Assembly (NCBI GenBank): GCA_030753015.1 | Contig: JASMDC010000017.1 | Coordinates: 8,662-72,661, forward strand | Direction: 5' to 3' | DNA: 64,000 nucleotides | Source: Candidatus Undinarchaeales archaeon | Lineage (GTDB): Archaea; SpSt-1190; JASMDC01 | Shown here: positions 1-64,000 of the stretch, piece after piece | How the letters are laid out: each line of letters begins with the position of its first letter | How positions within the stretch are numbered: position 1 is the first letter of the stretch | The notes under the pieces: generated by a model | What the model was told of the DNA's origin: nothing | The model's input: only the letters and a program-made list of their open reading frames with translations | The model's database searches: none | Program-made: the position numbers and the translations under genes

Positions 1-418
1 CTTGGAGGAGGACGTTATCGTTCCGCGCCGCGCCCCTACCCGTCGGATTAAAGGAACAGGTCACGACCAGCTGGTCATCGATGATGCAGAACTTGTTGTG
101 CATCAGTGCGCGCTCAGCATGTCCCCATCGGACCGGGATCCCCGCCGGTCCGTCTCTCCCATGTACGACCACACGCGCGCTGGTTCGTCTGAGGGCGGCG
201 ACCACGGCTGGATGATCTACATCATAGAAAGCACAGCTCACCGAGCGATGTGCTGAGAGGATCGCAGCGGCCAGGATATCCCCACAAGGCTCGCGCGGAC
301 AGAAGTGCACTGTTGGTGTAGGGGCAGCCTCATATGGGATGCTGGGTTCCTGCCAATAAGCGGCCACAGCGACGCACACCACAAGGATGATAATCGGTAG
401 AAGAGGCCTTAGTCCCAT
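1..418 (-). CDS. Phospholipase D (PLD/HKD superfamily) protein, membrane-anchored; runs off the window start
   Basis: Not in ORF track (no stop in window). Manual translation from ATG 418: MGLRPLLPIIILVVCVAVAAYW...VHFCPREPCGDILAAAILSAHRSVSCAFYDVD...ALMHNKFCIIDDQLVVTCSFNPT; HxKxxxxD motif (HNKFCIID) plus N-terminal TM. Confidence 0.85.
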   Translation of the reverse strand, partial: MGLRPLLPIIILVVCVAVAAYWQEPSIPYEAAPTPTVHFCPREPCGDILAAAILSAHRSVSCAFYDVDHPAVVAALRRTSARVVVHGRDGPAGIPVRWGHAERALMHNKFCIIDDQLVVTCSFNPTGRGAARNDNVLLQ

Positions 419-443
419 GAAAAGAAAGGCGGTCTGACAAACC

Positions 444-451
444 TTTTTAAA
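444..451. promoter_or_regulatory. TATA box, possibly shared by divergent genes (starts at 418 minus, 474 plus)
   Basis: TTTTTAAA in a 55-nt divergent gap, 22-25 nt from both start codons. Confidence 0.55.
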
Positions 452-473
452 CCTGCGACGGGAACGTTCCACT

Positions 474-2000
474 ATGTCGGAATCCCTGGCGTCCTATGTG
501 GCACAGCTGATGCGCCAGGGATACACGAACGACCAGGTGATAGAGACCCTGCGGGAGCAGGGATGGGATAAGAAGGCTATCACTGAGGCCCTTGAGCAGG
601 CAGCAGTGCTCGCAGATCAGCCGGATCCGCGGCTCGCATCCTTTCCCAAGCCCTTGATCCCGCCGGTGGTAGTAGCCGGAGCCCTGGGTCTCGTTGTCGT
701 GCTCGTGTTCGTATCCATGTTCATGGGCGGATCGGAGCCAGTACCGGTGGAACCGACACCCACACCGCGCCCTACTCCCGAACCTACCCCCGAAACAACG
801 GTGGTACCCACACCCACGCCGAAACCGGAACCGAAAGGCTTGGGTGTCGACCTGATCGGAGTGACCGTACGCTCCAAGGACGAGACACAGTTCGTCCACC
901 GGGACTTTACCGTTGACGCGATCAAGCTCGTGTACGATGTCCTCTCCGCACCTGGCGCCCAGGAGCGCTACGAGTCTATCCAGAAATTCGTGGGCTATTG
1001 TCAGAACAGGACCTTCCCTAATCCCGAGCTCGACCGTGAGCTCGAGGAAATGGATAAGGACATGGAGAACTACAAGTTCTACTTAGAGACGAACAACATC
1101 CCCAAGGCCACCGAGGTGCTGGAAAGCGATATCTTCGGAAGGTTCAGCGCTAAGAGTGTCGAGGGACCGCTGCCCGTCACCGTCTCGCTGAGCTACGGGA
1201 CCGGCCTTGTCCTCAACCTCACCTCCACGACCAATCTCATAGGCGTTAACACGCTCTGGGAGACGTCCCATCTGATCCAATCGAACATCCCTGACGACGT
1301 GTGGACCGGAGTATGGGACGAGGCGTGGAAGAACACGTTCCCCGCGGACGCCGACCGCTCGTCCTTCACTGTGGACATCCTCTACCTTGACCCGACCTCG
1401 CTCGAAGTGACCAGGCCGCGGGCGGCGGACTTCCGGTACTACGGGAAGAGCGGTCTGCGACCGCTCCAGGGGAACGGCTACACGATCCCAAGCTTCGAGG
1501 CCGTGCTCGTCTACCTGATCGGCGGCGAGGTGTGCACCCAGACCGAGCGAACATGGTCCGGCGCGAAGGTCGGACAGTGGTCGTGCTCCGAGAGGGTGAA
1601 GGAGGGCGAGTTCTTCGTCAAGAAGAACGTGACCTTCGCGTTCCTTGATCTATCTCCCGTGCAGGGGGACCTCACGGCGGTCTACCGTACCGAGCTCAAG
1701 GCGAGCATCGGCGGCAATCCCATCGACTTCACGTTCCTATTCCTTGAGGGGAAGGAGCCCTTCTCCGAATCATCGGTCACCGACCTCCTTGAGAAGCTCA
1801 AGCTCAAGATCTACGGTGAGCCGAAGACGGAAGGGACGGCAAAATGTCCCATCCATGTTGTTGACACCTTCACGGACGCACCGGTCAGGTACGTGGCCGC
1901 CGTTGCCGTCGGAGAGTACATGATGGTGATGTACGCCGACGACAAGCCCAATCCCGCCTACTTCCGCAGCATAGCCGACGCGCTGTGCGCCAAGGTCTAG
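474..2000 (+). CDS. Single-pass membrane protein: N-terminal small helical domain, TM, PT-rich linker, large extracellular domain
   Basis: 508-aa ORF; N-term YVAQLMRQGYTNDQVIETLREQGW; TM VVVAGALGLVVVLVFVSMFM; PTPTPRPTPEPTP linker. Confidence 0.8.
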   Translation: MSESLASYVAQLMRQGYTNDQVIETLREQGWDKKAITEALEQAAVLADQPDPRLASFPKPLIPPVVVAGALGLVVVLVFVSMFMGGSEPVPVEPTPTPRPTPEPTPETTVVPTPTPKPEPKGLGVDLIGVTVRSKDETQFVHRDFTVDAIKLVYDVLSAPGAQERYESIQKFVGYCQNRTFPNPELDRELEEMDKDMENYKFYLETNNIPKATEVLESDIFGRFSAKSVEGPLPVTVSLSYGTGLVLNLTSTTNLIGVNTLWETSHLIQSNIPDDVWTGVWDEAWKNTFPADADRSSFTVDILYLDPTSLEVTRPRAADFRYYGKSGLRPLQGNGYTIPSFEAVLVYLIGGEVCTQTERTWSGAKVGQWSCSERVKEGEFFVKKNVTFAFLDLSPVQGDLTAVYRTELKASIGGNPIDFTFLFLEGKEPFSESSVTDLLEKLKLKIYGEPKTEGTAKCPIHVVDTFTDAPVRYVAAVAVGEYMMVMYADDKPNPAYFRSIADALCAKV

Positions 2001-2797
2001 ACCGGTACCTGAGGGGACTCGACCATTCGGTCGATGCCCATGTGCACAAGCTCATCCTCGCTGGGGAGGGCGTCGTTCTTGGCGAACACAGCACATCCCT
2101 TGAGATAGAGGGGCACACCCATGGTAGGATGGTCGAGACGGAAGAGCGAATCCTTGCAAGCCTGGGTGCAGGGGAACACGCCCCACTCGGGCCGTCCGGG
2201 GCGGGTAGAGGCGAGCCCTACCAGGCAGTACCTGCTGATGGTGACGAACACGTACGGGTGATGGAATGAGCCATGAAAGGGATTCTTTCCCTCACCCAGG
2301 CGAAGGGAGACGCCTTGGAAGGGATTCTCCACCTCAACCCGGCGGACGCCACGCGAAGCTAGCAGGCTGCGCACCACGGGGACGTCCATGTTGGTCGTGC
2401 GGAACCGCTCCCAGGCTTCGGTCGTTAGGGCCTCCTTTGCTAGCATGAGGCGCGGACCACGCTTCTGCTTATGGATGATGCCGCCTACCACGGGCTCGAG
2501 CCGGCCCTCCTCGGCGACAACGTCGATCACACCCCAGTCGTTGGCGACGATCTCGGTACCGTCGGGGAGTTCGGCAAGGAGGGGCTTCAGCCGTGCAATG
2601 CCATCCTGTGTGACGGGCGGTGTGACGAAGGTGACGGCCACACCCGCGTCATCAGCTCTCTTAAGGGCGCCTGTGAGCTCGGTGCGTGTGGGCATGAGGC
2701 GCTGGCAATAGCCGTTTCCCAGGTAGAGCCGGTCGTGCCCGGTCCAGTCGATTGTGTCCAACAACGCCACACGGGCGACGATGATCGCACGCTCCAT
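1997..2797 (-). CDS. U32-family (UbiV-like) partner protein
   Basis: Start reassigned to ATG 2797 (MERAIIV), ATGA overlap with upstream U32 gene, GGAGGTG RBS; RLYLGNGYC, EIVANDWG, SRYC, PCTQAC motifs. Confidence 0.7.
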   Translation of the reverse strand: MERAIIVARVALLDTIDWTGHDRLYLGNGYCQRLMPTRTELTGALKRADDAGVAVTFVTPPVTQDGIARLKPLLAELPDGTEIVANDWGVIDVVAEEGRLEPVVGGIIHKQKRGPRLMLAKEALTTEAWERFRTTNMDVPVVRSLLASRGVRRVEVENPFQGVSLRLGEGKNPFHGSFHHPYVFVTISRYCLVGLASTRPGRPEWGVFPCTQACKDSLFRLDHPTMGVPLYLKGCAVFAKNDALPSEDELVHMGIDRMVESPQVPV

Positions 2798-3894
2798 CAC
2801 CTCACCACCTCGGGCCAATAGCACTCGGCGGCCGAGCAGTTCCAGCCATAGAGCTCCATGTACAGGGCCCTGCATCGTTCCATGTATGCAGTACTGTCCT
2901 CCGATCCCTCGAGCTCCTCCAGCGCACGGCGCACGAGGATGACGTCGTCCACCTTCTTGCTCGTGGGATGGATCCTGCCCTGGATCTTCAAGACGCTGAT
3001 GCCCGCGTCGCGCATAGCGCCCAGGCCGCAGATACCGCATCCGCTACCGCCCCAGTTGGGCGACCATTGCAGGCCGAACCGTTCCTGAACGGCTGTGGCG
3101 AGCTCATCGCTCCCCTCCAGGGGTTCGACATGGACCGCCGAGGAATTGAGGCAGAGATGGGTGGATGCTATACGCGCCACCGGTCCGGAGTACTGGACGG
3201 TCTTTGGGATGTGCCGCATGGCGCGAACGAGGTGCGCCCTGCTGCGGCCCAGACGGGGATTGAGGAGAGCCCACATCCCCTTTGCAGTGTCCTTGTGCCT
3301 GATCTCGGTAAGACCGTGGAAATAGGTGCACAGCCCCTCCACATAGGGGCAACGGGCGTTGAGCACGAATCCCTCAAGGGTGATGTCGGGGGCCGCTTGG
3401 GCTATGTCGGCGATCTCCTTGATGGAGAGGTGATGGGGGAGGATCACACGTGAGGCGCCTAGACGTTGGTAGAACCGGGCGGCCTGGGCGTTGAACACCG
3501 CGTTGATGGTGCTGACGTGGATATCGATGCCCACGTCGTTGTCGTGGAGGTGGGACATGAGGCCAAGATCGGCAACGATGAGGGCGTCAGCTTCCGCAGC
3601 GATGGCCTCCTCGACCTCCTCGACGAGATGTGTGAACTGTGCAGCGGAGTAGAAGTCCTGGTTAAATGCGACGTTCACGCGTATACCGAGGTCATGAGCG
3701 ATGGTCAGGGCCTTGCGCAGTTCGTCATAGGACTGCATGGACGAGCGGGTGTACATCTCGCGGCTGACGCCTCCCATGTGAGTGTAGCGCTTGCGCCACC
3801 GCTCGGAGAGCACGGCGCAGTACAGTTCTGTGGCTCCCGCACGGGCGAGGGGTTCCACCTCCTCGGCCCGGTTGATGGGAGCAAGGATGTCCAT
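2797..3894 (-). CDS. Peptidase U32 family Fe-S protein (UbiU/RlhA/TrhP-like)
   Basis: MDILAP...GATELYC, DALIVADLG, HVST...N, RVILPHHLS, RCPYVEGLC, GCGIC, LKIQGR are typical U32 motifs. Confidence 0.85.
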   Translation of the reverse strand: MDILAPINRAEEVEPLARAGATELYCAVLSERWRKRYTHMGGVSREMYTRSSMQSYDELRKALTIAHDLGIRVNVAFNQDFYSAAQFTHLVEEVEEAIAAEADALIVADLGLMSHLHDNDVGIDIHVSTINAVFNAQAARFYQRLGASRVILPHHLSIKEIADIAQAAPDITLEGFVLNARCPYVEGLCTYFHGLTEIRHKDTAKGMWALLNPRLGRSRAHLVRAMRHIPKTVQYSGPVARIASTHLCLNSSAVHVEPLEGSDELATAVQERFGLQWSPNWGGSGCGICGLGAMRDAGISVLKIQGRIHPTSKKVDDVILVRRALEELEGSEDSTAYMERCRALYMELYGWNCSAAECYWPEVVR

Positions 3895-3965
3895 CGCAAG
3901 CTTCCCCAACGGACAGGTATAAATGTGCTTCGACAGGGCTCCGCCGTGAGCACCCAATAAAAACG

Positions 3966-5780
3966 ATGAACGCGCATCCAATGCTTGTAATGGAGCCCGC
4001 GCTCTCGGTGGACGATCCTTTCGGTGTACTGGAACGACTGGAGTCCATGGCCTTCGAGCCCTCCGAGTGGCACGACCTCAACCTCGCTGCTCACGGGCTC
4101 TCCCTGACGGGACAGTTCGAGCGTGCAGCCATCGTCGAACGTGTCAAGCAGAAGATACGCATCCTCCCACACCAGATCGAGACGGCGCTGCGTGTGCTCA
4201 ATGACCTTGGTCATCGCGCATTATTGGCCGATGAGGTCGGGCTGGGCAAGACAGTGGAAGCGGGTATCGTGCTCAAGGAGTACCTCGTCCGTGGGCTTGT
4301 GGAACGCGTGCTCATCCTTACTCCCGCTCCTCTGGTCCGCCAGTGGCAGGGAGAGCTCGAAGAGAAGTTCGGTGAAGGGTTCATCACTCCTCTTGACGAG
4401 GGGTTCCGTGGGTTCGAGAAGGAGGACCGTCTCATCTGCTCAATGGACAGAGCCCGTCAGCCCAAGAACGCCCCCTTTGTCCAGGCCCGTCCCTGGGACC
4501 TACTCATCGTGGACGAGGCTCATCGTCTGCGCAACGTGGAGACCAAACTCCACCAGTTCGTGGCGGGGATCGACGCCCGTTACTTCCTAATGCTCACCGC
4601 GACACCCATCCAGAACAACCTCTTCGAGCTGTTCAACCTCATAGACCTCCTCAAACCGGGTCATCTGGGTACGCGGAACCAGTTCGCGGTCTATTTCGTG
4701 GGGGACCGTAAGGCACAGACGCTCGAGAACGAGGGGGAGCTGCGAGAGCTGCTGGGCCAGGTCATGGTGCGCAACCGCCGCGCCGAGGTCGGACTTCAGC
4801 TCCCCGACCGACACGTCCACGACATCATGCTTGATCCTTCTCCCCAGGAGGCCGAGCTGTACCGTCGGGTCATCGGATACATAGCGGACATGTACGACGA
4901 GGTGGACGAGGGCGCGGAGTTCGACGCTGAAGAGGCCCGTCGGACCACCCGTGGTATCGACCTGCTGCGGCTCATGACGCTCGAGCGTGAGCTCGTGTCG
5001 TCCAGCCAAGCCCTGGCCGCCACTCTGCGCAAGATAATCCCGCGCGAGCCCGATCCCGAGAAACGCGTGCTCTTGGACGAGCTGTACGAGCTGTGCCTGT
5101 CGGCCCGGGACAGCACCAAGGCTTGCCATCTCTTGGAGCTCGCTCGGCGCTTGGACACTCCCCTCATCGTGTTCACGCAGTTCATCTCCACCCAGGAGCA
5201 CCTGCGGGGACGTCTGGAGGCCGCAGGCTTGGCGCCCGTGGTGTTCAACGGCAGCATGTCACCATCCGACAAGGAGTCCGCTATCCAGCGTTTCAAGGAG
5301 CGGGGCGGTGTGCTCCTGTGCACTGACTCGGGGAGCGAGGGCCGGAACCTCCAGTTCGCCAACGTGCTGGTGAACTACGATCTTCCCTGGAATCCCATGC
5401 GTCTGGAGCAGCGTATCGGCCGGATCCACCGCATTGGCCAGGAACGGGACGTGCATGTGTTCAACCTCACGCTCGCGGGTACGATCGAGGACCACATCCT
5501 GACAACGCTCTATCGCAAGATCGACCTCGTCACCGCGGCCGTGGGCGACATGGACCTTATCCTTTCCAAGCTGCCCGATGGCGTGTCGTTCGAGCGCCGG
5601 TTGTTCGAGCTGTCGCTGCGCATCAAGGACAAGCGTTCCTTCGACGAGGGGATGAAGGGGCTCGCTGATGAGATGGCGGAGGCCAAGGAGCTGGCTGCAA
5701 AGGTGCACCAGTTGGATGCCCGGGTGCTCGAGCGCTTCGACCTATCGTCCCTGGAGGACGCGGGGGTGCGTATCAAGTGA
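3966..5780 (+). CDS. SNF2-family SF2 helicase/ATPase (YqhH/RapA-like)
   Basis: LPHQ, LADEVGLGKT, DEAH, LTATP, EGRNLQ, YDLPWNPMRLEQRIGRIHRIGQ; true start may be 3981 or 3990. Confidence 0.92.
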   Translation: MNAHPMLVMEPALSVDDPFGVLERLESMAFEPSEWHDLNLAAHGLSLTGQFERAAIVERVKQKIRILPHQIETALRVLNDLGHRALLADEVGLGKTVEAGIVLKEYLVRGLVERVLILTPAPLVRQWQGELEEKFGEGFITPLDEGFRGFEKEDRLICSMDRARQPKNAPFVQARPWDLLIVDEAHRLRNVETKLHQFVAGIDARYFLMLTATPIQNNLFELFNLIDLLKPGHLGTRNQFAVYFVGDRKAQTLENEGELRELLGQVMVRNRRAEVGLQLPDRHVHDIMLDPSPQEAELYRRVIGYIADMYDEVDEGAEFDAEEARRTTRGIDLLRLMTLERELVSSSQALAATLRKIIPREPDPEKRVLLDELYELCLSARDSTKACHLLELARRLDTPLIVFTQFISTQEHLRGRLEAAGLAPVVFNGSMSPSDKESAIQRFKERGGVLLCTDSGSEGRNLQFANVLVNYDLPWNPMRLEQRIGRIHRIGQERDVHVFNLTLAGTIEDHILTTLYRKIDLVTAAVGDMDLILSKLPDGVSFERRLFELSLRIKDKRSFDEGMKGLADEMAEAKELAAKVHQLDARVLERFDLSSLEDAGVRIK

Positions 5781-6859
5781 GCAACGACCTTGAGCGGTTC
5801 CTTGCGGCCTACAAGCGTGTGGCCGGACTATCTCCCAGGGAAGCAGAAACGGACGTGGGGGTGGCCGATGCCATCGCCGTGGCCAAGGGTAGAGGATTGG
5901 TGGCTGCAAAGCGGCTGGTCGAGCCTCCTGGTGTGAGTAAAGATCCTTTTAGCGGTGTACAGCTCACTCACTGCCGCACGGTCCATCGCTCGACCCGTAG
6001 AAGCAGCCGTAACTTCGCACTCTGCTTCTCTTTCCGGATAGGGGTCCGCACCGCCAGTCTTCGAGAAACGGTGTATCACGTGGCAGTGGACCTGGCCACA
6101 ATGGAGCCGCTGGACGGGTTCACGGGATTCGTCGAACTGCACTACGAGAACGTCGACTACCGTCCCCGTCTCTCACCCGAGCTCATCCAGCGTGCCTTCG
6201 CACGAGCGCAAGCGGAGCTCGGCCGCCGGATGGAGCCCATGCAGGAGGAAGAACTGGCGCGGTTAACGGTCCAGCACCGGACCGCGGCTACCAGGGTGAA
6301 GGCCTACTTCCATCAGCTCCAGAAGGAGGTGCTCGAGGCAGAGCGCCGTGTCCAGCAGCGCATCGATTCCACTCGTGCCATGATAGCTTCTGCCACAACG
6401 CTAGAACTGAAGGAGAAGCGTCAGAAACGGTTGGTCCAGCTCGAGGCCGAGCTGGAGAAGGTGCGGGACCAGAACGACTTCACACTCCTTGAATACCGGA
6501 AGCGCATGGAGGGCGAGCTCACGAAGGAGGAGGACCGATGCGGTCTGGAGACCGACGTGACCATGACCTCTGCTGTGGTTCTGGAGTACGACACGTCGGT
6601 AGAGACCTATCTTCTAGTGGGCCGACACGCACATGCCGAGCTGGAGCGAGCACACTCGCCCTTCGCACGGCCCGAGCCGCCACGGTGCGCCTGCTGTGGC
6701 CAAGAGGCGGAAACGCTGGCCCTCGATGCAGCCGGCAACCTGGTGTGTCCCTCCTGTGCCCGGGTCTGTACATTATGCGGTTCCGTGCGTAGCGAACGGT
6801 GCCCCCCTGGCCGTCCCTCGAAGCTCCTTGCCCAGCCCTGTCCCCAGTGCGGGCTGTGA
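5777..6859 (+). CDS. Helicase-associated coiled-coil protein with C-terminal Cys cluster (YqhG-like)
   Basis: GTGA overlap with helicase; long coiled coil; CACC, CPSC, CTLC, CPQC. Confidence 0.7.
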   Translation: MSNDLERFLAAYKRVAGLSPREAETDVGVADAIAVAKGRGLVAAKRLVEPPGVSKDPFSGVQLTHCRTVHRSTRRSSRNFALCFSFRIGVRTASLRETVYHVAVDLATMEPLDGFTGFVELHYENVDYRPRLSPELIQRAFARAQAELGRRMEPMQEEELARLTVQHRTAATRVKAYFHQLQKEVLEAERRVQQRIDSTRAMIASATTLELKEKRQKRLVQLEAELEKVRDQNDFTLLEYRKRMEGELTKEEDRCGLETDVTMTSAVVLEYDTSVETYLLVGRHAHAELERAHSPFARPEPPRCACCGQEAETLALDAAGNLVCPSCARVCTLCGSVRSERCPPGRPSKLLAQPCPQCGL

Positions 6860-6922
6860 GGGGACCCGGCCAATCCCCTGGGTGGCGGTTTTAAATATCA
6901 ACGGCCGTACCCTTGGCCGTCC

Positions 6923-7594
6923 ATGGCCGAGCTGCGCGTCACGTGCATCGTTCCTACCCGGAACGAAGAGCGGACCATCGGTGAGCTTTTGGAGCGCATC
7001 CGCCCGCACTGCGACGAGATCGTCGTCGTCGACTCGAGCACAGACAGCACCCCCGAACGTGCGGCCAAGCATGCTCGCGTCGTACGGGAGGATCGACCAG
7101 GGAAGGGGATCGCGCTCCGCACGGGGGCGCGGGAGGCCACGGGCGACATCCTCGTGTTCATCGACGCCGATGGCTCCCACATCCCCGAGGACATCCCCGA
7201 GCTGGTCCTGCCCATCAAGGAAGGCCGTGCCGACATGGTCCTCGCCTCACGCTCGCTCGGCGGGAGCGAGGAGCTATCAGGCACTCTCAACCAGTGGTTC
7301 AGAGCAACGGCCAGCGGTGTCATCACCCTCATAATCAATTACCGCTTCGGCTCGTGGATCACCGACAGCCAGAACGGCTTCCGCGCAATCAAACGGGATG
7401 TCTTCCTCAAGCTTGGGACCACCGCCCGCATCTTCGACATCGAGACGGAGATGCTCATGAAGGCCCTGAAGCAGGACTACACCGTGGACGAGGTGCCCAG
7501 TCGCGAGAAGAGACGACGGTACGGGAGTTCAGGCATCAACCTCTGGTGGATGTGGTACCGGTACACGTGGACCACCCTCCGTAACCTCGTGTAG
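6923..7594 (+). CDS. GT2 glycosyltransferase (polyprenyl-phosphate sugar synthase-like)
   Basis: IVPTRNEE, VVDSSTD, GKGIAL, DADGSH, DSQNGFRA; TTTTAAATA upstream. Confidence 0.9.
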   Translation: MAELRVTCIVPTRNEERTIGELLERIRPHCDEIVVVDSSTDSTPERAAKHARVVREDRPGKGIALRTGAREATGDILVFIDADGSHIPEDIPELVLPIKEGRADMVLASRSLGGSEELSGTLNQWFRATASGVITLIINYRFGSWITDSQNGFRAIKRDVFLKLGTTARIFDIETEMLMKALKQDYTVDEVPSREKRRRYGSSGINLWWMWYRYTWTTLRNLV

Positions 7595-7751
7595 ACGTGT
7601 CCCGTGTGCTATGCTGTGCCAAGGCAGATTAATAACCCTTAATAACTTATATTCGGCCGAATTAGGCCAAAAAACGCGATTTCCTTCCGATTTAGAGAAA
7701 TGTTTATATACGGCTTGTGTTGCGCAGGTTATACTAGTAGAAGAGGTGAAG

Positions 7752-8189
7752 ATGATGTTCATGACTGAGGCCATGTACGACGTTGCGGCTGTGGACCTTG
7801 CCGGTCACAACTCAGCGTACGATGGCCGTCTCGTTATTCAGGGCTATGACAGCACGGGCAACGACTTCGACTCGGGCCGCTACACGGTCGATTTCGACCT
7901 TTGTGAGCGCACCGATGGCGAGTTCGACCTGATCGTCCATGGTATAGCTCAGGTGAAGAAGGAATTCGCTCATCCCAGCTCGCCCGCCTACGGCGGCGCC
8001 TGGCTCAAGTACGCCGATCACGACGATGTCCATGTCACCGAGGACACCCAGGAAACCGTCATTGACATTCGATCGGACCGCACCTACACGATCCACCTCA
8101 TCGATGAGCCATCGGGCACAACCCAGGACTACCTCCTCACGAAGGAGGCCGGTGAACTGATCATCGAGCCCGTGCTCGGCGACCTCTAG
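7752..8189 (+). CDS. Hypothetical acidic beta-rich protein
   Basis: GAGGTG RBS before ATG 7752; TTTATATA near 7703; T-rich tract after stop. Confidence 0.65.
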   Translation: MMFMTEAMYDVAAVDLAGHNSAYDGRLVIQGYDSTGNDFDSGRYTVDFDLCERTDGEFDLIVHGIAQVKKEFAHPSSPAYGGAWLKYADHDDVHVTEDTQETVIDIRSDRTYTIHLIDEPSGTTQDYLLTKEAGELIIEPVLGDL

Positions 8190-8284
8190 GGAGCCAGCGA
8201 TTTCACAGCGTACCTTTCTTTCTTTCCAGGCCCGAGTGCCCAGTCCTCGCTGACCTTAGAAACAGTGCTGCCGTGGCCGCGGGC

Positions 8285-8998
8285 TCATCCGACGGTCACT
8301 GTCAGCTCACTTTGCATGAGGTGACGGTAGTTACCGCCAGCGTCCGACGTGCACTGGGCCGGCTCGCAGAATGCGCAATCACCACTGGTGAAAAGGCACA
8401 AATCGACGGCGAACGTCCTAGTCCCCGCAGTGGTGTTGGCCGGGAGCGTGAGCATCAATTTGGCGAACCCGGACTTGTGGCCTTCCACCGCGATAGTGGG
8501 CTTACCCGAGAACCAGTCCTCTCCCGCGAAGGTCTCATCCTCCTTCGGATGCAGATTGACGCAGAAGCATCGCTGGTCCAGGTCGTCGTTCTTGACCGCC
8601 ACGTAAAGGGAGCGTGGAGTTGCATTGGAGGCGACTTCCATATTGGTGGCCTCTAATACTATCAGCTCGTTCGACTTCCGCAGTTCATCCTCAAGGCGTT
8701 CCCGACGCTCGGCATCTGCACGGGCCTCGGGATCGAGGTTATCATCGGTCTCGAACTGAGCACCTGTGATCCACTTCATGAACGGCGGGATGAGCACCGT
8801 GACCATGATGAGGACGATTATGGCGATGAGCGTCTTGATGATGCGTGGCGGCATCTCGGTATCATCGCCTGAGAGAGCCTGTGCCACCTCGGCGGAGCCG
8901 ACACCCTTCTTGATCAGCGCCTTGCGTATCTCGGCTTTGGAATGTCCACGCTCCTCGAGCGTACGGATCCAGTCACGGAGCTCTTCCTGGGACGGCAT
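8285..8998 (-). CDS. Single-pass membrane protein: N-terminal helical domain plus Cys-containing Ig-like domain
   Basis: WIRTLEERGHSKAEIRKALIKKG; TM; CFCVN...LTLPANTTAG...LCLFTSGDCAFCEPAQC, paralogous to an internal domain of the upstream gene. Confidence 0.8.
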   Translation of the reverse strand: MPSQEELRDWIRTLEERGHSKAEIRKALIKKGVGSAEVAQALSGDDTEMPPRIIKTLIAIIVLIMVTVLIPPFMKWITGAQFETDDNLDPEARADAERRERLEDELRKSNELIVLEATNMEVASNATPRSLYVAVKNDDLDQRCFCVNLHPKEDETFAGEDWFSGKPTIAVEGHKSGFAKLMLTLPANTTAGTRTFAVDLCLFTSGDCAFCEPAQCTSDAGGNYRHLMQSELTVTVG

Positions 8999-9049
8999 CT
9001 ACCAGTTGATAAAGCCCTTAAGATTAAAAAACCGGCGTTCGGGGCACGT

Positions 9050-12000
9050 TCACCGCGTGCAGCAGCGGAACCCGAAGTTCGACTGGGAGTCGACCGGCTT
9101 GAGGTAAAGTCCCAAGCAGAAGCAACCCCTGCTGGGTGATCCGTCAGGGACTTCGCTGTGACCGCAGCCCCGGAAGAAGACGTTCCCCTCTCCACCGGAC
9201 GACGGCCGGTAGACGAGGTCGTCACCATAACGCCTCGGGTCCTTCCCGAGCAGCGTTCCAACGGTCTGGGTTGGGACGCCATCGTGCTGAAGCCACGCCT
9301 CACTGTGCACCTTGGCGTCCGTCCATTCACCGATGTTCCCGATCATATCGTGTACACCTGCGGCCGATGTGCAGTTCTCGTGAGAACCGGTCGGGCGGTT
9401 GTCGAATCCCTTGGTGTGGCACCCGTACTGTTCGTGGGACTCCTCGAAGATGAGGTCGTACCGCGTTCGGTTCAGGCCGCAGGACGCCACCCACTCGTAG
9501 TCCTTGCAAAGGTATTTCCCGGCCGCCTGGCACGCCATACGCGCCTCGTACCAGGTGACATCGGTCCACGGCAGGGCACCGGGCACCGAGGCGGCCATGC
9601 TCCCCGCCCCTCGCGATGCCTCGTACTTGTCGATGCAGAATCCACCGCACTGAGCGATGAACGCCATCCCCGACGGGCAGCTCCGAGGAGGTACGGGCTC
9701 CTCGGCGCAGATGGGATCAAGGGCCACCTCCAGGCTCGGGTAGACATCGAGCTGCGCCCGGGGAAGTGCCCCCTCAGGCGGCACCCAGGGCTCCGGCGTG
9801 GCGGCCGGTCCCGGTGTCGTTGTTGGCTCGGGAGTGGGCGTGCCCTCGCCCGGTGGCCCCTCTGTCGGCTCTGGGCTGGTGCCGGGAGGCGGGGCACGGG
9901 GATCGTGGCAGCAGCGGAATCCCGTCGCCCCTTCCGAGTACGTGGGACCGCTCACCAGGTGGAGGTAGAAGCAGCCGGCCCACGCCGACATCCCCTCGAT
10001 GGGTGACGAGCGGGAGCCGCCCCGCAGGAAAGGATTCCCCTCCTTGAGCCCCGATGGATTGTGGATGATCCAGTCGTCGCCGTACCTTGCCGCCTCATCG
10101 CCGAGGTACGCACCGACGCTCCCGTCGGTACCGGCCCACGTCTCGCTGGGCACCGTTGCGTTCGTCCACTCGCGCACGTTCCCTACCATGTCGTACACGC
10201 CCTCGGCTGATACGCAGTTGAGGCGGAAACCCGAAGCGACGTTGTTGCGTCCGTGGGTGTAGCACCCGAATCCTTCACCATGCTCCTCCTCGGTGAGTTG
10301 GTACCGTTCACCATCGAGGTTGCACGCCGCCATCCATTCGTAGTCCTTACACAGGTGCTTACCCGCGGCCTCGCAGGCGTGCGATGCCTCCTCCCAGGTG
10401 ATGCTGGCCCATGGCAGAGCGCCCTCCCGGGACGTTGCGGCCCCATCCTCGCCCCTGGACGCCTCGTACTTGTCGATGCAGAATCCACCGCACTGGTCGA
10501 TGAACGCCATCGCCTCGGGGCACGGCAGCACTTCGGATGACGGCTCAGAGCACACAGGGTCCAATGCGACCGTGAGATCCGCGTAGTTGTCGAGTTCTTC
10601 CCGTGGCCACGGTCCATGCCCCTCTGGGGGACCGGGCGTGGCCGTCGGTCCGCTGCCTGGTGGCTCGTCAACCGGTTTGGAGGAGGGATCGAGCGGATCG
10701 GTCCCAGCGTCCACCTCCTCGCCATCGGAGGCGCCATCGTCGTCGGTGTCCTCGTCGTTTGGATCGGTCCTGTGCTCCTTCTCGACATCGTTGGTCAGTC
10801 CGTCCTCGTCAGGGTCCTCGGTGCCCGCGTCCTCTGGCGTGCTGGAGGGATCGAGCGGATCGGTCCCGGCGTCCACCTCCTCGCCATCGGAAGCGCCGTC
10901 GTCGTCGGTGTCCTCGTCGTTTGGATCGGTCCCGTGCACCCGCTCGGTCGCGTTTGTTAGCCCGTCGCCATCAGGATCGTCACTGGCGCCACCGTCGACA
11001 GGGGGCTCGGCGACCTCCTCCTCGCAGTCCGCATCGGTGCCAACGTCACAGCCCAGGGGGCAGACCCCGTCCCCGCCACGGCATCCCGGACCAGTGGTCT
11101 GGTTCCCGAAGTCCAGCTCGTACCGCTCGGTTGCGTACAAGCTGTAGCCAGCCTCGTCCGTACCCGGGTGGCAATTAGACGCTTCGCACGTGTCGCAGTC
11201 CTCTGAGGTGAGGGTGCATACGTGGATCGTGAGATTCCACGAGCCAGCGGGCATCTCCTTCGGGAGCGTCAGGTCGATTCTTGGGAAGCCGATCCTGTCA
11301 CCCGCCACACGTGTGGTGGTCACACCCAGGAAGAACGGAACCCGGTCGGTGCGCCCGAGGTTGGGATTGATACAGAAGCATGTTTCTTTGCTCTCTTCGT
11401 TGGCGAGGGCCATGATGATCTGCCGCAAGGGGACCTCGCTGGAAATAGTATCCTTCGGTTCGATGTCCAATGCGATCAATGATCCCGTGACCGCCAGTTC
11501 CTGACTGATCCGCTCCTCCACCACCTTCGCGTCCACATCCTCGGGTGTGGGCGTGGGGGTCTCCGGTGCCTCATAGACGCACGAGGCCGACACCCAGTCG
11601 CCGATGGTCACGCATTCACCCGTCTTGGCGTCGACCGTACACGACACGGTGCCCACCGCAGTGCCGGCCTGGATCCGCTCCAGGAGACGTGTCAGTTCCC
11701 GGGTGCCCTCGAAGGTGCAGCTGACAACGACGTCCACGAGCCGGCCGGCCTGATCGACGACCCGACGTTGTTCCTTTACGAGGTCATCGGGTGTCACACC
11801 TGAAGCGAACAAGGATTCCACGGCGACGTCATCGTAATCGGCCTCGACCTTGCTGAGCACCTTGGTGAGCGTGCACCCGCCGGCGGGAGCCACTTCAATG
11901 GAATAAGAGACCGTGGTCGTCCGATGTAGGTGGGGCTGGACCTCGATGGTGACAGTGTGATCGATGGACGCCGTGCGGCAGGTCCTCGAGGCCTCTATGA

Positions 12001-12610
12001 AGCACGTGAAGTCCGTACCGCATCCGATGGGGGTCCGGTCCTCGATACGACAATCGGCGTCGTCGGAATCGGTGCAGCCCTCGGGACAGCGGCCGTCGCC
12101 GTCACGACATCGAGGGACGGGAGTGTGGACGCACTCCATGGGATGGCCCGTGCACTCGTCCCTTGTATCGGGATCACTGTCGTCGCAGTCGTCGTCAGAG
12201 CAGCACTCGGACTCTCTACATACGGTCCCGTCGACGTACTGGCACGGGGCGCACTGGGGGCCGGTGCACGCGTCATCGATGCAGGTCTGGTCGCCGGGAC
12301 AACCGGCATCACGGCAGCACGTCGTGGACATCTCACCGGGTTCACTGATGCCGTTGCCGCACTGTGGGCCTGTAAAGTGGCCGCCCAGGGCGACAGCACT
12401 GATGACGATGACGACGACGGCAATGGCGACGAGCTGACCGATGGTCACACTTGAGTGAGCGGGGACTTTTGGCGGGGGGCCGTACAGGGCGCGGGCCACG
12501 ACGTCCGGCGGGAATCCCTTGTACTGCACCAGGTAGTAGTTGATTTGCTGAGGATTGTACCCGTTGCTTCGGAGATATTCCACCCATGCCTCCACCTGAC
12601 CTTCGGGCAT
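9050..12610 (-). CDS. Large surface protein: Cys-rich modules, Ig-like domain, TSP3-like Ca-binding repeats, two FGE-sulfatase (C-type-lectin fold) domains
   Basis: TM; [16 protein letters not shown]; [10 protein letters not shown]...[13 protein letters not shown] twice; FCIDKYEAS...DM.GN..EW...RG...GFRCC twice. Confidence 0.88.
10682..10932. repeat. Direct repeat, two ~89-bp copies (10682-10770, 10844-10932) encoding TSP3-like units
   Basis: Near-identical DNA (3 mismatches by eye), 162-bp period. Confidence 0.85.
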
Positions 12611-12678
12611 CGATCACCAGTATGGGTTGGAATGTTCTTAAGACTACCTCTCGTGCAAAGGCAGGTCCGGATCGTGGC

Positions 12679-13434
12679 CTACATCTTCGCGCCGCACCGG
12701 GCGCAGAAGGCGGTCCTTCGCTTGTTGACGAACCCACAGGTATTGCAGGGGAATCCCTCAGGGCCCTTGTCCTCTTCAAATTCCTCATCATCGGTCGGCT
12801 CGGGTGGTGGTCTCACGGCCTCGCCCACGGGGGAGATACGCTCAGCGATGCTGCCACCACTAGCTGCCGGGGGAGGCTCCGGTTGTGCCATGGCTCCCCC
12901 ATACTCGTATCCCTCGGATGTCGTGCTCGGCTCTTTCTGAGGTGCTGCGAGCTGTTCCTCAAGGGCATCGATCCGTGCTGCGAGCTCTTTGATGCGTTCG
13001 GCCGTTTCAGCAGCGCCAGCGCCAGCGGCGTCAAGGCCGTCGTGCGACTCGGTCCGCGCCGTCTCTAGCGCCCCGGTCAGTTCGTCCACGCGCTTCTTCA
13101 GGTCAAGCTCCTCGCTCTCCACACGGGAGAGCGTCTCCAGCTCCTCCTTGGAAAGGTGGGCCTCCACGGGGGCCGCTGGCTTCTCGGTTTTTGGAACCTC
13201 CGCTGGTGCATGGTGTACAACGACCTCCTCATCGTCAGAATCACCCGCGGTAGATGGGAGCATCAGGGCGCTTCCCAGACCTGCGAGGGCTAACAGTGCT
13301 CCGACACCTATGAGGAACGTGGCCTTGAAGTCCATGACCATCTTCTCCACGCCCAGCATGAGCATGACGATGCCCACGGCAAGGATGGCAGGGGGAAGGA
13401 TGGCGAGGATGCGCCGTGGATCCGGTGCTGACAT
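12679..13434 (-). CDS. Two-TM membrane protein with coiled coil and C-terminal Zn finger (zinc-ribbon/RanBP2-NZF spacing)
   Basis: Two N-terminal TMs; heptads LKKRVDELTGALE and IKELAARIDALEEQL; CNTCGFVNKRRTAFCARCG; ATG immediately follows upstream TAG. Confidence 0.8.
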   Translation of the reverse strand: MSAPDPRRILAILPPAILAVGIVMLMLGVEKMVMDFKATFLIGVGALLALAGLGSALMLPSTAGDSDDEEVVVHHAPAEVPKTEKPAAPVEAHLSKEELETLSRVESEELDLKKRVDELTGALETARTESHDGLDAAGAGAAETAERIKELAARIDALEEQLAAPQKEPSTTSEGYEYGGAMAQPEPPPAASGGSIAERISPVGEAVRPPPEPTDDEEFEEDKGPEGFPCNTCGFVNKRRTAFCARCGAKM

Positions 13435-15279
13435 CTAACGGAACACCCCCATGACCTTGTCAAGCAGCCCTTTCTTCGCTTCGGGGCGCAGGGTCTTCAC
13501 CAGCTTGGCCACGGTCTTGAGGTCCGTCCGCCTGAAGTGCTTCTGGGTTATGAACTCCTCCTTCACTCGACCGTCGGTCTCGACGTTGTCGTTGATGAAT
13601 GGTTTGGGATCAACGACTGACACCCTGGGGGGTGAGAGGGGGTAGTTCTGTGAGAGGCGGACCTCGTAGTGCACCTTCTTGAGCTGGGCGCCATATAGCG
13701 CCTTATACTCTCCGCTCCAGAGGTAGATGTTGTTCGCGAGCGGCTTGAACGTGGTGACCATATCGGAGACGAGGATGTTCCCGATCTCCTCGAAGAACTC
13801 CTCGGAGCTGGTGATCTCGAACTTACGTACCCTCAGACGCTCCTTCACGAGCTCCAATGCCTCGCACAGGCTCATATCACCCTCCCATTCCAGGCCAGAA
13901 CCGGGGTGGCCGAAGAGTACGAGCCCGGTAGGGGAATGGATGGCGCCGAAGAGGAGGATCCGCTCGGTGACATCGAGCCGGGAGTCGAACTTGATCATAG
14001 GAGGGGTCTGCGGGAAGTACGGATCCACCAGGACCACGGCCTCGTAGGTGCGGCTGGTCAACACTCCTTCACCTTTGATGGTCACCGTCCAGCCCCCCAG
14101 GACCTCCCTGTTCAGGTCCTGTGCGTACTGTCCCACCTCGTTGTCGGGGATCTGGGTGATGGAAGGCTCGTACTTCTCGAGGTAGCCCGCCTCGTAGGAG
14201 AGACGGGTCGTAGGGTCCATGGAGACAAGGTCTGTGCGCTTGAGGGCACGGATGTCCTCAAGGACCTCAACGATATGGGTCTCCTCGGTCCATGTTGACG
14301 TGAGCCGGGGGATTACTACCGAGCCCCCCACGTCGATATGATCATTGGGGAACACGTTACGAAGGGACACGCGCGGGGGAACCCGGGGGAATTCCTTGGG
14401 CACGTCCACGGCAAGGTCGAGCGTGATGCCCTGATGGGTCGTCACCGGCCCCTCCCATCGCTCCACGTTGCCCTTCACGGGGCGCAGCTGGCTCTGACGC
14501 AGGAGCTGATAGGTCTCCAGGTACAGCCGCGGTACCTCGCGGTGCACGCGCTCGATGCGACGGCGCAGGGCATCCAGCACACCGCTCAGATCGGGATCCT
14601 TGCTCCACTGGTACGTGGCCAGGTTCTCGAGCTTGGCATAGCCCTCCTCGTCAGTTAGACGGGGATGGACGATCCCTACACGCACTGAGGGGGGGCTCTT
14701 GGGATACCCCTGGGGGAGCTTCACGACCACTTTCTCGCTCTCCAGACGCCCCGTGAACGTGGCCTTGCCGGACTCCTGGAATCCCTGCTTGAGCAGCAGA
14801 CGCCGGTCCTTCCCGGCCTCGACACGTTCCCCGATATCGTCTAGGCGCGTGTAAATGAACTCGCCCGGAGGTATCTGCTCCTCGAACGAGTAACTGTCCA
14901 GGGTGAACCGCGCCGGTGAGCGTGGATAGCCAGGAGGTAGTAGCACCTCCATCCGCTTTCCCTTGTGCTTTCCTGTGAGCGTGACCCCGCTGGCATCCTC
15001 CTTGTGCGAGAATCCCTCCTCGTGCAGGAATGAGACCTCGAGCGTCTTCTTGATCTCGCCGTCAAGGAACTGGGCGAGCGGAAGGCCGTCGGGGATGGGG
15101 ACATTCCGGTTCACTCCCCCGCCGGAGATGCTCGCGCTCTTGGTGCCCTCCACCTGGAGCTTCACCTGGACCGTCTTGCCATGGAACTCACCACGGAGGT
15201 CGTAGATGGAGTCGCCGACGAACGAGAATCCGCTCCCACGGAGCTGATGGATCTCGCGGAGGATACGTGGATCGGGCAT
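13435..15279 (-). CDS. Tandem UBC/E2-fold (UEV/RWD-like) repeat protein lacking catalytic Cys
   Basis: Start set at ATG 15279 (MPDPRILRE) with GTTATTAAT ~25 nt upstream; five (Y/F)PxxP(P) motifs in E2-like context, e.g. GNVERWEG...VDVPKEFPRVPPRVSL...HIDVGGSVVIPRLTSTWTEETHIVEVL. Confidence 0.75.
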   Translation of the reverse strand: MPDPRILREIHQLRGSGFSFVGDSIYDLRGEFHGKTVQVKLQVEGTKSASISGGGVNRNVPIPDGLPLAQFLDGEIKKTLEVSFLHEEGFSHKEDASGVTLTGKHKGKRMEVLLPPGYPRSPARFTLDSYSFEEQIPPGEFIYTRLDDIGERVEAGKDRRLLLKQGFQESGKATFTGRLESEKVVVKLPQGYPKSPPSVRVGIVHPRLTDEEGYAKLENLATYQWSKDPDLSGVLDALRRRIERVHREVPRLYLETYQLLRQSQLRPVKGNVERWEGPVTTHQGITLDLAVDVPKEFPRVPPRVSLRNVFPNDHIDVGGSVVIPRLTSTWTEETHIVEVLEDIRALKRTDLVSMDPTTRLSYEAGYLEKYEPSITQIPDNEVGQYAQDLNREVLGGWTVTIKGEGVLTSRTYEAVVLVDPYFPQTPPMIKFDSRLDVTERILLFGAIHSPTGLVLFGHPGSGLEWEGDMSLCEALELVKERLRVRKFEITSSEEFFEEIGNILVSDMVTTFKPLANNIYLWSGEYKALYGAQLKKVHYEVRLSQNYPLSPPRVSVVDPKPFINDNVETDGRVKEEFITQKHFRRTDLKTVAKLVKTLRPEAKKGLLDKVMGVFR

Positions 15280-15328
15280 GGGCAGGTGGATGTGCGCAAC
15301 ATTAATAACGGTAGCGTCGACGGCCGGA

Positions 15329-18199
15329 TCACGCCGGAATGCACTGTCGCGGTAGTATCCAGGATCCTGGATTGCGTGCGAAGTACACGGCCCGAGTGGC
15401 ATTGTGCTCGAACAGTACACCGCTACGCTCGGTGATGACAGAAACGGTGAGCTCTTCCCATCCCTCCAATGCCTTATCGCAGAATCGGAACGGTTCAAGG
15501 TGGACGAGGTAGCCGCCGGGTGCCGATGTGACGTACAGCGACTCACGAACGGATCCGCCCAGATATGCCCGCACCGTCCGGGCAGCAGGGACTATATCGC
15601 GACCCGCCACGGACACAAGCACGTCCATGTCGAAGCCCCACGCCTGGAGCACTTGGTAGATGGGCTCCTCACGCGAGCCCGGTCGTACCTCTTCGATGGT
15701 CAGACGCGTCTCCCCGGGGGCTACGAGAGTGATATGGTCATTTCCGCTTCCCGTGCGGCCCAGACGTGCCACGCTGACATCCACGGTGGCGCGGCCAGCG
15801 CTCAGGGAGCCGGAGACCACGAGCGTCAGCACCCACTGACGCAAAGCGGGCACGTAACGCATGGAGAACACCCGCGCCTCCGTACCGCGGACGGAGGCCC
15901 GCACGTCATCGCGTGTAAGGGTTGTGACGGGAGTCCCGTCCCGGGCGTCCACCACGGAGACGTAGGCATGAAGGAACGCACCCTGTTGTGCTTCCTTGAG
16001 TGGGACAGTCCTGGGTTCGAGGGACTGTACGATCACCTCGTAGCCGACGGTCATGGAACCGTACCAGAGGGGGATGGAGGACCGTGCCGCCCCCAGCTCG
16101 CCGTCGTGGACTAATTTGAGGAACAGTGGGACGGACCCTGGTGAGAGCGTCCCTGCAAGGTGGGGCGGGAGCCGGGCACGGACCCGCCAGACCTCGTCCC
16201 GCCACGCCACCTCCACGTTCTCTGGAGGGAGCGGGAGGTCGCCCACGACAAGTGTGATCGAATCGGCCGAGATCCCTCTGGAGATCGGACGACTCTGCAG
16301 GCGCACCGAGAGGTCGAGGCTGACGACCACCTCGCCAGTGGCCAGGGTGTCCATGTCCAACGCTTCGGGCCGGACGTCCTCCACATGGACCGAGAGACCT
16401 TCCGGTGAGCAGCCATCCTCGCGACATATCTCGCCCGGACCGCAGACGTGACCGAACGAGGTCTCTTCGTCCGTGCACAGGCAATGGGACGGGCACAGTT
16501 CCCACGGGAGAAGGGCCGGGATCCGTTGGAGTCCAACGCGCGCCACACGCTCGCCGTCCTCCATCGCTACGACGAAAGGTGGTTCGTCCCCGCCGCCGGC
16601 GCATCCGCTGGCCGTGCACTGCTGACCGTGCTCGCACACGTCCGCCAACCGACCGTCCTCGGTGAAGCACGCGCACACCGGGTGGCGGTCGGAGGCCGGT
16701 ACGCACCGCCCGCCGGGGCCCATGCAGCGAAGTGTGATGTCCCTCGTGCCCAGTATTCCGTCGCGGCACAGGCGATCGTAATCGGTACCCCTGAGGCCGG
16801 TGGGCACCCACGGCTCGACCTCGAGCGGAACTGTGTGAACGCCCGATTCGTCGCCACGGAACGCCGTGAGACGGAGCTGGTAATGGCCGGGCGGGACCGT
16901 CTCGGGGAGCGTGAAGGCGATCTTACCGCAGGGATAGGTACGGCGGACGAGGATGCGCTCCTCCGTCCCGGTGTAGTTGATCAGCGCCACCTCGCACCGC
17001 TCCCCGGGTGTGTCAACCCACATGCGGACATCCTCGCCCACCATGTACGAGGGCTGCTCGAGAGTTACCGGCAGAGGCACCGACCGCCCGGGCTTAAGGA
17101 AATGGACAATGGTGTTGGCCGTGGCCGGGAGCCCCATAGGATTGAACATGGTGACCCGCACCACGTACTCTCCATCCTCGGACATTGTCGAGAGGGTGAG
17201 GGGGACGTAGAGGCAGGATGGAAGCCCGTACTGAGCGTTCACGACATCGCCCTCATGCAGCAGTTCGACAGCACAGCTCGACATGCCAGCTCCGGCGAAG
17301 GCGCCCACGACCATTGTCTCGCCGAGGAGGAAGGTGTCCGTCACACGACCGGCGCCATCACCCACTACAAGTGTCACGGGGAAGAGGCGCGGCCTGACGA
17401 GAACCTCGGCAGTGGCGTTGATCAGTTCGTTCGAATCCTTGAGCTGGAACAGGGTGTGGATGATCACAGGTGTGGCGGGGCATTGGCCCCCTTCGTACTC
17501 CTCGCATCCCATCCCCGCGGGGTCGAACTCGAGAAGGAACGACTCACAGGAAAAGCACGTGCGGGCTTGTCCAAGGGACTGACCGTCGGTGGAGAACAAT
17601 CCCCACACAGCGAACTCGACCTCATTGCCGAAGAAGAACGTCGCGATATCTCCTGCATAGTACTGATCGAGGTCGGTGAGCAGCTGGCCATTGATGATAC
17701 AGTCCTCGGTCCCGTCCTGACACTGGAGGGGGAACTCCAGGCCCACCCGCTCCTTGCGCGTGAGATGGCTGGTCGCCAGTCCCGTGGTGGGGAGGGTATA
17801 GGTGACGGTGCGTTCACCGACGTCCTCTGCCTCGTCCACGAGCAGGAACCCGCGGGGAGTGTAGGAGAACTTGAGGGTGGGTCGCAGCTCCTGGAGCGAG
17901 TACGAACGCGCCACCGTGAGCAAGGGCTCGACTGTGGTGAACCGAAGCGTGATCCTGTCACCTGTCACGTCGTAGGTGCACGCGCGTGTGTGCGCTGGCG
18001 CGAGCTGGGCGCAAGCGCGGTCGAGCACACCTGGCTTGAGTAGCGTGTCAATCAGCTCATCGCCCACGCCGTCGAGGGTTACGGTGATATGGTTGAGTGG
18101 TGAGCGTGATACATCGACCTCCTCGAGGATGGTGTCCACTACTACCGCTGTCGCGGGAGCGATCACCAGGAGCAAGGCCAGAAGGATGGCGGTCCTCAT
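15329..18199 (-). CDS. Large secreted multi-Ig/Cys-rich protein (paralog of 51445-54192)
   Basis: Signal peptide MRTAILLALLLVIAPATA; MG2/Ig-like repeats (LEQPSYMVGEDV, LPETVPPGHY); Cys-rich centre; ATGA overlap with upstream gene. Confidence 0.82.
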   Translation of the reverse strand: MRTAILLALLLVIAPATAVVVDTILEEVDVSRSPLNHITVTLDGVGDELIDTLLKPGVLDRACAQLAPAHTRACTYDVTGDRITLRFTTVEPLLTVARSYSLQELRPTLKFSYTPRGFLLVDEAEDVGERTVTYTLPTTGLATSHLTRKERVGLEFPLQCQDGTEDCIINGQLLTDLDQYYAGDIATFFFGNEVEFAVWGLFSTDGQSLGQARTCFSCESFLLEFDPAGMGCEEYEGGQCPATPVIIHTLFQLKDSNELINATAEVLVRPRLFPVTLVVGDGAGRVTDTFLLGETMVVGAFAGAGMSSCAVELLHEGDVVNAQYGLPSCLYVPLTLSTMSEDGEYVVRVTMFNPMGLPATANTIVHFLKPGRSVPLPVTLEQPSYMVGEDVRMWVDTPGERCEVALINYTGTEERILVRRTYPCGKIAFTLPETVPPGHYQLRLTAFRGDESGVHTVPLEVEPWVPTGLRGTDYDRLCRDGILGTRDITLRCMGPGGRCVPASDRHPVCACFTEDGRLADVCEHGQQCTASGCAGGGDEPPFVVAMEDGERVARVGLQRIPALLPWELCPSHCLCTDEETSFGHVCGPGEICREDGCSPEGLSVHVEDVRPEALDMDTLATGEVVVSLDLSVRLQSRPISRGISADSITLVVGDLPLPPENVEVAWRDEVWRVRARLPPHLAGTLSPGSVPLFLKLVHDGELGAARSSIPLWYGSMTVGYEVIVQSLEPRTVPLKEAQQGAFLHAYVSVVDARDGTPVTTLTRDDVRASVRGTEARVFSMRYVPALRQWVLTLVVSGSLSAGRATVDVSVARLGRTGSGNDHITLVAPGETRLTIEEVRPGSREEPIYQVLQAWGFDMDVLVSVAGRDIVPAARTVRAYLGGSVRESLYVTSAPGGYLVHLEPFRFCDKALEGWEELTVSVITERSGVLFEHNATRAVYFARNPGSWILPRQCIPA

Positions 18200-20256
18200 G
18201 CAGCGCACCCCCGTACCCCTGCTACCGGTACGAAACCGTGGTCGGTCTTCGTCGTGAACAGTGGGTCCATCACCACATCGTGCTCGCTATCCCCCTCGAT
18301 GGTTAGGACGGTGGCGACGGTGCGCACCTTGTACACAGGGGTTCCGTCCTGGTCCGTTGGTGTGGCAACGAGGATGTACCGACCAGGGAGCACCCGGGGG
18401 ACGACATACCGTCCGTCGGCGTCGGTCCGTACTTCGAGCGTCTCCAGGTCGGGATCGACGGGAAGGAGCGTCAGTCGTACCGCTGCTGGTGGCGAGCCGG
18501 GGACGAATGATAGAGGCCGCATGCCGACGATATCATTACAGGGTCCATCAGTCACAGTATCTGACCGGTGGTCGAGGCACCCCAGTGTGAGCGTGTCCGC
18601 GCACAGTATGGTTGTGTTCTCGACCACGAGCCCTGACAGGGACGCATACTGTGGGAGCTCCACATCGATCGGTCCCTGAGCAGGGAGCGCGACGTTCACG
18701 GAAGTACCGCCTACGCCCTCAGTGTCGAGGGGGACCACCGTGAGCCTGCGGATACCGCAGGGGAGGCCTGAAAGAAGGGTCTCGCCCGTCACCTCGAAGG
18801 TCAGCGCTCCACCGCACGGCTCCACTATGACCAGTGCCCGTTCTGCACCTAAAGGTCTGATCGTTGCTTCGCAGGTCCCCGTGCAGGCGAGGTCCACCTC
18901 GCGAGGGGGTCCATCGGGGGCCCTAGGGAGGATCGTGGCTCCACCTGTGACCAACCAAGGAACTATCACGAACCGCAACCGGAGGGGGCGCATGAGGGAT
19001 CCGGAGGGAAGGCGTCCGGCAGGCGTGAGATCGGTGAGCTCCACCTCGAGAGGGAACTGGATGTCGTACACGGCCCGGTAGCTCTTGTACCATGGAGCGC
19101 GACCTGAGCACAGTTCGACCGCGCATGGTCGCTCATCTCTGGCGACTCCACGCACCGTGATGGTACGTTCGCCACCGTTGACAGAGAGATTGAGGAGGGG
19201 ATAGGCGCTCGCGGCGCCCTCGCCCTTGTCACCAAGGCGGAGCCGCGCCGACCACGAGAGGGAGCGCATGAGGGCCACTGGGTCGGCAGCGTCCTCGTCG
19301 ACACCGGCTAGCTCGGCGCCAAGGCGGCTGAACAGGCGTTCGGACCGCATACGTGCAGCGAAGAGGGTAGCGGCTACGCCAAGGTCCTCTCCGATAGCTC
19401 TTCGCAGGGCCTGTTCGTCCAGGGAGACTTCGCCCTCCTCTGTCATACAGAAGCCAGGATGGCGGCGTCCTCTGGCGTCCGGAAGGGAGAACGGATCGCA
19501 GGTGAGGTCCGCAGTGGGGCCGGGCACACGGGGATCCCGCTCCATAAGGAAGGCGGCCAGGCTCTCGACTCCGCGGTACCAGAGGTTATCGACCTCGCCG
19601 GATTCTGGGCCCGCCTCGGTGTACAGTCGTGCAACGGTACGCGCGATGCGTACAAGCCGTAGGAGACGTAGCGGTAGCTCAACGGCCACTTGCTCCTTGA
19701 TGGAGGAGCTGGCCCCGCCATGGGTGATGGTCAGGGGGATCTCTGCGGAGAGGCGAACGAAGGCGTTCCCGACCTCCACGTCATTGGCCCCGAGGGAGAT
19801 GCGGTTCCTCTCAAGCTCCAATCCGTCTATCCCGTCCACGCCCGTGGCAGCGAGCTCCCGGATGTTAGCCTCCAAGCGACGAGCGACCGCCTCGCGCACC
19901 ATGGCGCGGACCACATCATCAGTGGGAAGGTTCACCACACGACCCCCGAGCACGAACACAGGGACGCCGTCCATAGATGGCTCCGGTACCGCTGAGGGTG
20001 CGAATCCTCCGCTTTGGGCGACCTCGTCCACGGCCTGTGCCAGAGATTCCCGTACCACCCCTTCCAGGATCTCGTGGAGCCGTACCGACTCGTCACGCAC
20101 TTCAACCGCCTGTCGAGTGTCCTCCTTGATATCCTGCTCGACCTGGCGGGGTGCCCGCAGGGCCAGGAACATCACCGTGACCACTAGCGCGAGCGCAACA
20201 ATGGCAAGGATAACGGTCTGACCTCTGCTGTTGAAAAGGTCCTTCCCCCTGGACAC
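18196..20256 (-). CDS. Giant pilin-like protein with class III signal peptide (paralog of 54185-56029)
   Basis: GTG 20256 with GGAGGAG RBS; ...NSRGQ|TVILAIVALALVVTVMFL; C-terminal carboxypeptidase-regulatory-like beta domain (TDADGRY..PRVLPGRY). Confidence 0.78.
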   Translation of the reverse strand: MSRGKDLFNSRGQTVILAIVALALVVTVMFLALRAPRQVEQDIKEDTRQAVEVRDESVRLHEILEGVVRESLAQAVDEVAQSGGFAPSAVPEPSMDGVPVFVLGGRVVNLPTDDVVRAMVREAVARRLEANIRELAATGVDGIDGLELERNRISLGANDVEVGNAFVRLSAEIPLTITHGGASSSIKEQVAVELPLRLLRLVRIARTVARLYTEAGPESGEVDNLWYRGVESLAAFLMERDPRVPGPTADLTCDPFSLPDARGRRHPGFCMTEEGEVSLDEQALRRAIGEDLGVAATLFAARMRSERLFSRLGAELAGVDEDAADPVALMRSLSWSARLRLGDKGEGAASAYPLLNLSVNGGERTITVRGVARDERPCAVELCSGRAPWYKSYRAVYDIQFPLEVELTDLTPAGRLPSGSLMRPLRLRFVIVPWLVTGGATILPRAPDGPPREVDLACTGTCEATIRPLGAERALVIVEPCGGALTFEVTGETLLSGLPCGIRRLTVVPLDTEGVGGTSVNVALPAQGPIDVELPQYASLSGLVVENTTILCADTLTLGCLDHRSDTVTDGPCNDIVGMRPLSFVPGSPPAAVRLTLLPVDPDLETLEVRTDADGRYVVPRVLPGRYILVATPTDQDGTPVYKVRTVATVLTIEGDSEHDVVMDPLFTTKTDHGFVPVAGVRGCAA

Positions 20257-20304
20257 AAGGGGCTCCTCCAAGCTAAGGTTTAATTGTGTTTCTGGCAGGA
20301 GCCC

Positions 20305-20484
20305 TCAAACCTTTTCCTTTGGGGCTTCGGCGTTAGCGATAAGGGCACCCTCGTTCTCGTCTAGGGATTCGCCCCGTCGGAGCTTGTCCATGACGATCAT
20401 CGCCTGGTCGAAGTAACTGCTGTAGAGCATCAGGAGGGGTAGGCAGAAGAGGGTCGCTACCACCAGTGCAGCAGCGTGGAACAT
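20305..20484 (-). CDS. Small membrane protein (59 aa)
   Basis: Manual translation MFHAAALVVATLFCLPLLMLYSSYFDQAMIVMDKLRRGESLDENEGALIANAEAPKEKV; begins 6 nt after the Lon stop and fills the gap. Confidence 0.6.
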   Translation of the reverse strand: MFHAAALVVATLFCLPLLMLYSSYFDQAMIVMDKLRRGESLDENEGALIANAEAPKEKV

Positions 20485-20490
20485 GGGTGC

Positions 20491-22344
20491 TCACGCCGTG
20501 GGGACCGGACCGGACACCACGTCGGTGGTATGCCGTGCCAGTCGCTTGATCTTGTTGAGGACGTCCTTCTTCTCTTTCCAGACCAGGGCATGCTCGAGCA
20601 CATCGCTGATAGTGTCCACAGGGATAACCTCGATGAGCCCCTTCTTGTCATCGTCCAATAGCACGTCCTTGAGGTTGGCGGCAGGGATGAGCACCTTCTG
20701 GATGCCTGCCTCGATGGCCGCCTCGATCTTGGATGTGACACCTCCCACGGGGAGCACGTCGCCCCGCACGGACAGGGAGCCTGTCATGGCCACGCTCTGG
20801 CGGATGGCGACCTGCTCCAGAGCGGAAACCACGGCAGTGACGACCGAGATACTGGCCGAATCACCCTCCACTCCCTCGTAGGTCTGGAGGAACTGGATGT
20901 GGACATCGAAGTTGGCGATGTCCTTGCCGAAGTACTTCTTGATGGGGGCTGAGACGTTCTTGATGGCCTCCTTGGCGATCTCGCCCAGCTTGCCCGTGGC
21001 GATGATCCTCGATGATTCGCGGGCCATCGAGGGAGTGACGTTGGCGACGATGGGGAGCACGATGCCCGAGTCCCCGAACACCGCTAGGCCGTTGACCTTC
21101 CCCACGTGGGTGCCCGTGGAGCGGAATACCTTGTACTCCTTCTTCTCCTCGATGTACTTGTCGGCGATCTGCTGCTCAAGGGTGCGGGCGAACACCTTGG
21201 CCTTTGTGATGTGCGATGGGTCCACGAGGTCGGCGTCCTCGGACTTGGCGATGTCGCCCGCGGCGCGCACTAGGCCCCCGAGCTCACGGAGCCGGAGGGT
21301 GAGGTGGCCCTTGCGGTTGGCCCGCCGACGCGCCTCGTAGATCACCATCTCGATGGCCGCCTTGGAGAAGTGTGGGATCTTGGCGTCCTTGGTCACTTCC
21401 TGGGCCACGAACCGGGCGACCTTCTGCTGGTTCGCCTCGGTGTCGGGTATGGTGTCGTTCATGTACACCTCGTATCCGTATCCGCGGATGCGCGAGCGCA
21501 GGGCAGGGTTCATGGCCTCGATGGTCTTGACGTTGCCGGCCGCCACGAGCACGAAGTCGCATGGCACGGGCTTGGTGCGTACCATGGCCCCCGACGATCG
21601 CTCGCTGCGACCGGTGATGGAGTACTTCTTCTCCTGCATTGCAGAGAGCAGGTCGATCTGCATCTCCGGCTTGAGGGTGGCGATCTCGTCGATGAACAGC
21701 ACGCCCTTGTGTGCGCGGTGGATCGAACCCGGCTCCACGCGGTCGTGGGCCGGTGTCTCCAGTCCACCTGACTGGAAGGGGTCGTGCCGGACATCGCCCA
21801 GGAGCGAGCCCTCGTGTGCACCTGTGGCATCTAAAAAGGGAGCCTTCTCACCCCGTCTATGGGTGATGAGGAGCTTGGGTACCTTTGACTTGGTCTTGGA
21901 GCGCAGGTACTGGAAAGGCACGAACAGCAGGGCGGCGGCGATGATGCCCGTGAGCAGCTGTCCGGTGAAGAAACCGTACCAGATGAGGCAGAAGATGAGC
22001 ATGAGGGCGATGAGGTTGCGCAGGGACTCGGTCTTGTTCACCTCGTTCTTGTAGGACGAGACGATGAGCTTTCCCTGGCCGGCCTTTACGGTCTTTACGA
22101 GAGGCTCGTTGTCGTCCTCTGAGTTGGGGAACACGATGACTTCCTCGAGCTCTTCTCGGGAGAGGAGTTCGGCCATCCCCTGGGCCAGCATGGACTTACC
22201 GGTGCCGGGCTTACCGATGAGCATGACGTGACGTCGCTGGAGCGCGGCCTTCTTCATGACCTCCACCCCGCGCTCTTGGCCGATTACCTGCTCGATGATG
22301 CCCTCGGGGACCTTGACGTCCCGTGTGGACTCTGGAAGCTCCAC
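20491..22344 (-). CDS. lonB: Archaeal membrane-bound ATP-dependent Lon protease
   Basis: [14 protein letters not shown], two-TM insert, [26 protein letters not shown] (Ser), [11 protein letters not shown] (Lys). Confidence 0.96.
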
Positions 22345-22407
22345 AGGGGTAGAACTACCGTCACGACTTATAACACTTTTCGTTCGGTTCTCGATATGGG
22401 CGTGAGC

Positions 22408-22707
22408 CTACTCTTCTCCGGCCACATCGGTGGCCTCAGCGACCTCTTGGTCACGGGATGCGAACTCCATGGAGTGGCTGATGATCATGACGTCCCCGAC
22501 GGCCTTGACCGCCTTGTGGGGTACGATGACGGCACGTACGTTCTTGAGCGCCTTGCTCAGAAGGCTATCGGGAGTGGACTTTACCACCCATCCGTTGATC
22601 ATATACTTGCCGAGGACCGCATCCCCGATCTTACCGAAGTACATGCCTGCGTCGGTAAAAACGTCGATGTCATAGATATCGGACAGGCGCTTGATGGTGA
22701 CGACCAT
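22408..22707 (-). CDS. Stand-alone PRC-barrel protein (CdpB-like)
   Basis: LSDIYDIDVFTDAGMYFGKIGD...IVPHKAVKAVGDVMII. Confidence 0.85.
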   Translation of the reverse strand: MVVTIKRLSDIYDIDVFTDAGMYFGKIGDAVLGKYMINGWVVKSTPDSLLSKALKNVRAVIVPHKAVKAVGDVMIISHSMEFASRDQEVAEATDVAGEE

Positions 22708-22738
22708 ATTATGTAACCCCGCCTCCGCAACCGACACC

Positions 22739-22751
22739 TTTTTTTATAAAA
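22739..22751. promoter_or_regulatory. TATA box between divergent PRC-barrel and TraB-domain genes
   Basis: TTTTTTTATAAAA in a 62-nt divergent gap. Confidence 0.55.
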
Positions 22752-22769
22752 CTATCATTTTGAAGTCAC

Positions 22770-23666
22770 ATGGGTAGGGTTTACCTGGTCGGCAGCTCCC
22801 ACGTGTCCGCGTCGGGCGCCGACCAAGTGGCTGATACCATCCGCAGGGTTCGTCCGGACGTGGTCGCCGTCGAGCTGTGTTACAAGCGCTACCATGTACT
22901 GCGCGAGCATGGCGGTGCGCCACCTCTCCCGCCCTTCCGCGAAGGCATCCGTGATATAGGGGTGCGACGGTACCTGCTGGTGTGGTTCCTCTCCCGGCTC
23001 CAGGAGCATTATGCACGGTTGGCGGGCGCCCCCGTTGGGACCGACATGCTCCACGCTCTGGACGCAGCAGCGAAGGATGCCGTCCCCATCGCATTGGTGG
23101 ACGATGACATAGACGTCACTCTGGAGAGGCTCGTGAATGCCGTGGGGTTGCGTGACGTCTTCACACTGATATGGATGAGCGCAAAGGGCGATCCCTGGGT
23201 CCACAGGTTCGATATCACGAGCGTCCCTGATGATGACCTTGTCGAAGAGATGTTGGAAGAGCTCGAGCGCGCCTTCCCCGCCGTGTACGACGTGCTCGTT
23301 CGAAGGCGGAACCTCCGCATGGCCTCCAGGCTCATGACCGTGGCGGACGCCAGAGGTACGGTGTTGGCGGTACTGGGTGCAGGCCATAAACGAGGTATCG
23401 CTAAGCTGCTCAAAGAAGGCCCTCACACGGTCGTCGTTGTCGGGCCCGATACGACTCTCCCTGAACCGGATACACCCCGCCTTACAGTGAAGCTATCGCT
23501 TCCAGGGGAACCGCCTCTACCCAGCGAGGACCTATCTGCCGCGGATGCGGAAGTGGGCAGAGAGGTTGTTGAATCCCTCGCTAACGCCGACGTGGCTCCC
23601 GCGGTAGTAGCCGATGAGCCCGCCCGAGACGATGCCCAGCACGAGCACAAAAATGTAGAATCCTAA
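22770..23666 (+). CDS. TraB/PrgY (pheromone shutdown, TIKI-like) domain protein
   Basis: YLVGSSHVS, PDVVAVEL, GTDM..A, LV.RRN..MA, AVLGAGH..GI. Confidence 0.88.
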   Translation: MGRVYLVGSSHVSASGADQVADTIRRVRPDVVAVELCYKRYHVLREHGGAPPLPPFREGIRDIGVRRYLLVWFLSRLQEHYARLAGAPVGTDMLHALDAAAKDAVPIALVDDDIDVTLERLVNAVGLRDVFTLIWMSAKGDPWVHRFDITSVPDDDLVEEMLEELERAFPAVYDVLVRRRNLRMASRLMTVADARGTVLAVLGAGHKRGIAKLLKEGPHTVVVVGPDTTLPEPDTPRLTVKLSLPGEPPLPSEDLSAADAEVGREVVESLANADVAPAVVADEPARDDAQHEHKNVES

Positions 23667-23753
23667 TGCTCCGGCCATGGTACGCTATGTTGTACCACAA
23701 AAGGTATATAAAATATGCGGATTAGCTATCGCCCGACCCCGGAGGGAGGCATC

Positions 23754-24098
23754 ATGGTCGTACGAACCACACGCGGAATAACCAGAAGTTTGAAACAGGA
23801 GATAACCCTTCTTAGGCGACATGTGGAGATCCTTAGCGTTCTCCTTGAGACGAAAGAACCTTTAGGCATCCTGCGCCTCTCGGACCGCACGAACTATTCT
23901 CCCCACAAAGTGCGCTACACCCTCCGGACTCTCGAGCACGAGAAGCTCATCAAGCCCAGTACACGGGGGGCCGAGGTCACCGAGGAGCTCGGTATATTCG
24001 TCGAGGATCTCATCCGTGATCTTTCCATCATTCGCGACGAGCTCAATGAGGTGTACAAGACCGTCCAGCGCGTCCGCGAGGAGTACCCCCGACAATAG
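23754..24098 (+). CDS. Winged-helix DNA-binding protein
   Basis: LRRHVEIL...PLGILRLS...HKVRYTLRTLE...LIKPSTRGA; GGAGG RBS; TATATAAA near 23706. Confidence 0.8.
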   Translation: MVVRTTRGITRSLKQEITLLRRHVEILSVLLETKEPLGILRLSDRTNYSPHKVRYTLRTLEHEKLIKPSTRGAEVTEELGIFVEDLIRDLSIIRDELNEVYKTVQRVREEYPRQ

Positions 24099-24160
24099 TG
24101 ATGGGCCCGGAGGGCCTCGTCGGTTAATCCCATACCCTTAGTAGTACTTACGGGGCTCCC

Positions 24161-24505
24161 ATGACCGTTCAGTTCGTTCTCATCGTTATCCTGCTCGTTC
24201 TGCTCCTTGTTTGGCTCCGCATGACCCTGCTGCCCGACCGAGTGGGCACGTTGGTCGCGATCAGGGGGACGGTGGCCTGTGCCGAAGGCGACAGCGCGAC
24301 CTGTGCTCGCCAGACGGTGGGCAGCTCTGCTGTCACAGTGAGCGTTGACCTTGGGGACGAGACCGTGGAGGCCGAGTGCTCAGCGTGCGTACTGTGCATG
24401 GGCGATCTTCGAGAGGGCTATCCCGTGGGCATCACTCGCATCGGCTCTCGCCTCATCGCCCAGCCTCTGCTGTTCCCCTCACTCCAGAAACGGTGGATGT
24501 CTTAG
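24161..24505 (+). CDS. Membrane-anchored small Cys-rich beta protein
   Basis: N-terminal TM; Cx7C and CxxCxxC (ECSACVLC). Confidence 0.65.
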   Translation: MTVQFVLIVILLVLLLVWLRMTLLPDRVGTLVAIRGTVACAEGDSATCARQTVGSSAVTVSVDLGDETVEAECSACVLCMGDLREGYPVGITRIGSRLIAQPLLFPSLQKRWMS

Positions 24506-25152
24506 TGGTGGAGGGGCTCGATCTCGTAGGTGCCTTCGTGCTGGGACTTGCCCAGGGTGCAGGACCCTGCCTGGCCATTTGTGCTCCGATCATCTTCCCT
24601 CTCACAGCTGCTACGGCGGGGAGCGCTCGGGAGGGGTTCATTGTTGCTGGCCTCGCCGCATTGGGACGGCTTCTGGCGTACGTCGTTCTGGGTGCAGGGG
24701 CCGGGCTCTTGGGCGGCGCGGTCCAAGCCATTGCTGAAGGAAGTAGTGCATGGTACGTGTATATGGCCTGCGGGTTCGCTTCCGGTGTTCTCGGTGGCTA
24801 CTATCTGGTAAAGGCCCACACCTGCGCCTGCATCGAGATGGGAGTGACCAATCCTTTCATCCTTGGCGTGCTCCTGGGATTGGCACCGTGCGCACCGCTC
24901 ACCCTTATCCTCGTACAGGCCTTCGCTACAGGATCTGCTTTCTACGGCATGATCCTTGTGACCGTGTTCGGCATCGCAAGCTCGCTCCCGCTCCTGCTTG
25001 GTGGGGGTTTCGTGGGCCATCTCGTGCGTCATATACAGACGGGGGGCGATTTCTCACGGAACGTACAGCGTGTCAGCGGTGTTCTCCTCATCATGGCCGG
25101 GGCCAAGTTCATGCTGATGGCCCGAGCCGTGGAACTGGTAGCGGGATCCTGA
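24493..25152 (+). CDS. CcdA/DsbD_2-like (TauE/SafE-related) membrane protein
   Basis: About 6 TMs with GPCLAICAP and GLAPCAPL half-repeat motifs; start uncertain (GTG 24493 or 24505). Confidence 0.78.
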   Translation: MDVLVVEGLDLVGAFVLGLAQGAGPCLAICAPIIFPLTAATAGSAREGFIVAGLAALGRLLAYVVLGAGAGLLGGAVQAIAEGSSAWYVYMACGFASGVLGGYYLVKAHTCACIEMGVTNPFILGVLLGLAPCAPLTLILVQAFATGSAFYGMILVTVFGIASSLPLLLGGGFVGHLVRHIQTGGDFSRNVQRVSGVLLIMAGAKFMLMARAVELVAGS

Positions 25153-25155
25153 GGA

Positions 25156-26076
25156 TTATTCCTCGGGGCGCTCGACACGCACCTTCAGCACCTTGTGACC
25201 GAAGATAGGGAAGGTCCGTCCGCTCTCGACCTTCAGCTCGTACGCACCCTGTTCGTCCTTCCCACGGAAGGTGAGCCGGTCAGTGGCCTCGAGCCGCCAG
25301 CCGCCGACGTACCCGTTGTTGAACCGCTCCTCAGAATGTACAACCCATATCTCATCGAGCGCCTCTACGCTCTCGAGCACTTCGCCGATGGATGTTTTGT
25401 CCCAGTGGTCGATGGGGGGCAGGCCGTACCGGCTCCCGCCCTTACCGAATACCGGTCTCGGCCGGTCGAGCTTACGGGAGATGGGAGCATCGGTTATCGT
25501 AACGTCGTACGAGGACGTCCCCAGATTCCATCCCATGTGGGCGTCGATGACGGCGTACCGCTCCTCGTGCTCACGTGACTTCAGCACGAAGGAGCCCCAC
25601 TGTTGGAAGGATTGTCCCAGTACCGATCCGAGGACCGATGTGTAGTCGGGCAGGGACCCGAAGAAGGAGATATGGTCGACCGAGTCCATGGTCGCGACCT
25701 TGTCCGCTGCATCGGTGGCCGTCGTGTACTCCCAGTGGTCTACCGGTGGGACCTGGTAGGGACCGCCTCCGCCCTGCTTGAAGATCGGTCTGGGTGAGGA
25801 GAGCTCGATGGCCTCGTCCTTCCCCTCGATGCTTGCACGTTTTGAGATGTAGTACTCGTCGCCGAGGTCGTTCAGTGCGGTCTCGAGCGCACCCTTACGA
25901 TCACCCTGACAGCGATAGGTCGTCGTATGCGACTCTCCGGGTGGGCTCCTGAGGACGTGCTCCTTAGACAGATAGAGCCCGGGAGCGGCCTCCTGGAGGT
26001 CGGACAGTGCCGTGATGAGCGCCTCGCGGTACCCTCCTTCCATCGAATAGTTCAGTGTTAGGTCCTCGGCGAGCAT
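25156..26076 (-). CDS. Hypothetical protein with internal repeated domain
   Basis: PRPIFKQGGGGPYQVPPVDHW and PRPVFGKGGSRYGLPPIDHW about 105 aa apart. Confidence 0.7.
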   Translation of the reverse strand: MLAEDLTLNYSMEGGYREALITALSDLQEAAPGLYLSKEHVLRSPPGESHTTTYRCQGDRKGALETALNDLGDEYYISKRASIEGKDEAIELSSPRPIFKQGGGGPYQVPPVDHWEYTTATDAADKVATMDSVDHISFFGSLPDYTSVLGSVLGQSFQQWGSFVLKSREHEERYAVIDAHMGWNLGTSSYDVTITDAPISRKLDRPRPVFGKGGSRYGLPPIDHWDKTSIGEVLESVEALDEIWVVHSEERFNNGYVGGWRLEATDRLTFRGKDEQGAYELKVESGRTFPIFGHKVLKVRVERPEE

Positions 26077-26124
26077 GGGGCGCACGGCGTGGTGGCCGAT
26101 TGATAAACCTTTCGATGGGTCGCG

Positions 26125-28230
26125 CTATCCCACCGATCCCCTTAGAGAATCCTTGTCCTGGAAGAACGGGTCGACGTCCCCTTCCTCCTCCATCTCCTCG
26201 TCAGCCTCCCTCTTCTTGCTCAGCGCCGTAAGCTTGGCGCTGATGATGTCCACGGGCTTGAGGAGCTTGCCCAGTAGATCGATCAGGACAGAGCTCACGG
26301 TCTTCCCCTTGGGCTTCGTTGCCTCGCCGCCTTCACCATAGCCTGCCACCTGGGCTGCCAGACGTTCCGCTTCGATCTCCTCGTCGCTCTTTCTCCGGAA
26401 GGTCTTATAGAGACCGTCGCGCAGCGGTACGAGCGATCGGGTCAGCGAACCGAAGACCCCCCTGACCTGGGCTACTAGGCCGCTCTCCTCCTCATCGGCC
26501 TCAACCATCTCCGCCTCGGCCTCTATCTCCTCCTTGGTCTTCTCCCGCTCCGGAGTGAGGACCTTGCGGATCTGTACGACGAGCTTGTCCACCGGTGCGA
26601 ACACCGAGCCCACGGTAAGTGCGATCCGTTTCAGGAGCGTGGGTCCCTGCTGGGTCTCATCGATCATCGACTCCATGCGATTCTCTTCGACCTTCATCCG
26701 CTCCATTTCCAGTTCTTCTTCGGTCTTGTCCCTATTCAGGCTGGCAAGCCCTTCGGTGATGGGGCGGAAGGTCTTGGCGATGGTGATGAAAATACGCCGG
26801 AAGTGGAGCTGGAGGGCCGACATCTCCTCCTCCTTGAGGACGTTCCCGTACTCGTCACGCTCGACCTCCTCTTCCTCAGTAAGCGCTTTATGAAGTGCCT
26901 TGAAGCTTCGGATGAGCCCCTCGAAGGGATGGGTTATCTTAAACGCCACTGCCATAATCTTGGCACCGATCACGCTGGTCTCATTCTCCTCGCTCAGTAC
27001 CTGATTGAGCTTCGCGGCCTGCTCACGCTCGGCCTCCAGCGCTGCCTGTTCATCGGGTGTCGGGAAGTACTTGTGTCGGGCCGCTGTTATCTGATTAGCC
27101 AGGGCGTTTGCCCGCGGCCTGATGGCGTGGGTCACTTTCAGAGCGACACCCTTGACTCGTCGTCCCACCTTCCTTTGCACGTTCTGGATAACTTGGATGC
27201 GGTAGAGGGCGTTGAGCACAAAGATGAGCCCGCCCAACGGCACGAGCGCAACACCGGCGACGATGTAGATGGACAGGTCGCTGATGAACGCGTACGCGAC
27301 CCCACCCGCTCCGAGGAGCATGACGGCGCTCGCCATCGCCATCCCGGTCCGCACCTGACCGCTGTACTCGACCCACAAAGCCTCGCCCGTGGCGTTGAGT
27401 GCGAACCGATAGGTGTTCTTTTCGTGGCACTCCTTGAGCGAGGAGTACGCACGTCCGCAGTTCATGCACGCGACGACACCCGCTGGGACGACATGGGTCT
27501 GGCAGGAGGGGCATGCCGAGTATCCCTCCTTCGATGGTACGGGGACATCGCACCCACAAGAGGGGCAGGTGTGTCGCTCCGACACCACACCATAACAATC
27601 GCAGAAATGCGATGTTGCCACCCGTGTCTTGGTGATGCGATCCTTCTCGATGAGGACCTTGAAGACGCTAAGTAGCGTACGTTGGGGGATGTCCCACGTG
27701 TCCATGGTGATGTACAGTTGGCCGACGAACTCGTCCACCAACACATCGTTCGACATGAGGAAGTGGAATATCTTCCGTTTCAGGTCAGTGCGGAACCACG
27801 GTTGGGCGATCTCGTCGTAGAGATTATAGGGCAGGAAGACGGGATCGAGCGTCGTGGCCTGCTTGTAACACGTGATCGTCTGCTTGATGGCGCCGTAATT
27901 GTAGTACGCTCTGCCGAGCAGGTACCATGCATCACCCGATTGGGGGTCCTGTTGGATGGCGTTGTTCAGCGCGTTGATGGCATCCAGAGGTTTCTTGGCC
28001 TCGATGAAAGCAGTGCCGAGTGCAATCCAAGCTTCAACGAAGTCAGGAGTCAGGTTGGCAGCCGCTTGGAAGGCTTCGATGGCCTTGGGATAGTCCTGCT
28101 TACTCAGGAAGTCCTGTCCGACGGAATACTTGGCCTTGGCATAAGTGGTGTCCTTTGTGGCCTCATCGCGATAGTACTTGTAGGCGCTCTTCTCGCCCTC
28201 GACCGGTGCCACTTGGTTCCCTTGGTCCAT
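26125..28230 (-). CDS. TPR, Zn-ribbon and two-TM protein with C-terminal amphipathic helix repeats
   Basis: Three TPRs (AWIALG, AWYLLG); CDC, CPSC, CPSC, CMNC; two TMs; about six helix/acidic repeats. Confidence 0.82.
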   Translation of the reverse strand: MDQGNQVAPVEGEKSAYKYYRDEATKDTTYAKAKYSVGQDFLSKQDYPKAIEAFQAAANLTPDFVEAWIALGTAFIEAKKPLDAINALNNAIQQDPQSGDAWYLLGRAYYNYGAIKQTITCYKQATTLDPVFLPYNLYDEIAQPWFRTDLKRKIFHFLMSNDVLVDEFVGQLYITMDTWDIPQRTLLSVFKVLIEKDRITKTRVATSHFCDCYGVVSERHTCPSCGCDVPVPSKEGYSACPSCQTHVVPAGVVACMNCGRAYSSLKECHEKNTYRFALNATGEALWVEYSGQVRTGMAMASAVMLLGAGGVAYAFISDLSIYIVAGVALVPLGGLIFVLNALYRIQVIQNVQRKVGRRVKGVALKVTHAIRPRANALANQITAARHKYFPTPDEQAALEAEREQAAKLNQVLSEENETSVIGAKIMAVAFKITHPFEGLIRSFKALHKALTEEEEVERDEYGNVLKEEEMSALQLHFRRIFITIAKTFRPITEGLASLNRDKTEEELEMERMKVEENRMESMIDETQQGPTLLKRIALTVGSVFAPVDKLVVQIRKVLTPEREKTKEEIEAEAEMVEADEEESGLVAQVRGVFGSLTRSLVPLRDGLYKTFRRKSDEEIEAERLAAQVAGYGEGGEATKPKGKTVSSVLIDLLGKLLKPVDIISAKLTALSKKREADEEMEEEGDVDPFFQDKDSLRGSVG

Positions 28231-28328
28231 GTTCTCTCCCTGACTTTATTTGTTCGTACCTCTACCTATGCGTTGTGTATTGCCTTTGGTAACCTTTAAA
28301 AAACTACAATGGGGAATAACTACTGCAA

Positions 28329-28637
28329 GTGGCCGATATATGTAAGGTCTGTGGACTGCCTGAGGACCTTTGTGTCTGCGAGGCGATCGCGAAGGAGACC
28401 CAGAAGATCACCGTGAGAACGGTGACCCGGCGTTATGGGAAGAAGATTACGATAATAGAGGGCATTGAAGGCAAGCACATCGATACCAAGCAGCTTGCCA
28501 AGAAGCTGAAATCCTACCTTGCGTGTGGAGGCACTCTGAAGAAAGATTCTATCGAGCTCCAGGGTGCCCAGGCGCGCAAGGCCAAGGTGGCCCTCATCAA
28601 GTTCGGCTTCCCACCTGAGTCGGTAGTACTGACCTAG
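28329..28637 (+). CDS. sui1: Translation initiation factor aIF1 (SUI1)
   Basis: CKVCGLPEDLCVCE, RRYGKKITIIEG, LACGGT, IELQG. Confidence 0.95.
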   Translation: MADICKVCGLPEDLCVCEAIAKETQKITVRTVTRRYGKKITIIEGIEGKHIDTKQLAKKLKSYLACGGTLKKDSIELQGAQARKAKVALIKFGFPPESVVLT

Positions 28638-28691
28638 ATGCCCTACGGGCATACTCGGCAGTAAGGTCCCCCTACGCCCTAGGAACGGCTA

Positions 28692-29765
28692 TCACTTGAA
28701 CAATTGAAAGAGCGACGCCGCCACTTCGAACGGATCAGTAGTGATTATGCTCGACCCGTACAGCTCCATCGCAGCTATATCCGAACTGGGATGGGCGGGA
28801 TCTCCCCGGTCCACCAACCGGACCACGACTGGGAATCCTTCCCAGCGCGGATCATCGGGCGGTGGGATGGCGATGGCGAGGTTGAAGGCCCTGGTGCCGA
28901 GCTTGTGGAGATGATGGTCGAGCACGCGGAACACCGCTTCCTTCAGGGCGTCGGTTACCGTCGGGGAAAATAGAATGACCTCCCGCTCCTTGATGGGTGT
29001 GAGGTTCACGAGCACCCGCACGTCCCGCCACTCACGGCCGAGGCCCAGAGCATGCTGGAGATCGGACAGGTCGTCGAAGTAGTCGGCACCGTGCGCCTCC
29101 AGATAGCGGGCAGCAGCGGCTCGTAGGTGTTCAACGTGGGCGTAGTGGAGCCCTTTGGAGCACACGACCTGGGCATGACCGTGGATGATGGACGCCCCGC
29201 CCTTCCAGAGGCAGTTCCAGATTATTAGCACGTTCTTGGCATCTGGATCGAGCTGCCTGCACCGGTCGGCCCAGGCGAGAGCGCAGTCGATGTAGTCGGC
29301 CACCCGCTCAGAAGAGATGTGCAGGGGGTCGTGCTCATCGAACACGATCAGACCATGTAAACCGTCGTACTTGGCGATGTTCGATGCTGTGACACAATGC
29401 TTACCCTTCACGCGCCCGAACGGATCCTCAGGCGTGAGGTCGAGGGGCGTGCAGAATGGGCCTCCGCTGCTTCTCTTCACCTCATCTGACACGTCCCCGA
29501 GCGGCTTGGCGTCAAGTGGGCGATGGGCACGCAGGGGATTGAACAACGAGCCCTCACCCACTACGGTGTTCATCACGTGGACTATTTGTTGTGACGTTAC
29601 GGCTTCGATGCTCCCGAACCGGTTTGCCACCCATCCCTCCATCGGGGGAGGTACGCTCAGAGCCCCCGTGGATGATCGCACATCAAAGATACGCTCCCAC
29701 CGCGCACGGTCGCCGGGGGACAACCGTTCGACGAGTCCTGGAAGGTCGAGGATGGTGGCAGCCAT
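28692..29765 (-). CDS. GalT/HIT-superfamily nucleotidyltransferase-like protein
   Basis: FNPLRAHRP, PFC.P, IIWNCLWKGGASIIHGHAQ (HxHxQ). Confidence 0.75.
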   Translation of the reverse strand: MAATILDLPGLVERLSPGDRARWERIFDVRSSTGALSVPPPMEGWVANRFGSIEAVTSQQIVHVMNTVVGEGSLFNPLRAHRPLDAKPLGDVSDEVKRSSGGPFCTPLDLTPEDPFGRVKGKHCVTASNIAKYDGLHGLIVFDEHDPLHISSERVADYIDCALAWADRCRQLDPDAKNVLIIWNCLWKGGASIIHGHAQVVCSKGLHYAHVEHLRAAAARYLEAHGADYFDDLSDLQHALGLGREWRDVRVLVNLTPIKEREVILFSPTVTDALKEAVFRVLDHHLHKLGTRAFNLAIAIPPPDDPRWEGFPVVVRLVDRGDPAHPSSDIAAMELYGSSIITTDPFEVAASLFQLFK

Positions 29766-29854
29766 TCCCTCGATGAGGCCGACGTGACTTTTATGTGTTG
29801 GCGCCCCGGTCGCCGGTGAAACCCTTTAATTTCTTGGCATTGATGAGCAGGCCT

Positions 29855-30115
29855 ATGGATGAAATCCCGATCGCCGCCATCGGCGAGAAGGCCAAGGACA
29901 CCCTCAGGCAGGAGACAAGGCGCTTCTTGGAGATCGACCGAGAGATCAACCAGGCGTTCATGTTCGGCTTCATGGCCGGGGGCCTCCTGGGGATTGCCGT
30001 TGGCTACGCCCTGCACGAGCTTGAGATCCCGCAGGAAGTCGAGACCGCCAGTCAGTTCTCGTACGAGGACGTGGCGGAGGACATCAAGTCCCGGCTCCGC
30101 ACGGCTCTGCAGTAG
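29855..30115 (+). CDS. Small membrane protein
   Basis: FMFGFMAGGLLGIAVGYAL TM; TTTAAT about 25 nt upstream. Confidence 0.6.
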   Translation: MDEIPIAAIGEKAKDTLRQETRRFLEIDREINQAFMFGFMAGGLLGIAVGYALHELEIPQEVETASQFSYEDVAEDIKSRLRTALQ

Positions 30116-30247
30116 TGCCGAAGTCGGATGGGCATTCCCCTCGCTCGGCCGAAGCACCGCAGACCTTACTGTCATGCACTCCTATTTAGGATTGCCCTCT
30201 AGCGCCAAGGCTGCAAAATCGAGAATTGTTCGTGACGGACCTTTCGC

Positions 30248-30868
30248 TCACCAGCCGCCTTCGCTGTCGCTCCATCCCTCGCTGGATTCGTTACTCCAGC
30301 TCTGCTGCTGTTCGGCCGGTTGCTCCTGCGGAGCGCTCTCCTGCGGAGGCGGTGCGGGGGGCTGCCCCGTATCGGGGTAATCGGCTCTTGCGTCGTCTTG
30401 TTCCGCGCTTTCCTGGGCGGGCTGGCCCTTGTACTGGTCGAGCTTCTGTTCCTCGGCCTTTCGTTCCTCGGCCCGCTCCTGGATGGAGAGCACGACGAAG
30501 ATGACCATCCCGACGAGGGAGCCAAAGAAGGTGCCGATGCAAACGTAGAACATCTTGCCTGTTGTACCATCCCACTGGTTGCTAGCTTGGATGCAGGTCC
30601 GCTCGGTCAGCTGCGGAGTGGTATCGCCGTTGAGATCGGTACATGAACCCTCCCACAGCTGCGCCATGGTGTCGGTGAGGGTCCAGCAATCGGGATCGTT
30701 CTCCTTCGTGCACTCCTCCGGGCACTTCTTGTCGCTCTCTTTCTGGCACACAGCAGGGGCACCGCCGCCTTCACCACTTCCGCCCCACTCTTCCCACTCT
30801 TCCTCAGCTGCAACTCCTATCAGGAGAAGCGTTATTAGGACGAACGTAAGAGTATATCGGCGGTCCAT
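30248..30868 (-). CDS. Membrane protein with Cys-rich extracellular module and acidic Q/P-rich tail
   Basis: Signal peptide; CQKESDKKCPEECTKENDPDC; TM; TATA 25 nt upstream of ATG 30868. Confidence 0.72.
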   Translation of the reverse strand: MDRRYTLTFVLITLLLIGVAAEEEWEEWGGSGEGGGAPAVCQKESDKKCPEECTKENDPDCWTLTDTMAQLWEGSCTDLNGDTTPQLTERTCIQASNQWDGTTGKMFYVCIGTFFGSLVGMVIFVVLSIQERAEERKAEEQKLDQYKGQPAQESAEQDDARADYPDTGQPPAPPPQESAPQEQPAEQQQSWSNESSEGWSDSEGGW

Positions 30869-30915
30869 ATGTAGAAGGAAGGACGTCATCAATTATATAT
30901 GAGCGTGTTCCGGGG

Positions 30916-32070
30916 CTATGGTATACCCTTTACGGGCAGGGAGGTACATCGCTTCTCCAACGTGCTCCAATCGGTCGCTAGAGGGGCGATCGTGGGTGCC
31001 GGTCGTGAGGAAATAACGCTCCGGATCTCGGTTGCTCGGTCAGCGCTCACCGGATGGGTCGAGGCCACCTCCATGAAGTCCTCTAGTAGGGTGTCGTCCG
31101 CTGCCAAGCGGTCGAAGAATCGGGGGAGACCGTCAGGATCGAGCCTAGCGGCATAGAGGACCTCCAGGCCCACAGCGTCCGCATCCCGCTCCTGTTCCCT
31201 GCTGAACGCAAGGGCGGAGAGCTGGCCCGCGAGGGGTACCAAGTCCACGATGTCCGAGTCGGTCCCGCTCATGATGATCGCCACCATGATCCTGATACCA
31301 GCGTTAGCGACCACGTTCCGCAGACCATGGCGTTCGGTCACGTGGGCCATCTCGTGGCCGAGCACTCCTGCGACCTCGTGAGGGTCGTCGGTGACGTTAA
31401 GAAGGCCGTAGGTCACGAACATCCGTCCTCCTGGGAGGGCGAACGCGTTCACCATATTGGTATCGATGATGGTGAAGTTGAAGGTATATCGCTGGTCGCC
31501 CGATGCTGCCACGAGCCGATCGGTGACCTCCGCGAGGGCGGTATAAAGCTCTGTGTTCGTGCACTCGCCATAATTTCGAGTGATATCCCCGGCGGCAGCG
31601 GCCCCGAGCGATACCTCCCAGTCGACCGGGATCCTGTCAACCGCCATATCGAGGAGAATGGGGACACCGGCATAGATTCCTGCGAGGAAAACAACGATGA
31701 ATAGAACGAACAGGGCCAACGCCACCTTCTGCCCTGAAGAGTGCGCTTCCTTCGCCGATGCCAGCTTGTCGATCCGCTCGATAACAGATGGATGTGCGCC
31801 CGAGCTCCTGATGATGTCGGGGAGCGAGTCCTCGTTGATGTAGATAAGGAGGTCCTTACTCAAAGCATGGCCCTTGAACACCCAGAACTCGTCATCGGGC
31901 CCAAGCTCCATGGTGACGGATCCGTACGTGAGCCGGAGGGGGCCCTGGTCCTTCATGGTAATCTCGATGGCCGAGGGGAGGAACCGCACTCTCACTGGTG
32001 TCGACTCGCCCTTCTCCCCCAGGCCGAACAAGGTGGCCGGGAGCTCGCTTCGGGGCTCGGCCATTACCAT
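30916..32070 (-). CDS. M48-family Zn metallopeptidase
   Basis: VNAFALPGG, VLGHEMAHV, FSREQERDAD, STHP. Confidence 0.92.
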   Translation of the reverse strand: MVMAEPRSELPATLFGLGEKGESTPVRVRFLPSAIEITMKDQGPLRLTYGSVTMELGPDDEFWVFKGHALSKDLLIYINEDSLPDIIRSSGAHPSVIERIDKLASAKEAHSSGQKVALALFVLFIVVFLAGIYAGVPILLDMAVDRIPVDWEVSLGAAAAGDITRNYGECTNTELYTALAEVTDRLVAASGDQRYTFNFTIIDTNMVNAFALPGGRMFVTYGLLNVTDDPHEVAGVLGHEMAHVTERHGLRNVVANAGIRIMVAIIMSGTDSDIVDLVPLAGQLSALAFSREQERDADAVGLEVLYAARLDPDGLPRFFDRLAADDTLLEDFMEVASTHPVSADRATEIRSVISSRPAPTIAPLATDWSTLEKRCTSLPVKGIP

Positions 32071-32106
32071 ACCGATGGGGTGCGGAACGTTAAGTATGTT
32101 GCGCCG

Positions 32107-33570
32107 CTATGAGCTTTCCAGCAACCCGGTCCGCCGGTTGAAGTCCTCGATGAGCTCGTCGTACCGCTCGGCCATGTGCCAGCGGTCCGGCCAGTAATTT
32201 GGATCGTTCCACTGGGCATTGAGCTCGGCAAGGTCCTTTCCCTGCTGCTCGATCCACGTGAAGTACTTGAGGTTGTGGATACGCTTGCGGTCGTAGTGTC
32301 CGAGCTCCTTCATGAAGTCCGTCTTGAGGCCGTGGATATCCCTGTGGAATGCCAAGATGGCGTCGTCGCGCGTGAATGGCCCGTTCTGGACATTCTGCTC
32401 CTCGAGACGTGAGCCGTACATCCCCATGGAGTCGGTGAAGATAGTGAAGAGGACATCGCTCTCGCCCAGCTCGAAGTACTTGGCAGCTTTGATGCACGTC
32501 ATCATGTTGCTGATCGAGGATATGCCCAGTAGAGGGAGTTTGTCGATGAGCTCTTGGGAGACGCCCTGGTCCACAAGGTATTTCTTGCCGGCCTCCTCGT
32601 TGAAAAGACGCATGGCGTTCATTACCGGAACGTCGTCCATAGCGACGATCATATCCGTGTTCTTCACATTGTGCACCCATGGGACGTGCTTGTCGCCGAT
32701 ACCCTCGATTCGGTGAGCGCCGAAGCCGTTCATGAGCAGTGTTGGGCACTGGAGGGCCTCGCTGGCTATGACCTTGGACGTGGGGTATCGCTCTTTGAGG
32801 TACTCGCCGGCACCGATTGTACCCGCGGACCCGGTCGCAACGCAGTAGCCGAAGTACCTGTCCCCGGTGCGCATTTCCTTTTTCAACACGTCCTCGATCG
32901 CGTGACCTGTGACCTCATAGTGCCAGAGGGGATTGCCGGGCTCATCGAACTGGTTGAAGATGGTCAGGGCATCCCCGCTACGCCTGAGCTCCCAGCATTT
33001 ATCATAGATCTCCTTGACGTTGGACTCGCACCCGGGCGTGGCGATGACCTCGCTTCCGATGGACTTGAGCCACTCGAACCGCTCCTTGCTCATCTCCTCA
33101 GGGAGGATGGCTACTGAGTGGCAGCCCATGAGGGAGGACACATAGGCACCACCCCGGCAGTAGTTCCCCGTGGAAGGCCACACGGCCTTCTCGTTGATCG
33201 GATCGAACTCCCCCGTGACCAAGCGGGGCGCCAGGCATCCATAGGCCGCTCCGACCTTGTGGGCGCCAGTGGGGAACCACTTGCCGACCAAGGCAATGAT
33301 CCTGGTGTCGACACCAGTGAGCTCAGGGGGCATCTCCAAATAATTGACGCCATTGAACCCACCGTTCGACATATCGTTCTTCCAGGAGATGCGGAAAAGA
33401 TTAGATGAGTCCACGTCCCAAAGCCCGATGTCCTTCAGCTTCTGTGAGATCTTGTCTGGTACGAGGTCGGGATTCTTCATCTGCTTGAATGTGGGAAGGA
33501 TTATGTTGCGCTCCCGGAATCTCTCGATGGTCTTTTGAACCCGCTTCTCGTTGATGGTGATGTCCAGCAT
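32107..33570 (-). CDS. PLP-dependent fold-type II enzyme (cysteine synthase/TrpB superfamily)
   Basis: FPTGAHKVGA (PLP Lys), PSTGNY, NQF, GSAGT, HRIEGIG. Confidence 0.88.
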   Translation of the reverse strand: MLDITINEKRVQKTIERFRERNIILPTFKQMKNPDLVPDKISQKLKDIGLWDVDSSNLFRISWKNDMSNGGFNGVNYLEMPPELTGVDTRIIALVGKWFPTGAHKVGAAYGCLAPRLVTGEFDPINEKAVWPSTGNYCRGGAYVSSLMGCHSVAILPEEMSKERFEWLKSIGSEVIATPGCESNVKEIYDKCWELRRSGDALTIFNQFDEPGNPLWHYEVTGHAIEDVLKKEMRTGDRYFGYCVATGSAGTIGAGEYLKERYPTSKVIASEALQCPTLLMNGFGAHRIEGIGDKHVPWVHNVKNTDMIVAMDDVPVMNAMRLFNEEAGKKYLVDQGVSQELIDKLPLLGISSISNMMTCIKAAKYFELGESDVLFTIFTDSMGMYGSRLEEQNVQNGPFTRDDAILAFHRDIHGLKTDFMKELGHYDRKRIHNLKYFTWIEQQGKDLAELNAQWNDPNYWPDRWHMAERYDELIEDFNRRTGLLESS

Positions 33571-33814
33571 GGGTGGTGTCCCCTACCCGCCAGAGCGGGT
33601 CGCAGGGGACAACAGTGTTAACTATAAATGGGTTTTGCACGAGCAGGTCCGACGTGATCTCACTAGCCCTGTACCGGTCCTATTGCCGCCAGTCGATTCG
33701 GCGATCCATGCATATCGGGCCCCACGTGCGATCATATGGGGATGGATGATGATAATGCTGAGGATGTGAGGGGGGCGGTCCTAGATGAAGGCGGAATCAT
33801 ACGCAGAGCCACTC

Positions 33815-34015
33815 GTTTACTGTACTGTAGGATAAAATCAAATAATTCATTATGATTTGCATAATTATCACGTAATTTTACTAATAACGGACAATTTGTA
33901 GCTATAATCACGCATGGGGCGTTTTTATCCCGAATACAAGACTGGCTTCCGGTGTCACGATTAGCGTAAAAAACGGGATAAGGGATGCCAATAAAGCAAA
34001 TCAATTTAAAGGAAA
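33815..34015. other. AT-rich intergenic island upstream of MC1
   Basis: About 200 nt far more AT-rich than its flanks, with short inverted repeats. Confidence 0.6.
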
Positions 34016-34043
34016 ACGCTATCGGGGAAGGCAGTGTGATATC

Positions 34044-34316
34044 ATGGCTGGAAATGTCAAGTACTTTGTTCTACAGCAGAACGGTAAGGACAGCAACCAC
34101 GTCTTCTCCGGTAAGCAGCCCCGCGCCGCTGCCCTGAAGGCTGCCGCTCGCGGCTTCAAGAAGATCGAACTCCGAGAGCGCGGTGCCAAGCGCATCCATA
34201 TCTTCGAGGGCAATGTGAAGGTCGTTGACGCGCCTCCGAATGCCCCCTCCTGGATGCCGGCGAAGGTCAAGAAGGCCAACGTCAAGAAGCTCGGCATCAA
34301 GCGCCTCGACAAGTAA
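34044..34316 (+). CDS. Non-histone chromosomal protein MC1
   Basis: YFVL...HVFSGKQPRAAALKAAARG...LRERG..RIHIFEG...PSWMP...KANVKK. Confidence 0.92.
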   Translation: MAGNVKYFVLQQNGKDSNHVFSGKQPRAAALKAAARGFKKIELRERGAKRIHIFEGNVKVVDAPPNAPSWMPAKVKKANVKKLGIKRLDK

Positions 34317-34338
34317 GTCCGAGACGCAAGGTTGCATT

Positions 34339-34380
34339 GGGGGTCGGGTCCATCCGGCCCCCTTCCTTGTTTTTTTTCTT
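34339..34380 (+). terminator. Hairpin plus U-tract terminator after MC1
   Basis: GGGGGTCGG-gtccat-CCGGCCCCC followed by TTCCTTGTTTTTTTTCTT. Confidence 0.75.
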
Positions 34381-34420
34381 ATCCCCGCCCGGTCCTACTT
34401 GCAGTTATGAGAAAGTATTC

Positions 34421-35302
34421 TCAATGGCGTTTCCGCCACTTCTGTTCTCTGGAATAGTACCAGATGCCCACGGCGATAGCACCAACGAAGAACCCCGCCT
34501 CGAGGATGTCCACGATGTTATACAGAGGCTCTAGAATGGAAGCGGGCTCTTCCCATTCGTCATTCTCCTCAGGCACGCAATAATACCTTTCCTTGTCGCA
34601 TCGTTTGCCGCTTGAGCAGTGAACGTTGGATAGACAGCATATGTTGCCCGCGAGGCAGCAGACGAAAACGCAGTTGCCCGAGGCGCACCTGCTATCATCA
34701 GCACACCGCTCTCCGGCATCGAGTAGGCGTAGGTGTGGTGGTTCCGTTGCGGTAGCTACTGTCGGTACGGGGGACGGTGTACTTCCTGCGACCTCGCTCG
34801 GTACCGGGCTGACCGCGACCGAGGGTGCAGGGGTCGGCGTAGGCTCCCGTTGATACTGGACGAGGACAAAGGAGTTCCCGAAGATTGTGATATCCTCGCA
34901 ATAGCCGAGCCGCTGGGTGACACGGAGGGTGATGGTGTTCTCGCCCTTACCCAGATTATAATCGTGCGTACCGAGATCCCAGCGCATGTTGAAGTTAGAG
35001 CGTACGGTCCACCAGTCGGAATAGGTGCGCTCTCCAGGGACGGGGACGCCGTTGACGATGACGTGGAGTCGCGGTGCATAGGTGCTCGACGCATGGATGT
35101 TGAGGGTGGTCGACTCGGGTCTCTCGGGCACTGTGAAGGGGATGGAGATTTCCGTGACGAGCTCGCGGTCCTCGGAGGTGCATTTGAAGGTCTTTGTGGG
35201 GGATCCCAGGTCATCGAACGTCATCTCGTCTTGGAACCACTCCCCCGCAGCGTGGGTCATCATTACGAGGATGACGATGATCCAGACCGCGTTCCGGTGC
35301 AT
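34421..35302 (-). CDS. Surface protein: signal peptide, beta-sandwich, PT linker, Cys-rich knot, C-terminal TM
   Basis: CADDSRCASGNCVFVCCLAGNICCLSNVHCSSGKRC; terminal TM plus basic tail. Confidence 0.75.
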   Translation of the reverse strand: MHRNAVWIIVILVMMTHAAGEWFQDEMTFDDLGSPTKTFKCTSEDRELVTEISIPFTVPERPESTTLNIHASSTYAPRLHVIVNGVPVPGERTYSDWWTVRSNFNMRWDLGTHDYNLGKGENTITLRVTQRLGYCEDITIFGNSFVLVQYQREPTPTPAPSVAVSPVPSEVAGSTPSPVPTVATATEPPHLRLLDAGERCADDSRCASGNCVFVCCLAGNICCLSNVHCSSGKRCDKERYYCVPEENDEWEEPASILEPLYNIVDILEAGFFVGAIAVGIWYYSREQKWRKRH

Positions 35303-35355
35303 GGCATTGACGTGTACGTTCTTCTTAATAAGACTGAGTCCCAGGGCATTCGCCC

Positions 35356-35868
35356 CTATCGTTCTTCTTCCTCATCCTCGTCAAGAAGGTAGTCGGGCGT
35401 TGGTGACCAGGTCCCAACGAGCACGGCCGCCATGAACACCAGTACAAGGAGCACACCGAGCCCTGTGGACCCGAACGCGAGCCCCACTGCTGCGAAAGCC
35501 AGGAAGGCACCGAGGAGCATCACGCCCCGTCGGAGCCCGCTCACCTCGTCCTCGCCCCCGAAAAGGTAGCTGAAGAGGTACGTGGCTGAAAGACCGACCA
35601 CTAGGAACACGGGGAACATGAGATTCTGGGCCTGGATCATTGTCGCAGCAAGTGCGGAGCTCGCCCTGCTCGCGCCCATGAAGAGCGTAAGGGCCCAGAA
35701 ACCTAGCAAAGTGGCAACGAATGTACGTTCACGGAACCCCCACCGGCCATCACCCTCTCGGTCGAGAGCGGCATGGAATACATAGGTGGCCGCCAGGGCG
35801 ACGACGGGGCCGGCAACCAGAAGGGAGACGAGGAGCTGTAGCTCCATGCCAGCAGTGGCCATGATCAC
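35356..35868 (-). CDS. Hypothetical multi-pass membrane protein
   Basis: About 5 hydrophobic segments; GTGA overlap with upstream gene. Confidence 0.7.
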   Translation of the reverse strand: MIMATAGMELQLLVSLLVAGPVVALAATYVFHAALDREGDGRWGFRERTFVATLLGFWALTLFMGASRASSALAATMIQAQNLMFPVFLVVGLSATYLFSYLFGGEDEVSGLRRGVMLLGAFLAFAAVGLAFGSTGLGVLLVLVFMAAVLVGTWSPTPDYLLDEDEEEER

Positions 35869-38800
35869 CGTCCTTCGCTGCTCGTCTCGTGCCCCAGGGT
35901 CTCAAGCTCGCGTTGGAGGAGCGTGAGCTCGCGCTCGCCAAGAGCGAACCTGCTCACCGTTACGATGAGTGAGGTATCACCCATGGACACACGGTCCCTG
36001 AGGGATTGGATGGCTCGGAACACGGAGTCGAAACCGTTGTGGCCCACCAGGTACTCCATCCCGTCCAGGAGCACGACCGACGATGGCGAGTCCTCGACGA
36101 AACGCTTGATAGCCTGGACCGTGTCGATATGCGATGGGCTTAGGGTCACGTTATCGATGGATTGTTCGTCAGTGAGCCAACGCACTGCGACATCCTCGGT
36201 CAGTCCGTAGCGACGGCGAAGGATTTCAGGATTGGTACGAGTGATACAGAGGGTGGGCTTTCCGAGAGTGTGGGCGTATGCAAGGAGGCGAAAGCTCGTT
36301 CCGGGTTTGCTCTCGATCACTAGGTAGGAGCATCCAGAGCGAACGGCATAATCCTCTTCGGCAACGAGAACGGGCTCGGGCACCTCCAAGGGTTGGGGTG
36401 TGTCGACAGGGGCCTGTGTGGGGCCCGTAGTGGTGGGGATGGGAGCTACCACCGCATTGGCCAGTGGCCTGGTGATGTCCAGAGATCCGAGCGCCTTCCT
36501 GCTACGTCCGATAGCTGCAAGTGCTGGGCCATCCAGTACTGCACCAAGGGCCTGGCGGCGTGGTACTGGTGGGAGGGGCGAGAGGGCGACCTGAGCGAGC
36601 GCTCGGTAGACGTCGGTCCGGCCTGCTTCCAGAGAGGCGATGAGCAGAGGCCGGGCCTCGGCGTCGAGCACCCTGCGTAGACAACGAACACGGGCGAGGG
36701 TCGTAGCGGCCCCAATGCCCACAGTTTCAAGGACACCCTCAAGAGCGTGAAGGTCCTCGGAGCCGGGTGCTCGGCGAGCCCAGGCAATCCCTTTGACACG
36801 GTCTTGGAGCGCCAAGGTCCGCCGTGCATCCGCTAGTACCCGGTCGGTCCCCGCTGTCGCGAGGACAACCTTCATCCTCCGCACACAGTCCGGTGGGAAC
36901 AGGAGGAGGTCGATCAAACGGATGAGCGCACCTTCCTGGGAAAGTTCTCTATTGGCATAGCGACCGATGGTATCGAGGGCTAAATGTACTGCAGGGATTG
37001 GATTATCGACCGATGCAAGCTCATTGGTAATGTCTATGAGGAGGTCGCGACGCTCGTCGGTGGGCGCCTCGCAGATAGCGGGGACTGACCTGAGGATGAG
37101 CCGGTATTCTTTGGTCTCGCATCCCTCTGCTGCCGGGCAGAACATGCACGGGGCAGGAGCGGACCGCCCCTCGAGCACCTCCAGGCTATGCTCCAGGTAG
37201 CCCATGAGCTTTGTGATGGACGAGCACTCCACCTCGGCACTGATCTTATGTACGGTTGCTAGTACGTCCGCCAGCGAGACGGCGCTCGTCCTAGCAAGGA
37301 GCGCGATGCCCGCTGCTTCGGGCACTAGGTGTGCAGAGGATGTCTCGCCTTCTACGAGGAGACGGGCTGCAAGGTCATCAGCGAAGCTGGTGGGAGGAAG
37401 AAGCTCACGCGCCACGGCACCGACGTCACCCGCGGGAGGCGGTGTGGAAAGACCGGCTGCAGTGAGCATGCTCCAAGGTCCTCCTGAACCGGGGTCCGGT
37501 GGAGGCCAGCCGGGGAGGGCAATGGGACTGATGCGAGGGCATTGGAGGTCGAACTCAGTAAGGACCTTTACTGTCGATTGGTGCCCGGCCGTGGCCTTGA
37601 GCAGGGATGCGAACGTGGGTCCTGCCAGTTCGGGAGGAGCGTCCCTTGGTGGGAGGAGCGTGGAAATCCGCTCGTTCAGGAGTCGCTCGGCCAGATGCTC
37701 CAGGATCGAACGTTCTCGCATCTTGGAGAGGGCCTTGGCACGTCTGGCAGGATCGGATACGGCGTCGAACGTGCGGACGATGGCCGCCTCTGTCTGATCG
37801 GAGGTGAGCACCTTGGTGAGAGCGAGGAGAGCATCCATGTGGAGCCAAGGGTCCTGGATGCTCTCGGTCATCTCCAAGAGGGCATCGGTCCGATCGGCGA
37901 GTTCAGCGCCCACGATCTCAGGTCCCACGAGGTCTCCCAGTATCCCGAGTGATGTGGCCCTTTCCCAAGGATCTGAGATGTCAGTGCACGTCCGTACTAG
38001 CTCTCTGAGGAGTGGCGTCAGGTGGTCGCGAACCGCTCCGGCGACGTACTGGCTTGAAGCAGCTAGGTCACGGAGCACTTCCAGTCTACGGGGGAGGGCC
38101 TTGATGTCAGCAGCGGGTACAAGCGCCTCGAGAGCCGTGCCGGCGACCGCCTCGAGGAGGTCGGGGCGTGGCGTACAATGTGCACGTGCACCCTTGATCA
38201 CGTGAGCGGTATGCTCGGGATCGGGCAGTTCTATCGCTGCAGCGAGCACCGTGCGGGCCGTATCCCTCGGGCATCCTGAGGAGAGCTTGAGGAGGCTGCG
38301 CACTGCCTCGGCACGGCTCCACGGGTCCTCCAGTTCGGCCAGCTCGTGGAGAACTCTTGGGACGAGGCCCTCCATGAGCCGGCAGAACGCGGCGTCCGAT
38401 AGAGGGGCTCGGGCGAGATGGGCAAGGAGCGTTACTGCCTCGTCCGGTCTCGAATCCTTCACGAGATCAATTGCCGCTTCCATGGCAGTTTGGGGTGCAC
38501 GGTCACCCAGACCTTCGACGAGGTGGAAGAGCGTGCGACAACGTTCCTTTCGGGGCAGGGATGTGGCATCGATGACAATGCTGTCGGCGAATCCGACCAT
38601 ACTATCCGGACCGAGCGCCTGACCCAGTGCGGCTGCCCATCGTGCTCGACTAGAGACGTCGGACTCGGCCATTTCTCGCATGAGCCAATCCCCCATCTCT
38701 GCTGCACTGGCAGATGGGAATGCTGCGAGGAAGGTGGCAGCGCGCCTGGGCGCGTCCTCAGCAACGATGGAAGAGAGGACTTCCTTGGCCTGGCGCGAGA

Positions 38801-39311
38801 GACGTGGGCGTGTCCTCTCATCGGCTGCTGTCATGAGGGGAGGGATGATGTCCAGGCGTACGGTATCGCTCGTACGCTTCAGCTCTCTGAGCACGGACGG
38901 TGCGAGCCGCTCCGCTGTAGGTGAATCGGCCAGGACCTCACCAAGGATACCAAGAACGATAGCGCGGTCAACGGGATTATCGAGGCGCTCTACGGCATCA
39001 AGTATGCCCCTGAGTGATCGTCCAAGCTCACGAAGCGCCCCCTCCAAGGCCTCCATCAGTGCTGGACCTCTTCGGTCTATGATAACGGAGACAACCGCGT
39101 CTGCGTCACGTGGCCCTAGCTCGCTGGCAGCGAGCCGTAGGAGGAGGGCGGACCGTCTGAGGCCGACCGCATCGCACCTTGCTGCCAGCTCCGAGAGCTC
39201 CCGGTCATTTCCCGGGACGGCCGTCAACTCTTCAACGGACTTAGCGACCTCGTCGAGGTACTGCCAGGGCTCGTTCCCATCGAGAAGAGAACGGAGGGAG
39301 ACGGCGCCCAT
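35865..39311 (-). CDS. Large alpha-helical (HEAT-like) repeat protein with C-terminal DUF835 domain
   Basis: Repeats such as LEDPWSRAEA, ISDPWERATS, IQDPWLHMDA; C-term LCITRTNP...WLT...VVLLDGMEYL..NGF...LRD; start 39311 fits the TATA spacing (ORF track gives 39332). Confidence 0.8.
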   Translation of the reverse strand: MGAVSLRSLLDGNEPWQYLDEVAKSVEELTAVPGNDRELSELAARCDAVGLRRSALLLRLAASELGPRDADAVVSVIIDRRGPALMEALEGALRELGRSLRGILDAVERLDNPVDRAIVLGILGEVLADSPTAERLAPSVLRELKRTSDTVRLDIIPPLMTAADERTRPRLSRQAKEVLSSIVAEDAPRRAATFLAAFPSASAAEMGDWLMREMAESDVSSRARWAAALGQALGPDSMVGFADSIVIDATSLPRKERCRTLFHLVEGLGDRAPQTAMEAAIDLVKDSRPDEAVTLLAHLARAPLSDAAFCRLMEGLVPRVLHELAELEDPWSRAEAVRSLLKLSSGCPRDTARTVLAAAIELPDPEHTAHVIKGARAHCTPRPDLLEAVAGTALEALVPAADIKALPRRLEVLRDLAASSQYVAGAVRDHLTPLLRELVRTCTDISDPWERATSLGILGDLVGPEIVGAELADRTDALLEMTESIQDPWLHMDALLALTKVLTSDQTEAAIVRTFDAVSDPARRAKALSKMRERSILEHLAERLLNERISTLLPPRDAPPELAGPTFASLLKATAGHQSTVKVLTEFDLQCPRISPIALPGWPPPDPGSGGPWSMLTAAGLSTPPPAGDVGAVARELLPPTSFADDLAARLLVEGETSSAHLVPEAAGIALLARTSAVSLADVLATVHKISAEVECSSITKLMGYLEHSLEVLEGRSAPAPCMFCPAAEGCETKEYRLILRSVPAICEAPTDERRDLLIDITNELASVDNPIPAVHLALDTIGRYANRELSQEGALIRLIDLLLFPPDCVRRMKVVLATAGTDRVLADARRTLALQDRVKGIAWARRAPGSEDLHALEGVLETVGIGAATTLARVRCLRRVLDAEARPLLIASLEAGRTDVYRALAQVALSPLPPVPRRQALGAVLDGPALAAIGRSRKALGSLDITRPLANAVVAPIPTTTGPTQAPVDTPQPLEVPEPVLVAEEDYAVRSGCSYLVIESKPGTSFRLLAYAHTLGKPTLCITRTNPEILRRRYGLTEDVAVRWLTDEQSIDNVTLSPSHIDTVQAIKRFVEDSPSSVVLLDGMEYLVGHNGFDSVFRAIQSLRDRVSMGDTSLIVTVSRFALGERELTLLQRELETLGHETSSEGR

Positions 39312-39404
39312 GTGTGGGGAGGTGGCCCTCATCTATAAATCTTTGATGCCGGGCACCTCGCCCGCGGCATCCCTTTTTATGTTTTGCATGCCCCATGAAC
39401 GGAC

Positions 39405-40160
39405 ATGTCCGTGTTCGGCGAGGACCCCAATCTTACAAGGATGGACGCGCCCGCGCGGCCCCAGAACATTGACGAGAAGGTTCTCACCCACGTTCCGGGC
39501 CTCGACAAGCTCATGGGGGGCGGGTTCGAGCGCAACGCAACGATCTGCCTCTTCGGCGGGCCCGGCACCGGCAAGACCACGCTCGCCCTCCAGATCCTTC
39601 ACAATGCCGCCGTGACCGATGGCGAACCGGGACTCTATATCTCATTCGAGCAGTCGCGTGACGAGGTGTACCGGTTCATGAAGCGCATGGGATACGACCT
39701 GGAGGCGCTGGAGAAGAAAGGACTGTTCACCTTCAAGAACTATTACCCGACGCATCTCCAGAGCTTCATCAAGGAGGACCGGGGCCCTATCGAGAAGACG
39801 ATCGAGACCATCGGCGCCACCCTACTGGGGATCGACTCCCTCACTGCCCTGGCGATGGTTAGCGAAGGTGAAATGGAACGCCGGCGCACCTTCCTCAAGC
39901 TATTCGAGACGGTCAAGATCCACAACACGACCAGCATCTTCACCGTTGAAGAACACCTAACTCCCGACAATATCAAGAGCGCCTACGGCACCGAGTTCCT
40001 GGCCGATGGCGTGGTCAACCTCTACAACCTTCGCCGGGAATGGACACGTCGATTGGGGCTGGAGATCATTAAGATGCGGGGGGTCGCCTTTCCCCGCAAG
40101 ATCGTACCCTATACGATCGAGTCCAACGGTATCAACGTGTTCCCTGATCTCAACCTTTAA
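39405..40160 (+). CDS. KaiC/RAD55-like RecA-superfamily ATPase
   Basis: GLDKLMGGG, GGPGTGKT, YISFEQ, IDSL, EFLADGV, LEIIKMRG. Confidence 0.92.
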   Translation: MSVFGEDPNLTRMDAPARPQNIDEKVLTHVPGLDKLMGGGFERNATICLFGGPGTGKTTLALQILHNAAVTDGEPGLYISFEQSRDEVYRFMKRMGYDLEALEKKGLFTFKNYYPTHLQSFIKEDRGPIEKTIETIGATLLGIDSLTALAMVSEGEMERRRTFLKLFETVKIHNTTSIFTVEEHLTPDNIKSAYGTEFLADGVVNLYNLRREWTRRLGLEIIKMRGVAFPRKIVPYTIESNGINVFPDLNL

Positions 40161-40163
40161 TGC

Positions 40164-40622
40164 TCAGATCAGCCCGTCGGTGTCGCGTACGAGGCCTGCT
40201 AAGAGCTTAGATAGTTCATTCAGCTGGCCCCGACTCACTGACACTGATCCCTTCTCGGTCGAGATGATGAGACTGATGGAATTGGCATCCACGTCAATGT
40301 GCTTGTCCTCGATGGCATGATGAAGCTTGGTAACGGTACGGAACGCCGCGGGGTACTCCTCGTTGAATCCGTGCTCCTTCACAAGCACTTCCTCGAAGAC
40401 CTCCGACCTGTATCGGTCAATGGTCGGTACGTTGGGGATGTGCCCGCGCTTCCGGGCGATGATAAGGGCGGCGGTGATGGCGTTGTCCATACCTGTGTAG
40501 AGCTGTTTGATGGCTGAGATGAGGAGGTGTGGGTCCTTTGCCCGTGTCATCGCGACATCGATGAGGAACGTTGCGGTCTTACTGGCCTTCCGTGCCTCCT
40601 TCAGATGGGAGGACGGGTCCAT
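40164..40622 (-). CDS. Hypothetical helical protein (possibly HEPN-like fold)
   Basis: 152-aa ORF filling the gap; TATA-like upstream. Confidence 0.6.
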   Translation of the reverse strand: MDPSSHLKEARKASKTATFLIDVAMTRAKDPHLLISAIKQLYTGMDNAITAALIIARKRGHIPNVPTIDRYRSEVFEEVLVKEHGFNEEYPAAFRTVTKLHHAIEDKHIDVDANSISLIISTEKGSVSVSRGQLNELSKLLAGLVRDTDGLI

Positions 40623-40675
40623 ATTGTCGGCGGGAATCTCTATCTATTAAAAGCTTGCGTGCGACCGAGCCTGCC

Positions 40676-41335
40676 ATGCCATCCGAGCAGGAGGAGGATG
40701 GACTGGGCGAGCCTGAGCCCAGTAGCTCGCTTCCTCTGGTGCGTGTGTGTATTGTCCTGGCAGTGCTCTGTCTGCTACTCTATACGGCCGCCCGCTTGAA
40801 AGCCCCCCATGGATGTGCGGTCATCAATATCAAGGGGGCATTGGCTGGTGGCAAAGAGTCCCGGATCACCTATGAAGGGGCAAGGGGGGTGATCACCGTC
40901 GAAGGAGGGGACTTCAACCAGTTGGTCCGGGCCGCTGACCGGCTGGCGCTCCTCTTCCTGGGCGTTTCAGGTGAAAAGTACAACCTCAACCTCTTGGGTG
41001 AGATGCGGACCTATGAGATCCCCTTCCCCGTCCAGACCATTGACGGGGGGATGACCGAGATAATGGTGGGAATGCGTTCCAATCCCTCCCGCCTGGGTGA
41101 CGTCCCCGTAGATGATCTGGAGGGGCTCAAGTGGTTAATAGAGAGCCGGCCGGCCCGGTTCGCCTTCGCCTTCCATCCCCGTGCTGGAGGCGAGGACGTG
41201 GTGGCCGCAACCGAAGTGTCCACAGCTCTGGCGCTCCGGTTCACCTACCTGAACACCACCGACGACATCATGACCTTCGATGAGGCGACCGGCGGTGTCC
41301 ACACACTTGAAACTGCACTGGAGGCGTGCACATGA
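40676..41335 (+). CDS. Hypothetical membrane-anchored protein
   Basis: TM near N-terminus; ATGA overlap with carS; TATTAAAA about 25 nt upstream. Confidence 0.65.
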   Translation: MPSEQEEDGLGEPEPSSSLPLVRVCIVLAVLCLLLYTAARLKAPHGCAVINIKGALAGGKESRITYEGARGVITVEGGDFNQLVRAADRLALLFLGVSGEKYNLNLLGEMRTYEIPFPVQTIDGGMTEIMVGMRSNPSRLGDVPVDDLEGLKWLIESRPARFAFAFHPRAGGEDVVAATEVSTALALRFTYLNTTDDIMTFDEATGGVHTLETALEACT

Positions 41336-41838
41336 GCCTTCCGATGGAGGTCCTGAACGCCTTCCTGTACTTCCTACCGGCATATATGGCGAATATGGCC
41401 CCCTGCTACATGGCGCATTTCTCTTTCTTCAAAGCCCTGGCCTACCCCCTGGATATGGGCCGGGAGTGGACGGATGGCCGACGCATCCTGGGTGATGGCA
41501 AGACGCTTGCCGGTATAGTGTACGCTGCAGTCATCGGTGCGGCAGTGTCTCTGGGTCAGGGCGAGACTTGGTTGCTCGGTTTCGTGATGGCTATCGGTGC
41601 GCTCGCGGGCGACCTCGTCGGATCCTTCCTGAAGCGTCGGATCGATGTGGGCCGTGGGGAACGAACGCTGCTGCTTGACCAGCTCGACTTCGTGGTCGGA
41701 GCGCTGGTCGTCCTGTACCTTGTCGGATGGGCGCCACCGGCGAGGACCATGATCATTCTCCTCCTCATAACTCCCCCGCTCCACCTGCTGATGAACTACG
41801 TCGGTTACGCCCTCAAATACAAGGGGGTGCCTTGGTGA
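41332..41838 (+). CDS. carS: CDP-archaeol synthase
   Basis: LPAYMANMAP, PLDMG...DGRRILGDGKT, GDLVGSFLKRR, LDQLDF, KGVPW. Confidence 0.93.
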   Translation: MSLPMEVLNAFLYFLPAYMANMAPCYMAHFSFFKALAYPLDMGREWTDGRRILGDGKTLAGIVYAAVIGAAVSLGQGETWLLGFVMAIGALAGDLVGSFLKRRIDVGRGERTLLLDQLDFVVGALVVLYLVGWAPPARTMIILLLITPPLHLLMNYVGYALKYKGVPW

Positions 41839-42194
41839 CGGATGAGCTGAAGCAGGTCATCGTGTTCCGTAGAGATCTCAAGCTCAGCCGCGGGAAGGTG
41901 GTCGTCCAAGGGGCCCACGCTGCCCTTGGCGCCTTTGAGCGTGCCCAGCGCTCACGCCGGGAGTGGGTGGACACGTGGAGTCGAGAGGGGCAACGCAAGA
42001 TCGCTGTCCAGGTGGACTCCCTCGACGACCTCCTGGATCTCCATAGCCGTGCCCAGCGCATACCGCTCCCCTGTTTCCTGGTCCGCGACGCTGGCTACAC
42101 CGAGATCCCGCCCGGCACTGTTACGGCCTTGGGCATTGGCCCGGCACCCGAGGACGCGATGGACCGCCTCACGGGCGACCTCAAGCTCATGTGA
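41835..42194 (+). CDS. pth2: Peptidyl-tRNA hydrolase PTH2
   Basis: KQVIVFRRDLKLSRGKVVVQGAHA, GQRKI, VRDAGYTEIPPGTVTALGIGP. Confidence 0.95.
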   Translation: MTDELKQVIVFRRDLKLSRGKVVVQGAHAALGAFERAQRSRREWVDTWSREGQRKIAVQVDSLDDLLDLHSRAQRIPLPCFLVRDAGYTEIPPGTVTALGIGPAPEDAMDRLTGDLKLM

Positions 42195-42203
42195 GGGTGT
42201 CCG

Positions 42204-42857
42204 ATGCTCGCCGCGATCATCCCAGCCTTCCACGAGACCGATGCTATCGCCACTGTGGTCAAGAACACACTCCCTCACGTCGACCGCGTTGTAGTGGTGG
42301 ATGATGGATCGAAGGACGGGACCGACGCCGCTGCCCGCGAAGCCGGAGCTGAGGTCGTTGTCCATCCGGAGAACCGTGGGAAGGGCGCGGCCATGGAGAC
42401 GGGCGTTGCCGCCGTGGCCGCTGATATCTATGTGATGCTCGACGCTGACGGTCAGCATGACCCTTCCGATATCCCTCAACTGGTTAAGGGGCTGGAGGGA
42501 AGCACAATGTGTATCGGGAGCAGGTTCCTGGGGGATATTTCCCAGATGCCCTTCCAGCGACGGCTGTCCAACCGCCTCGTTAGTGGCATATGCACCCTCA
42601 CAACCGGTATTCACCTCACTGATGTCCAGTCAGGGTTCCGTGCGTTCCGCGGTGAGCACGCTGCAGAACTTGTGCGTGGTTTCGAGCGCTATACAGTGGA
42701 GGTCGGGATGGTGCTCCGTGCCGCCGACCTCAGTCTTGTCGTGACCGAGACGCCCATCATTGCAGTCTACGGCGACGAGCGCTCAAAGGTCAATCCGCTG
42801 GTCGACGGCCTGCGCGTGATCCGCCTCCTCGTAGGCCACCTCCTGGGTCGTCGGTGA
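42204..42857 (+). CDS. GT2 glycosyltransferase
   Basis: IIPAFHE, VVDDGSKDGT, NRGKG, DADGQH, DVQSGFRA. Confidence 0.9.
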   Translation: MLAAIIPAFHETDAIATVVKNTLPHVDRVVVVDDGSKDGTDAAAREAGAEVVVHPENRGKGAAMETGVAAVAADIYVMLDADGQHDPSDIPQLVKGLEGSTMCIGSRFLGDISQMPFQRRLSNRLVSGICTLTTGIHLTDVQSGFRAFRGEHAAELVRGFERYTVEVGMVLRAADLSLVVTETPIIAVYGDERSKVNPLVDGLRVIRLLVGHLLGRR

Positions 42858-42893
42858 ACCTTTAAAAGCGATGATTGGACCATCCACCTTTTT

Positions 42894-43073
42894 GTGAGAA
42901 CAGACGAGGTCACAGAATGCTTCTTCTGCATGATCGTAGAGGACGATCCAGTGCAGACGCCCCTGGTGTGCGATGAGTGTGGCACGCCCGCCTGTTGCGC
43001 ACGGGGACATATGGAGCACGAGATAGAGGGCGACGCCATCCGGCACGTGTGTCAGGACTGCCTCGATGGCTAA
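42894..43073 (+). CDS. Small Cys/His-rich Zn-finger protein (59 aa)
   Basis: Manual translation MRTDEVTECFFCMIVEDDPVQTPLVCDECGTPACCARGHMEHEIEGDAIRHVCQDCLDG; TTTAAAA about 27 nt upstream; overlaps dph5 start. Confidence 0.7.
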   Translation: MRTDEVTECFFCMIVEDDPVQTPLVCDECGTPACCARGHMEHEIEGDAIRHVCQDCLDG

Positions 43074-43899
43074 GGGTCAGCTCATCCTTATCGGCCTGGG
43101 GCTTTACGATGAGCGAAGCCCGTCCCTTGAAGCTCTAGAGACCATGCGCTCCTGCACGACACTGTTCGCTGAATTCTACACGGGTCTCATGGCTGGGCTC
43201 GATCCCACACGTCTTGAAGAGCTCGTGGGTGGACCTATCGAAGTGCTCAGCCGCGAGGAGGTAGAGTCACGGGCGGAGCGGATAATCGAGGCCTCCGCGA
43301 AGGGTGATGTGGGATTCCTGGTCCAAGGGGACCCCATGGTCGCCACGACACATCCTGACCTGAGATTGCGGGCCCATGCGGAGGGTGTCGCTACCCGTGT
43401 TGTGCACGGCGCCTCCATCTACTCGGCAGTTGGAGTGACGGGGCTTCAGCTCGTGCGGTTCGGCAAGGCGGGTTCCGTACCTTTTCCCCATCCCAGCTAC
43501 CTTCCCACTTCGCCGCTCGAGGTGGTCCACCAGAACCTTGAGCGGGACTGCCATACCCTGCTGGTCATGGACATAGTGGCGGACGAGGGACGCTACATGA
43601 CCGCTAACGAGGGCATGGACACTCTCATGACTATGGAACGTCGACTTGCGGAGCGGCGGAGTGGCCCGCTTCCGGACGGTGCTCCTCGGATCGATGGTGA
43701 CTCCCTGATGATAGCCCTGGCCCGGGCCGGATCCCCGGAGCCCGTGGTGCGGGCCGGCCCCCTCCGGACGCTGCAGAGGGAGGACATCGGCCCACCGCCT
43801 CATCTGCTCGTGGTCCCCGCCAAGCTCCATTACATGGAGGCGGCCTACCTCCACGCCTTCGCCGGACTGCCGGCGGAGCTCGTCCCCGATGAGGGGTGA
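43066..43899 (+). CDS. dph5: Diphthine synthase
   Basis: LIGLGL, FAEFYT, GDPMVATTH, HGASI, FGK, HTLLVMDI, PPHLLVVP. Confidence 0.95.
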   Translation: MAKGQLILIGLGLYDERSPSLEALETMRSCTTLFAEFYTGLMAGLDPTRLEELVGGPIEVLSREEVESRAERIIEASAKGDVGFLVQGDPMVATTHPDLRLRAHAEGVATRVVHGASIYSAVGVTGLQLVRFGKAGSVPFPHPSYLPTSPLEVVHQNLERDCHTLLVMDIVADEGRYMTANEGMDTLMTMERRLAERRSGPLPDGAPRIDGDSLMIALARAGSPEPVVRAGPLRTLQREDIGPPPHLLVVPAKLHYMEAAYLHAFAGLPAELVPDEG

Positions 43900-43961
43900 G
43901 CCGACGCTCCCGGGCGTTCGATAGATAAAGTATAGTATCCATCCAGTCCAACGGCGGGACC

Positions 43962-44210
43962 ATGGCCCAGGGACAGACGATGAACATGACGTTCTTGCTC
44001 TATCTCGCTGCCTTCCTGCTGTTGCTAAGGGGTGGGTTCTATGATATCGTGGCCGGTTCCCTAGGTATCTTTCATGTCCGTAGTGCTCATCCTCGCAATG
44101 GATCTGTACAGCGTGGTGTTCCTGATCCTACGACAGCGAAGGTCGGATGCACAGGGCCCTACGAAAGAAGGACCACCCGGCTGGCCTCCTGCTCGTCCTT
44201 GATCTCGTAG
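43962..44210 (+). CDS. Small membrane protein, possibly frameshifted
   Basis: First TM in one frame; a second TM (FMSVVLILAMDLYSVVFLIL) continues in the +1 frame after 44070. Confidence 0.35.
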   Translation: MAQGQTMNMTFLLYLAAFLLLLRGGFYDIVAGSLGIFHVRSAHPRNGSVQRGVPDPTTAKVGCTGPYERRTTRLASCSSLIS

Positions 44211-45070
44211 CCGGTCGCTTTCGCGATCCGCTTGGCGAAGTCCTTTACCTCTTGATGGGACGGCATGGCCTCGCGGGGAAGACGTTTGCGGGAAAAACCC
44301 ACATGCATGTATGACTTACACTCGATATAGGTCGGTTCGGCCTTCTTGATGAGCTGGGCGTAGCCCTCGGGATTGGTCATGTTATGTCCCTTGACCAAGG
44401 TGAGCCTGATGACCGTCCTGCAGCGGAACGACGGGAGCTTCTCGAGGCTCTCGTTCAGCCGGTCCCAGGAAGAAGCGTCCATGGGCCTGTCCATGGCAAG
44501 GTACCGTTCACGGTCAGGGGCGTCGAGGGATATGTAGAGCTGGGTCGGTTCCGTGAACGTGGGGAGCCGGTCCGGCCGAGTGCCGTTCGTGACCAGAAAT
44601 GTAGTGATCCCGCGGTTGTGGAACTCGAATATGAGGTCGTCGATCCGGCTGTAGAGTGTGGGCTCGCCCGCAAGTGAGATGGCGGCGTTGCGGGGGCTGA
44701 ACGACTCCTCCAAACGGTCCTTATCGACTTCGTCAAGTCCTTTGAACCCTATGAGCAGCTTGCGCTGGGCGGCTATCGCTCCGTCCACGATGTCCTTGGG
44801 CTCGTCCACATCCTCGTCCATCTCACCCCCCAGTGTGTTCTCCACGGGGCGCCAGCAGAGGAGACATTGGTGGTTGCACCACCCGACCGCAGGGGTCATC
44901 TGGAGGCAGCGGTGGCTCTCGATCCCGTAGAATTTCTGCTTGTAGCACACTCGACCTTCTCGAATCGAGCGTTTCGTCCAGTGGCAGGTCTTGACCGCTG
45001 AGTGCTTGCCGATCACCGCGTAATGGTGCTTGATGAGCAGTTCACGAAGCTCGGGGGTGAGCTCGGGCAT
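44159..45070 (-). CDS. taw1: 4-demethylwyosine synthase Taw1/TYW1 (radical SAM)
   Basis: HSAVKTCHWT, CYKQKFYGIESHRCLQMTP, CNHQCLLCWR, AISLAGEP, KSYMHVG. Confidence 0.95.
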   Translation of the reverse strand: MPELTPELRELLIKHHYAVIGKHSAVKTCHWTKRSIREGRVCYKQKFYGIESHRCLQMTPAVGWCNHQCLLCWRPVENTLGGEMDEDVDEPKDIVDGAIAAQRKLLIGFKGLDEVDKDRLEESFSPRNAAISLAGEPTLYSRIDDLIFEFHNRGITTFLVTNGTRPDRLPTFTEPTQLYISLDAPDRERYLAMDRPMDASSWDRLNESLEKLPSFRCRTVIRLTLVKGHNMTNPEGYAQLIKKAEPTYIECKSYMHVGFSRKRLPREAMPSHQEVKDFAKRIAKATGYEIKDEQEASRVVLLS

Positions 45071-45125
45071 GATATCTTGGGGTGGAGGGCACACTTTTGA
45101 ATGTTTGGAAAACTGGGCAGAACAA

Positions 45126-45246
45126 GGCAGCGGCGAGCGCGTGACCGGCGCCCGCCGCCGCGGGTTGGGAGGGGGAGGGAGCAAAGCTCCCGGACGGACC
45201 ATCGTCGCCTTCCCCTACGGGCGACTCCCCTTCAGCGCGGACTGCC
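45126..45246. ncRNA. Candidate 121-nt structured RNA
   Basis: GC-rich intergenic segment closed by GGCAG/CTGCC with nested stems; strand ambiguous (minus slightly favoured). Confidence 0.45.
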
Positions 45247-45277
45247 AGCACGCTTTCGGGGGTCCTTGACACCTTTT

Positions 45278-46348
45278 TCACTCGTGGATCTTCTGGACCT
45301 GCTCCTTGGCACGGAGGCGTTTCATGTCGCGAACGACATCGGACAGTTCACGCACGTTCTCCGCGATCGTTGGGAAGATCCGCTGGAGCACACGCTGGAG
45401 CGCATTGATCTGGGCGCCCACGCCCTCAAGCTCCTTGCTGTACTCCTCCAAGCGCACGGTGGAGTGCTCCTGCAGTTCCACATAGCGCGACTTGAGCTCG
45501 GCCAGTTCCTCACGGATCTCGGCCATGCTCTCGTGCAGGTCGGTGCGGAAGGACTCGAGATCCTCGATGCGGACTTCAGCTTCCTTCCATTTCTCGTCCA
45601 CGATCTTCTCTACCAAGGCCTCGATATTTCGTCCACCGGGAGCTCCGGGGCCTCCCATGTCGGGTCCCATTCCCGGTGGTCCCATTCCTGGCGGTCCGCC
45701 CATTCCTGGCGGTCCGCCCATTCCTGGTGGCCCCATTCCCGGTGGCCCCATTCCCGGTGGTCCCATTCCTGGTGGTCCCATTCCTGGTGGTCCCATTCCT
45801 GGTGGCCCCATCCCAGGTGGTCCCATTCCTGGTGGCCCCATCCCAGGTGGTCCCATTCCTGGTGGTCCCATGTCCATCCCTGGTGGTCCCATCCCTGGTG
45901 GTCCCATTCCTGGTGGTCCCATGTCCATCCCCGGTGGTCCCATTCCTGGTGGTCCCATCCCTGGTGGCCCCATACCGGGGGGTCCCATTCCTGGCGGACC
46001 CATACCGGGCGGTCCCATATCCATTCCTGGCGGTCCCATCCCCGGCGGTCCCATCCCTGGTGGACCCATACCGGGCGGCCCCATTCCTGGTGGTCCTCCC
46101 GGGGGTCCCATTCCTGGGGGCCCCATCCCTGGTTGCCCCATACCTGGCGGTCCCATTCCTGGTGCTCCTCCCATACCCATTTTCATGTCTGCTTGCTGCA
46201 TTGCAGCTTGGATATCATCAGGTGTGAATCCCTCTTGAGAGAGGTTCTGAAAGATCACGTTGTCGGGCATTCCCTGCGAGCGCATGTTAACGACCTCGTT
46301 GACAGGAGGTCCCTTTTTCCCGAGGAATTTACCCAGAAGCGAGTCCAT
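45278..46348 (-). CDS. Protein with N-terminal helical domain, (MGPPG)n low-complexity tract and C-terminal coiled coil
   Basis: NMRSQGMPDNVIFQNLSQEGFTPDDI; about 27 exact MGPPG; IEALVEKIVDEKW then heptads. Confidence 0.85.
   Translation of the reverse strand: MDSLLGKFLGKKGPPVNEVVNMRSQGMPDNVIFQNLSQEGFTPDDIQAAMQQADMKMGMGGAPGMGPPGMGQPGMGPPGMGPPGGPPGMGPPGMGPPGMGPPGMGPPGMDMGPPGMGPPGMGPPGMGPPGMGPPGMGPPGMDMGPPGMGPPGMGPPGMDMGPPGMGPPGMGPPGMGPPGMGPPGMGPPGMGPPGMGPPGMGPPGMGPPGMGGPPGMGGPPGMGPPGMGPDMGGPGAPGGRNIEALVEKIVDEKWKEAEVRIEDLESFRTDLHESMAEIREELAELKSRYVELQEHSTVRLEEYSKELEGVGAQINALQRVLQRIFPTIAENVRELSDVVRDMKRLRAKEQVQKIHE
45655..46170 (-). repeat. Coding 15-bp tandem repeat (GGN ATG GGN CCN CCN)
   Basis: About 30 degenerate copies, varying mainly at synonymous positions. 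Confidence 0.9.
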
Positions 46349-46350
46349 GG

Positions 46351-46758
46351 TTACTTGCGCTCCTCCACGATATTTCTGGCGATTCGCTCAACATCGGCCG
46401 AGGTGAGGATGTTGGCGGGGTTGACGAGGTCGATGAAGCTCTCGAGCTCAAGAAGTTTCCCGCGAGGGGCGAACTTCTGCATCTCGACGCGCATGAGCTT
46501 GAGCTCCTTGATGATGCGACCGATCTGGTCGCGCAATTCTTCAGTGGCGATTGTGACGTTCTTGAGGTGACTGGCCGTCTTTTTGGACTCTTCCATGTAG
46601 TTGTTGTTGAGCATCTCAAGGTCGCCGGAAACCTTCTTGATCCGGTCCTCGAGCATACGGATGCGGCGGCTGTTGGAGATAGCTGTCTTGGACGCCTCGT
46701 TGATGGCGTTCATCAGCTGGGGGTCGGCTCCGCCCCCCATGAACCGGCCCATGTCTAA
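46351..46758 (-). CDS. Small coiled-coil protein, co-transcribed with the MGPPG gene
   Basis: SRRIRMLEDRI...LLELESFIDLVNP..ILTSADVERI; 2-nt gap to next gene; start uncertain by a few codons. Confidence 0.75.
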   Translation of the reverse strand, partial: LDMGRFMGGGADPQLMNAINEASKTAISNSRRIRMLEDRIKKVSGDLEMLNNNYMEESKKTASHLKNVTIATEELRDQIGRIIKELKLMRVEMQKFAPRGKLLELESFIDLVNPANILTSADVERIARNIVEERK

Positions 46759-46903
46759 TGGCACTGTGGCTATACCTCCTGCTACTCTTTTACTTTACAT
46801 TACTAATAAAGGTTAGCAGTTTCGATTCCTGGTGCCCGTTCCCGGTGCTTGTAGCCATCCTTTATAATACAGGAAGAACACTACTTCTACTAGAGGAGAG
46901 ACC

Positions 46904-49207
46904 ATGGTTCGTCCGGCGGTGGCCTGCTGCGAGTTCGAGCTCGTGGGCGAGGAGAGCGGTGAGGACACGATCCGCGTGAACTGTGTGGGGTGTCCCTACG
47001 GTTCATCCCTCGAGGACAGCGAGGTCTGCATGCTCAGGACCATGAACAAGCTCTCCCAGGTGCGGACCGCGAGCCGGGTGATCCTGGCCGAGCGTCGGCT
47101 CTATGAGTACGGTCAGAACCAGACCGCCATGCTCAAGGAGATCATTCGTGTTATCGAGCAGATCCGCGCCACGCCCCAGCTCTTCAGCCCGGCGATGATG
47201 GGCACCAACAACATCCGCTGCACTCGGTGCTTCCCGGCGCGCTTCCGCTACATGCAGACCATGGTCACCGACACCCTACGCCGGGACCCGGTCTCCGCCT
47301 ACGTGGACATGCGCAGGACCATCCGACACGAGGAGATGTACGTCAAGAAGGAGGTGGGCGAGTGCCAGGCATGCACGGCCTACTACGTCTCTCGGGTGCT
47401 CAAGGTGGTACTCAACCTGTTTGAGGGCCTTCACCTCATCCGGGGATTGAAGCCCTATCTCGAGGGCCACCGCGAGGGCGACCGGAGCATCTATCAGAAG
47501 GTGCTCAAGCCGGCCATCCGCCCCAACTTCATGCTCACGCGCATGATGGCGGACTTCCCTCAGGATGCAGAGGAGGTGGATAGTTACAAGGTACCGGGCG
47601 ACATCAAGGTCACCATCCTGAAGGTCCCCGGCGCGGTCCGCTTTATTTATCATACAATGCCTCCCGAGCTCAGGCTCTCCGAGGACGAGTTCAGTGTCCT
47701 CGATATGGCCCGGCAGGTATTGGCCGCCCACAATCCCGAGAGCGCCGAGCTGCTGGACCCGGAGCGCATGCGCACCACCTTCCTCGACATATCCAAGGAC
47801 CTCATCAGCGAGTTCGCGCTGCGCGAGCAGATCCAGTTCGACAGGGATCGGTTGGACGTGCTCTCCGAGGTGCTCACCCGCGAGACAACCGGGTACGGTA
47901 TCCTAGAGGTCATGCTCGCCGACGAACGGGCACAGGACCTGTCGGTGAACGCGCCGCCCGGGGAGCTGCCGGTGTTCATCTTTCACGCTGACTTCGAGGA
48001 CATGGAGTCCAACATCATCCCCACACGCGAGGAGGTGGAGAGCTGGGCCGCCCGCATGCGTCTATCGTCCGGCCGCCCCCTGGACCAGGCCAATCCCATT
48101 CTCGACACGTCCATCGAGCTGCCCTTCGCCCGCGCACGTGTGTGCGCAGTCACCCGCTCGTTGTCAGCCTATGGGCTGGCCTTCTCCATTCGGCGTCACC
48201 GGGACAATCCCTGGACCCATCCCCTGTTCATGAAGGTGAAGATGATCAACGCCCTCGGGTGTGGGCTGATGTCCTTCTTCATCGACGGCGCCCGCACCAT
48301 GCTCATATGCGGTACCCGCGGCTCGGGGAAGTCGGCGTTCCTCGGCTCGAACCTAATTGAGATCATGCGGCGTTATCGCATCATCACCATTGAGGACACC
48401 CTGGAGCTGCCTACGGTGTTCATGCGCAAGTTGGGGTTCAACATCCTCTCCATGAAGGTGGGCTCGGCGGTGGGCGGGGCATCCAGCTCCGAGCTGACGC
48501 CCGCTGACGGCATCCGGTCGTCCCTGCGTCTTGGCGACTCGGCCCTCATCCTGGGCGAGGTGCGCTCACTTGAGACGCTCGCACTTTACGAGGCCATGCG
48601 GGTCGGCGCGGCGGCCAACGTGGTGGCGGGGACCATCCACGGCGACAGCCCCTTCGGTGTGTTCGACCGTGTGGTCAACGACCTGGGGGTTCCCAAGACA
48701 TCTTTCAAGGCGACCGACATAATCGTGTTCGTACGCCCCATCCGCTCAGCGGACGGGCTGCACAAGCTTCGGCGCGTCACCGAGATCGTGGAGGTTGGCA
48801 AGGAATGGGTGGACGATCCCGAGCGGGAGAACGCCTTTCATACCCTCATGGAGTACGACACCAAGAAGGATGAGATGATTCCCACCTCCACCCTCATCGA
48901 CGGCGAGTCGGAGGCCATCTCGGCCATATCCGGAACGGTCAAGGAGTGGGTGGGCAACTTCGATGCCGTATGGGCTAACATCGAGATGCGCGCCGAGTAC
49001 AAGCGACGTATTCTCGACTACGTGACCAGGGCGAAGCTGCCACAGCTTCTCGAGGCGCCTTTCGTGGTGAGATGCAACGACATGTTCCACATCCTAGTGG
49101 GCGAGGTGACCGACGAGCTGGGGAGCGCTGTCCCGGACGAGGTGCTCGGACGCTGGACCCTGTGGCTCCGCAAGGCGATCAAGGAGGAGCGGACCCGAAA
49201 GAAGTGA
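46904..49207 (+). CDS. Type IV pilus/T2SS assembly ATPase (VirB11/CpaF/ArlI family) with Cys-rich N-terminus
   Basis: GTRGSGKS, ITIEDTLEL, LRLGDSALILGEVR, GTIHG; GAGGAG RBS; CxxC pairs in N-terminal domain. Confidence 0.93.
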   Translation: MVRPAVACCEFELVGEESGEDTIRVNCVGCPYGSSLEDSEVCMLRTMNKLSQVRTASRVILAERRLYEYGQNQTAMLKEIIRVIEQIRATPQLFSPAMMGTNNIRCTRCFPARFRYMQTMVTDTLRRDPVSAYVDMRRTIRHEEMYVKKEVGECQACTAYYVSRVLKVVLNLFEGLHLIRGLKPYLEGHREGDRSIYQKVLKPAIRPNFMLTRMMADFPQDAEEVDSYKVPGDIKVTILKVPGAVRFIYHTMPPELRLSEDEFSVLDMARQVLAAHNPESAELLDPERMRTTFLDISKDLISEFALREQIQFDRDRLDVLSEVLTRETTGYGILEVMLADERAQDLSVNAPPGELPVFIFHADFEDMESNIIPTREEVESWAARMRLSSGRPLDQANPILDTSIELPFARARVCAVTRSLSAYGLAFSIRRHRDNPWTHPLFMKVKMINALGCGLMSFFIDGARTMLICGTRGSGKSAFLGSNLIEIMRRYRIITIEDTLELPTVFMRKLGFNILSMKVGSAVGGASSSELTPADGIRSSLRLGDSALILGEVRSLETLALYEAMRVGAAANVVAGTIHGDSPFGVFDRVVNDLGVPKTSFKATDIIVFVRPIRSADGLHKLRRVTEIVEVGKEWVDDPERENAFHTLMEYDTKKDEMIPTSTLIDGESEAISAISGTVKEWVGNFDAVWANIEMRAEYKRRILDYVTRAKLPQLLEAPFVVRCNDMFHILVGEVTDELGSAVPDEVLGRWTLWLRKAIKEERTRKK

Positions 49208-49211
49208 TGCC

Positions 49212-51392
49212 ATGGCGGACCCACCGAAGCCTGAAGGAAGGACCATCGGGGCGGGTTCGTACTCCATCAACATGAACGAGCTCGATCAGGTCTACAACAA
49301 GTACAAGCAAGGTCCCCAGGTCCCTTTGGGCTGGGGCGCTGGTCAGCAGCAGAACACGGGGTTCGAGCGGTCTCGCTCCTTCCAGATCTTCAAGGAGGAG
49401 GAGTCCGTGCACATGGACAATCCCATCGAGAACGCCTACCGGATGGCCGGGCAGTACATCCCCATCGAGGCGCCGCCCGAGATCGCTACCTTCCTCAACA
49501 ACAGCCTGAAGATGTCCGGATTGCGGATCACGGCCAACGACGTCATGGCCCTGGCCATCGGGATCCTTATGGTAACGTTCGTCATCGGGTTCGCCATCAT
49601 CGCCGTGCCCTTCATGTGCAAGGACACGGGCATAGGCACGAAGTGCTACTCTTTGGGCGACCAGTCGGGGCTTGCAGGCATCACCGCGATCATGGCCCCC
49701 ATCGTTTTTGCTATAGCCATCATCCTCTACCCCATGTTCCGCACCACGGTGGCCAAGGTGCATATCGCAGGTACAGCGCCGCTGGCCGTGCTGTATATAG
49801 TCATCTACCTGCGCTCCTCGCCGAGCCTCGAGTCGGCGGTGGCGTTCTCCGCAAAGAACGTGACCGGTCCGCTGGGCGACGAGCTCAAGCATCTCCAGTG
49901 GGGGGTGGCGACGCGCGAGTTCCCTGACACCCAGCAGGCCCTGGTGCAGTTCAGCGAGAAGGTGCAGGACTGGGCGCCGGGCATCTCCGATGCCTTCTAT
50001 CTCATAGCCGGTTCGACCCAGCAGCCTACGCCTGAGAAGCGGGTAGAGATGCTCGATAAAGCGGTCAATGGCGCCCTCACGTCCACCCGCCACACCATGC
50101 AGCAGTTCGGTCGCTCGCTCCAGATGCCCGCCATCGTGGTGAACGCCCTGGGTATCCTGCTACCGGTCATGGGGCTCGTGATGGCCCCCATCGTCACGAT
50201 CATGCTCTCTGACGGCGGAGGTGTGGATATAACCCTCGCTGTGCTCTATAATGTCATCCTACCGGCGATCATCCTGATGATCATCTACGTCCTGGGGAGC
50301 CGTCGTCCGGGCTCGTTCTCCAGTGTCGACGTGTCAAAGCATCCCGACGCCCCCAAGCCGGGCTGCTACAGGCTCTCGATGGGTAGCTCGACCTATGACA
50401 TCCCACTGCTCCCCATCTCACTGCTGATATTTGTCCTGGGCGCGGCCTACAGCGGTGCCTTCCTTATCAACGAGTACGTGCTCGGATCCGGCGCTGACGC
50501 GACCGCGCTCCAGGATGCGACCCGGGCCTTCCAGACCATGCCCATCATCGTATGCTCAGGTTTGGCCATCGGTATCTACGGGATCGGCATGTCCTCGCAG
50601 CGCATGTCCATCCGCAACCACATCAAGGACACTGAGAAGGAGTTCTCCTCGGCCCTATACCAACTTGGGAACATCATGAACCAGGGCCAACCCTTCGAGA
50701 TCGCCGTCACTCGTGCGGGGGAGATCATGTCCACGTCGGTCATGCGGCCGTTCCTGTTGTCCATCGCCCGCAACATCCAGCAGCTGGGCATGCCCTTGCA
50801 CCAGGCCGTGTACGATCCTGAGTACGGCGCCCTGCGATACTGCCCTTCAGACCTGGTGGCCAACGTGCTGGAGATCGTCTTGGATTCCACCAAGCGGGGA
50901 GTGCGCATTGCGGCCACGACCACCATGAACATCGCCACCTACCTGGACAACATCGAGGAGGTGTCCACCGAGATCGAGGGCCTGCTCTCCGAGTCCATGT
51001 CCAGCATGAAGTTCCAGGCCTACCTCCTCGCCCCCGTGGTGTGCGGAATCATCGTCGGGCTCTCGCAGATGATCACGGGTATCCTTGCAGGTGTTGGGCA
51101 GAAGGTGGACGAAGGCGGCCTGGGAGGTCAGATGTCGGGCGGCGGGATGGGTGGTGCCTTCAGCGCCGAGAACGCAGTGCCCCCCGACCGGCTTCAGCTC
51201 ATCGTCGGCATCTACATCGTCCAGCTACTGTCCATCCTCGGCTACTTCTGTGCCCTCCTAGAGAGCGGGCCCAATGACACGGTGGCCATGTACCAGAGCA
51301 TAGGGCAGACGGTGCTCATAGGTACTATTGTGTACAGCTCCGTCTGCATCGTCACCACACTGGTGTTCGCCGGGATGGCCACGTTCGTTTAG
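49212..51392 (+). CDS. Type IV pilus platform membrane protein (T2SS F/TadBC/ArlJ-like)
   Basis: Follows the ATPase; multi-TM with two T2SSF-like cytoplasmic domains (LESAV...GPLGDEL; EFSSALYQLG...G.PFE.A). Confidence 0.85.
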   Translation: MADPPKPEGRTIGAGSYSINMNELDQVYNKYKQGPQVPLGWGAGQQQNTGFERSRSFQIFKEEESVHMDNPIENAYRMAGQYIPIEAPPEIATFLNNSLKMSGLRITANDVMALAIGILMVTFVIGFAIIAVPFMCKDTGIGTKCYSLGDQSGLAGITAIMAPIVFAIAIILYPMFRTTVAKVHIAGTAPLAVLYIVIYLRSSPSLESAVAFSAKNVTGPLGDELKHLQWGVATREFPDTQQALVQFSEKVQDWAPGISDAFYLIAGSTQQPTPEKRVEMLDKAVNGALTSTRHTMQQFGRSLQMPAIVVNALGILLPVMGLVMAPIVTIMLSDGGGVDITLAVLYNVILPAIILMIIYVLGSRRPGSFSSVDVSKHPDAPKPGCYRLSMGSSTYDIPLLPISLLIFVLGAAYSGAFLINEYVLGSGADATALQDATRAFQTMPIIVCSGLAIGIYGIGMSSQRMSIRNHIKDTEKEFSSALYQLGNIMNQGQPFEIAVTRAGEIMSTSVMRPFLLSIARNIQQLGMPLHQAVYDPEYGALRYCPSDLVANVLEIVLDSTKRGVRIAATTTMNIATYLDNIEEVSTEIEGLLSESMSSMKFQAYLLAPVVCGIIVGLSQMITGILAGVGQKVDEGGLGGQMSGGGMGGAFSAENAVPPDRLQLIVGIYIVQLLSILGYFCALLESGPNDTVAMYQSIGQTVLIGTIVYSSVCIVTTLVFAGMATFV

Positions 51393-51444
51393 GGCGGCCT
51401 CGGCGCAGGATTTATATATTGCACGCGCCTCCTCTTCTATCGAG

Positions 51445-54192
51445 ATGGTGGACTATCGGGGGAGGCTCGCGGCATTGCTCCTTGCCCTCATACTCCTGCT
51501 CGTACCGAGCCTGGGCGCTCAGGCGGAGCGCATCATCGAGGAGGTGGAAATGCGCCACCTGGACATGATGTCCATCCGGGCACGCTACGTCCTTCCCGCC
51601 GAGGCCATGGAGCGGCTCACCGCCACGGCCCTGGCTGATATCTGTCGCCGTCTACCGTTCGATGACTGCACCTATACGGTGGAGGAGGGTGCTCGTACCG
51701 TCATCTTCGAGGCGACTGGCGTCCCCGATATTGACCTCATTGACGCTACCAAGGTGGGCGCTGAGACTATACTCACCTTCCGTCACCGGTACATTCCCCT
51801 CCAATCGCGGTTGGGCTCCATCGGCGGGCAGGAGCAGCGGCTCACTATCCGCTATCCCACCCACGCCCTGGCTTATGAGGATGTACCGAGTCGGGAGATG
51901 GAGAACACATTCGTAATATCAGGAGTGGCTCGACCAGTGGAGTGGTTCGCCCGGGAGGACCGGGTCCCCGTGGGTGAACCCATCGAGGTCGACATGGGTG
52001 CGGGCGAGTTCTGCTTCGTAGGCCTCTATATCGAGGGCCGGATGGTCGGCCGTGCCATGGCGCTGGGATGCGGCCCGATCATGCTCCCCACCGACTCCGC
52101 ACTGGTGGGCAAGGATGCCGATGTCCGGCTCGTGAACTACGCAATGGGTGCCCTGCGGTACTCCGAGCTCCCGCCCGGTAGTCTTGGCGTGCTACCCCCG
52201 GAGTTCCCCATCAGGCTCCAGGTCACCCCGTACGAGGTCCCATCCGGAGCACCGTTCTACCTGCAGATCTTCACCGATGAACCCTTGACCGGGTGCCACA
52301 TCTCCCTGAACGACAGGGGCGGCCATACCCTCATGACAAGCGAGTTCGAGGAGTGCGAGAACATCCTCCTGGGCACGAGCACCGCGTGGCGCGCCGGTGA
52401 GCATTATATCAAGGTCAAGGCCTACGCGGGGGCCCGGACGGGTGAGGCCGCCACCAACTTCAACCTCGTGGACAAGGTAGGGTTCCGCAAGGGACCCGAG
52501 CTCAACCTTGAGCAGAACGTGTACACCGCCGGTGAGCAGGTGCGATTGTGGGGCGAGGACCTGGGCGGCTCGGCCTACTGCAGCGCACGCCTGGAGACAG
52601 CCGATGGCATCCTCGTGGAGGAGACCAACTCCCTGGGGTGCGAGAAACTCCATATGACCCTGGACGAGGAGCTGCCGGCGGGCAACTACGTGGTCCGCAC
52701 CGACCTCATCGAGCGTGGACGGCTCACGGGCCGAGCCAGCTTCCCGGTCCAGGTGCGCGCATGGAATCCTGAGCCAGGATCCCCTGTCGCCCGACTGTGC
52801 CCAGGCGGCGCCTTCCGTCTCCGCGAGGAGCGACTGCCTTGTCTCCGCTCCGGTAACGCCTGCACACCGACCTCCCTGGAAGTGCCCCTCTGCCTGTGCT
52901 TCGGTTCCGGCGGGAAGATCGCTGATGTGTGCCACTTCGGCGAGACCTGCGGTCGTGTCAAGTGCGAGGAGCGGGCCGTCAGTCCCTACATGATCGTGTA
53001 TCACGAGGGCCAGTGTCTGGCCCGCCGGGGGACCCATGCCCTTGCCTGCGCCCGCCAGGGCGAGATGTGCACCGAGGCGTGCGTGTGCCTCTCCGATGAC
53101 GGCAATCCCATCGCTCGCTGCGTGGGCGGGGAGCTGTGCACCGAGCGCGGGTGCGAGGAGCCGCGGCTGTTGTTACGCGTGGATTCCGTCGAACCGGACA
53201 TCGTGCGCGAGAACGAGGTGCGCGACGGCATCATGATCAAGGTAACAGGTGTCCTGAAGTACGACGGCAAGGTCATCAGGTCGGCGGACGTCCAGGTCAA
53301 AGCCTACCTGGCGGGGGAGGAGCACGTCGGGATGATCGAGGATACCGTGGACGGGGCGCGTGTGATAATCACCGTGCCAGTGACGGGCGAGATGCTACCG
53401 GGAGAGTATCAGCTCACTCTGCAGTTCAGCCGCGGGGACGACCGTGTGATGGTCCAGAAGCCGTTCACCGTATGGTATGCCGACGATGTCCTCACCATCC
53501 AGCAGGTCCAGTTCCAGAAGAGCATCGCCCGGGAGGACCTGGCAGCCGGCAGCACGTCCAAGATGCGCGTCAAGCTCCTCGACCAGGGCGGTCGGGAGAT
53601 GCTCGGCGTGCCCGTGGATTCCATGGACCTGGACATCAACGACGTGACCATCAACTCACTGGCCGCCAAGTACGAGTCAGGTTCCTACATAGTCGTGGGG
53701 AGCCTCGAGGCCGACCTACCCGCAGGTCCCAGACACGTGAAGTTCGCCGTCAACCACCTGGGGCGCCAGGGCGAGCTCACCGGTACTCTGAACGTTCTTA
53801 ATGAGCCACCGCTGTCCATGTCCGTCCTCGACGTGGAGCCCGGGAAGAAAGAGAAGCCCATCCTGTTCATCCTCCTCTCCGGGCTCGGATTCGACCTGGA
53901 CCTGTACCTTAACATCGGTGGTGTCGAGCAGATCAACAAAGAGAACACGAAGGTGACGATCAACGGGCAGGACATCACCCGTCTCATGTCGTATGCCGTG
54001 AACACGAACAAAGGCGTCCGCATGCACATGACGTCGGTGAGCCTCTGCCCCGAGGTACCGCCCCAGGGCGCCAAGCTGCTGCTCGAGGTGACCCTCTCAC
54101 GGGACAGTGAGAGCGTGTCCGACCGGATCGTGCTCCACACCAGGGGCAATCCCGGTGACTGGTCCAACATGGGGGTGGCCGGCTGTGCATAG
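51445..54192 (+). CDS. Large secreted multi-Ig/Cys-rich protein (paralog of 15329-18199)
   Basis: Signal peptide MVDYRGRLAALLLALILLL; LEQNVYTAGEQV, LDEELPAGNY; TTTATATAT 25 nt upstream. Confidence 0.82.
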   Translation: MVDYRGRLAALLLALILLLVPSLGAQAERIIEEVEMRHLDMMSIRARYVLPAEAMERLTATALADICRRLPFDDCTYTVEEGARTVIFEATGVPDIDLIDATKVGAETILTFRHRYIPLQSRLGSIGGQEQRLTIRYPTHALAYEDVPSREMENTFVISGVARPVEWFAREDRVPVGEPIEVDMGAGEFCFVGLYIEGRMVGRAMALGCGPIMLPTDSALVGKDADVRLVNYAMGALRYSELPPGSLGVLPPEFPIRLQVTPYEVPSGAPFYLQIFTDEPLTGCHISLNDRGGHTLMTSEFEECENILLGTSTAWRAGEHYIKVKAYAGARTGEAATNFNLVDKVGFRKGPELNLEQNVYTAGEQVRLWGEDLGGSAYCSARLETADGILVEETNSLGCEKLHMTLDEELPAGNYVVRTDLIERGRLTGRASFPVQVRAWNPEPGSPVARLCPGGAFRLREERLPCLRSGNACTPTSLEVPLCLCFGSGGKIADVCHFGETCGRVKCEERAVSPYMIVYHEGQCLARRGTHALACARQGEMCTEACVCLSDDGNPIARCVGGELCTERGCEEPRLLLRVDSVEPDIVRENEVRDGIMIKVTGVLKYDGKVIRSADVQVKAYLAGEEHVGMIEDTVDGARVIITVPVTGEMLPGEYQLTLQFSRGDDRVMVQKPFTVWYADDVLTIQQVQFQKSIAREDLAAGSTSKMRVKLLDQGGREMLGVPVDSMDLDINDVTINSLAAKYESGSYIVVGSLEADLPAGPRHVKFAVNHLGRQGELTGTLNVLNEPPLSMSVLDVEPGKKEKPILFILLSGLGFDLDLYLNIGGVEQINKENTKVTINGQDITRLMSYAVNTNKGVRMHMTSVSLCPEVPPQGAKLLLEVTLSRDSESVSDRIVLHTRGNPGDWSNMGVAGCA

Positions 54193-56029
54193 ACGACGGG
54201 GCCAGATGGCGCTGATCGGCCTGGCCGCCGTAGCACTGGTCGTGCTCGTGGTGACCTACATCATGCTCTCAGGCCGCTCTGTCGAGCACAGGGCCGCTAT
54301 CAAGGAGGGAGAGTTGGAGGACCTTGTTTCCGAGTTCGATAACGAGCAGCGGTACATGGAGAAGGTGCTATCGGAGGCGATCAACGGCGCGATCTCCGAG
54401 ATGGTCTCCCATGGCGGGTACACTGAAGAGTCGCTTCCCAAGCTCAACCGTCATGGTGTCCCCTTCTTCTTTTACAAGGGGAACATTGTCAACATCCCGA
54501 CGCTCAACCTCATGAACCAGATGCTCGCCCAGGAGGTCGAGCGCCGGGTCAACAGCCAGCTCGACAGGCACCGGGAGGAGGTCAAGGGTCGTCGGGACCA
54601 GTACGAGATAGGTTACCCTTCCATAAAGGCCAACCTCTCGGAGGAGTTCGCTATCGCAGGCATGACGATCCCTGTCTCGGTGATGCGTGAAGGTGACAAG
54701 GTACGATCCACGATGAATTTCGAGAAGATTCTCCCCTCAAAGCTGGGTAACTTCCGCAAGCTCGCAGAGGCCTACATAGTTGAGTACGAGCAGATCCGCA
54801 TCGTGGAGGAAAGCCTCATCTCGGGTATGATCCAGGACGATCGGGTTTGGGAGCCGCCGGGCCGGATGATGCACTCCGTGTCCTGTGACGATCCCCCCCA
54901 CAAGACCTGGTACGATCTCTACAGCCCTATCCAGGAGAACGCCGAGGTAGCGGTTGCGCTGGAGCAGGTGCGACTGCGCGCAGTGTACGGGCGCTCGAAC
55001 CTCCAGTGGGGTCTGGGCTTCAACGTCGCCGACGTGGAGATGGCTATCGTCGCGAATATCGGTAACCTTGACTGGTCGGGACGGGACTGGTCAACGGACT
55101 CGTACCCCGATAAGGTCTTCCTGGTCCCCCAGAAGTTCCCGCCCATGAGCGCCTCGACCGATATCTGCTACTCGGTCTACACTTGTGCGTACGATATCAC
55201 CTTCCCAATCCTGGTCACTGCCATGGACCTCACACCGACCGGCCGGCTGGTGAGCAGCGAGGGTCAGGACGTTTCCCAGACGCCGGAATTCCGGTTCTAC
55301 ATCCAGCCCTATCTGGGCCATTACGATGACGGGCGGCCCAACAAGTTCGCTGTGGACGAGTCCGTGGGCGAGTTCCAGTTCCGGGACAACCAGTGCATGG
55401 GCTCATGCTCCATCGGGCTCAAGCTCGACGGTACCAAGGAGGGCCAGATCTGGCTCGACGACTGTAACTATAACTATCCCATGGGCCAGGTGTCCGACCT
55501 GGACTTCGTCAAGGACGGCATAGCTTGTGGTCTGCGCACTCTGGTCATAGAGAGCAACGATCCGGTGAAGGCCCGTGTCGTGGAACGCATCAACATCCAC
55601 GAGGGTTTCAAGGCCACCTATGTGATCCCCGACTTCGCCACGGTCGCCGGAACTGTGAAGGAGAACTACAGGGTTCACTGCACCGGCACGAGCCGTACCA
55701 AGGACGAGGTCCGGCCCCTGAAGGAGACCGGGGGCGGGCTCTTCGTCGACCTCGTACCGCTGGAGCCCAGGCTGGGCAGTGTTGTCACACAACCCGTGGA
55801 CGACGACGGCACCTACCGATTCGAGAACGTCAATCCCGGTAACTACATCATCATCGCCCGACCATTGGTCGATAAGAGCGGTAGCCCAGCGTACGCCCTT
55901 GAGCCAGAGGCGGTGGTCCAGAAGGTGAACGAGCTGGACAACGAGGGTATCGACGTTACCATGGAGCCGCTGAACATCGTCCGTGTGGGAACGGCCTGGC
56001 GCCGCGTGTCCGACGTCCAGGAGTGCTAG
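54185..56029 (+). CDS. Giant pilin-like protein with class III signal peptide (paralog of 18196-20256)
   Basis: GTG 54185 with GGGGTGG upstream: MHRRRGQ|MALIGLAAVALVVLVV; C-term VDDDGTYRFENVNPGNY. Confidence 0.78.
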   Translation: MHRRRGQMALIGLAAVALVVLVVTYIMLSGRSVEHRAAIKEGELEDLVSEFDNEQRYMEKVLSEAINGAISEMVSHGGYTEESLPKLNRHGVPFFFYKGNIVNIPTLNLMNQMLAQEVERRVNSQLDRHREEVKGRRDQYEIGYPSIKANLSEEFAIAGMTIPVSVMREGDKVRSTMNFEKILPSKLGNFRKLAEAYIVEYEQIRIVEESLISGMIQDDRVWEPPGRMMHSVSCDDPPHKTWYDLYSPIQENAEVAVALEQVRLRAVYGRSNLQWGLGFNVADVEMAIVANIGNLDWSGRDWSTDSYPDKVFLVPQKFPPMSASTDICYSVYTCAYDITFPILVTAMDLTPTGRLVSSEGQDVSQTPEFRFYIQPYLGHYDDGRPNKFAVDESVGEFQFRDNQCMGSCSIGLKLDGTKEGQIWLDDCNYNYPMGQVSDLDFVKDGIACGLRTLVIESNDPVKARVVERINIHEGFKATYVIPDFATVAGTVKENYRVHCTGTSRTKDEVRPLKETGGGLFVDLVPLEPRLGSVVTQPVDDDGTYRFENVNPGNYIIIARPLVDKSGSPAYALEPEAVVQKVNELDNEGIDVTMEPLNIVRVGTAWRRVSDVQEC

Positions 56030-56037
56030 ATTACACG

Positions 56038-56502
56038 TCAGGACTGATCGGGGCCACGACCCTCTTTTCGCCGTCCCCAGTCCGTCATGAGACGGCCGTG
56101 GAGGTGGTCGATCTCGTGCTGGAGCACAACGGCATCGAAGCCCTTGTAGGTGTCCTCGTGCTCCTCGCCGAACCGGTCCTGGTAGTTGACGGTGACCGAG
56201 TAGCGCCGGAGCTTGAACCCCATGCGGCCGGGGATGCTCAGGCAACCCTCGATGGACGGCTGGTACCCCCGGGATTCCACGACCTCGGGATTGATGTATT
56301 CACGAACCACGCCCCCGGTCTGGGCCAGCATCACTTTGCGGTCGTCGCCGACCTGGGGTGCTGCAATGCCCACGCCACCGTGGGCCGACATGATGTCGTG
56401 CATGGAGTAGAGCAGTTCGTTCAGCTGACCATAATCCTCCACTTCGCGGCATTCCTGCCGGAGGATGGGATTCGGTACGGTGGTCAGCTCATAGCCGTAC
56501 AC
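56038..56502 (-). CDS. def: Peptide deformylase
   Basis: All three PDF motifs: GVGIAAPQ, EGCLS, QHEIDHL. Confidence 0.93.
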   Translation of the reverse strand: MYGYELTTVPNPILRQECREVEDYGQLNELLYSMHDIMSAHGGVGIAAPQVGDDRKVMLAQTGGVVREYINPEVVESRGYQPSIEGCLSIPGRMGFKLRRYSVTVNYQDRFGEEHEDTYKGFDAVVLQHEIDHLHGRLMTDWGRRKEGRGPDQS

Positions 56503-56565
56503 GACAAGGAGCGCTGGCCAAGGTGAATAAATAGGTTTCCTTTAAGCACCGATCCTGCTGACCGC

Positions 56566-57978
56566 TCACGCCCGCCTGAACAGGCCGTGTTCATCACGCA
56601 CCTGTCGGCATTGCTGCTGGAAGGCGACCGATGGTGCATAGAGCGGATCGGGTCGCCGGAACTCGAGGATACGAGGTTCGTATGAGCTCGTCAGGATCCC
56701 GATGTTGTCCTGTCCTGTGTCGGCTCCCACGAGAGACTCCTTGATCCGGGACACCAACCCGCCCACGGTCCCTGCCACAACGAGCACGATCATTGGTCCG
56801 AGCAGCGTGAGGCCCACGACCACCAGTATACCCTTCTTGATGATGCCTGCGTTGCGGAAGCTCTCCTTGAGCGCCTCCTCAATCCGGTGGGCGAGCATCA
56901 ACCCCGTTCCCGATATCAGAACGACCCCGAACACCGCGATTGAGATCAGACCAATGAACACGGACATGGCAGGACCGATGACCTTGATGAACCCGGGATG
57001 CTCGTCCAGGATGATGCCCTCGGGCAGCTTCCCGATGGAGATGAGGAAGATGATGCCCACGACCGCAAGTGGTAGCAGATGCCACCGGCGTCGCGCAGCG
57101 AAGGTGCGCGAGATGGCCAGGTACAGGATGTCGTTGGACCGCCCACCGAAGAGCAACGCCATGGGCACGTACATGGTCAGAACCGGTAGGGCGAACCACA
57201 TGGCGAAGGCGAGCTTGGGGAAGAGGTTCTGGAAGCAGAGGGCGATGAGCACCAGATAGGCACAGGACACCCGTCCGACCTTCTCACTGTAGAGCGACCA
57301 GTAACGACGCATGGGGAATGCCCCGCGCTTGGTATGATGGGCCAGGATGTTGGAGAGGTAGATTGTGGACAGGAGGAACACCATGTAGATGAAGAACAGA
57401 GAGAAAATCATCTTGAACGCGAAGATGACGCCTTTGTTCACGAGCGATACCTGGTCGTAGAACCGGCCCTCCACTGCCTGCGTTGCCTTGTAGATGGCCG
57501 TTATTTTTTCCAGTGCGTCACTCCGTACATCCTTGGGGTTGTTCTCGTCCTGGTACTTTTGGAAGTTCTCTATCACCGGGCCGAGTTCAAGCTTGTACTG
57601 CTCCCCCGTCTCAACGAGCTGGTTGACGGTGTACTCCTGGAGCTTGTAGTCGTAGAACGACACCATGGGGATGAATATGAGGATGGACAGGGACACCGAG
57701 GCCCATACCGCTACGGGTCGTGTACCCGCGAGACGATAGAACAGCGAGAGCAGCCCGAGCGTGACGAGGATGAACAAGGAGGGCATGACGAAGTACGTAT
57801 CCGCGTTCGAGAGGATGACCATCACGAACGAGTAGACCGTGAAGATTGCTCCAAGGATGCGCACGTCCACCAGGGAGAGGATGAGGTACTCGCTGAGGAC
57901 GTCCTCGAACCGGTCCTCGAGGCTGTCGACGAGCTTGTCGTCGAGCACCTCTCCCAGTAGCATATCAGCAAGGCTCAT
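56566..57978 (-). CDS. Hypothetical polytopic membrane protein
   Basis: About 9 hydrophobic segments with a helical loop; overlaps upstream stop. Confidence 0.75.
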   Translation of the reverse strand: MSLADMLLGEVLDDKLVDSLEDRFEDVLSEYLILSLVDVRILGAIFTVYSFVMVILSNADTYFVMPSLFILVTLGLLSLFYRLAGTRPVAVWASVSLSILIFIPMVSFYDYKLQEYTVNQLVETGEQYKLELGPVIENFQKYQDENNPKDVRSDALEKITAIYKATQAVEGRFYDQVSLVNKGVIFAFKMIFSLFFIYMVFLLSTIYLSNILAHHTKRGAFPMRRYWSLYSEKVGRVSCAYLVLIALCFQNLFPKLAFAMWFALPVLTMYVPMALLFGGRSNDILYLAISRTFAARRRWHLLPLAVVGIIFLISIGKLPEGIILDEHPGFIKVIGPAMSVFIGLISIAVFGVVLISGTGLMLAHRIEEALKESFRNAGIIKKGILVVVGLTLLGPMIVLVVAGTVGGLVSRIKESLVGADTGQDNIGILTSSYEPRILEFRRPDPLYAPSVAFQQQCRQVRDEHGLFRRA

Positions 57979-59998
57979 AGGCGAATCCCATCCCGTGGCC
58001 GACATACAGGTGTGGCCGCGCCAGGTTCAGGCACGGCGGTATGAGGACGGCCCGCTTCTTGCGGTCACGTATCTCCATGGCGGCGACACGGCCGTTGGAA
58101 AGGTCGAGGTGAAGGTCTCTGACAAGGCCGATGAACGTAGCGTCGAACGTAACGATACGCTCGTTGAGGTATCGTGGTGAGATGAACGGTTGAGAGATCA
58201 CGGACCGGGCCACGAACCGGTTCTTGCGCAGGTATTTTAGGAGGAATCCCGGGATGATGCTGTAGTTCTCAAGGAATGACGGACCGATGAAGGACCACCG
58301 CGCTCGCATTGTCCGGTCGGTACGGTCGATGGGCGTTGCTCTGGACACGGTGACCTCCGTCTCGGTGATCCCTAGCACGTCGGCCGGCTCGACAAAGAAC
58401 TCTGCGCGCACCTTCCGGATGAGGAAGTCAGTGATGATGTCGAACTTGAGCAGCACGTCTAGCACGAGCTCGGTACGGTCGTCGATGACGTAGAACGAGA
58501 ACGCGCCCTCCCGGTCCATGACGACGTTGATGACCTTGCCCAGCCGCTTCCCCTCACAGGAGACGGTCCTCCCAAGAAGGTTCTTTGCCGATGCCAGGTC
58601 TTGAGAGTTGAACACTCCCCAAGGATTCGCGGTGAAACCGTGCCGCTGGGCGAACTCACCTAGGAACCGGCGGACCGGTGGCAGGGTCGCCCGGAATAGC
58701 TCCTCCCGCTCAGCGTCGGACGCTTTTCCCATCCCAAGGTAGGAGACGAGCGAGCCTAGCTCGATGAGCATGCACGAGGTCTCCTCGGTGGAGAGGGCCC
58801 CGCGCTCCCGGACCAGCGCCGCGAACCGCTCGTCGTCCACGTAGCTAGCGACGGACTCGTGCCATCCCTCGTCCATGAGGTGCTGGGAGAGGTTGCGTGC
58901 ATATTCCCGCTTCTCACGCTCACGCTCGTCCTTGGCGGTGAGGATGGAGGTCAGGACATCGGCGAGGCCAGGGCCGGGAGCACGCAGAGGGTATGTGTGG
59001 ACCTCCTCCGTCTCGGTGGTCAGCACGAGATTGTGCCGGGCGATCCCATTTTGCACCTCGGTACGGCGTACGTAGAAGAGGGGAAGGCGCTCATAGGCCA
59101 CGATCGTTGGCCGGAAGATACGCATGCGGAAAATGGCGAGGACGAGGGACACGACCGGCAACCGCTCTATAATGGCACGCGAGCGTTCCTCGCCGACATA
59201 GATGCCCTTGTTCGTAATAACAACTTTCCAGAGGGCCGTACGGGGGATCAGGCGATGGACCATGCGCCATGTGGCTAGGAGGACTAGCAGACCGACGACG
59301 GGGTTGGTCACCAAGGCGGGAAGAGTGAGGAAGAACAGCACAATGGTACCGATGAGGTTAACAGCCAGTGGTCCCGTGTCCACAAACCGCACCCATTCCC
59401 GCGAGACATGCCGCAGCAGGTCCTTGGAAGAGACCGCTTCGACGCGCGGGGATATCCGTCCGCTCTTCACGGCCTCGTTGTATGTGGCCAGCCGTGTTGC
59501 CGTCCGCTCAGTACTGTAGGACAGGTCCGCCCCGCGCCGTTCCTGGACCGTCTCGAGCATCCGTAGCGCTAGCTCAAGTTCATCCTCGCGGAGCGCGATC
59601 CGCATCTCACCCTCCGCAGTCCCCAGCACGAGCTCTACGTCCCGGTCGCCCTTTGGAGAGACGGTGGCGGACGTAACGCTCTCGTAAGGCACGGTGCGCA
59701 GGATAGGGAGTGTCCTCAGCTCCTCGACGTTCGAAGGGGACGCGCGCCATGCCACGCCCTGATCGTCAAGGCCTATGAGAGTGTAGCCCCGGGTTACCCT
59801 GACCTTGCCGCGGTACTCCCGCACCGCCAGCGCCACAAAGACAAGGATCCCCAGACCCTTGAGCACAGCGAAAAGGATGAAGAGGCCGAGCGGCATCGCA
59901 AGGACCCGCCAGTACCAGCGCCCCCAGTCATGGAATGTCGACTCGCGAGCAGCTCGTACGAGCCACCGGTCGACATCCTCCCCCCCGGTCTCCGGCAT
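57965..59998 (-). CDS. Membrane protein: two (TM hairpin plus PH-like) units and two C-terminal PRC-barrels
   Basis: IGLDDQGV..VPYESV and VVITNKGIYV..LPL..V; SAKNLLGRTV..EGKRLGKVINV and YLNERIV....FIGLVRDL..DL.NGRV. Confidence 0.7.
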   Translation of the reverse strand: MPETGGEDVDRWLVRAARESTFHDWGRWYWRVLAMPLGLFILFAVLKGLGILVFVALAVREYRGKVRVTRGYTLIGLDDQGVAWRASPSNVEELRTLPILRTVPYESVTSATVSPKGDRDVELVLGTAEGEMRIALREDELELALRMLETVQERRGADLSYSTERTATRLATYNEAVKSGRISPRVEAVSSKDLLRHVSREWVRFVDTGPLAVNLIGTIVLFFLTLPALVTNPVVGLLVLLATWRMVHRLIPRTALWKVVITNKGIYVGEERSRAIIERLPVVSLVLAIFRMRIFRPTIVAYERLPLFYVRRTEVQNGIARHNLVLTTETEEVHTYPLRAPGPGLADVLTSILTAKDEREREKREYARNLSQHLMDEGWHESVASYVDDERFAALVRERGALSTEETSCMLIELGSLVSYLGMGKASDAEREELFRATLPPVRRFLGEFAQRHGFTANPWGVFNSQDLASAKNLLGRTVSCEGKRLGKVINVVMDREGAFSFYVIDDRTELVLDVLLKFDIITDFLIRKVRAEFFVEPADVLGITETEVTVSRATPIDRTDRTMRARWSFIGPSFLENYSIIPGFLLKYLRKNRFVARSVISQPFISPRYLNERIVTFDATFIGLVRDLHLDLSNGRVAAMEIRDRKKRAVLIPPCLNLARPHLYVGHGMGFAYEPC

Positions 59999-60050
59999 AC
60001 CTCTATGATCGCGGGCTACGAATAAAAAGGCTGCGGTCAGGGATCGCCTA

Positions 60051-63000
60051 CTAGCCCGAGGGTAACGTCAGGTCCCCGATCTGGATCTTCAAGGACCGAC
60101 CGTCCTCCTTGGTGCTCACGGTGAGGAGCTTCGTGGTTGACACCTCGTAGTCCGGTAGCACGATCTCGAGGAAGTACTGCCCGACGTTGAAGCATGCCTT
60201 CTCGAGCTCGCCTGCCTTCTCGAACTTGGTCTCGAACGTCCCGTCACCGTACACCCTCGGCGATGTCTCGGCGAACTTGACGTGCTCGGGGAAGGTGTAC
60301 ACGATCATGTCCATGCTCGTGTTCGAGATGATGACCGGCGGCGGCTCACGGAACATCTCGATGTAGAACGTACCCCACAGGTTGCCCGAGATGGTGATCT
60401 GGTTGCAGCAGAGCCCTCTGTACTCGCCGGTGGCTGGATCGGAGTTGGGGTTGAGCGGGTCCCACTTCTGGTACCACTTGGCATTATCGATCGGCCTGCA
60501 GGAGAAGCCACAGATGCCCTTGTTCGGGTCCTCGTCTCCCTCGACGCAGATGGACCTGCCGATCTCTCCGCCGGCGCAATGCTTGGCCTTTGTGCAGAAG
60601 TCCGTGCACTTGTGGCTGTCCACGTCGCACACGAACGGATCGCACGTGAAGTTGGTAAGTGTCGCGGGCAGCCGCTCCTGGTCCCAGCAGAAGCCGCGTC
60701 CCTTCTCGTTGAGCTTGCACTGGTAATTGATGCCGAAGGCGTTGTATAAGTTGATGTTGCCGTTATAGGTGTCGTTATCCTCGGCGATGAGCTCGGTGGC
60801 GCACTTGTTGTACTCGTGGCCCTCGCAGTCCACCCAGTGGCCGATGCAGGTGGCGCCGGAGCGCAGGTACTCGAACATCCACGTGCCGCCCTCGTCGCGG
60901 CAGGTGTCGCGATAGATACGCTTGGCGCACACGTTATCGCTGCAGCCGAGGTAGTCGATGCACACACCGGGTGCCTTGGAATCATCGCCACGGTCCGCGC
61001 CGGATAAGGACTTGCACGAGCCGTCCGCGTTCTGCTCGTCTTCGGGGCAATCGACCGCATCGGTGCGGCACTGGACGGTCTCGCTCTCTTTGATTGTGTA
61101 CTCGCACTTGGCCGAACCCTTGGGCGAGGAGTCGACGCAGTTTCCGTCGAGGTAGAGCAGGCGGTTGGTACCGCCCTCCTCGCACCGGTGACCGTCGGCG
61201 CACGTCTGGATTGTCTTCCACACGTTGTTCTCGCACTTCCGGACGTCCTGCTGCTGGCCCTCGGCGATGCAGATGGAGGCGCCGTGCGGGTAGCACTGGT
61301 TGTTCCATACGCAGTCGGTGGCCTTGTCGCAGCACGCGTCGTATGTGTTCATTGCTCCCGGTTCGAGGTCGGCCACCTCTTGGTCCACATCGTTCTGCGT
61401 GTACGGACCGTCTATGTCCGTGGTGAAGAACTTGAGGTAGAACTCGTTGTTATCGTCGCCGCAGCAGGTAGTCTTGCCGTCGGGCGCGTCACCGCCCAGG
61501 TTCCATGCGATGCCGAAGTCGCCCTGCGTCGTGGTCTTGTCGTTGAAGCAGTCGAGGCGGCAGTAGACGGACGGCGAGGCCACTCGGGTGACCGGATCCT
61601 TGTTCGTGCCCTTCTTGTCGTCCCAGTCGACCGAGTAGAGCAGAAGATCGGTCACGCGGTGACCGGGGTGCGAGAGACCGGCGCCGTTGGTGAGGAGATC
61701 ATTGTCACTGATGGGCGCATCGCTGAACCTGCGGTCCTTGCGATCATCGCTCCATGCGCCCTTCCGGTCCTTCTCGCCATGATAGGCGAAGGTCACGGTG
61801 GTCTTGTAATCGCCCTCCCATCGGCAGTACCAGTTCTTCCAGGTCCAGGTGACGTCCGCGCTGGCATAGCCGGTCGTCTTTGCAGTCAGGTCGAGCGGGG
61901 TGATACCGACGCTCGAGTCGGTGACCGTCTTGGTGCACTTGCCCAGACCGAACGTGTTCGAGCCGGACCGCGAGGTCAAGCCGCACGACATGCCCTGGTC
62001 GGTGAACACGGTCGCGCCTGGCCGCTTGAAGGTGAGGGCCGAGGTGGTCTCGTAACCGCAGAAGTAATAGTACTGCTGGTTGGTCTCGGCAGCGTTGGTA
62101 TAGGAGGAGTCGATGGCAAGGTCACGGGTTCCGTCGAAGCCCTCGAGCACGAAGTCGGTCTTGCCGTCGTAAGTGCCACCGGTCTTGCATTCCTTGTAGG
62201 TGTGCGTACAGGTGGCCTTGCAGTGGAGGCCAAGGAAGTCGGTGGAGTAGTAGGTGCAGGTCGCCTTGTTACTGTTGTACGGGTAGGAGCAGCTGGTGAT
62301 GCCCGAGGCCACGCCGCAGTCCATGGTGGTGCAGGAGTAGTCCCTAGCCGCGGAGTTCCCGTCGAAGTAGGTACCGTCCTGCCGGTCCTTGGGGCTCTGG
62401 AGGGAGAGCTTGGCGGTCACCTTGGGCAGGCTCTTCCACACGCCCTGGTAGCAGTACTCGTTGAGACCGTCGCTGTCCACGTCGCCCTCCCACTTGTCGT
62501 TGAAGCACTTGTTGTTGGCGATGCAGTCCGTGTATTCGTTGCAGCAGGCCCGGTTGTTGTCCGTGCTGGACTCGCACGCCTTCTTGGTGCCCGGCTTCTC
62601 CTCGGAGCGGCAGTCGAGCATCCACTCGTCATCGTCATCACCGCAGCACTTACCTATATCGCCACCCTGCTCCCAGCCGATGCCCTGGTCTAACGGCTTG
62701 GTGGCCGGAGGTGTGCGGTCGGCGAAGCAGCGCAGGTCGCAGTACCGTGCCGGCTCGCGCCTGCCATCGGGATCGAGGTTGACGTCGCCATCGTCGTCCC
62801 AGCTGACCTTGTACATCACGACCTCTTGGTGCTGCTTGGTGATGCCGAGGGCTGGATCGTCGGCGTTGGGCGTGTTGTCGAACCGGCGGTCGCGGTCAAG
62901 GCCGTGGCGGTTGTTCTCGCCGTGATAGGAGTAGTCCACGGTGAGCTTGTAATCACCCTCCTCGCGACAGTAGTGCTCGCGGTAGGTGCGCGCCCAGTTC

Positions 63001-64000
63001 CAGGTGGTGAGGGATGTCGAGTAGGCATCGATGTCGAAGTAGTTCGTACTGTCCGGTTTGAAGATATAGCTGCAGTGCGAGGTGCCCTGGTCGGAGTTAC
63101 CGTTGCGGAAGGTGAGGCCGCAGGTCACGCTCGTGTGGTCGATCACCCGGCTCGTGGGCTTGTCGATTGTGAGGAGGGCCTCGGTCTCGTAGCCGCAGAA
63201 GTAGTAGTACTGGTCATGCTCGACGACGTTGTCGTACTGGGTCTTGAGGTTGAATGATTCGGTGGGCGAGTTCCATCCCTGGTAGGTGAACTCGACATGG
63301 CCCTTGTACGGCCCGCCGACCTTGCACTCGTTGATCTTGTAGGTGCACGTACCGATGCAGGACATGCCGGTGAAAGTGGAGTGGAAGGTGCAGATGACCT
63401 GATCATCGGTGTCCGGGTAGGTGCACGACGTTGTGCCGCCAGCCTCACCGCAGTTGAGGGAGGAGCACGTGATGTCGGTGCCCGTTCGGATGGCCTGGTC
63501 GGGCGCGTCAACCCAGATCTTGGCGGTCACCTTGGGCAGGTCCTTCCAGCTGCTCTGGTGGCAGTACTCATTGGCACCGTCGCCGTCCACATCGCCCTCC
63601 CACTTGTCGTCGTAGCACTTGTTGTTGGCCACGCAGTCGGTGGTCTTGTCGCAGCAGGCCACGTCCTGGACCTGGTCGCCCTTGCATGCCTTGGCGCTGT
63701 GTTCCAGGCTCTTGCAGTAGTGGATGAACTCGTTGGCATCGTCACCGCAGCACTTGTTGCGCGTACCGCCGTCGTCGCCACCGATGGCCCATGCGATACC
63801 GTCCTTGGAGCCGTCAAGCAGGTTGTTCTGCTCATCGTTGGGCGTGGTGTCGCTCACGCACTTGGGACCGCAGTACCGGTCCGGATCGCTGCTGCCGTCC
63901 GGTGCCTTGTTGGTGCTGAGCTCGTCGTCCCAGTTGACGTTGTAGAGGAACTTGTGGATGGTCTGCTGTGTGGAGGTGAGTCCGTTGCGGTTGAACATCC
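60051..64000 (-). CDS. Giant Cys-rich repetitive surface protein, C-terminal 1315 aa or more (starts beyond the window)
   Basis: Open to the window edge, no signal peptide; ~370-aa module with WDD...YC, CCGDD..E, ACC...DC..NN.C, GDVD.DG.NEYC. Confidence 0.85.
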   Translation of the reverse strand, partial: MFNRNGLTSTQQTIHKFLYNVNWDDELSTNKAPDGSSDPDRYCGPKCVSDTTPNDEQNNLLDGSKDGIAWAIGGDDGGTRNKCCGDDANEFIHYCKSLEHSAKACKGDQVQDVACCDKTTDCVANNKCYDDKWEGDVDGDGANEYCHQSSWKDLPKVTAKIWVDAPDQAIRTGTDITCSSLNCGEAGGTTSCTYPDTDDQVICTFHSTFTGMSCIGTCTYKINECKVGGPYKGHVEFTYQGWNSPTESFNLKTQYDNVVEHDQYYYFCGYETEALLTIDKPTSRVIDHTSVTCGLTFRNGNSDQGTSHCSYIFKPDSTNYFDIDAYSTSLTTWNWARTYREHYCREEGDYKLTVDYSYHGENNRHGLDRDRRFDNTPNADDPALGITKQHQEVVMYKVSWDDDGDVNLDPDGRREPARYCDLRCFADRTPPATKPLDQGIGWEQGGDIGKCCGDDDDEWMLDCRSEEKPGTKKACESSTDNNRACCNEYTDCIANNKCFNDKWEGDVDSDGLNEYCYQGVWKSLPKVTAKLSLQSPKDRQDGTYFDGNSAARDYSCTTMDCGVASGITSCSYPYNSNKATCTYYSTDFLGLHCKATCTHTYKECKTGGTYDGKTDFVLEGFDGTRDLAIDSSYTNAAETNQQYYYFCGYETTSALTFKRPGATVFTDQGMSCGLTSRSGSNTFGLGKCTKTVTDSSVGITPLDLTAKTTGYASADVTWTWKNWYCRWEGDYKTTVTFAYHGEKDRKGAWSDDRKDRRFSDAPISDNDLLTNGAGLSHPGHRVTDLLLYSVDWDDKKGTNKDPVTRVASPSVYCRLDCFNDKTTTQGDFGIAWNLGGDAPDGKTTCCGDDNNEFYLKFFTTDIDGPYTQNDVDQEVADLEPGAMNTYDACCDKATDCVWNNQCYPHGASICIAEGQQQDVRKCENNVWKTIQTCADGHRCEEGGTNRLLYLDGNCVDSSPKGSAKCEYTIKESETVQCRTDAVDCPEDEQNADGSCKSLSGADRGDDSKAPGVCIDYLGCSDNVCAKRIYRDTCRDEGGTWMFEYLRSGATCIGHWVDCEGHEYNKCATELIAEDNDTYNGNINLYNAFGINYQCKLNEKGRGFCWDQERLPATLTNFTCDPFVCDVDSHKCTDFCTKAKHCAGGEIGRSICVEGDEDPNKGICGFSCRPIDNAKWYQKWDPLNPNSDPATGEYRGLCCNQITISGNLWGTFYIEMFREPPPVIISNTSMDMIVYTFPEHVKFAETSPRVYGDGTFETKFEKAGELEKACFNVGQYFLEIVLPDYEVSTTKLLTVSTKEDGRSLKIQIGDLTLPSG

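Follow-up and report, generated by a model that had tools for sequence, protein, structure and literature searches.

A Two-Gene Module for a Large Pilin-Like Protein and a Secreted Ig-Like Rod Protein, Present in About 19 Versions in a Marine Undinarchaeales Genome, Probably Encodes Varied Cell-Surface Complexes

Genes of the Window

The window, that is, the whole stretch of 64,000 nucleotides that was analysed, belongs to the 3.85 Mb genome of a marine archaeon. The genes considered here are listed by position, strand and product.

9050..12610, minus strand: Cys-rich (62 Cys) membrane-anchored giant protein, 1186 aa, with Pfam TSP3 repeats and an FGE-sulfatase-like domain
15329..18199, minus strand: Ig/Cys-rich rod protein, copy 1, 956 aa from ATG 18199; clade I
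18196..20271, minus strand: pilin-like modular protein, copy 1, 691 aa from TTG 20271; clade I
45278..46764, minus strand: 137-aa coiled-coil protein and 356-aa (GPPGM)n-repeat protein, transcribed divergently from the motor genes, which they accompany in relatives
46904..49207, plus strand: type IV filament ATPase, 767 aa; Pfam T2SSE 52 bits (cut-off 24.9)
49212..51392, plus strand: polytopic membrane protein, 726 aa, probable platform of the TadC/FlaJ/GspF type
51445..54192, plus strand: Ig/Cys-rich rod protein, copy 2, 915 aa from ATG 51445; clade III
54185..56029, plus strand: pilin-like modular protein, copy 2, 614 aa from GTG 54185 (alternative GTG 54155)

The start of the pilin-like gene of copy 1 is placed here at TTG 20271, and was placed at 20256 in the first-pass annotation. 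The open reading frames aligned were P0001 (15329-18208, minus strand) and P0003 (51328-54192, plus strand) for the Ig/Cys proteins, and P0002 (18196-20271, minus strand) and P0004 (54107-56029, plus strand) for the pilin-like proteins. The first-pass annotation had described a duplicated module with swapped gene order, and the alignments bear this out. By BLASTP, P0001 and P0003 share 24% identity over 659 columns (E 1e-44), and the Cys-rich motifs quoted for them do align (query 479-525); P0002 and P0004 share 24% identity over 705 columns (E 4e-30), with the motif YDIQFPLEV/YDITFPILV aligned. The RGQ followed by a hydrophobic stretch is present in both pilin-like proteins and the ending NPGxW...C in both Ig proteins, as had been stated; both Ig proteins also carry a Sec-type signal.

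The reported translational overlap exists at both junctions. That of copy 1 is an ATGA overlap (pilin-like stop 18198-18196, Ig ATG 18199), and in copy 2 the Ig stop TAG lies at 54190-54192 and the pilin-like gene starts at GTG 54185 (8-nt overlap) or 54155 (38-nt overlap). In copy 1, on the minus strand, the pilin-like gene precedes the Ig gene; in copy 2, on the plus strand, the Ig gene comes first. Copy 2 does stand behind a pilus motor, 3' of the T2SSE ATPase and the polytopic membrane protein and on the same strand.

Signal Sequence and Predicted Structure

The motif [KR]GQ, placed after a leader of about 5-17 residues and followed by about 20 hydrophobic residues, was found in 16 of the 19 pilin-like paralogs of the genome; the other three have a non-canonical start (RAQ, RGT, none). 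The consensus of 19 distant DPANN-type relatives is KRGQ, with the Q invariant. A six-frame pattern scan of the whole genome gave 29 ORFs, 16 of them from this family and about ten others encoding small (155-363 aa) pilin-like proteins. The class III-type signal noticed at first reading is thus conserved among the paralogs, in the distant relatives and in the small pilin-like proteins of the genome, and the search for a prepilin peptidase gave four Peptidase_A24 homologs above the Pfam cut-off. In copy 1 the N-terminus reads ...NSRG, followed by Q and the hydrophobic helix, and the protein ends in GCAA; in copy 2 the leader is MHRRRG, followed likewise by Q and the helix.

The AlphaFold2 model of the copy 2 pilin-like protein (pLDDT 82) shows a single helix, residues 5-75, running into an alpha/beta domain, after which come two beta-sandwich domains and a C-terminal Cys. 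Foldseek and VIA-align matches of this model were confined to the C-terminal beta domains. Residues 485-597 match a carboxypeptidase D domain of the transthyretin-like type (Z 9.3, rmsd 1.8, 79-81 residues), and the S. acidocaldarius protein SlaB (8qox_B) gives a match to the same domain (Z 8.7, rmsd 2.4, 88 residues). The pilin-like proteins are three to four times the size of ordinary pilins. A 2653-aa protein with a Sec signal holds the same globular domain without a class III signal; therefore, the domain does not need the pilin helix.

These structural data bear on a reading in which the helix, uncleaved or merely cleaved, is a plain membrane anchor, and the pairs, at no time part of a type IV filament, build envelope or adhesin complexes with a stalk and a canopy. 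In function these would resemble SlaB with the SlaA that it holds, the anchor being N-terminal instead. The SlaB match, the size far beyond that of pilins and the presence of the globular domain in a Sec-secreted giant are all in keeping with it. However, the SlaB match concerns a common domain with many equal matches, and a plain anchor would not need [KR]GQ to be kept before the helix, as it is in 16/19 paralogs and, for the Q, in all 19 relatives; moreover, the small pilin-like proteins of the genome carry the same motif. On balance, we consider the plain anchor unlikely, although it deserves to be kept in view.

No homology outside the signal region was detectable between the pilin-like family and the small pilins of the genome, and none was found with the pilin-like proteins 3' of the motor in genomes of the same class. 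Neither the pilin-like nor the Ig protein was assigned to a family by Pfam and NCBIfam; in Pfam, the window proteins had no match at E values up to 0.1 and the 19 relatives none up to 1. Profile searches of PDB sequences gave nothing below E 0.003, and the hit at that level concerned only the C-terminal repeat. In the ESM Atlas, uncharacterised proteins of Nanobdellota make up the nearest clusters. The atlas also gave a cluster of DUF7286 (score 0.77, a lead only), which was not supported by the Pfam scans.

The copy 2 Ig protein starts with a Sec-type signal peptide, contains around seven beta-sandwich domains and a central Cys-rich region, and ends in GNPGDW...GCA. Its AlphaFold2 model (pLDDT 81) is all-beta except for the signal helix, which is the only helix of the protein, so that the Ig partner has no anchor of its own. 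Foldseek searches with the rod model returned generic multi-Ig matches only. An intermolecular disulfide through the C-terminal Cys was set aside: the conserved Cys are even in number in both proteins (8 and 22), and internal pairing would therefore be enough.

Copy Number and Co-duplication

Further copies were counted in the genome, giving 19 full genes of each family and 18 adjacent pairs on 15 contigs. The two genes overlap by 1-38 nt in 16 of the 18 pairs and are separated by gaps of 1-2 nt in the other two. Every strongly supported clade is common to the pilin-like and Ig trees, and the Mantel r was 0.956 overall and 0.79 inside the 12-pair clade, values that 0/5000 permutations equalled or exceeded in either case. 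The congruence of the two trees implies that the pairs were duplicated as units. The obligate heterodimer that the first-pass annotation had proposed stands, on this evidence, as a genetic unit; at the protein level the binding of the partners is presumed.

The modules form three clades, and the window copies belong to the two most distant of them: the copy 1 pair groups with C22a and C22b in clade I, and the copy 2 pair is sister to the C36 pair in clade III. The idea of two interchangeable variants was wrong, as there are about 19 modules. Tandem arrangements occur elsewhere in the genome, Ig-Pil-x-x-Ig in C76 and Pil-Ig-Pil in C39, and the gene order switched at least twice on the tree; the order swap in the window thus needs no special meaning. 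Across clades, the Ig proteins can be aligned only from about residue 210-400 on. It is in the first, N-terminal third of the rod that the versions diverge most, a hint that their targets differ. Such a number of versions also weighs on the plain anchor, since nineteen paralogous pairs would not be expected of a single wall lattice.

Motor Locus Beside Copy 2

The ATPase scored 106 bits against FlaI and 102 bits against TadA in NCBIfam, both far under the cut-offs, and is one of five T2SSE ATPases above the cut-off in the genome. A search with its N-terminal 330 aa found one matching copy per genome in 134 of the 299 other archaeal genomes, among them 15/15 of the same class; it is thus the single-copy ATPase that DPANN-type archaea conserve. 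The platform candidate had no match in Pfam or NCBIfam; its nearest ESM Atlas clusters (feature score 0.96-0.97, structure TM 0.84) are archaeal proteins named 'GspF domain-containing' or with T2SSF in 16-22% of members, which is taken as a lead, and its place beside the ATPase is conserved in relatives. For the two divergently transcribed proteins, look-alike N-termini and the same arrangement were found upstream of the orthologous ATPase in the genomes G003, G005 and G009.

The copy 2 pair starts 53 nt past the platform gene on the same strand, and the ATPase, platform, Ig and pilin-like genes probably form one operon with the ATPase first. In four small-genome relatives, small pilin-like genes fill the slot behind the motor that the copy 2 pair occupies here. 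In metatranscriptomes, 12 short exact contigs (three runs, two studies) fell on the ATPase and on the Ig and pilin-like genes of copy 2, with much of the operon uncovered; this is a weak hint of expression of the motor locus genes, with DNA carry-over a possible source.

The position of copy 2 in a probable motor operon, in the slot of pilin-like genes of relatives, speaks against the plain anchor, and the 17 of 18 pairs that have no adjoining motor speak for it. Among those 17, the C40 pair has another ATPase at a distance of about 14 kb, and the others have unrelated housekeeping genes in their flanks. The related genes of five DPANN genomes are at least 40 kb from the orthologous ATPase. 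With a motor beside one pair in 18 and at such distances in the DPANN genomes, the proposal that the complex was made for the type IV filament has its basis in the copy 2 locus and was otherwise not supported.

The same data concern the tip or adhesin complex that had been proposed, now with many alternative tips instead of two, in which a heterodimer would cap a long type IV pilus in the manner of minor pilins and PilY1. A class III protein joined to a large Sec-secreted non-pilin mirrors that arrangement, copy 2 is probably in a motor operon, and passages of PMC13705601 and PMC4858521 describe archaeal type IV filament loci as often holding large multi-Ig or PilY-like adhesins. However, a place in a filament would have to be presumed for both proteins, a PilY1-type domain (VWA, beta-propeller) is absent from both window proteins in Pfam, in the models and in Foldseek, and 19 tips for five motors would require a selection mechanism, nothing of which kind was seen. 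A tip adhesin is therefore judged distinctly improbable.

Neighbouring Giant Proteins

Secreted giant proteins of 1100-2350 aa directly flank 12 of the 18 pairs, with domains that include M23, SLT, Kazal, FG-GAP and TSP3, hence adhesion, protease-inhibitor or murein-cutting domains. The giants of group A share a conserved Cys-knot C-terminus. The giant encoded at 9050-12610 lies two genes downstream of copy 1 and groups in BLAST with the giants of C22a, C22b and C38, and its relatives directly flank the two other clade I pairs. A bacterial-type SecA, acquired by the genus, is encoded directly downstream of one module.

In a further reading, the class III proteins are the pseudopilins of a machine like that of type II secretion, by which the folded, disulfide-rich Ig and giant proteins would be driven across the envelope and not retained. 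The Ig partners and most giants are without an anchor, and the acquired SecA hints at unusual export demands. Nevertheless, pseudopilins are small, no secretin-like or other conduit component was seen, and a dedicated pseudopilin for each cargo, maintained through 18 duplications, is unlike the known type II systems, so that very little probability is given to an export device.

Distribution of the Wider Family

The N-terminal module of the pilin-like protein (profile positions 1-345) constitutes an unannotated family, present in 21 of 299 other archaeal genomes; the link to this wider family was given by hhalign of A1 against A4 (probability 99.9, E 1e-36, 497 columns). The orthologous ATPase is found in all 21 of these genomes and also in 113 genomes without the family. 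Short forms of 247-364 aa match profile positions 3-210 only, and one relative bears a VWA domain at its C-terminal end. At seven DPANN loci, the family gene abuts a gene for a beta-rich protein of 700-1700 aa with a Sec signal, in either order.

The Ig family was not found by sequence outside this genus among 301 genomes, and it gave no match to the partner proteins of the DPANN loci; the likeness of those partners thus rests on architecture and not on homology. A search for related loci with the single protein P0004 gave one locus. In metagenome scans, the query P0035 had no match, and P0031 matched only a 2-kb contig, with one weak match besides. The DNA itself occurs in seawater metagenomes from several studies. 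No description of the pilin-like family or of the large-genome Undinarchaeota lineage was found in the literature searched, which took in passages from the main text of PMC13705601.

Proposed Role of the Modules

The set of modules probably represents varied cell-surface adhesion or display complexes. More specifically, the pilin-like proteins are proposed to be prepilin-processed modular anchors, each of which would keep its cognate Ig rod at the membrane or at a filament, a reading to which we give a probability of about 0.5. What we infer of cleavage, partner binding, motor use, surface location and function can be put as follows.

Each pair would be a two-protein cell-surface module. Prepilin peptidase would cut the 600-700 aa partner after [KR]G, leaving an N-terminal hydrophobic helix by which the protein may be retained in the membrane, or may be lifted by a type IV machine to build a stalk or a short filament. 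For this machine, the ATPase and platform of the conserved motor locus at copy 2 are the likely candidates. The rod partner of 900-1000 aa, Sec-secreted, disulfide-rich, made of Ig-like domains and without an anchor, would give an adhesion or display scaffold together with the beta-sandwich C-terminal part of its cognate pilin-like protein. This scaffold may often be associated with the adjoining giant secreted protein, bearing binding or cell-wall-cutting domains. Duplication of whole modules would then have given about 19 versions, perhaps for different targets.

A bolder extension of the anchor-plus-rod reading, for which we see only a slim chance, makes the approximately 19 modules exchangeable heads on a single contact apparatus: the conserved DPANN-type filament motor would load prepilin-processed anchors, each with its own Ig rod and giant effector, and the archaeon could thereby grip and open bacterial or other cells. 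The giant effectors would include some with peptidoglycan-cutting M23 and SLT domains. If true, contact-dependent predation or parasitism would have a pilus-based counterpart in archaea, and it would show the role of a DPANN surface cassette before genome reduction, in a large-genome marine relative of the ultrasmall Undinarchaeota.

DPANN-type attachment to other cells and their exploitation are poorly understood, and the pilin-like genes are scattered and unannotated. The genome offers a natural experiment, in which a class III signal family gained further domains by fusion, became bound to one secreted partner and reached about 19 copies, one of which still stands at the conserved filament motor of the lineage. 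Should the anchor-plus-rod reading be right, it would widen the idea of the archaeal type IV filament machinery as a general display platform for large functional proteins, and it would also provide defined protein pairs for specificity tests. The pilin-like N-domain family merits a family definition in any case.

Comparison with Known Systems

Epd/EppA-type pilins (Pfam Class_IIIsignal/DUF361) carry the motif QxSxExxxL. The pilin-like family has in common with them a short signal ending in Gly, the +1 Gln and the hydrophobic helix. It differs in that the +5 Glu is absent (hydrophobic or Gly instead) and there is no DUF361 or other Pfam match, and also in its length of 600-700 aa, three added domains, about 19 copies and a fixed secreted partner that duplicates with it. 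For M. maripaludis, passages of PMC3875500 report signals of 5-13 residues with Gly as the last one, a conserved +1 Gln regarded as necessary for processing by EppA, and some Epd members much larger than the major pilin, with genes scattered in the genome. Most DPANN pilins are put in 'system 1', that is, the Epd type, in passages of a survey of type IV filaments (PMC13705601).

Large Ig-fold or PilY-like adhesins encoded with motors and pilins (arCOG03511, arCOG07037, arCOG05616 and arCOG03508) and systems of Thermoproteales with multiple conserved cysteines are described in passages of PMC13705601 and PMC4858521. Compared by description, the rod resembles these adhesins in being large, secreted and of Ig fold; unlike them, it goes with one pilin-like gene instead of with a motor locus, and by sequence it was found only in the genus.

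Among bacterial systems, the minor pilins FimU-PilVWX with PilY1, and PilB/PilC of Streptococcus sanguinis, provide prepilin-type proteins bearing or holding a large adhesive module. The likeness is one of architecture, and one DPANN relative of the pilin-like family ends in a VWA domain. In contrast to the PilY1 systems, the pilin module here is putative, the partner is an Ig rod and not a propeller, and Pfam gave no match to VWA, beta-propeller or DUF2341.

The Sulfolobus bindosome consists of sugar-binding proteins with a class III signal, assembled by BasEF. By analogy, the modules may likewise involve large non-pilin class III proteins anchored at the surface by a type IV filament-like machine without a long pilus. 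They differ in lacking any substrate-binding protein family in Pfam or NCBIfam, and the window ATPase scored 43 bits against a cut-off of 1000 for the BasE model. The bindosome theme is taken up in the abstract of PMC13705601.

Finally, the SlaA/SlaB S-layer is encoded by one or a few gene pairs, and its stalk has a C-terminal membrane anchor and a coiled coil; the present system comprises 18 pairs with an N-terminal anchor and has one common domain in common with it (Z 8.7).

Window genes

The window holds two pairs of adjacent genes, each pair coding for a large, Cys-rich Ig protein with a Sec signal and a pilin-like (RGQ) protein with a class III-type signal. The four genes agree with their description in the first-pass annotation, and they are listed here with the type IV filament motor found upstream of copy 2.

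Features of the two window copies and of the motor locus
15329-18208, minus strand: Ig copy 1 (P0001), 959 aa by longest ORF
18196-20271, minus strand: pilin-like copy 1 (P0002), 691 aa; the P0001 gene comes next
46904-49207, plus strand: filament ATPase, T2SSE 52 bits
49212-51392, plus strand: polytopic protein, 726 aa; closest in the Atlas to clusters of archaeal platform proteins of GspF/T2SSF type
51328-54192, plus strand: Ig copy 2 (P0003), 915 aa from ATG at 51445; the P0004 gene comes next
54107-56029, plus strand: pilin-like copy 2 (P0004), 614 aa from GTG at 54185

The proposed paralogy of both pairs was confirmed by BLASTP, with 24% identity for the Ig proteins (E 1e-44) and 24% for the RGQ proteins (E 4e-30), and the motifs quoted in the first-pass annotation align in register between the copies. 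Both junctions overlap, as described there, by ATGA in copy 1 and by 8 or 38 nt in copy 2, according to the GTG chosen. Pfam and NCBIfam contain a family for neither the window Ig nor the window RGQ proteins, the sole traces being weak CarboxypepD_reg/SdrD_B matches at the RGQ C-termini.

Between Ig copy 1 and a 251-aa protein (12679-13434; membrane helix, coiled coil, C-terminal zinc ribbon), a 703-aa ORF (13435-15546, minus strand) matches the eukaryote-type ubiquitin-conjugating domain UQ_con (81 bits), RWD and UEV, and carries several tandem repeats of a '...YP.SPP...' UBC/RWD-like unit. The stretch 35865-40160 encodes, in divergent orientation, a KaiC-type ATPase (166 bits) and a 1155-aa protein with DUF835 at its end (89 bits). 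Archaeal signalling modules typically combine two such genes, which have no relation to the pilin-like and Ig proteins.

Copy number and co-duplication

A search of the genome found 26 places with P0004 and 22 with P0003. Copies were resolved by tblastn and ORF extraction into 19 full-length pilin-like and 19 full-length Ig genes, which form 18 adjacent pairs on 15 contigs. The 19th pilin-like gene (contig C85) has an Ig neighbour cut by the contig end, and another contig end (C80) holds an Ig fragment. The same-genus genome G001 gave 23 matches to the pilin-like family profile. The window copies are thus just two of 18 pairs, and not the two variants of the first-pass annotation. Gene order is Ig followed by pilin-like in 14 pairs and the reverse in four; with starts as chosen, junctions overlap by 1-38 nt in 16 of the 18 pairs and have gaps of 1-2 nt in two.

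Quick maximum-likelihood trees were built for the 18 paired pilin-like proteins and for their 18 Ig partners, and every strongly supported grouping is common to both. Clade I comprises window copy 1, C22a and C22b, and clade II C40 with C32 and C38, in both trees; clade III comprises 12 pairs, including window copy 2 with C36, C30 with C39a, and C41 with C21. The window copies come from the two most distant clades. Patristic distances of the two families are correlated (r 0.956 overall, r 0.79 within clade III), and 0 of 5000 label permutations reached the observed r, overall or within clade III, such tests being inflated by relatedness. The pair is the unit of duplication, as is plain from the shared topology. 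Obligate pairing is accordingly upheld by the adjacency of the 18 pairs, their overlapping junctions and the congruence of the trees.

The swapped order (pilin-like followed by Ig) is found in clade I and, separately, in C40, and therefore changed at least twice. A swap results when a module is duplicated in tandem and one flank is then lost, as illustrated by C76 (Ig-Pil-x-x-Ig), where a second Ig gene lies two small ORFs past a pair, and C39 (Pil-Ig-Pil), where a partial pilin-like gene across an assembly gap precedes a pair. An IS605 OrfB/TnpB-type gene (L019:674-1852, C117) and a split phage-integrase gene (L030:915-1991, C76) were located within a few kb of two modules; these mobile elements might have helped to disperse the pairs.

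Signal and candidate processing machinery

The proposed class III-type signal was predicted from sequence in 16 of the 19 pilin-like proteins, as a leader of ~5-17 residues ending in [KR]G, followed by Q and ~20 hydrophobic residues; the other three have RAQ, RGT or no such motif. A six-frame genome scan requiring a start codon, the motif [KR]G[QA] and a hydrophobic stretch retrieved 29 ORFs, 16 of them from the large pilin-like family and ~10 coding for pilin-like proteins of 155-363 aa, including four clustered on C84 and another that neighbours an ATPase gene on C63. Since both classes are found by the same scan, the signal of the large proteins is the same as that of the ordinary pilin candidates of the genome. 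Prepilin peptidase candidates were located genome-wide as four Peptidase_A24 homologs over the Pfam cut-off, and five T2SSE ATPases exceed their cut-off, with a sixth below it. Pilins of Methanococcus maripaludis are described with signals of 5-13 residues ending in Gly, a conserved Gln at +1, on which processing by EppA may depend, and a +5 Glu (PMC3875500); the latter is missing in the pilin-like family.

Motor locus

Among the 18 pairs, only window copy 2 adjoins the motor. The Ig gene begins 53 nt after that of the 726-aa polytopic protein, whose identification as a GspF/T2SSF-type platform is a lead only, and the overlapping pilin-like gene comes next. Of 299 other archaeal genomes sampled, 134 contain a single match to the N-terminal 330 residues of the ATPase; nearly all of these are small, and all 15 of the same class are among them, so that the protein represents the conserved filament ATPase of the lineage. 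The locus is syntenic in four same-class genomes, with two divergent upstream genes also kept in three of them. In all four, the platform gene is followed by genes for small-to-medium pilin-like proteins with undetectable homology to the 600-700 aa family; in the genome studied here the Ig-pilin-like pair takes this slot.

Divergent from the ATPase, two proteins are encoded at 45278-46764 (minus strand): one of 356 aa, in which a long (GPPGM)n repeat is combined with a coiled coil, and a coiled-coil protein of 137 aa. Proteins with look-alike N-termini occupy the same position in three same-class genomes, and because of this conservation they may be unrecognised motor parts or regulators.

Neighbouring genes

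For 12 of the 18 pairs, the immediate neighbour is a gene of 1100-2350 aa; in window copy 1 a giant lies two genes away (9050-12610). A Sec-type signal is present in most giants; a conserved Cys-knot at the C-terminus is common to one group, and TSP3 repeats to another, which accompanies clade I. Pfam searches of 15 large neighbours detected Peptidase_M23 (two), SLT (one), Kazal (two), FG-GAP (one), TPR (one), TSP3 with a PA-type calcium-binding domain (two) and a SecA, and nothing in six. A 2653-aa Sec-signal protein (G000:C39:25875-33836; L021:6575-14533) contains the pilin-like globular domain (P0004 query residues 84-508) internally, without the class III signal and with a Cys-knot end as in one group of giants. 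Among 84 other flanking genes scanned, all were unrelated housekeeping genes except those for DUF7343 helix-turn-helix proteins beside three modules, which are possible local regulators.

DUF7343 proteins, 337-365 aa, with winged-helix ends
L024:11090-12106: beside module C29b
L025:511-1605: beside module C36
L029:11109-12119: beside module C32

The Peptidase_M23 domains belong to giant, Cys-rich Sec-signal proteins beside pairs (L028:1-6033, C21:806-7132; L026:10668-16331, C41:18467-24130), one of which also has the SLT lytic transglycosylase domain. Both are enzymes cutting bacterial peptidoglycan, here encoded by an archaeon. The giant-Ig-pilin-like module of C41 has directly downstream of it, in the same orientation, the gene for a full-length SecA of bacterial type, 823 aa long (G000:C41:11278-13749; L026:3479-5950, minus strand), with SecA_DEAD (405 bits), PP-bind, P-loop and Wing/Scaffold domains. 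Archaea are not expected to encode SecA; two are present in the same-genus genome, and 59 other archaeal genomes searched gave nothing above a 35-bit partial match.

Predicted structures

The pilin-like model (22 aligned sequences, pLDDT 82, pTM 0.70) has four parts: a helix (5-75), an alpha/beta domain to ~380, a Cys-containing beta-sandwich and a last domain. The latter, which fills the match lists instead of the N-domain, resembles in this prediction a transthyretin-like domain, that of carboxypeptidase D (Z 9.3; 79-81 residues superposed at rmsd 1.8), with about equal matches to CnaB-type domains of Gram-positive pilins and a SlaB domain. Past its signal helix, the Ig model (pLDDT 81, from 19 sequences) consists of beta structure only, with a central Cys-rich stretch, and matches only generic Ig/macroglobulin chains at TM ~0.1 (CD109, DSCAM, Aureispira grappling-hook protein, complement C3). 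The pilin-like family has eight (nearly) invariant cysteines and the Ig family 22, C-terminal ones included, so internal disulfides would suffice. Between clades, the Ig rods align from ~residue 210-400 onward only; variation is thus concentrated in the N-terminal third, which presumably faces the target.

Wider pilin-like family

Against 1.84 billion representatives, the pilin-like profile gave 8352 matches at E <=0.001, most of them caused by giant proteins that carry the C-terminal repeat domain. Family members or their fragments account for the 30 single-stretch matches at E <=1e-61, and many of these probably represent paralogs from within the genus. Further proteins of 600-750 aa match at profile positions 5-345 only (E 1e-16 to 1e-21), start with KRGQ or KKGQ and a hydrophobic helix, and share the motifs HGGY, PYW.Y.G and Y.FTYD..YPV. 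They align to the window family (hhalign probability 99.9, E 1e-36, 497 columns) and lack a Pfam family, except one with a terminal VWA domain.

The profile of this further set matched 21 of 299 other archaeal genomes, which all measure 0.7-1.6 Mb; the 15 same-class genomes gave no match. Short forms (247-364 aa) match this profile at positions 3-210 only, in keeping with a modular build. All 21 also have the orthologous ATPase, with the wider-family genes at least 40 kb from it in five genomes checked. At seven DPANN loci, the gene abuts or overlaps, in either order, that of a 700-1700 aa Sec-signal protein with weak fn3/Big-type Pfam matches only, often with a 250-280 aa membrane protein in front. 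Of 301 genomes searched, only those of this genus yielded the Ig family, which does not match these DPANN partners.

Genome and distribution

The window is archaeal, with genes for CDP-archaeol synthase, LonB, a KaiC-like ATPase and a radical-SAM enzyme of wyosine synthesis. The genome comprises 3.85 Mb in 117 contigs (the window lying on C26), with GC ~61%, completeness 98.9% and contamination 5%. Its classified relatives have genomes several times smaller (0.6-1.2 Mb in 15 same-class genomes); either a lineage known for its reduced genomes also has a large-genome branch, represented here, or, given the contamination, the placement needs checking. A relative's locus is 95% identical to P0004. 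DNA of 46800-56100 is present in seawater and marine metagenomes of 11 studies, some possibly its source. Short exact contigs on the ATPase, Ig copy 2 and pilin-like copy 2 in three metatranscriptome runs from two studies are a weak hint of expression, DNA carry-over being possible.

Interpretation and comparison with known systems

The data best fit a two-protein surface module, in which a prepilin-type modular anchor would hold at the surface a cognate secreted Ig rod without its own anchor, often teamed with a giant secreted protein and diversified by whole-module duplication. From the earlier proposal of an obligate heterodimeric tip or adhesin complex of the type IV filament, the signal, the coupling and the obligate gene pairing stand, and the two variants do not; a pilus tip and physical binding of the two proteins stay hypothetical. 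The anchor may remain membrane-bound, build a short stalk or become part of a long filament. Use of the filament machinery is favoured by the probable operon at copy 2 and by the signal shared with ordinary pilin candidates; caution is advised because the other 17 pairs are dispersed, the protein is large and its globular domain occurs in a Sec-secreted giant.

No description of the pilin-like and Ig families or of their expansion was found in the literature searched. A 2026 survey of archaeal type IV filaments (PMC13705601) describes DPANN with adjacent ATPase and platform and scattered pilins, mostly of Epd-like system 1, reports large multi-Ig or PilY-like adhesins in many loci, and considers that class III-signal binding proteins may functionalise the machinery; large adhesin-like and Cys-rich components were also noted in several archaeal systems (Makarova et al. 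2016, PMC4858521). The modules are of a known kind, class III signal proteins with adhesin-like partners of archaeal type IV filament systems, and stand out by the scale of their expansion, the unannotated yet widespread N-terminal module and the marine archaeal host with its comparatively large genome.
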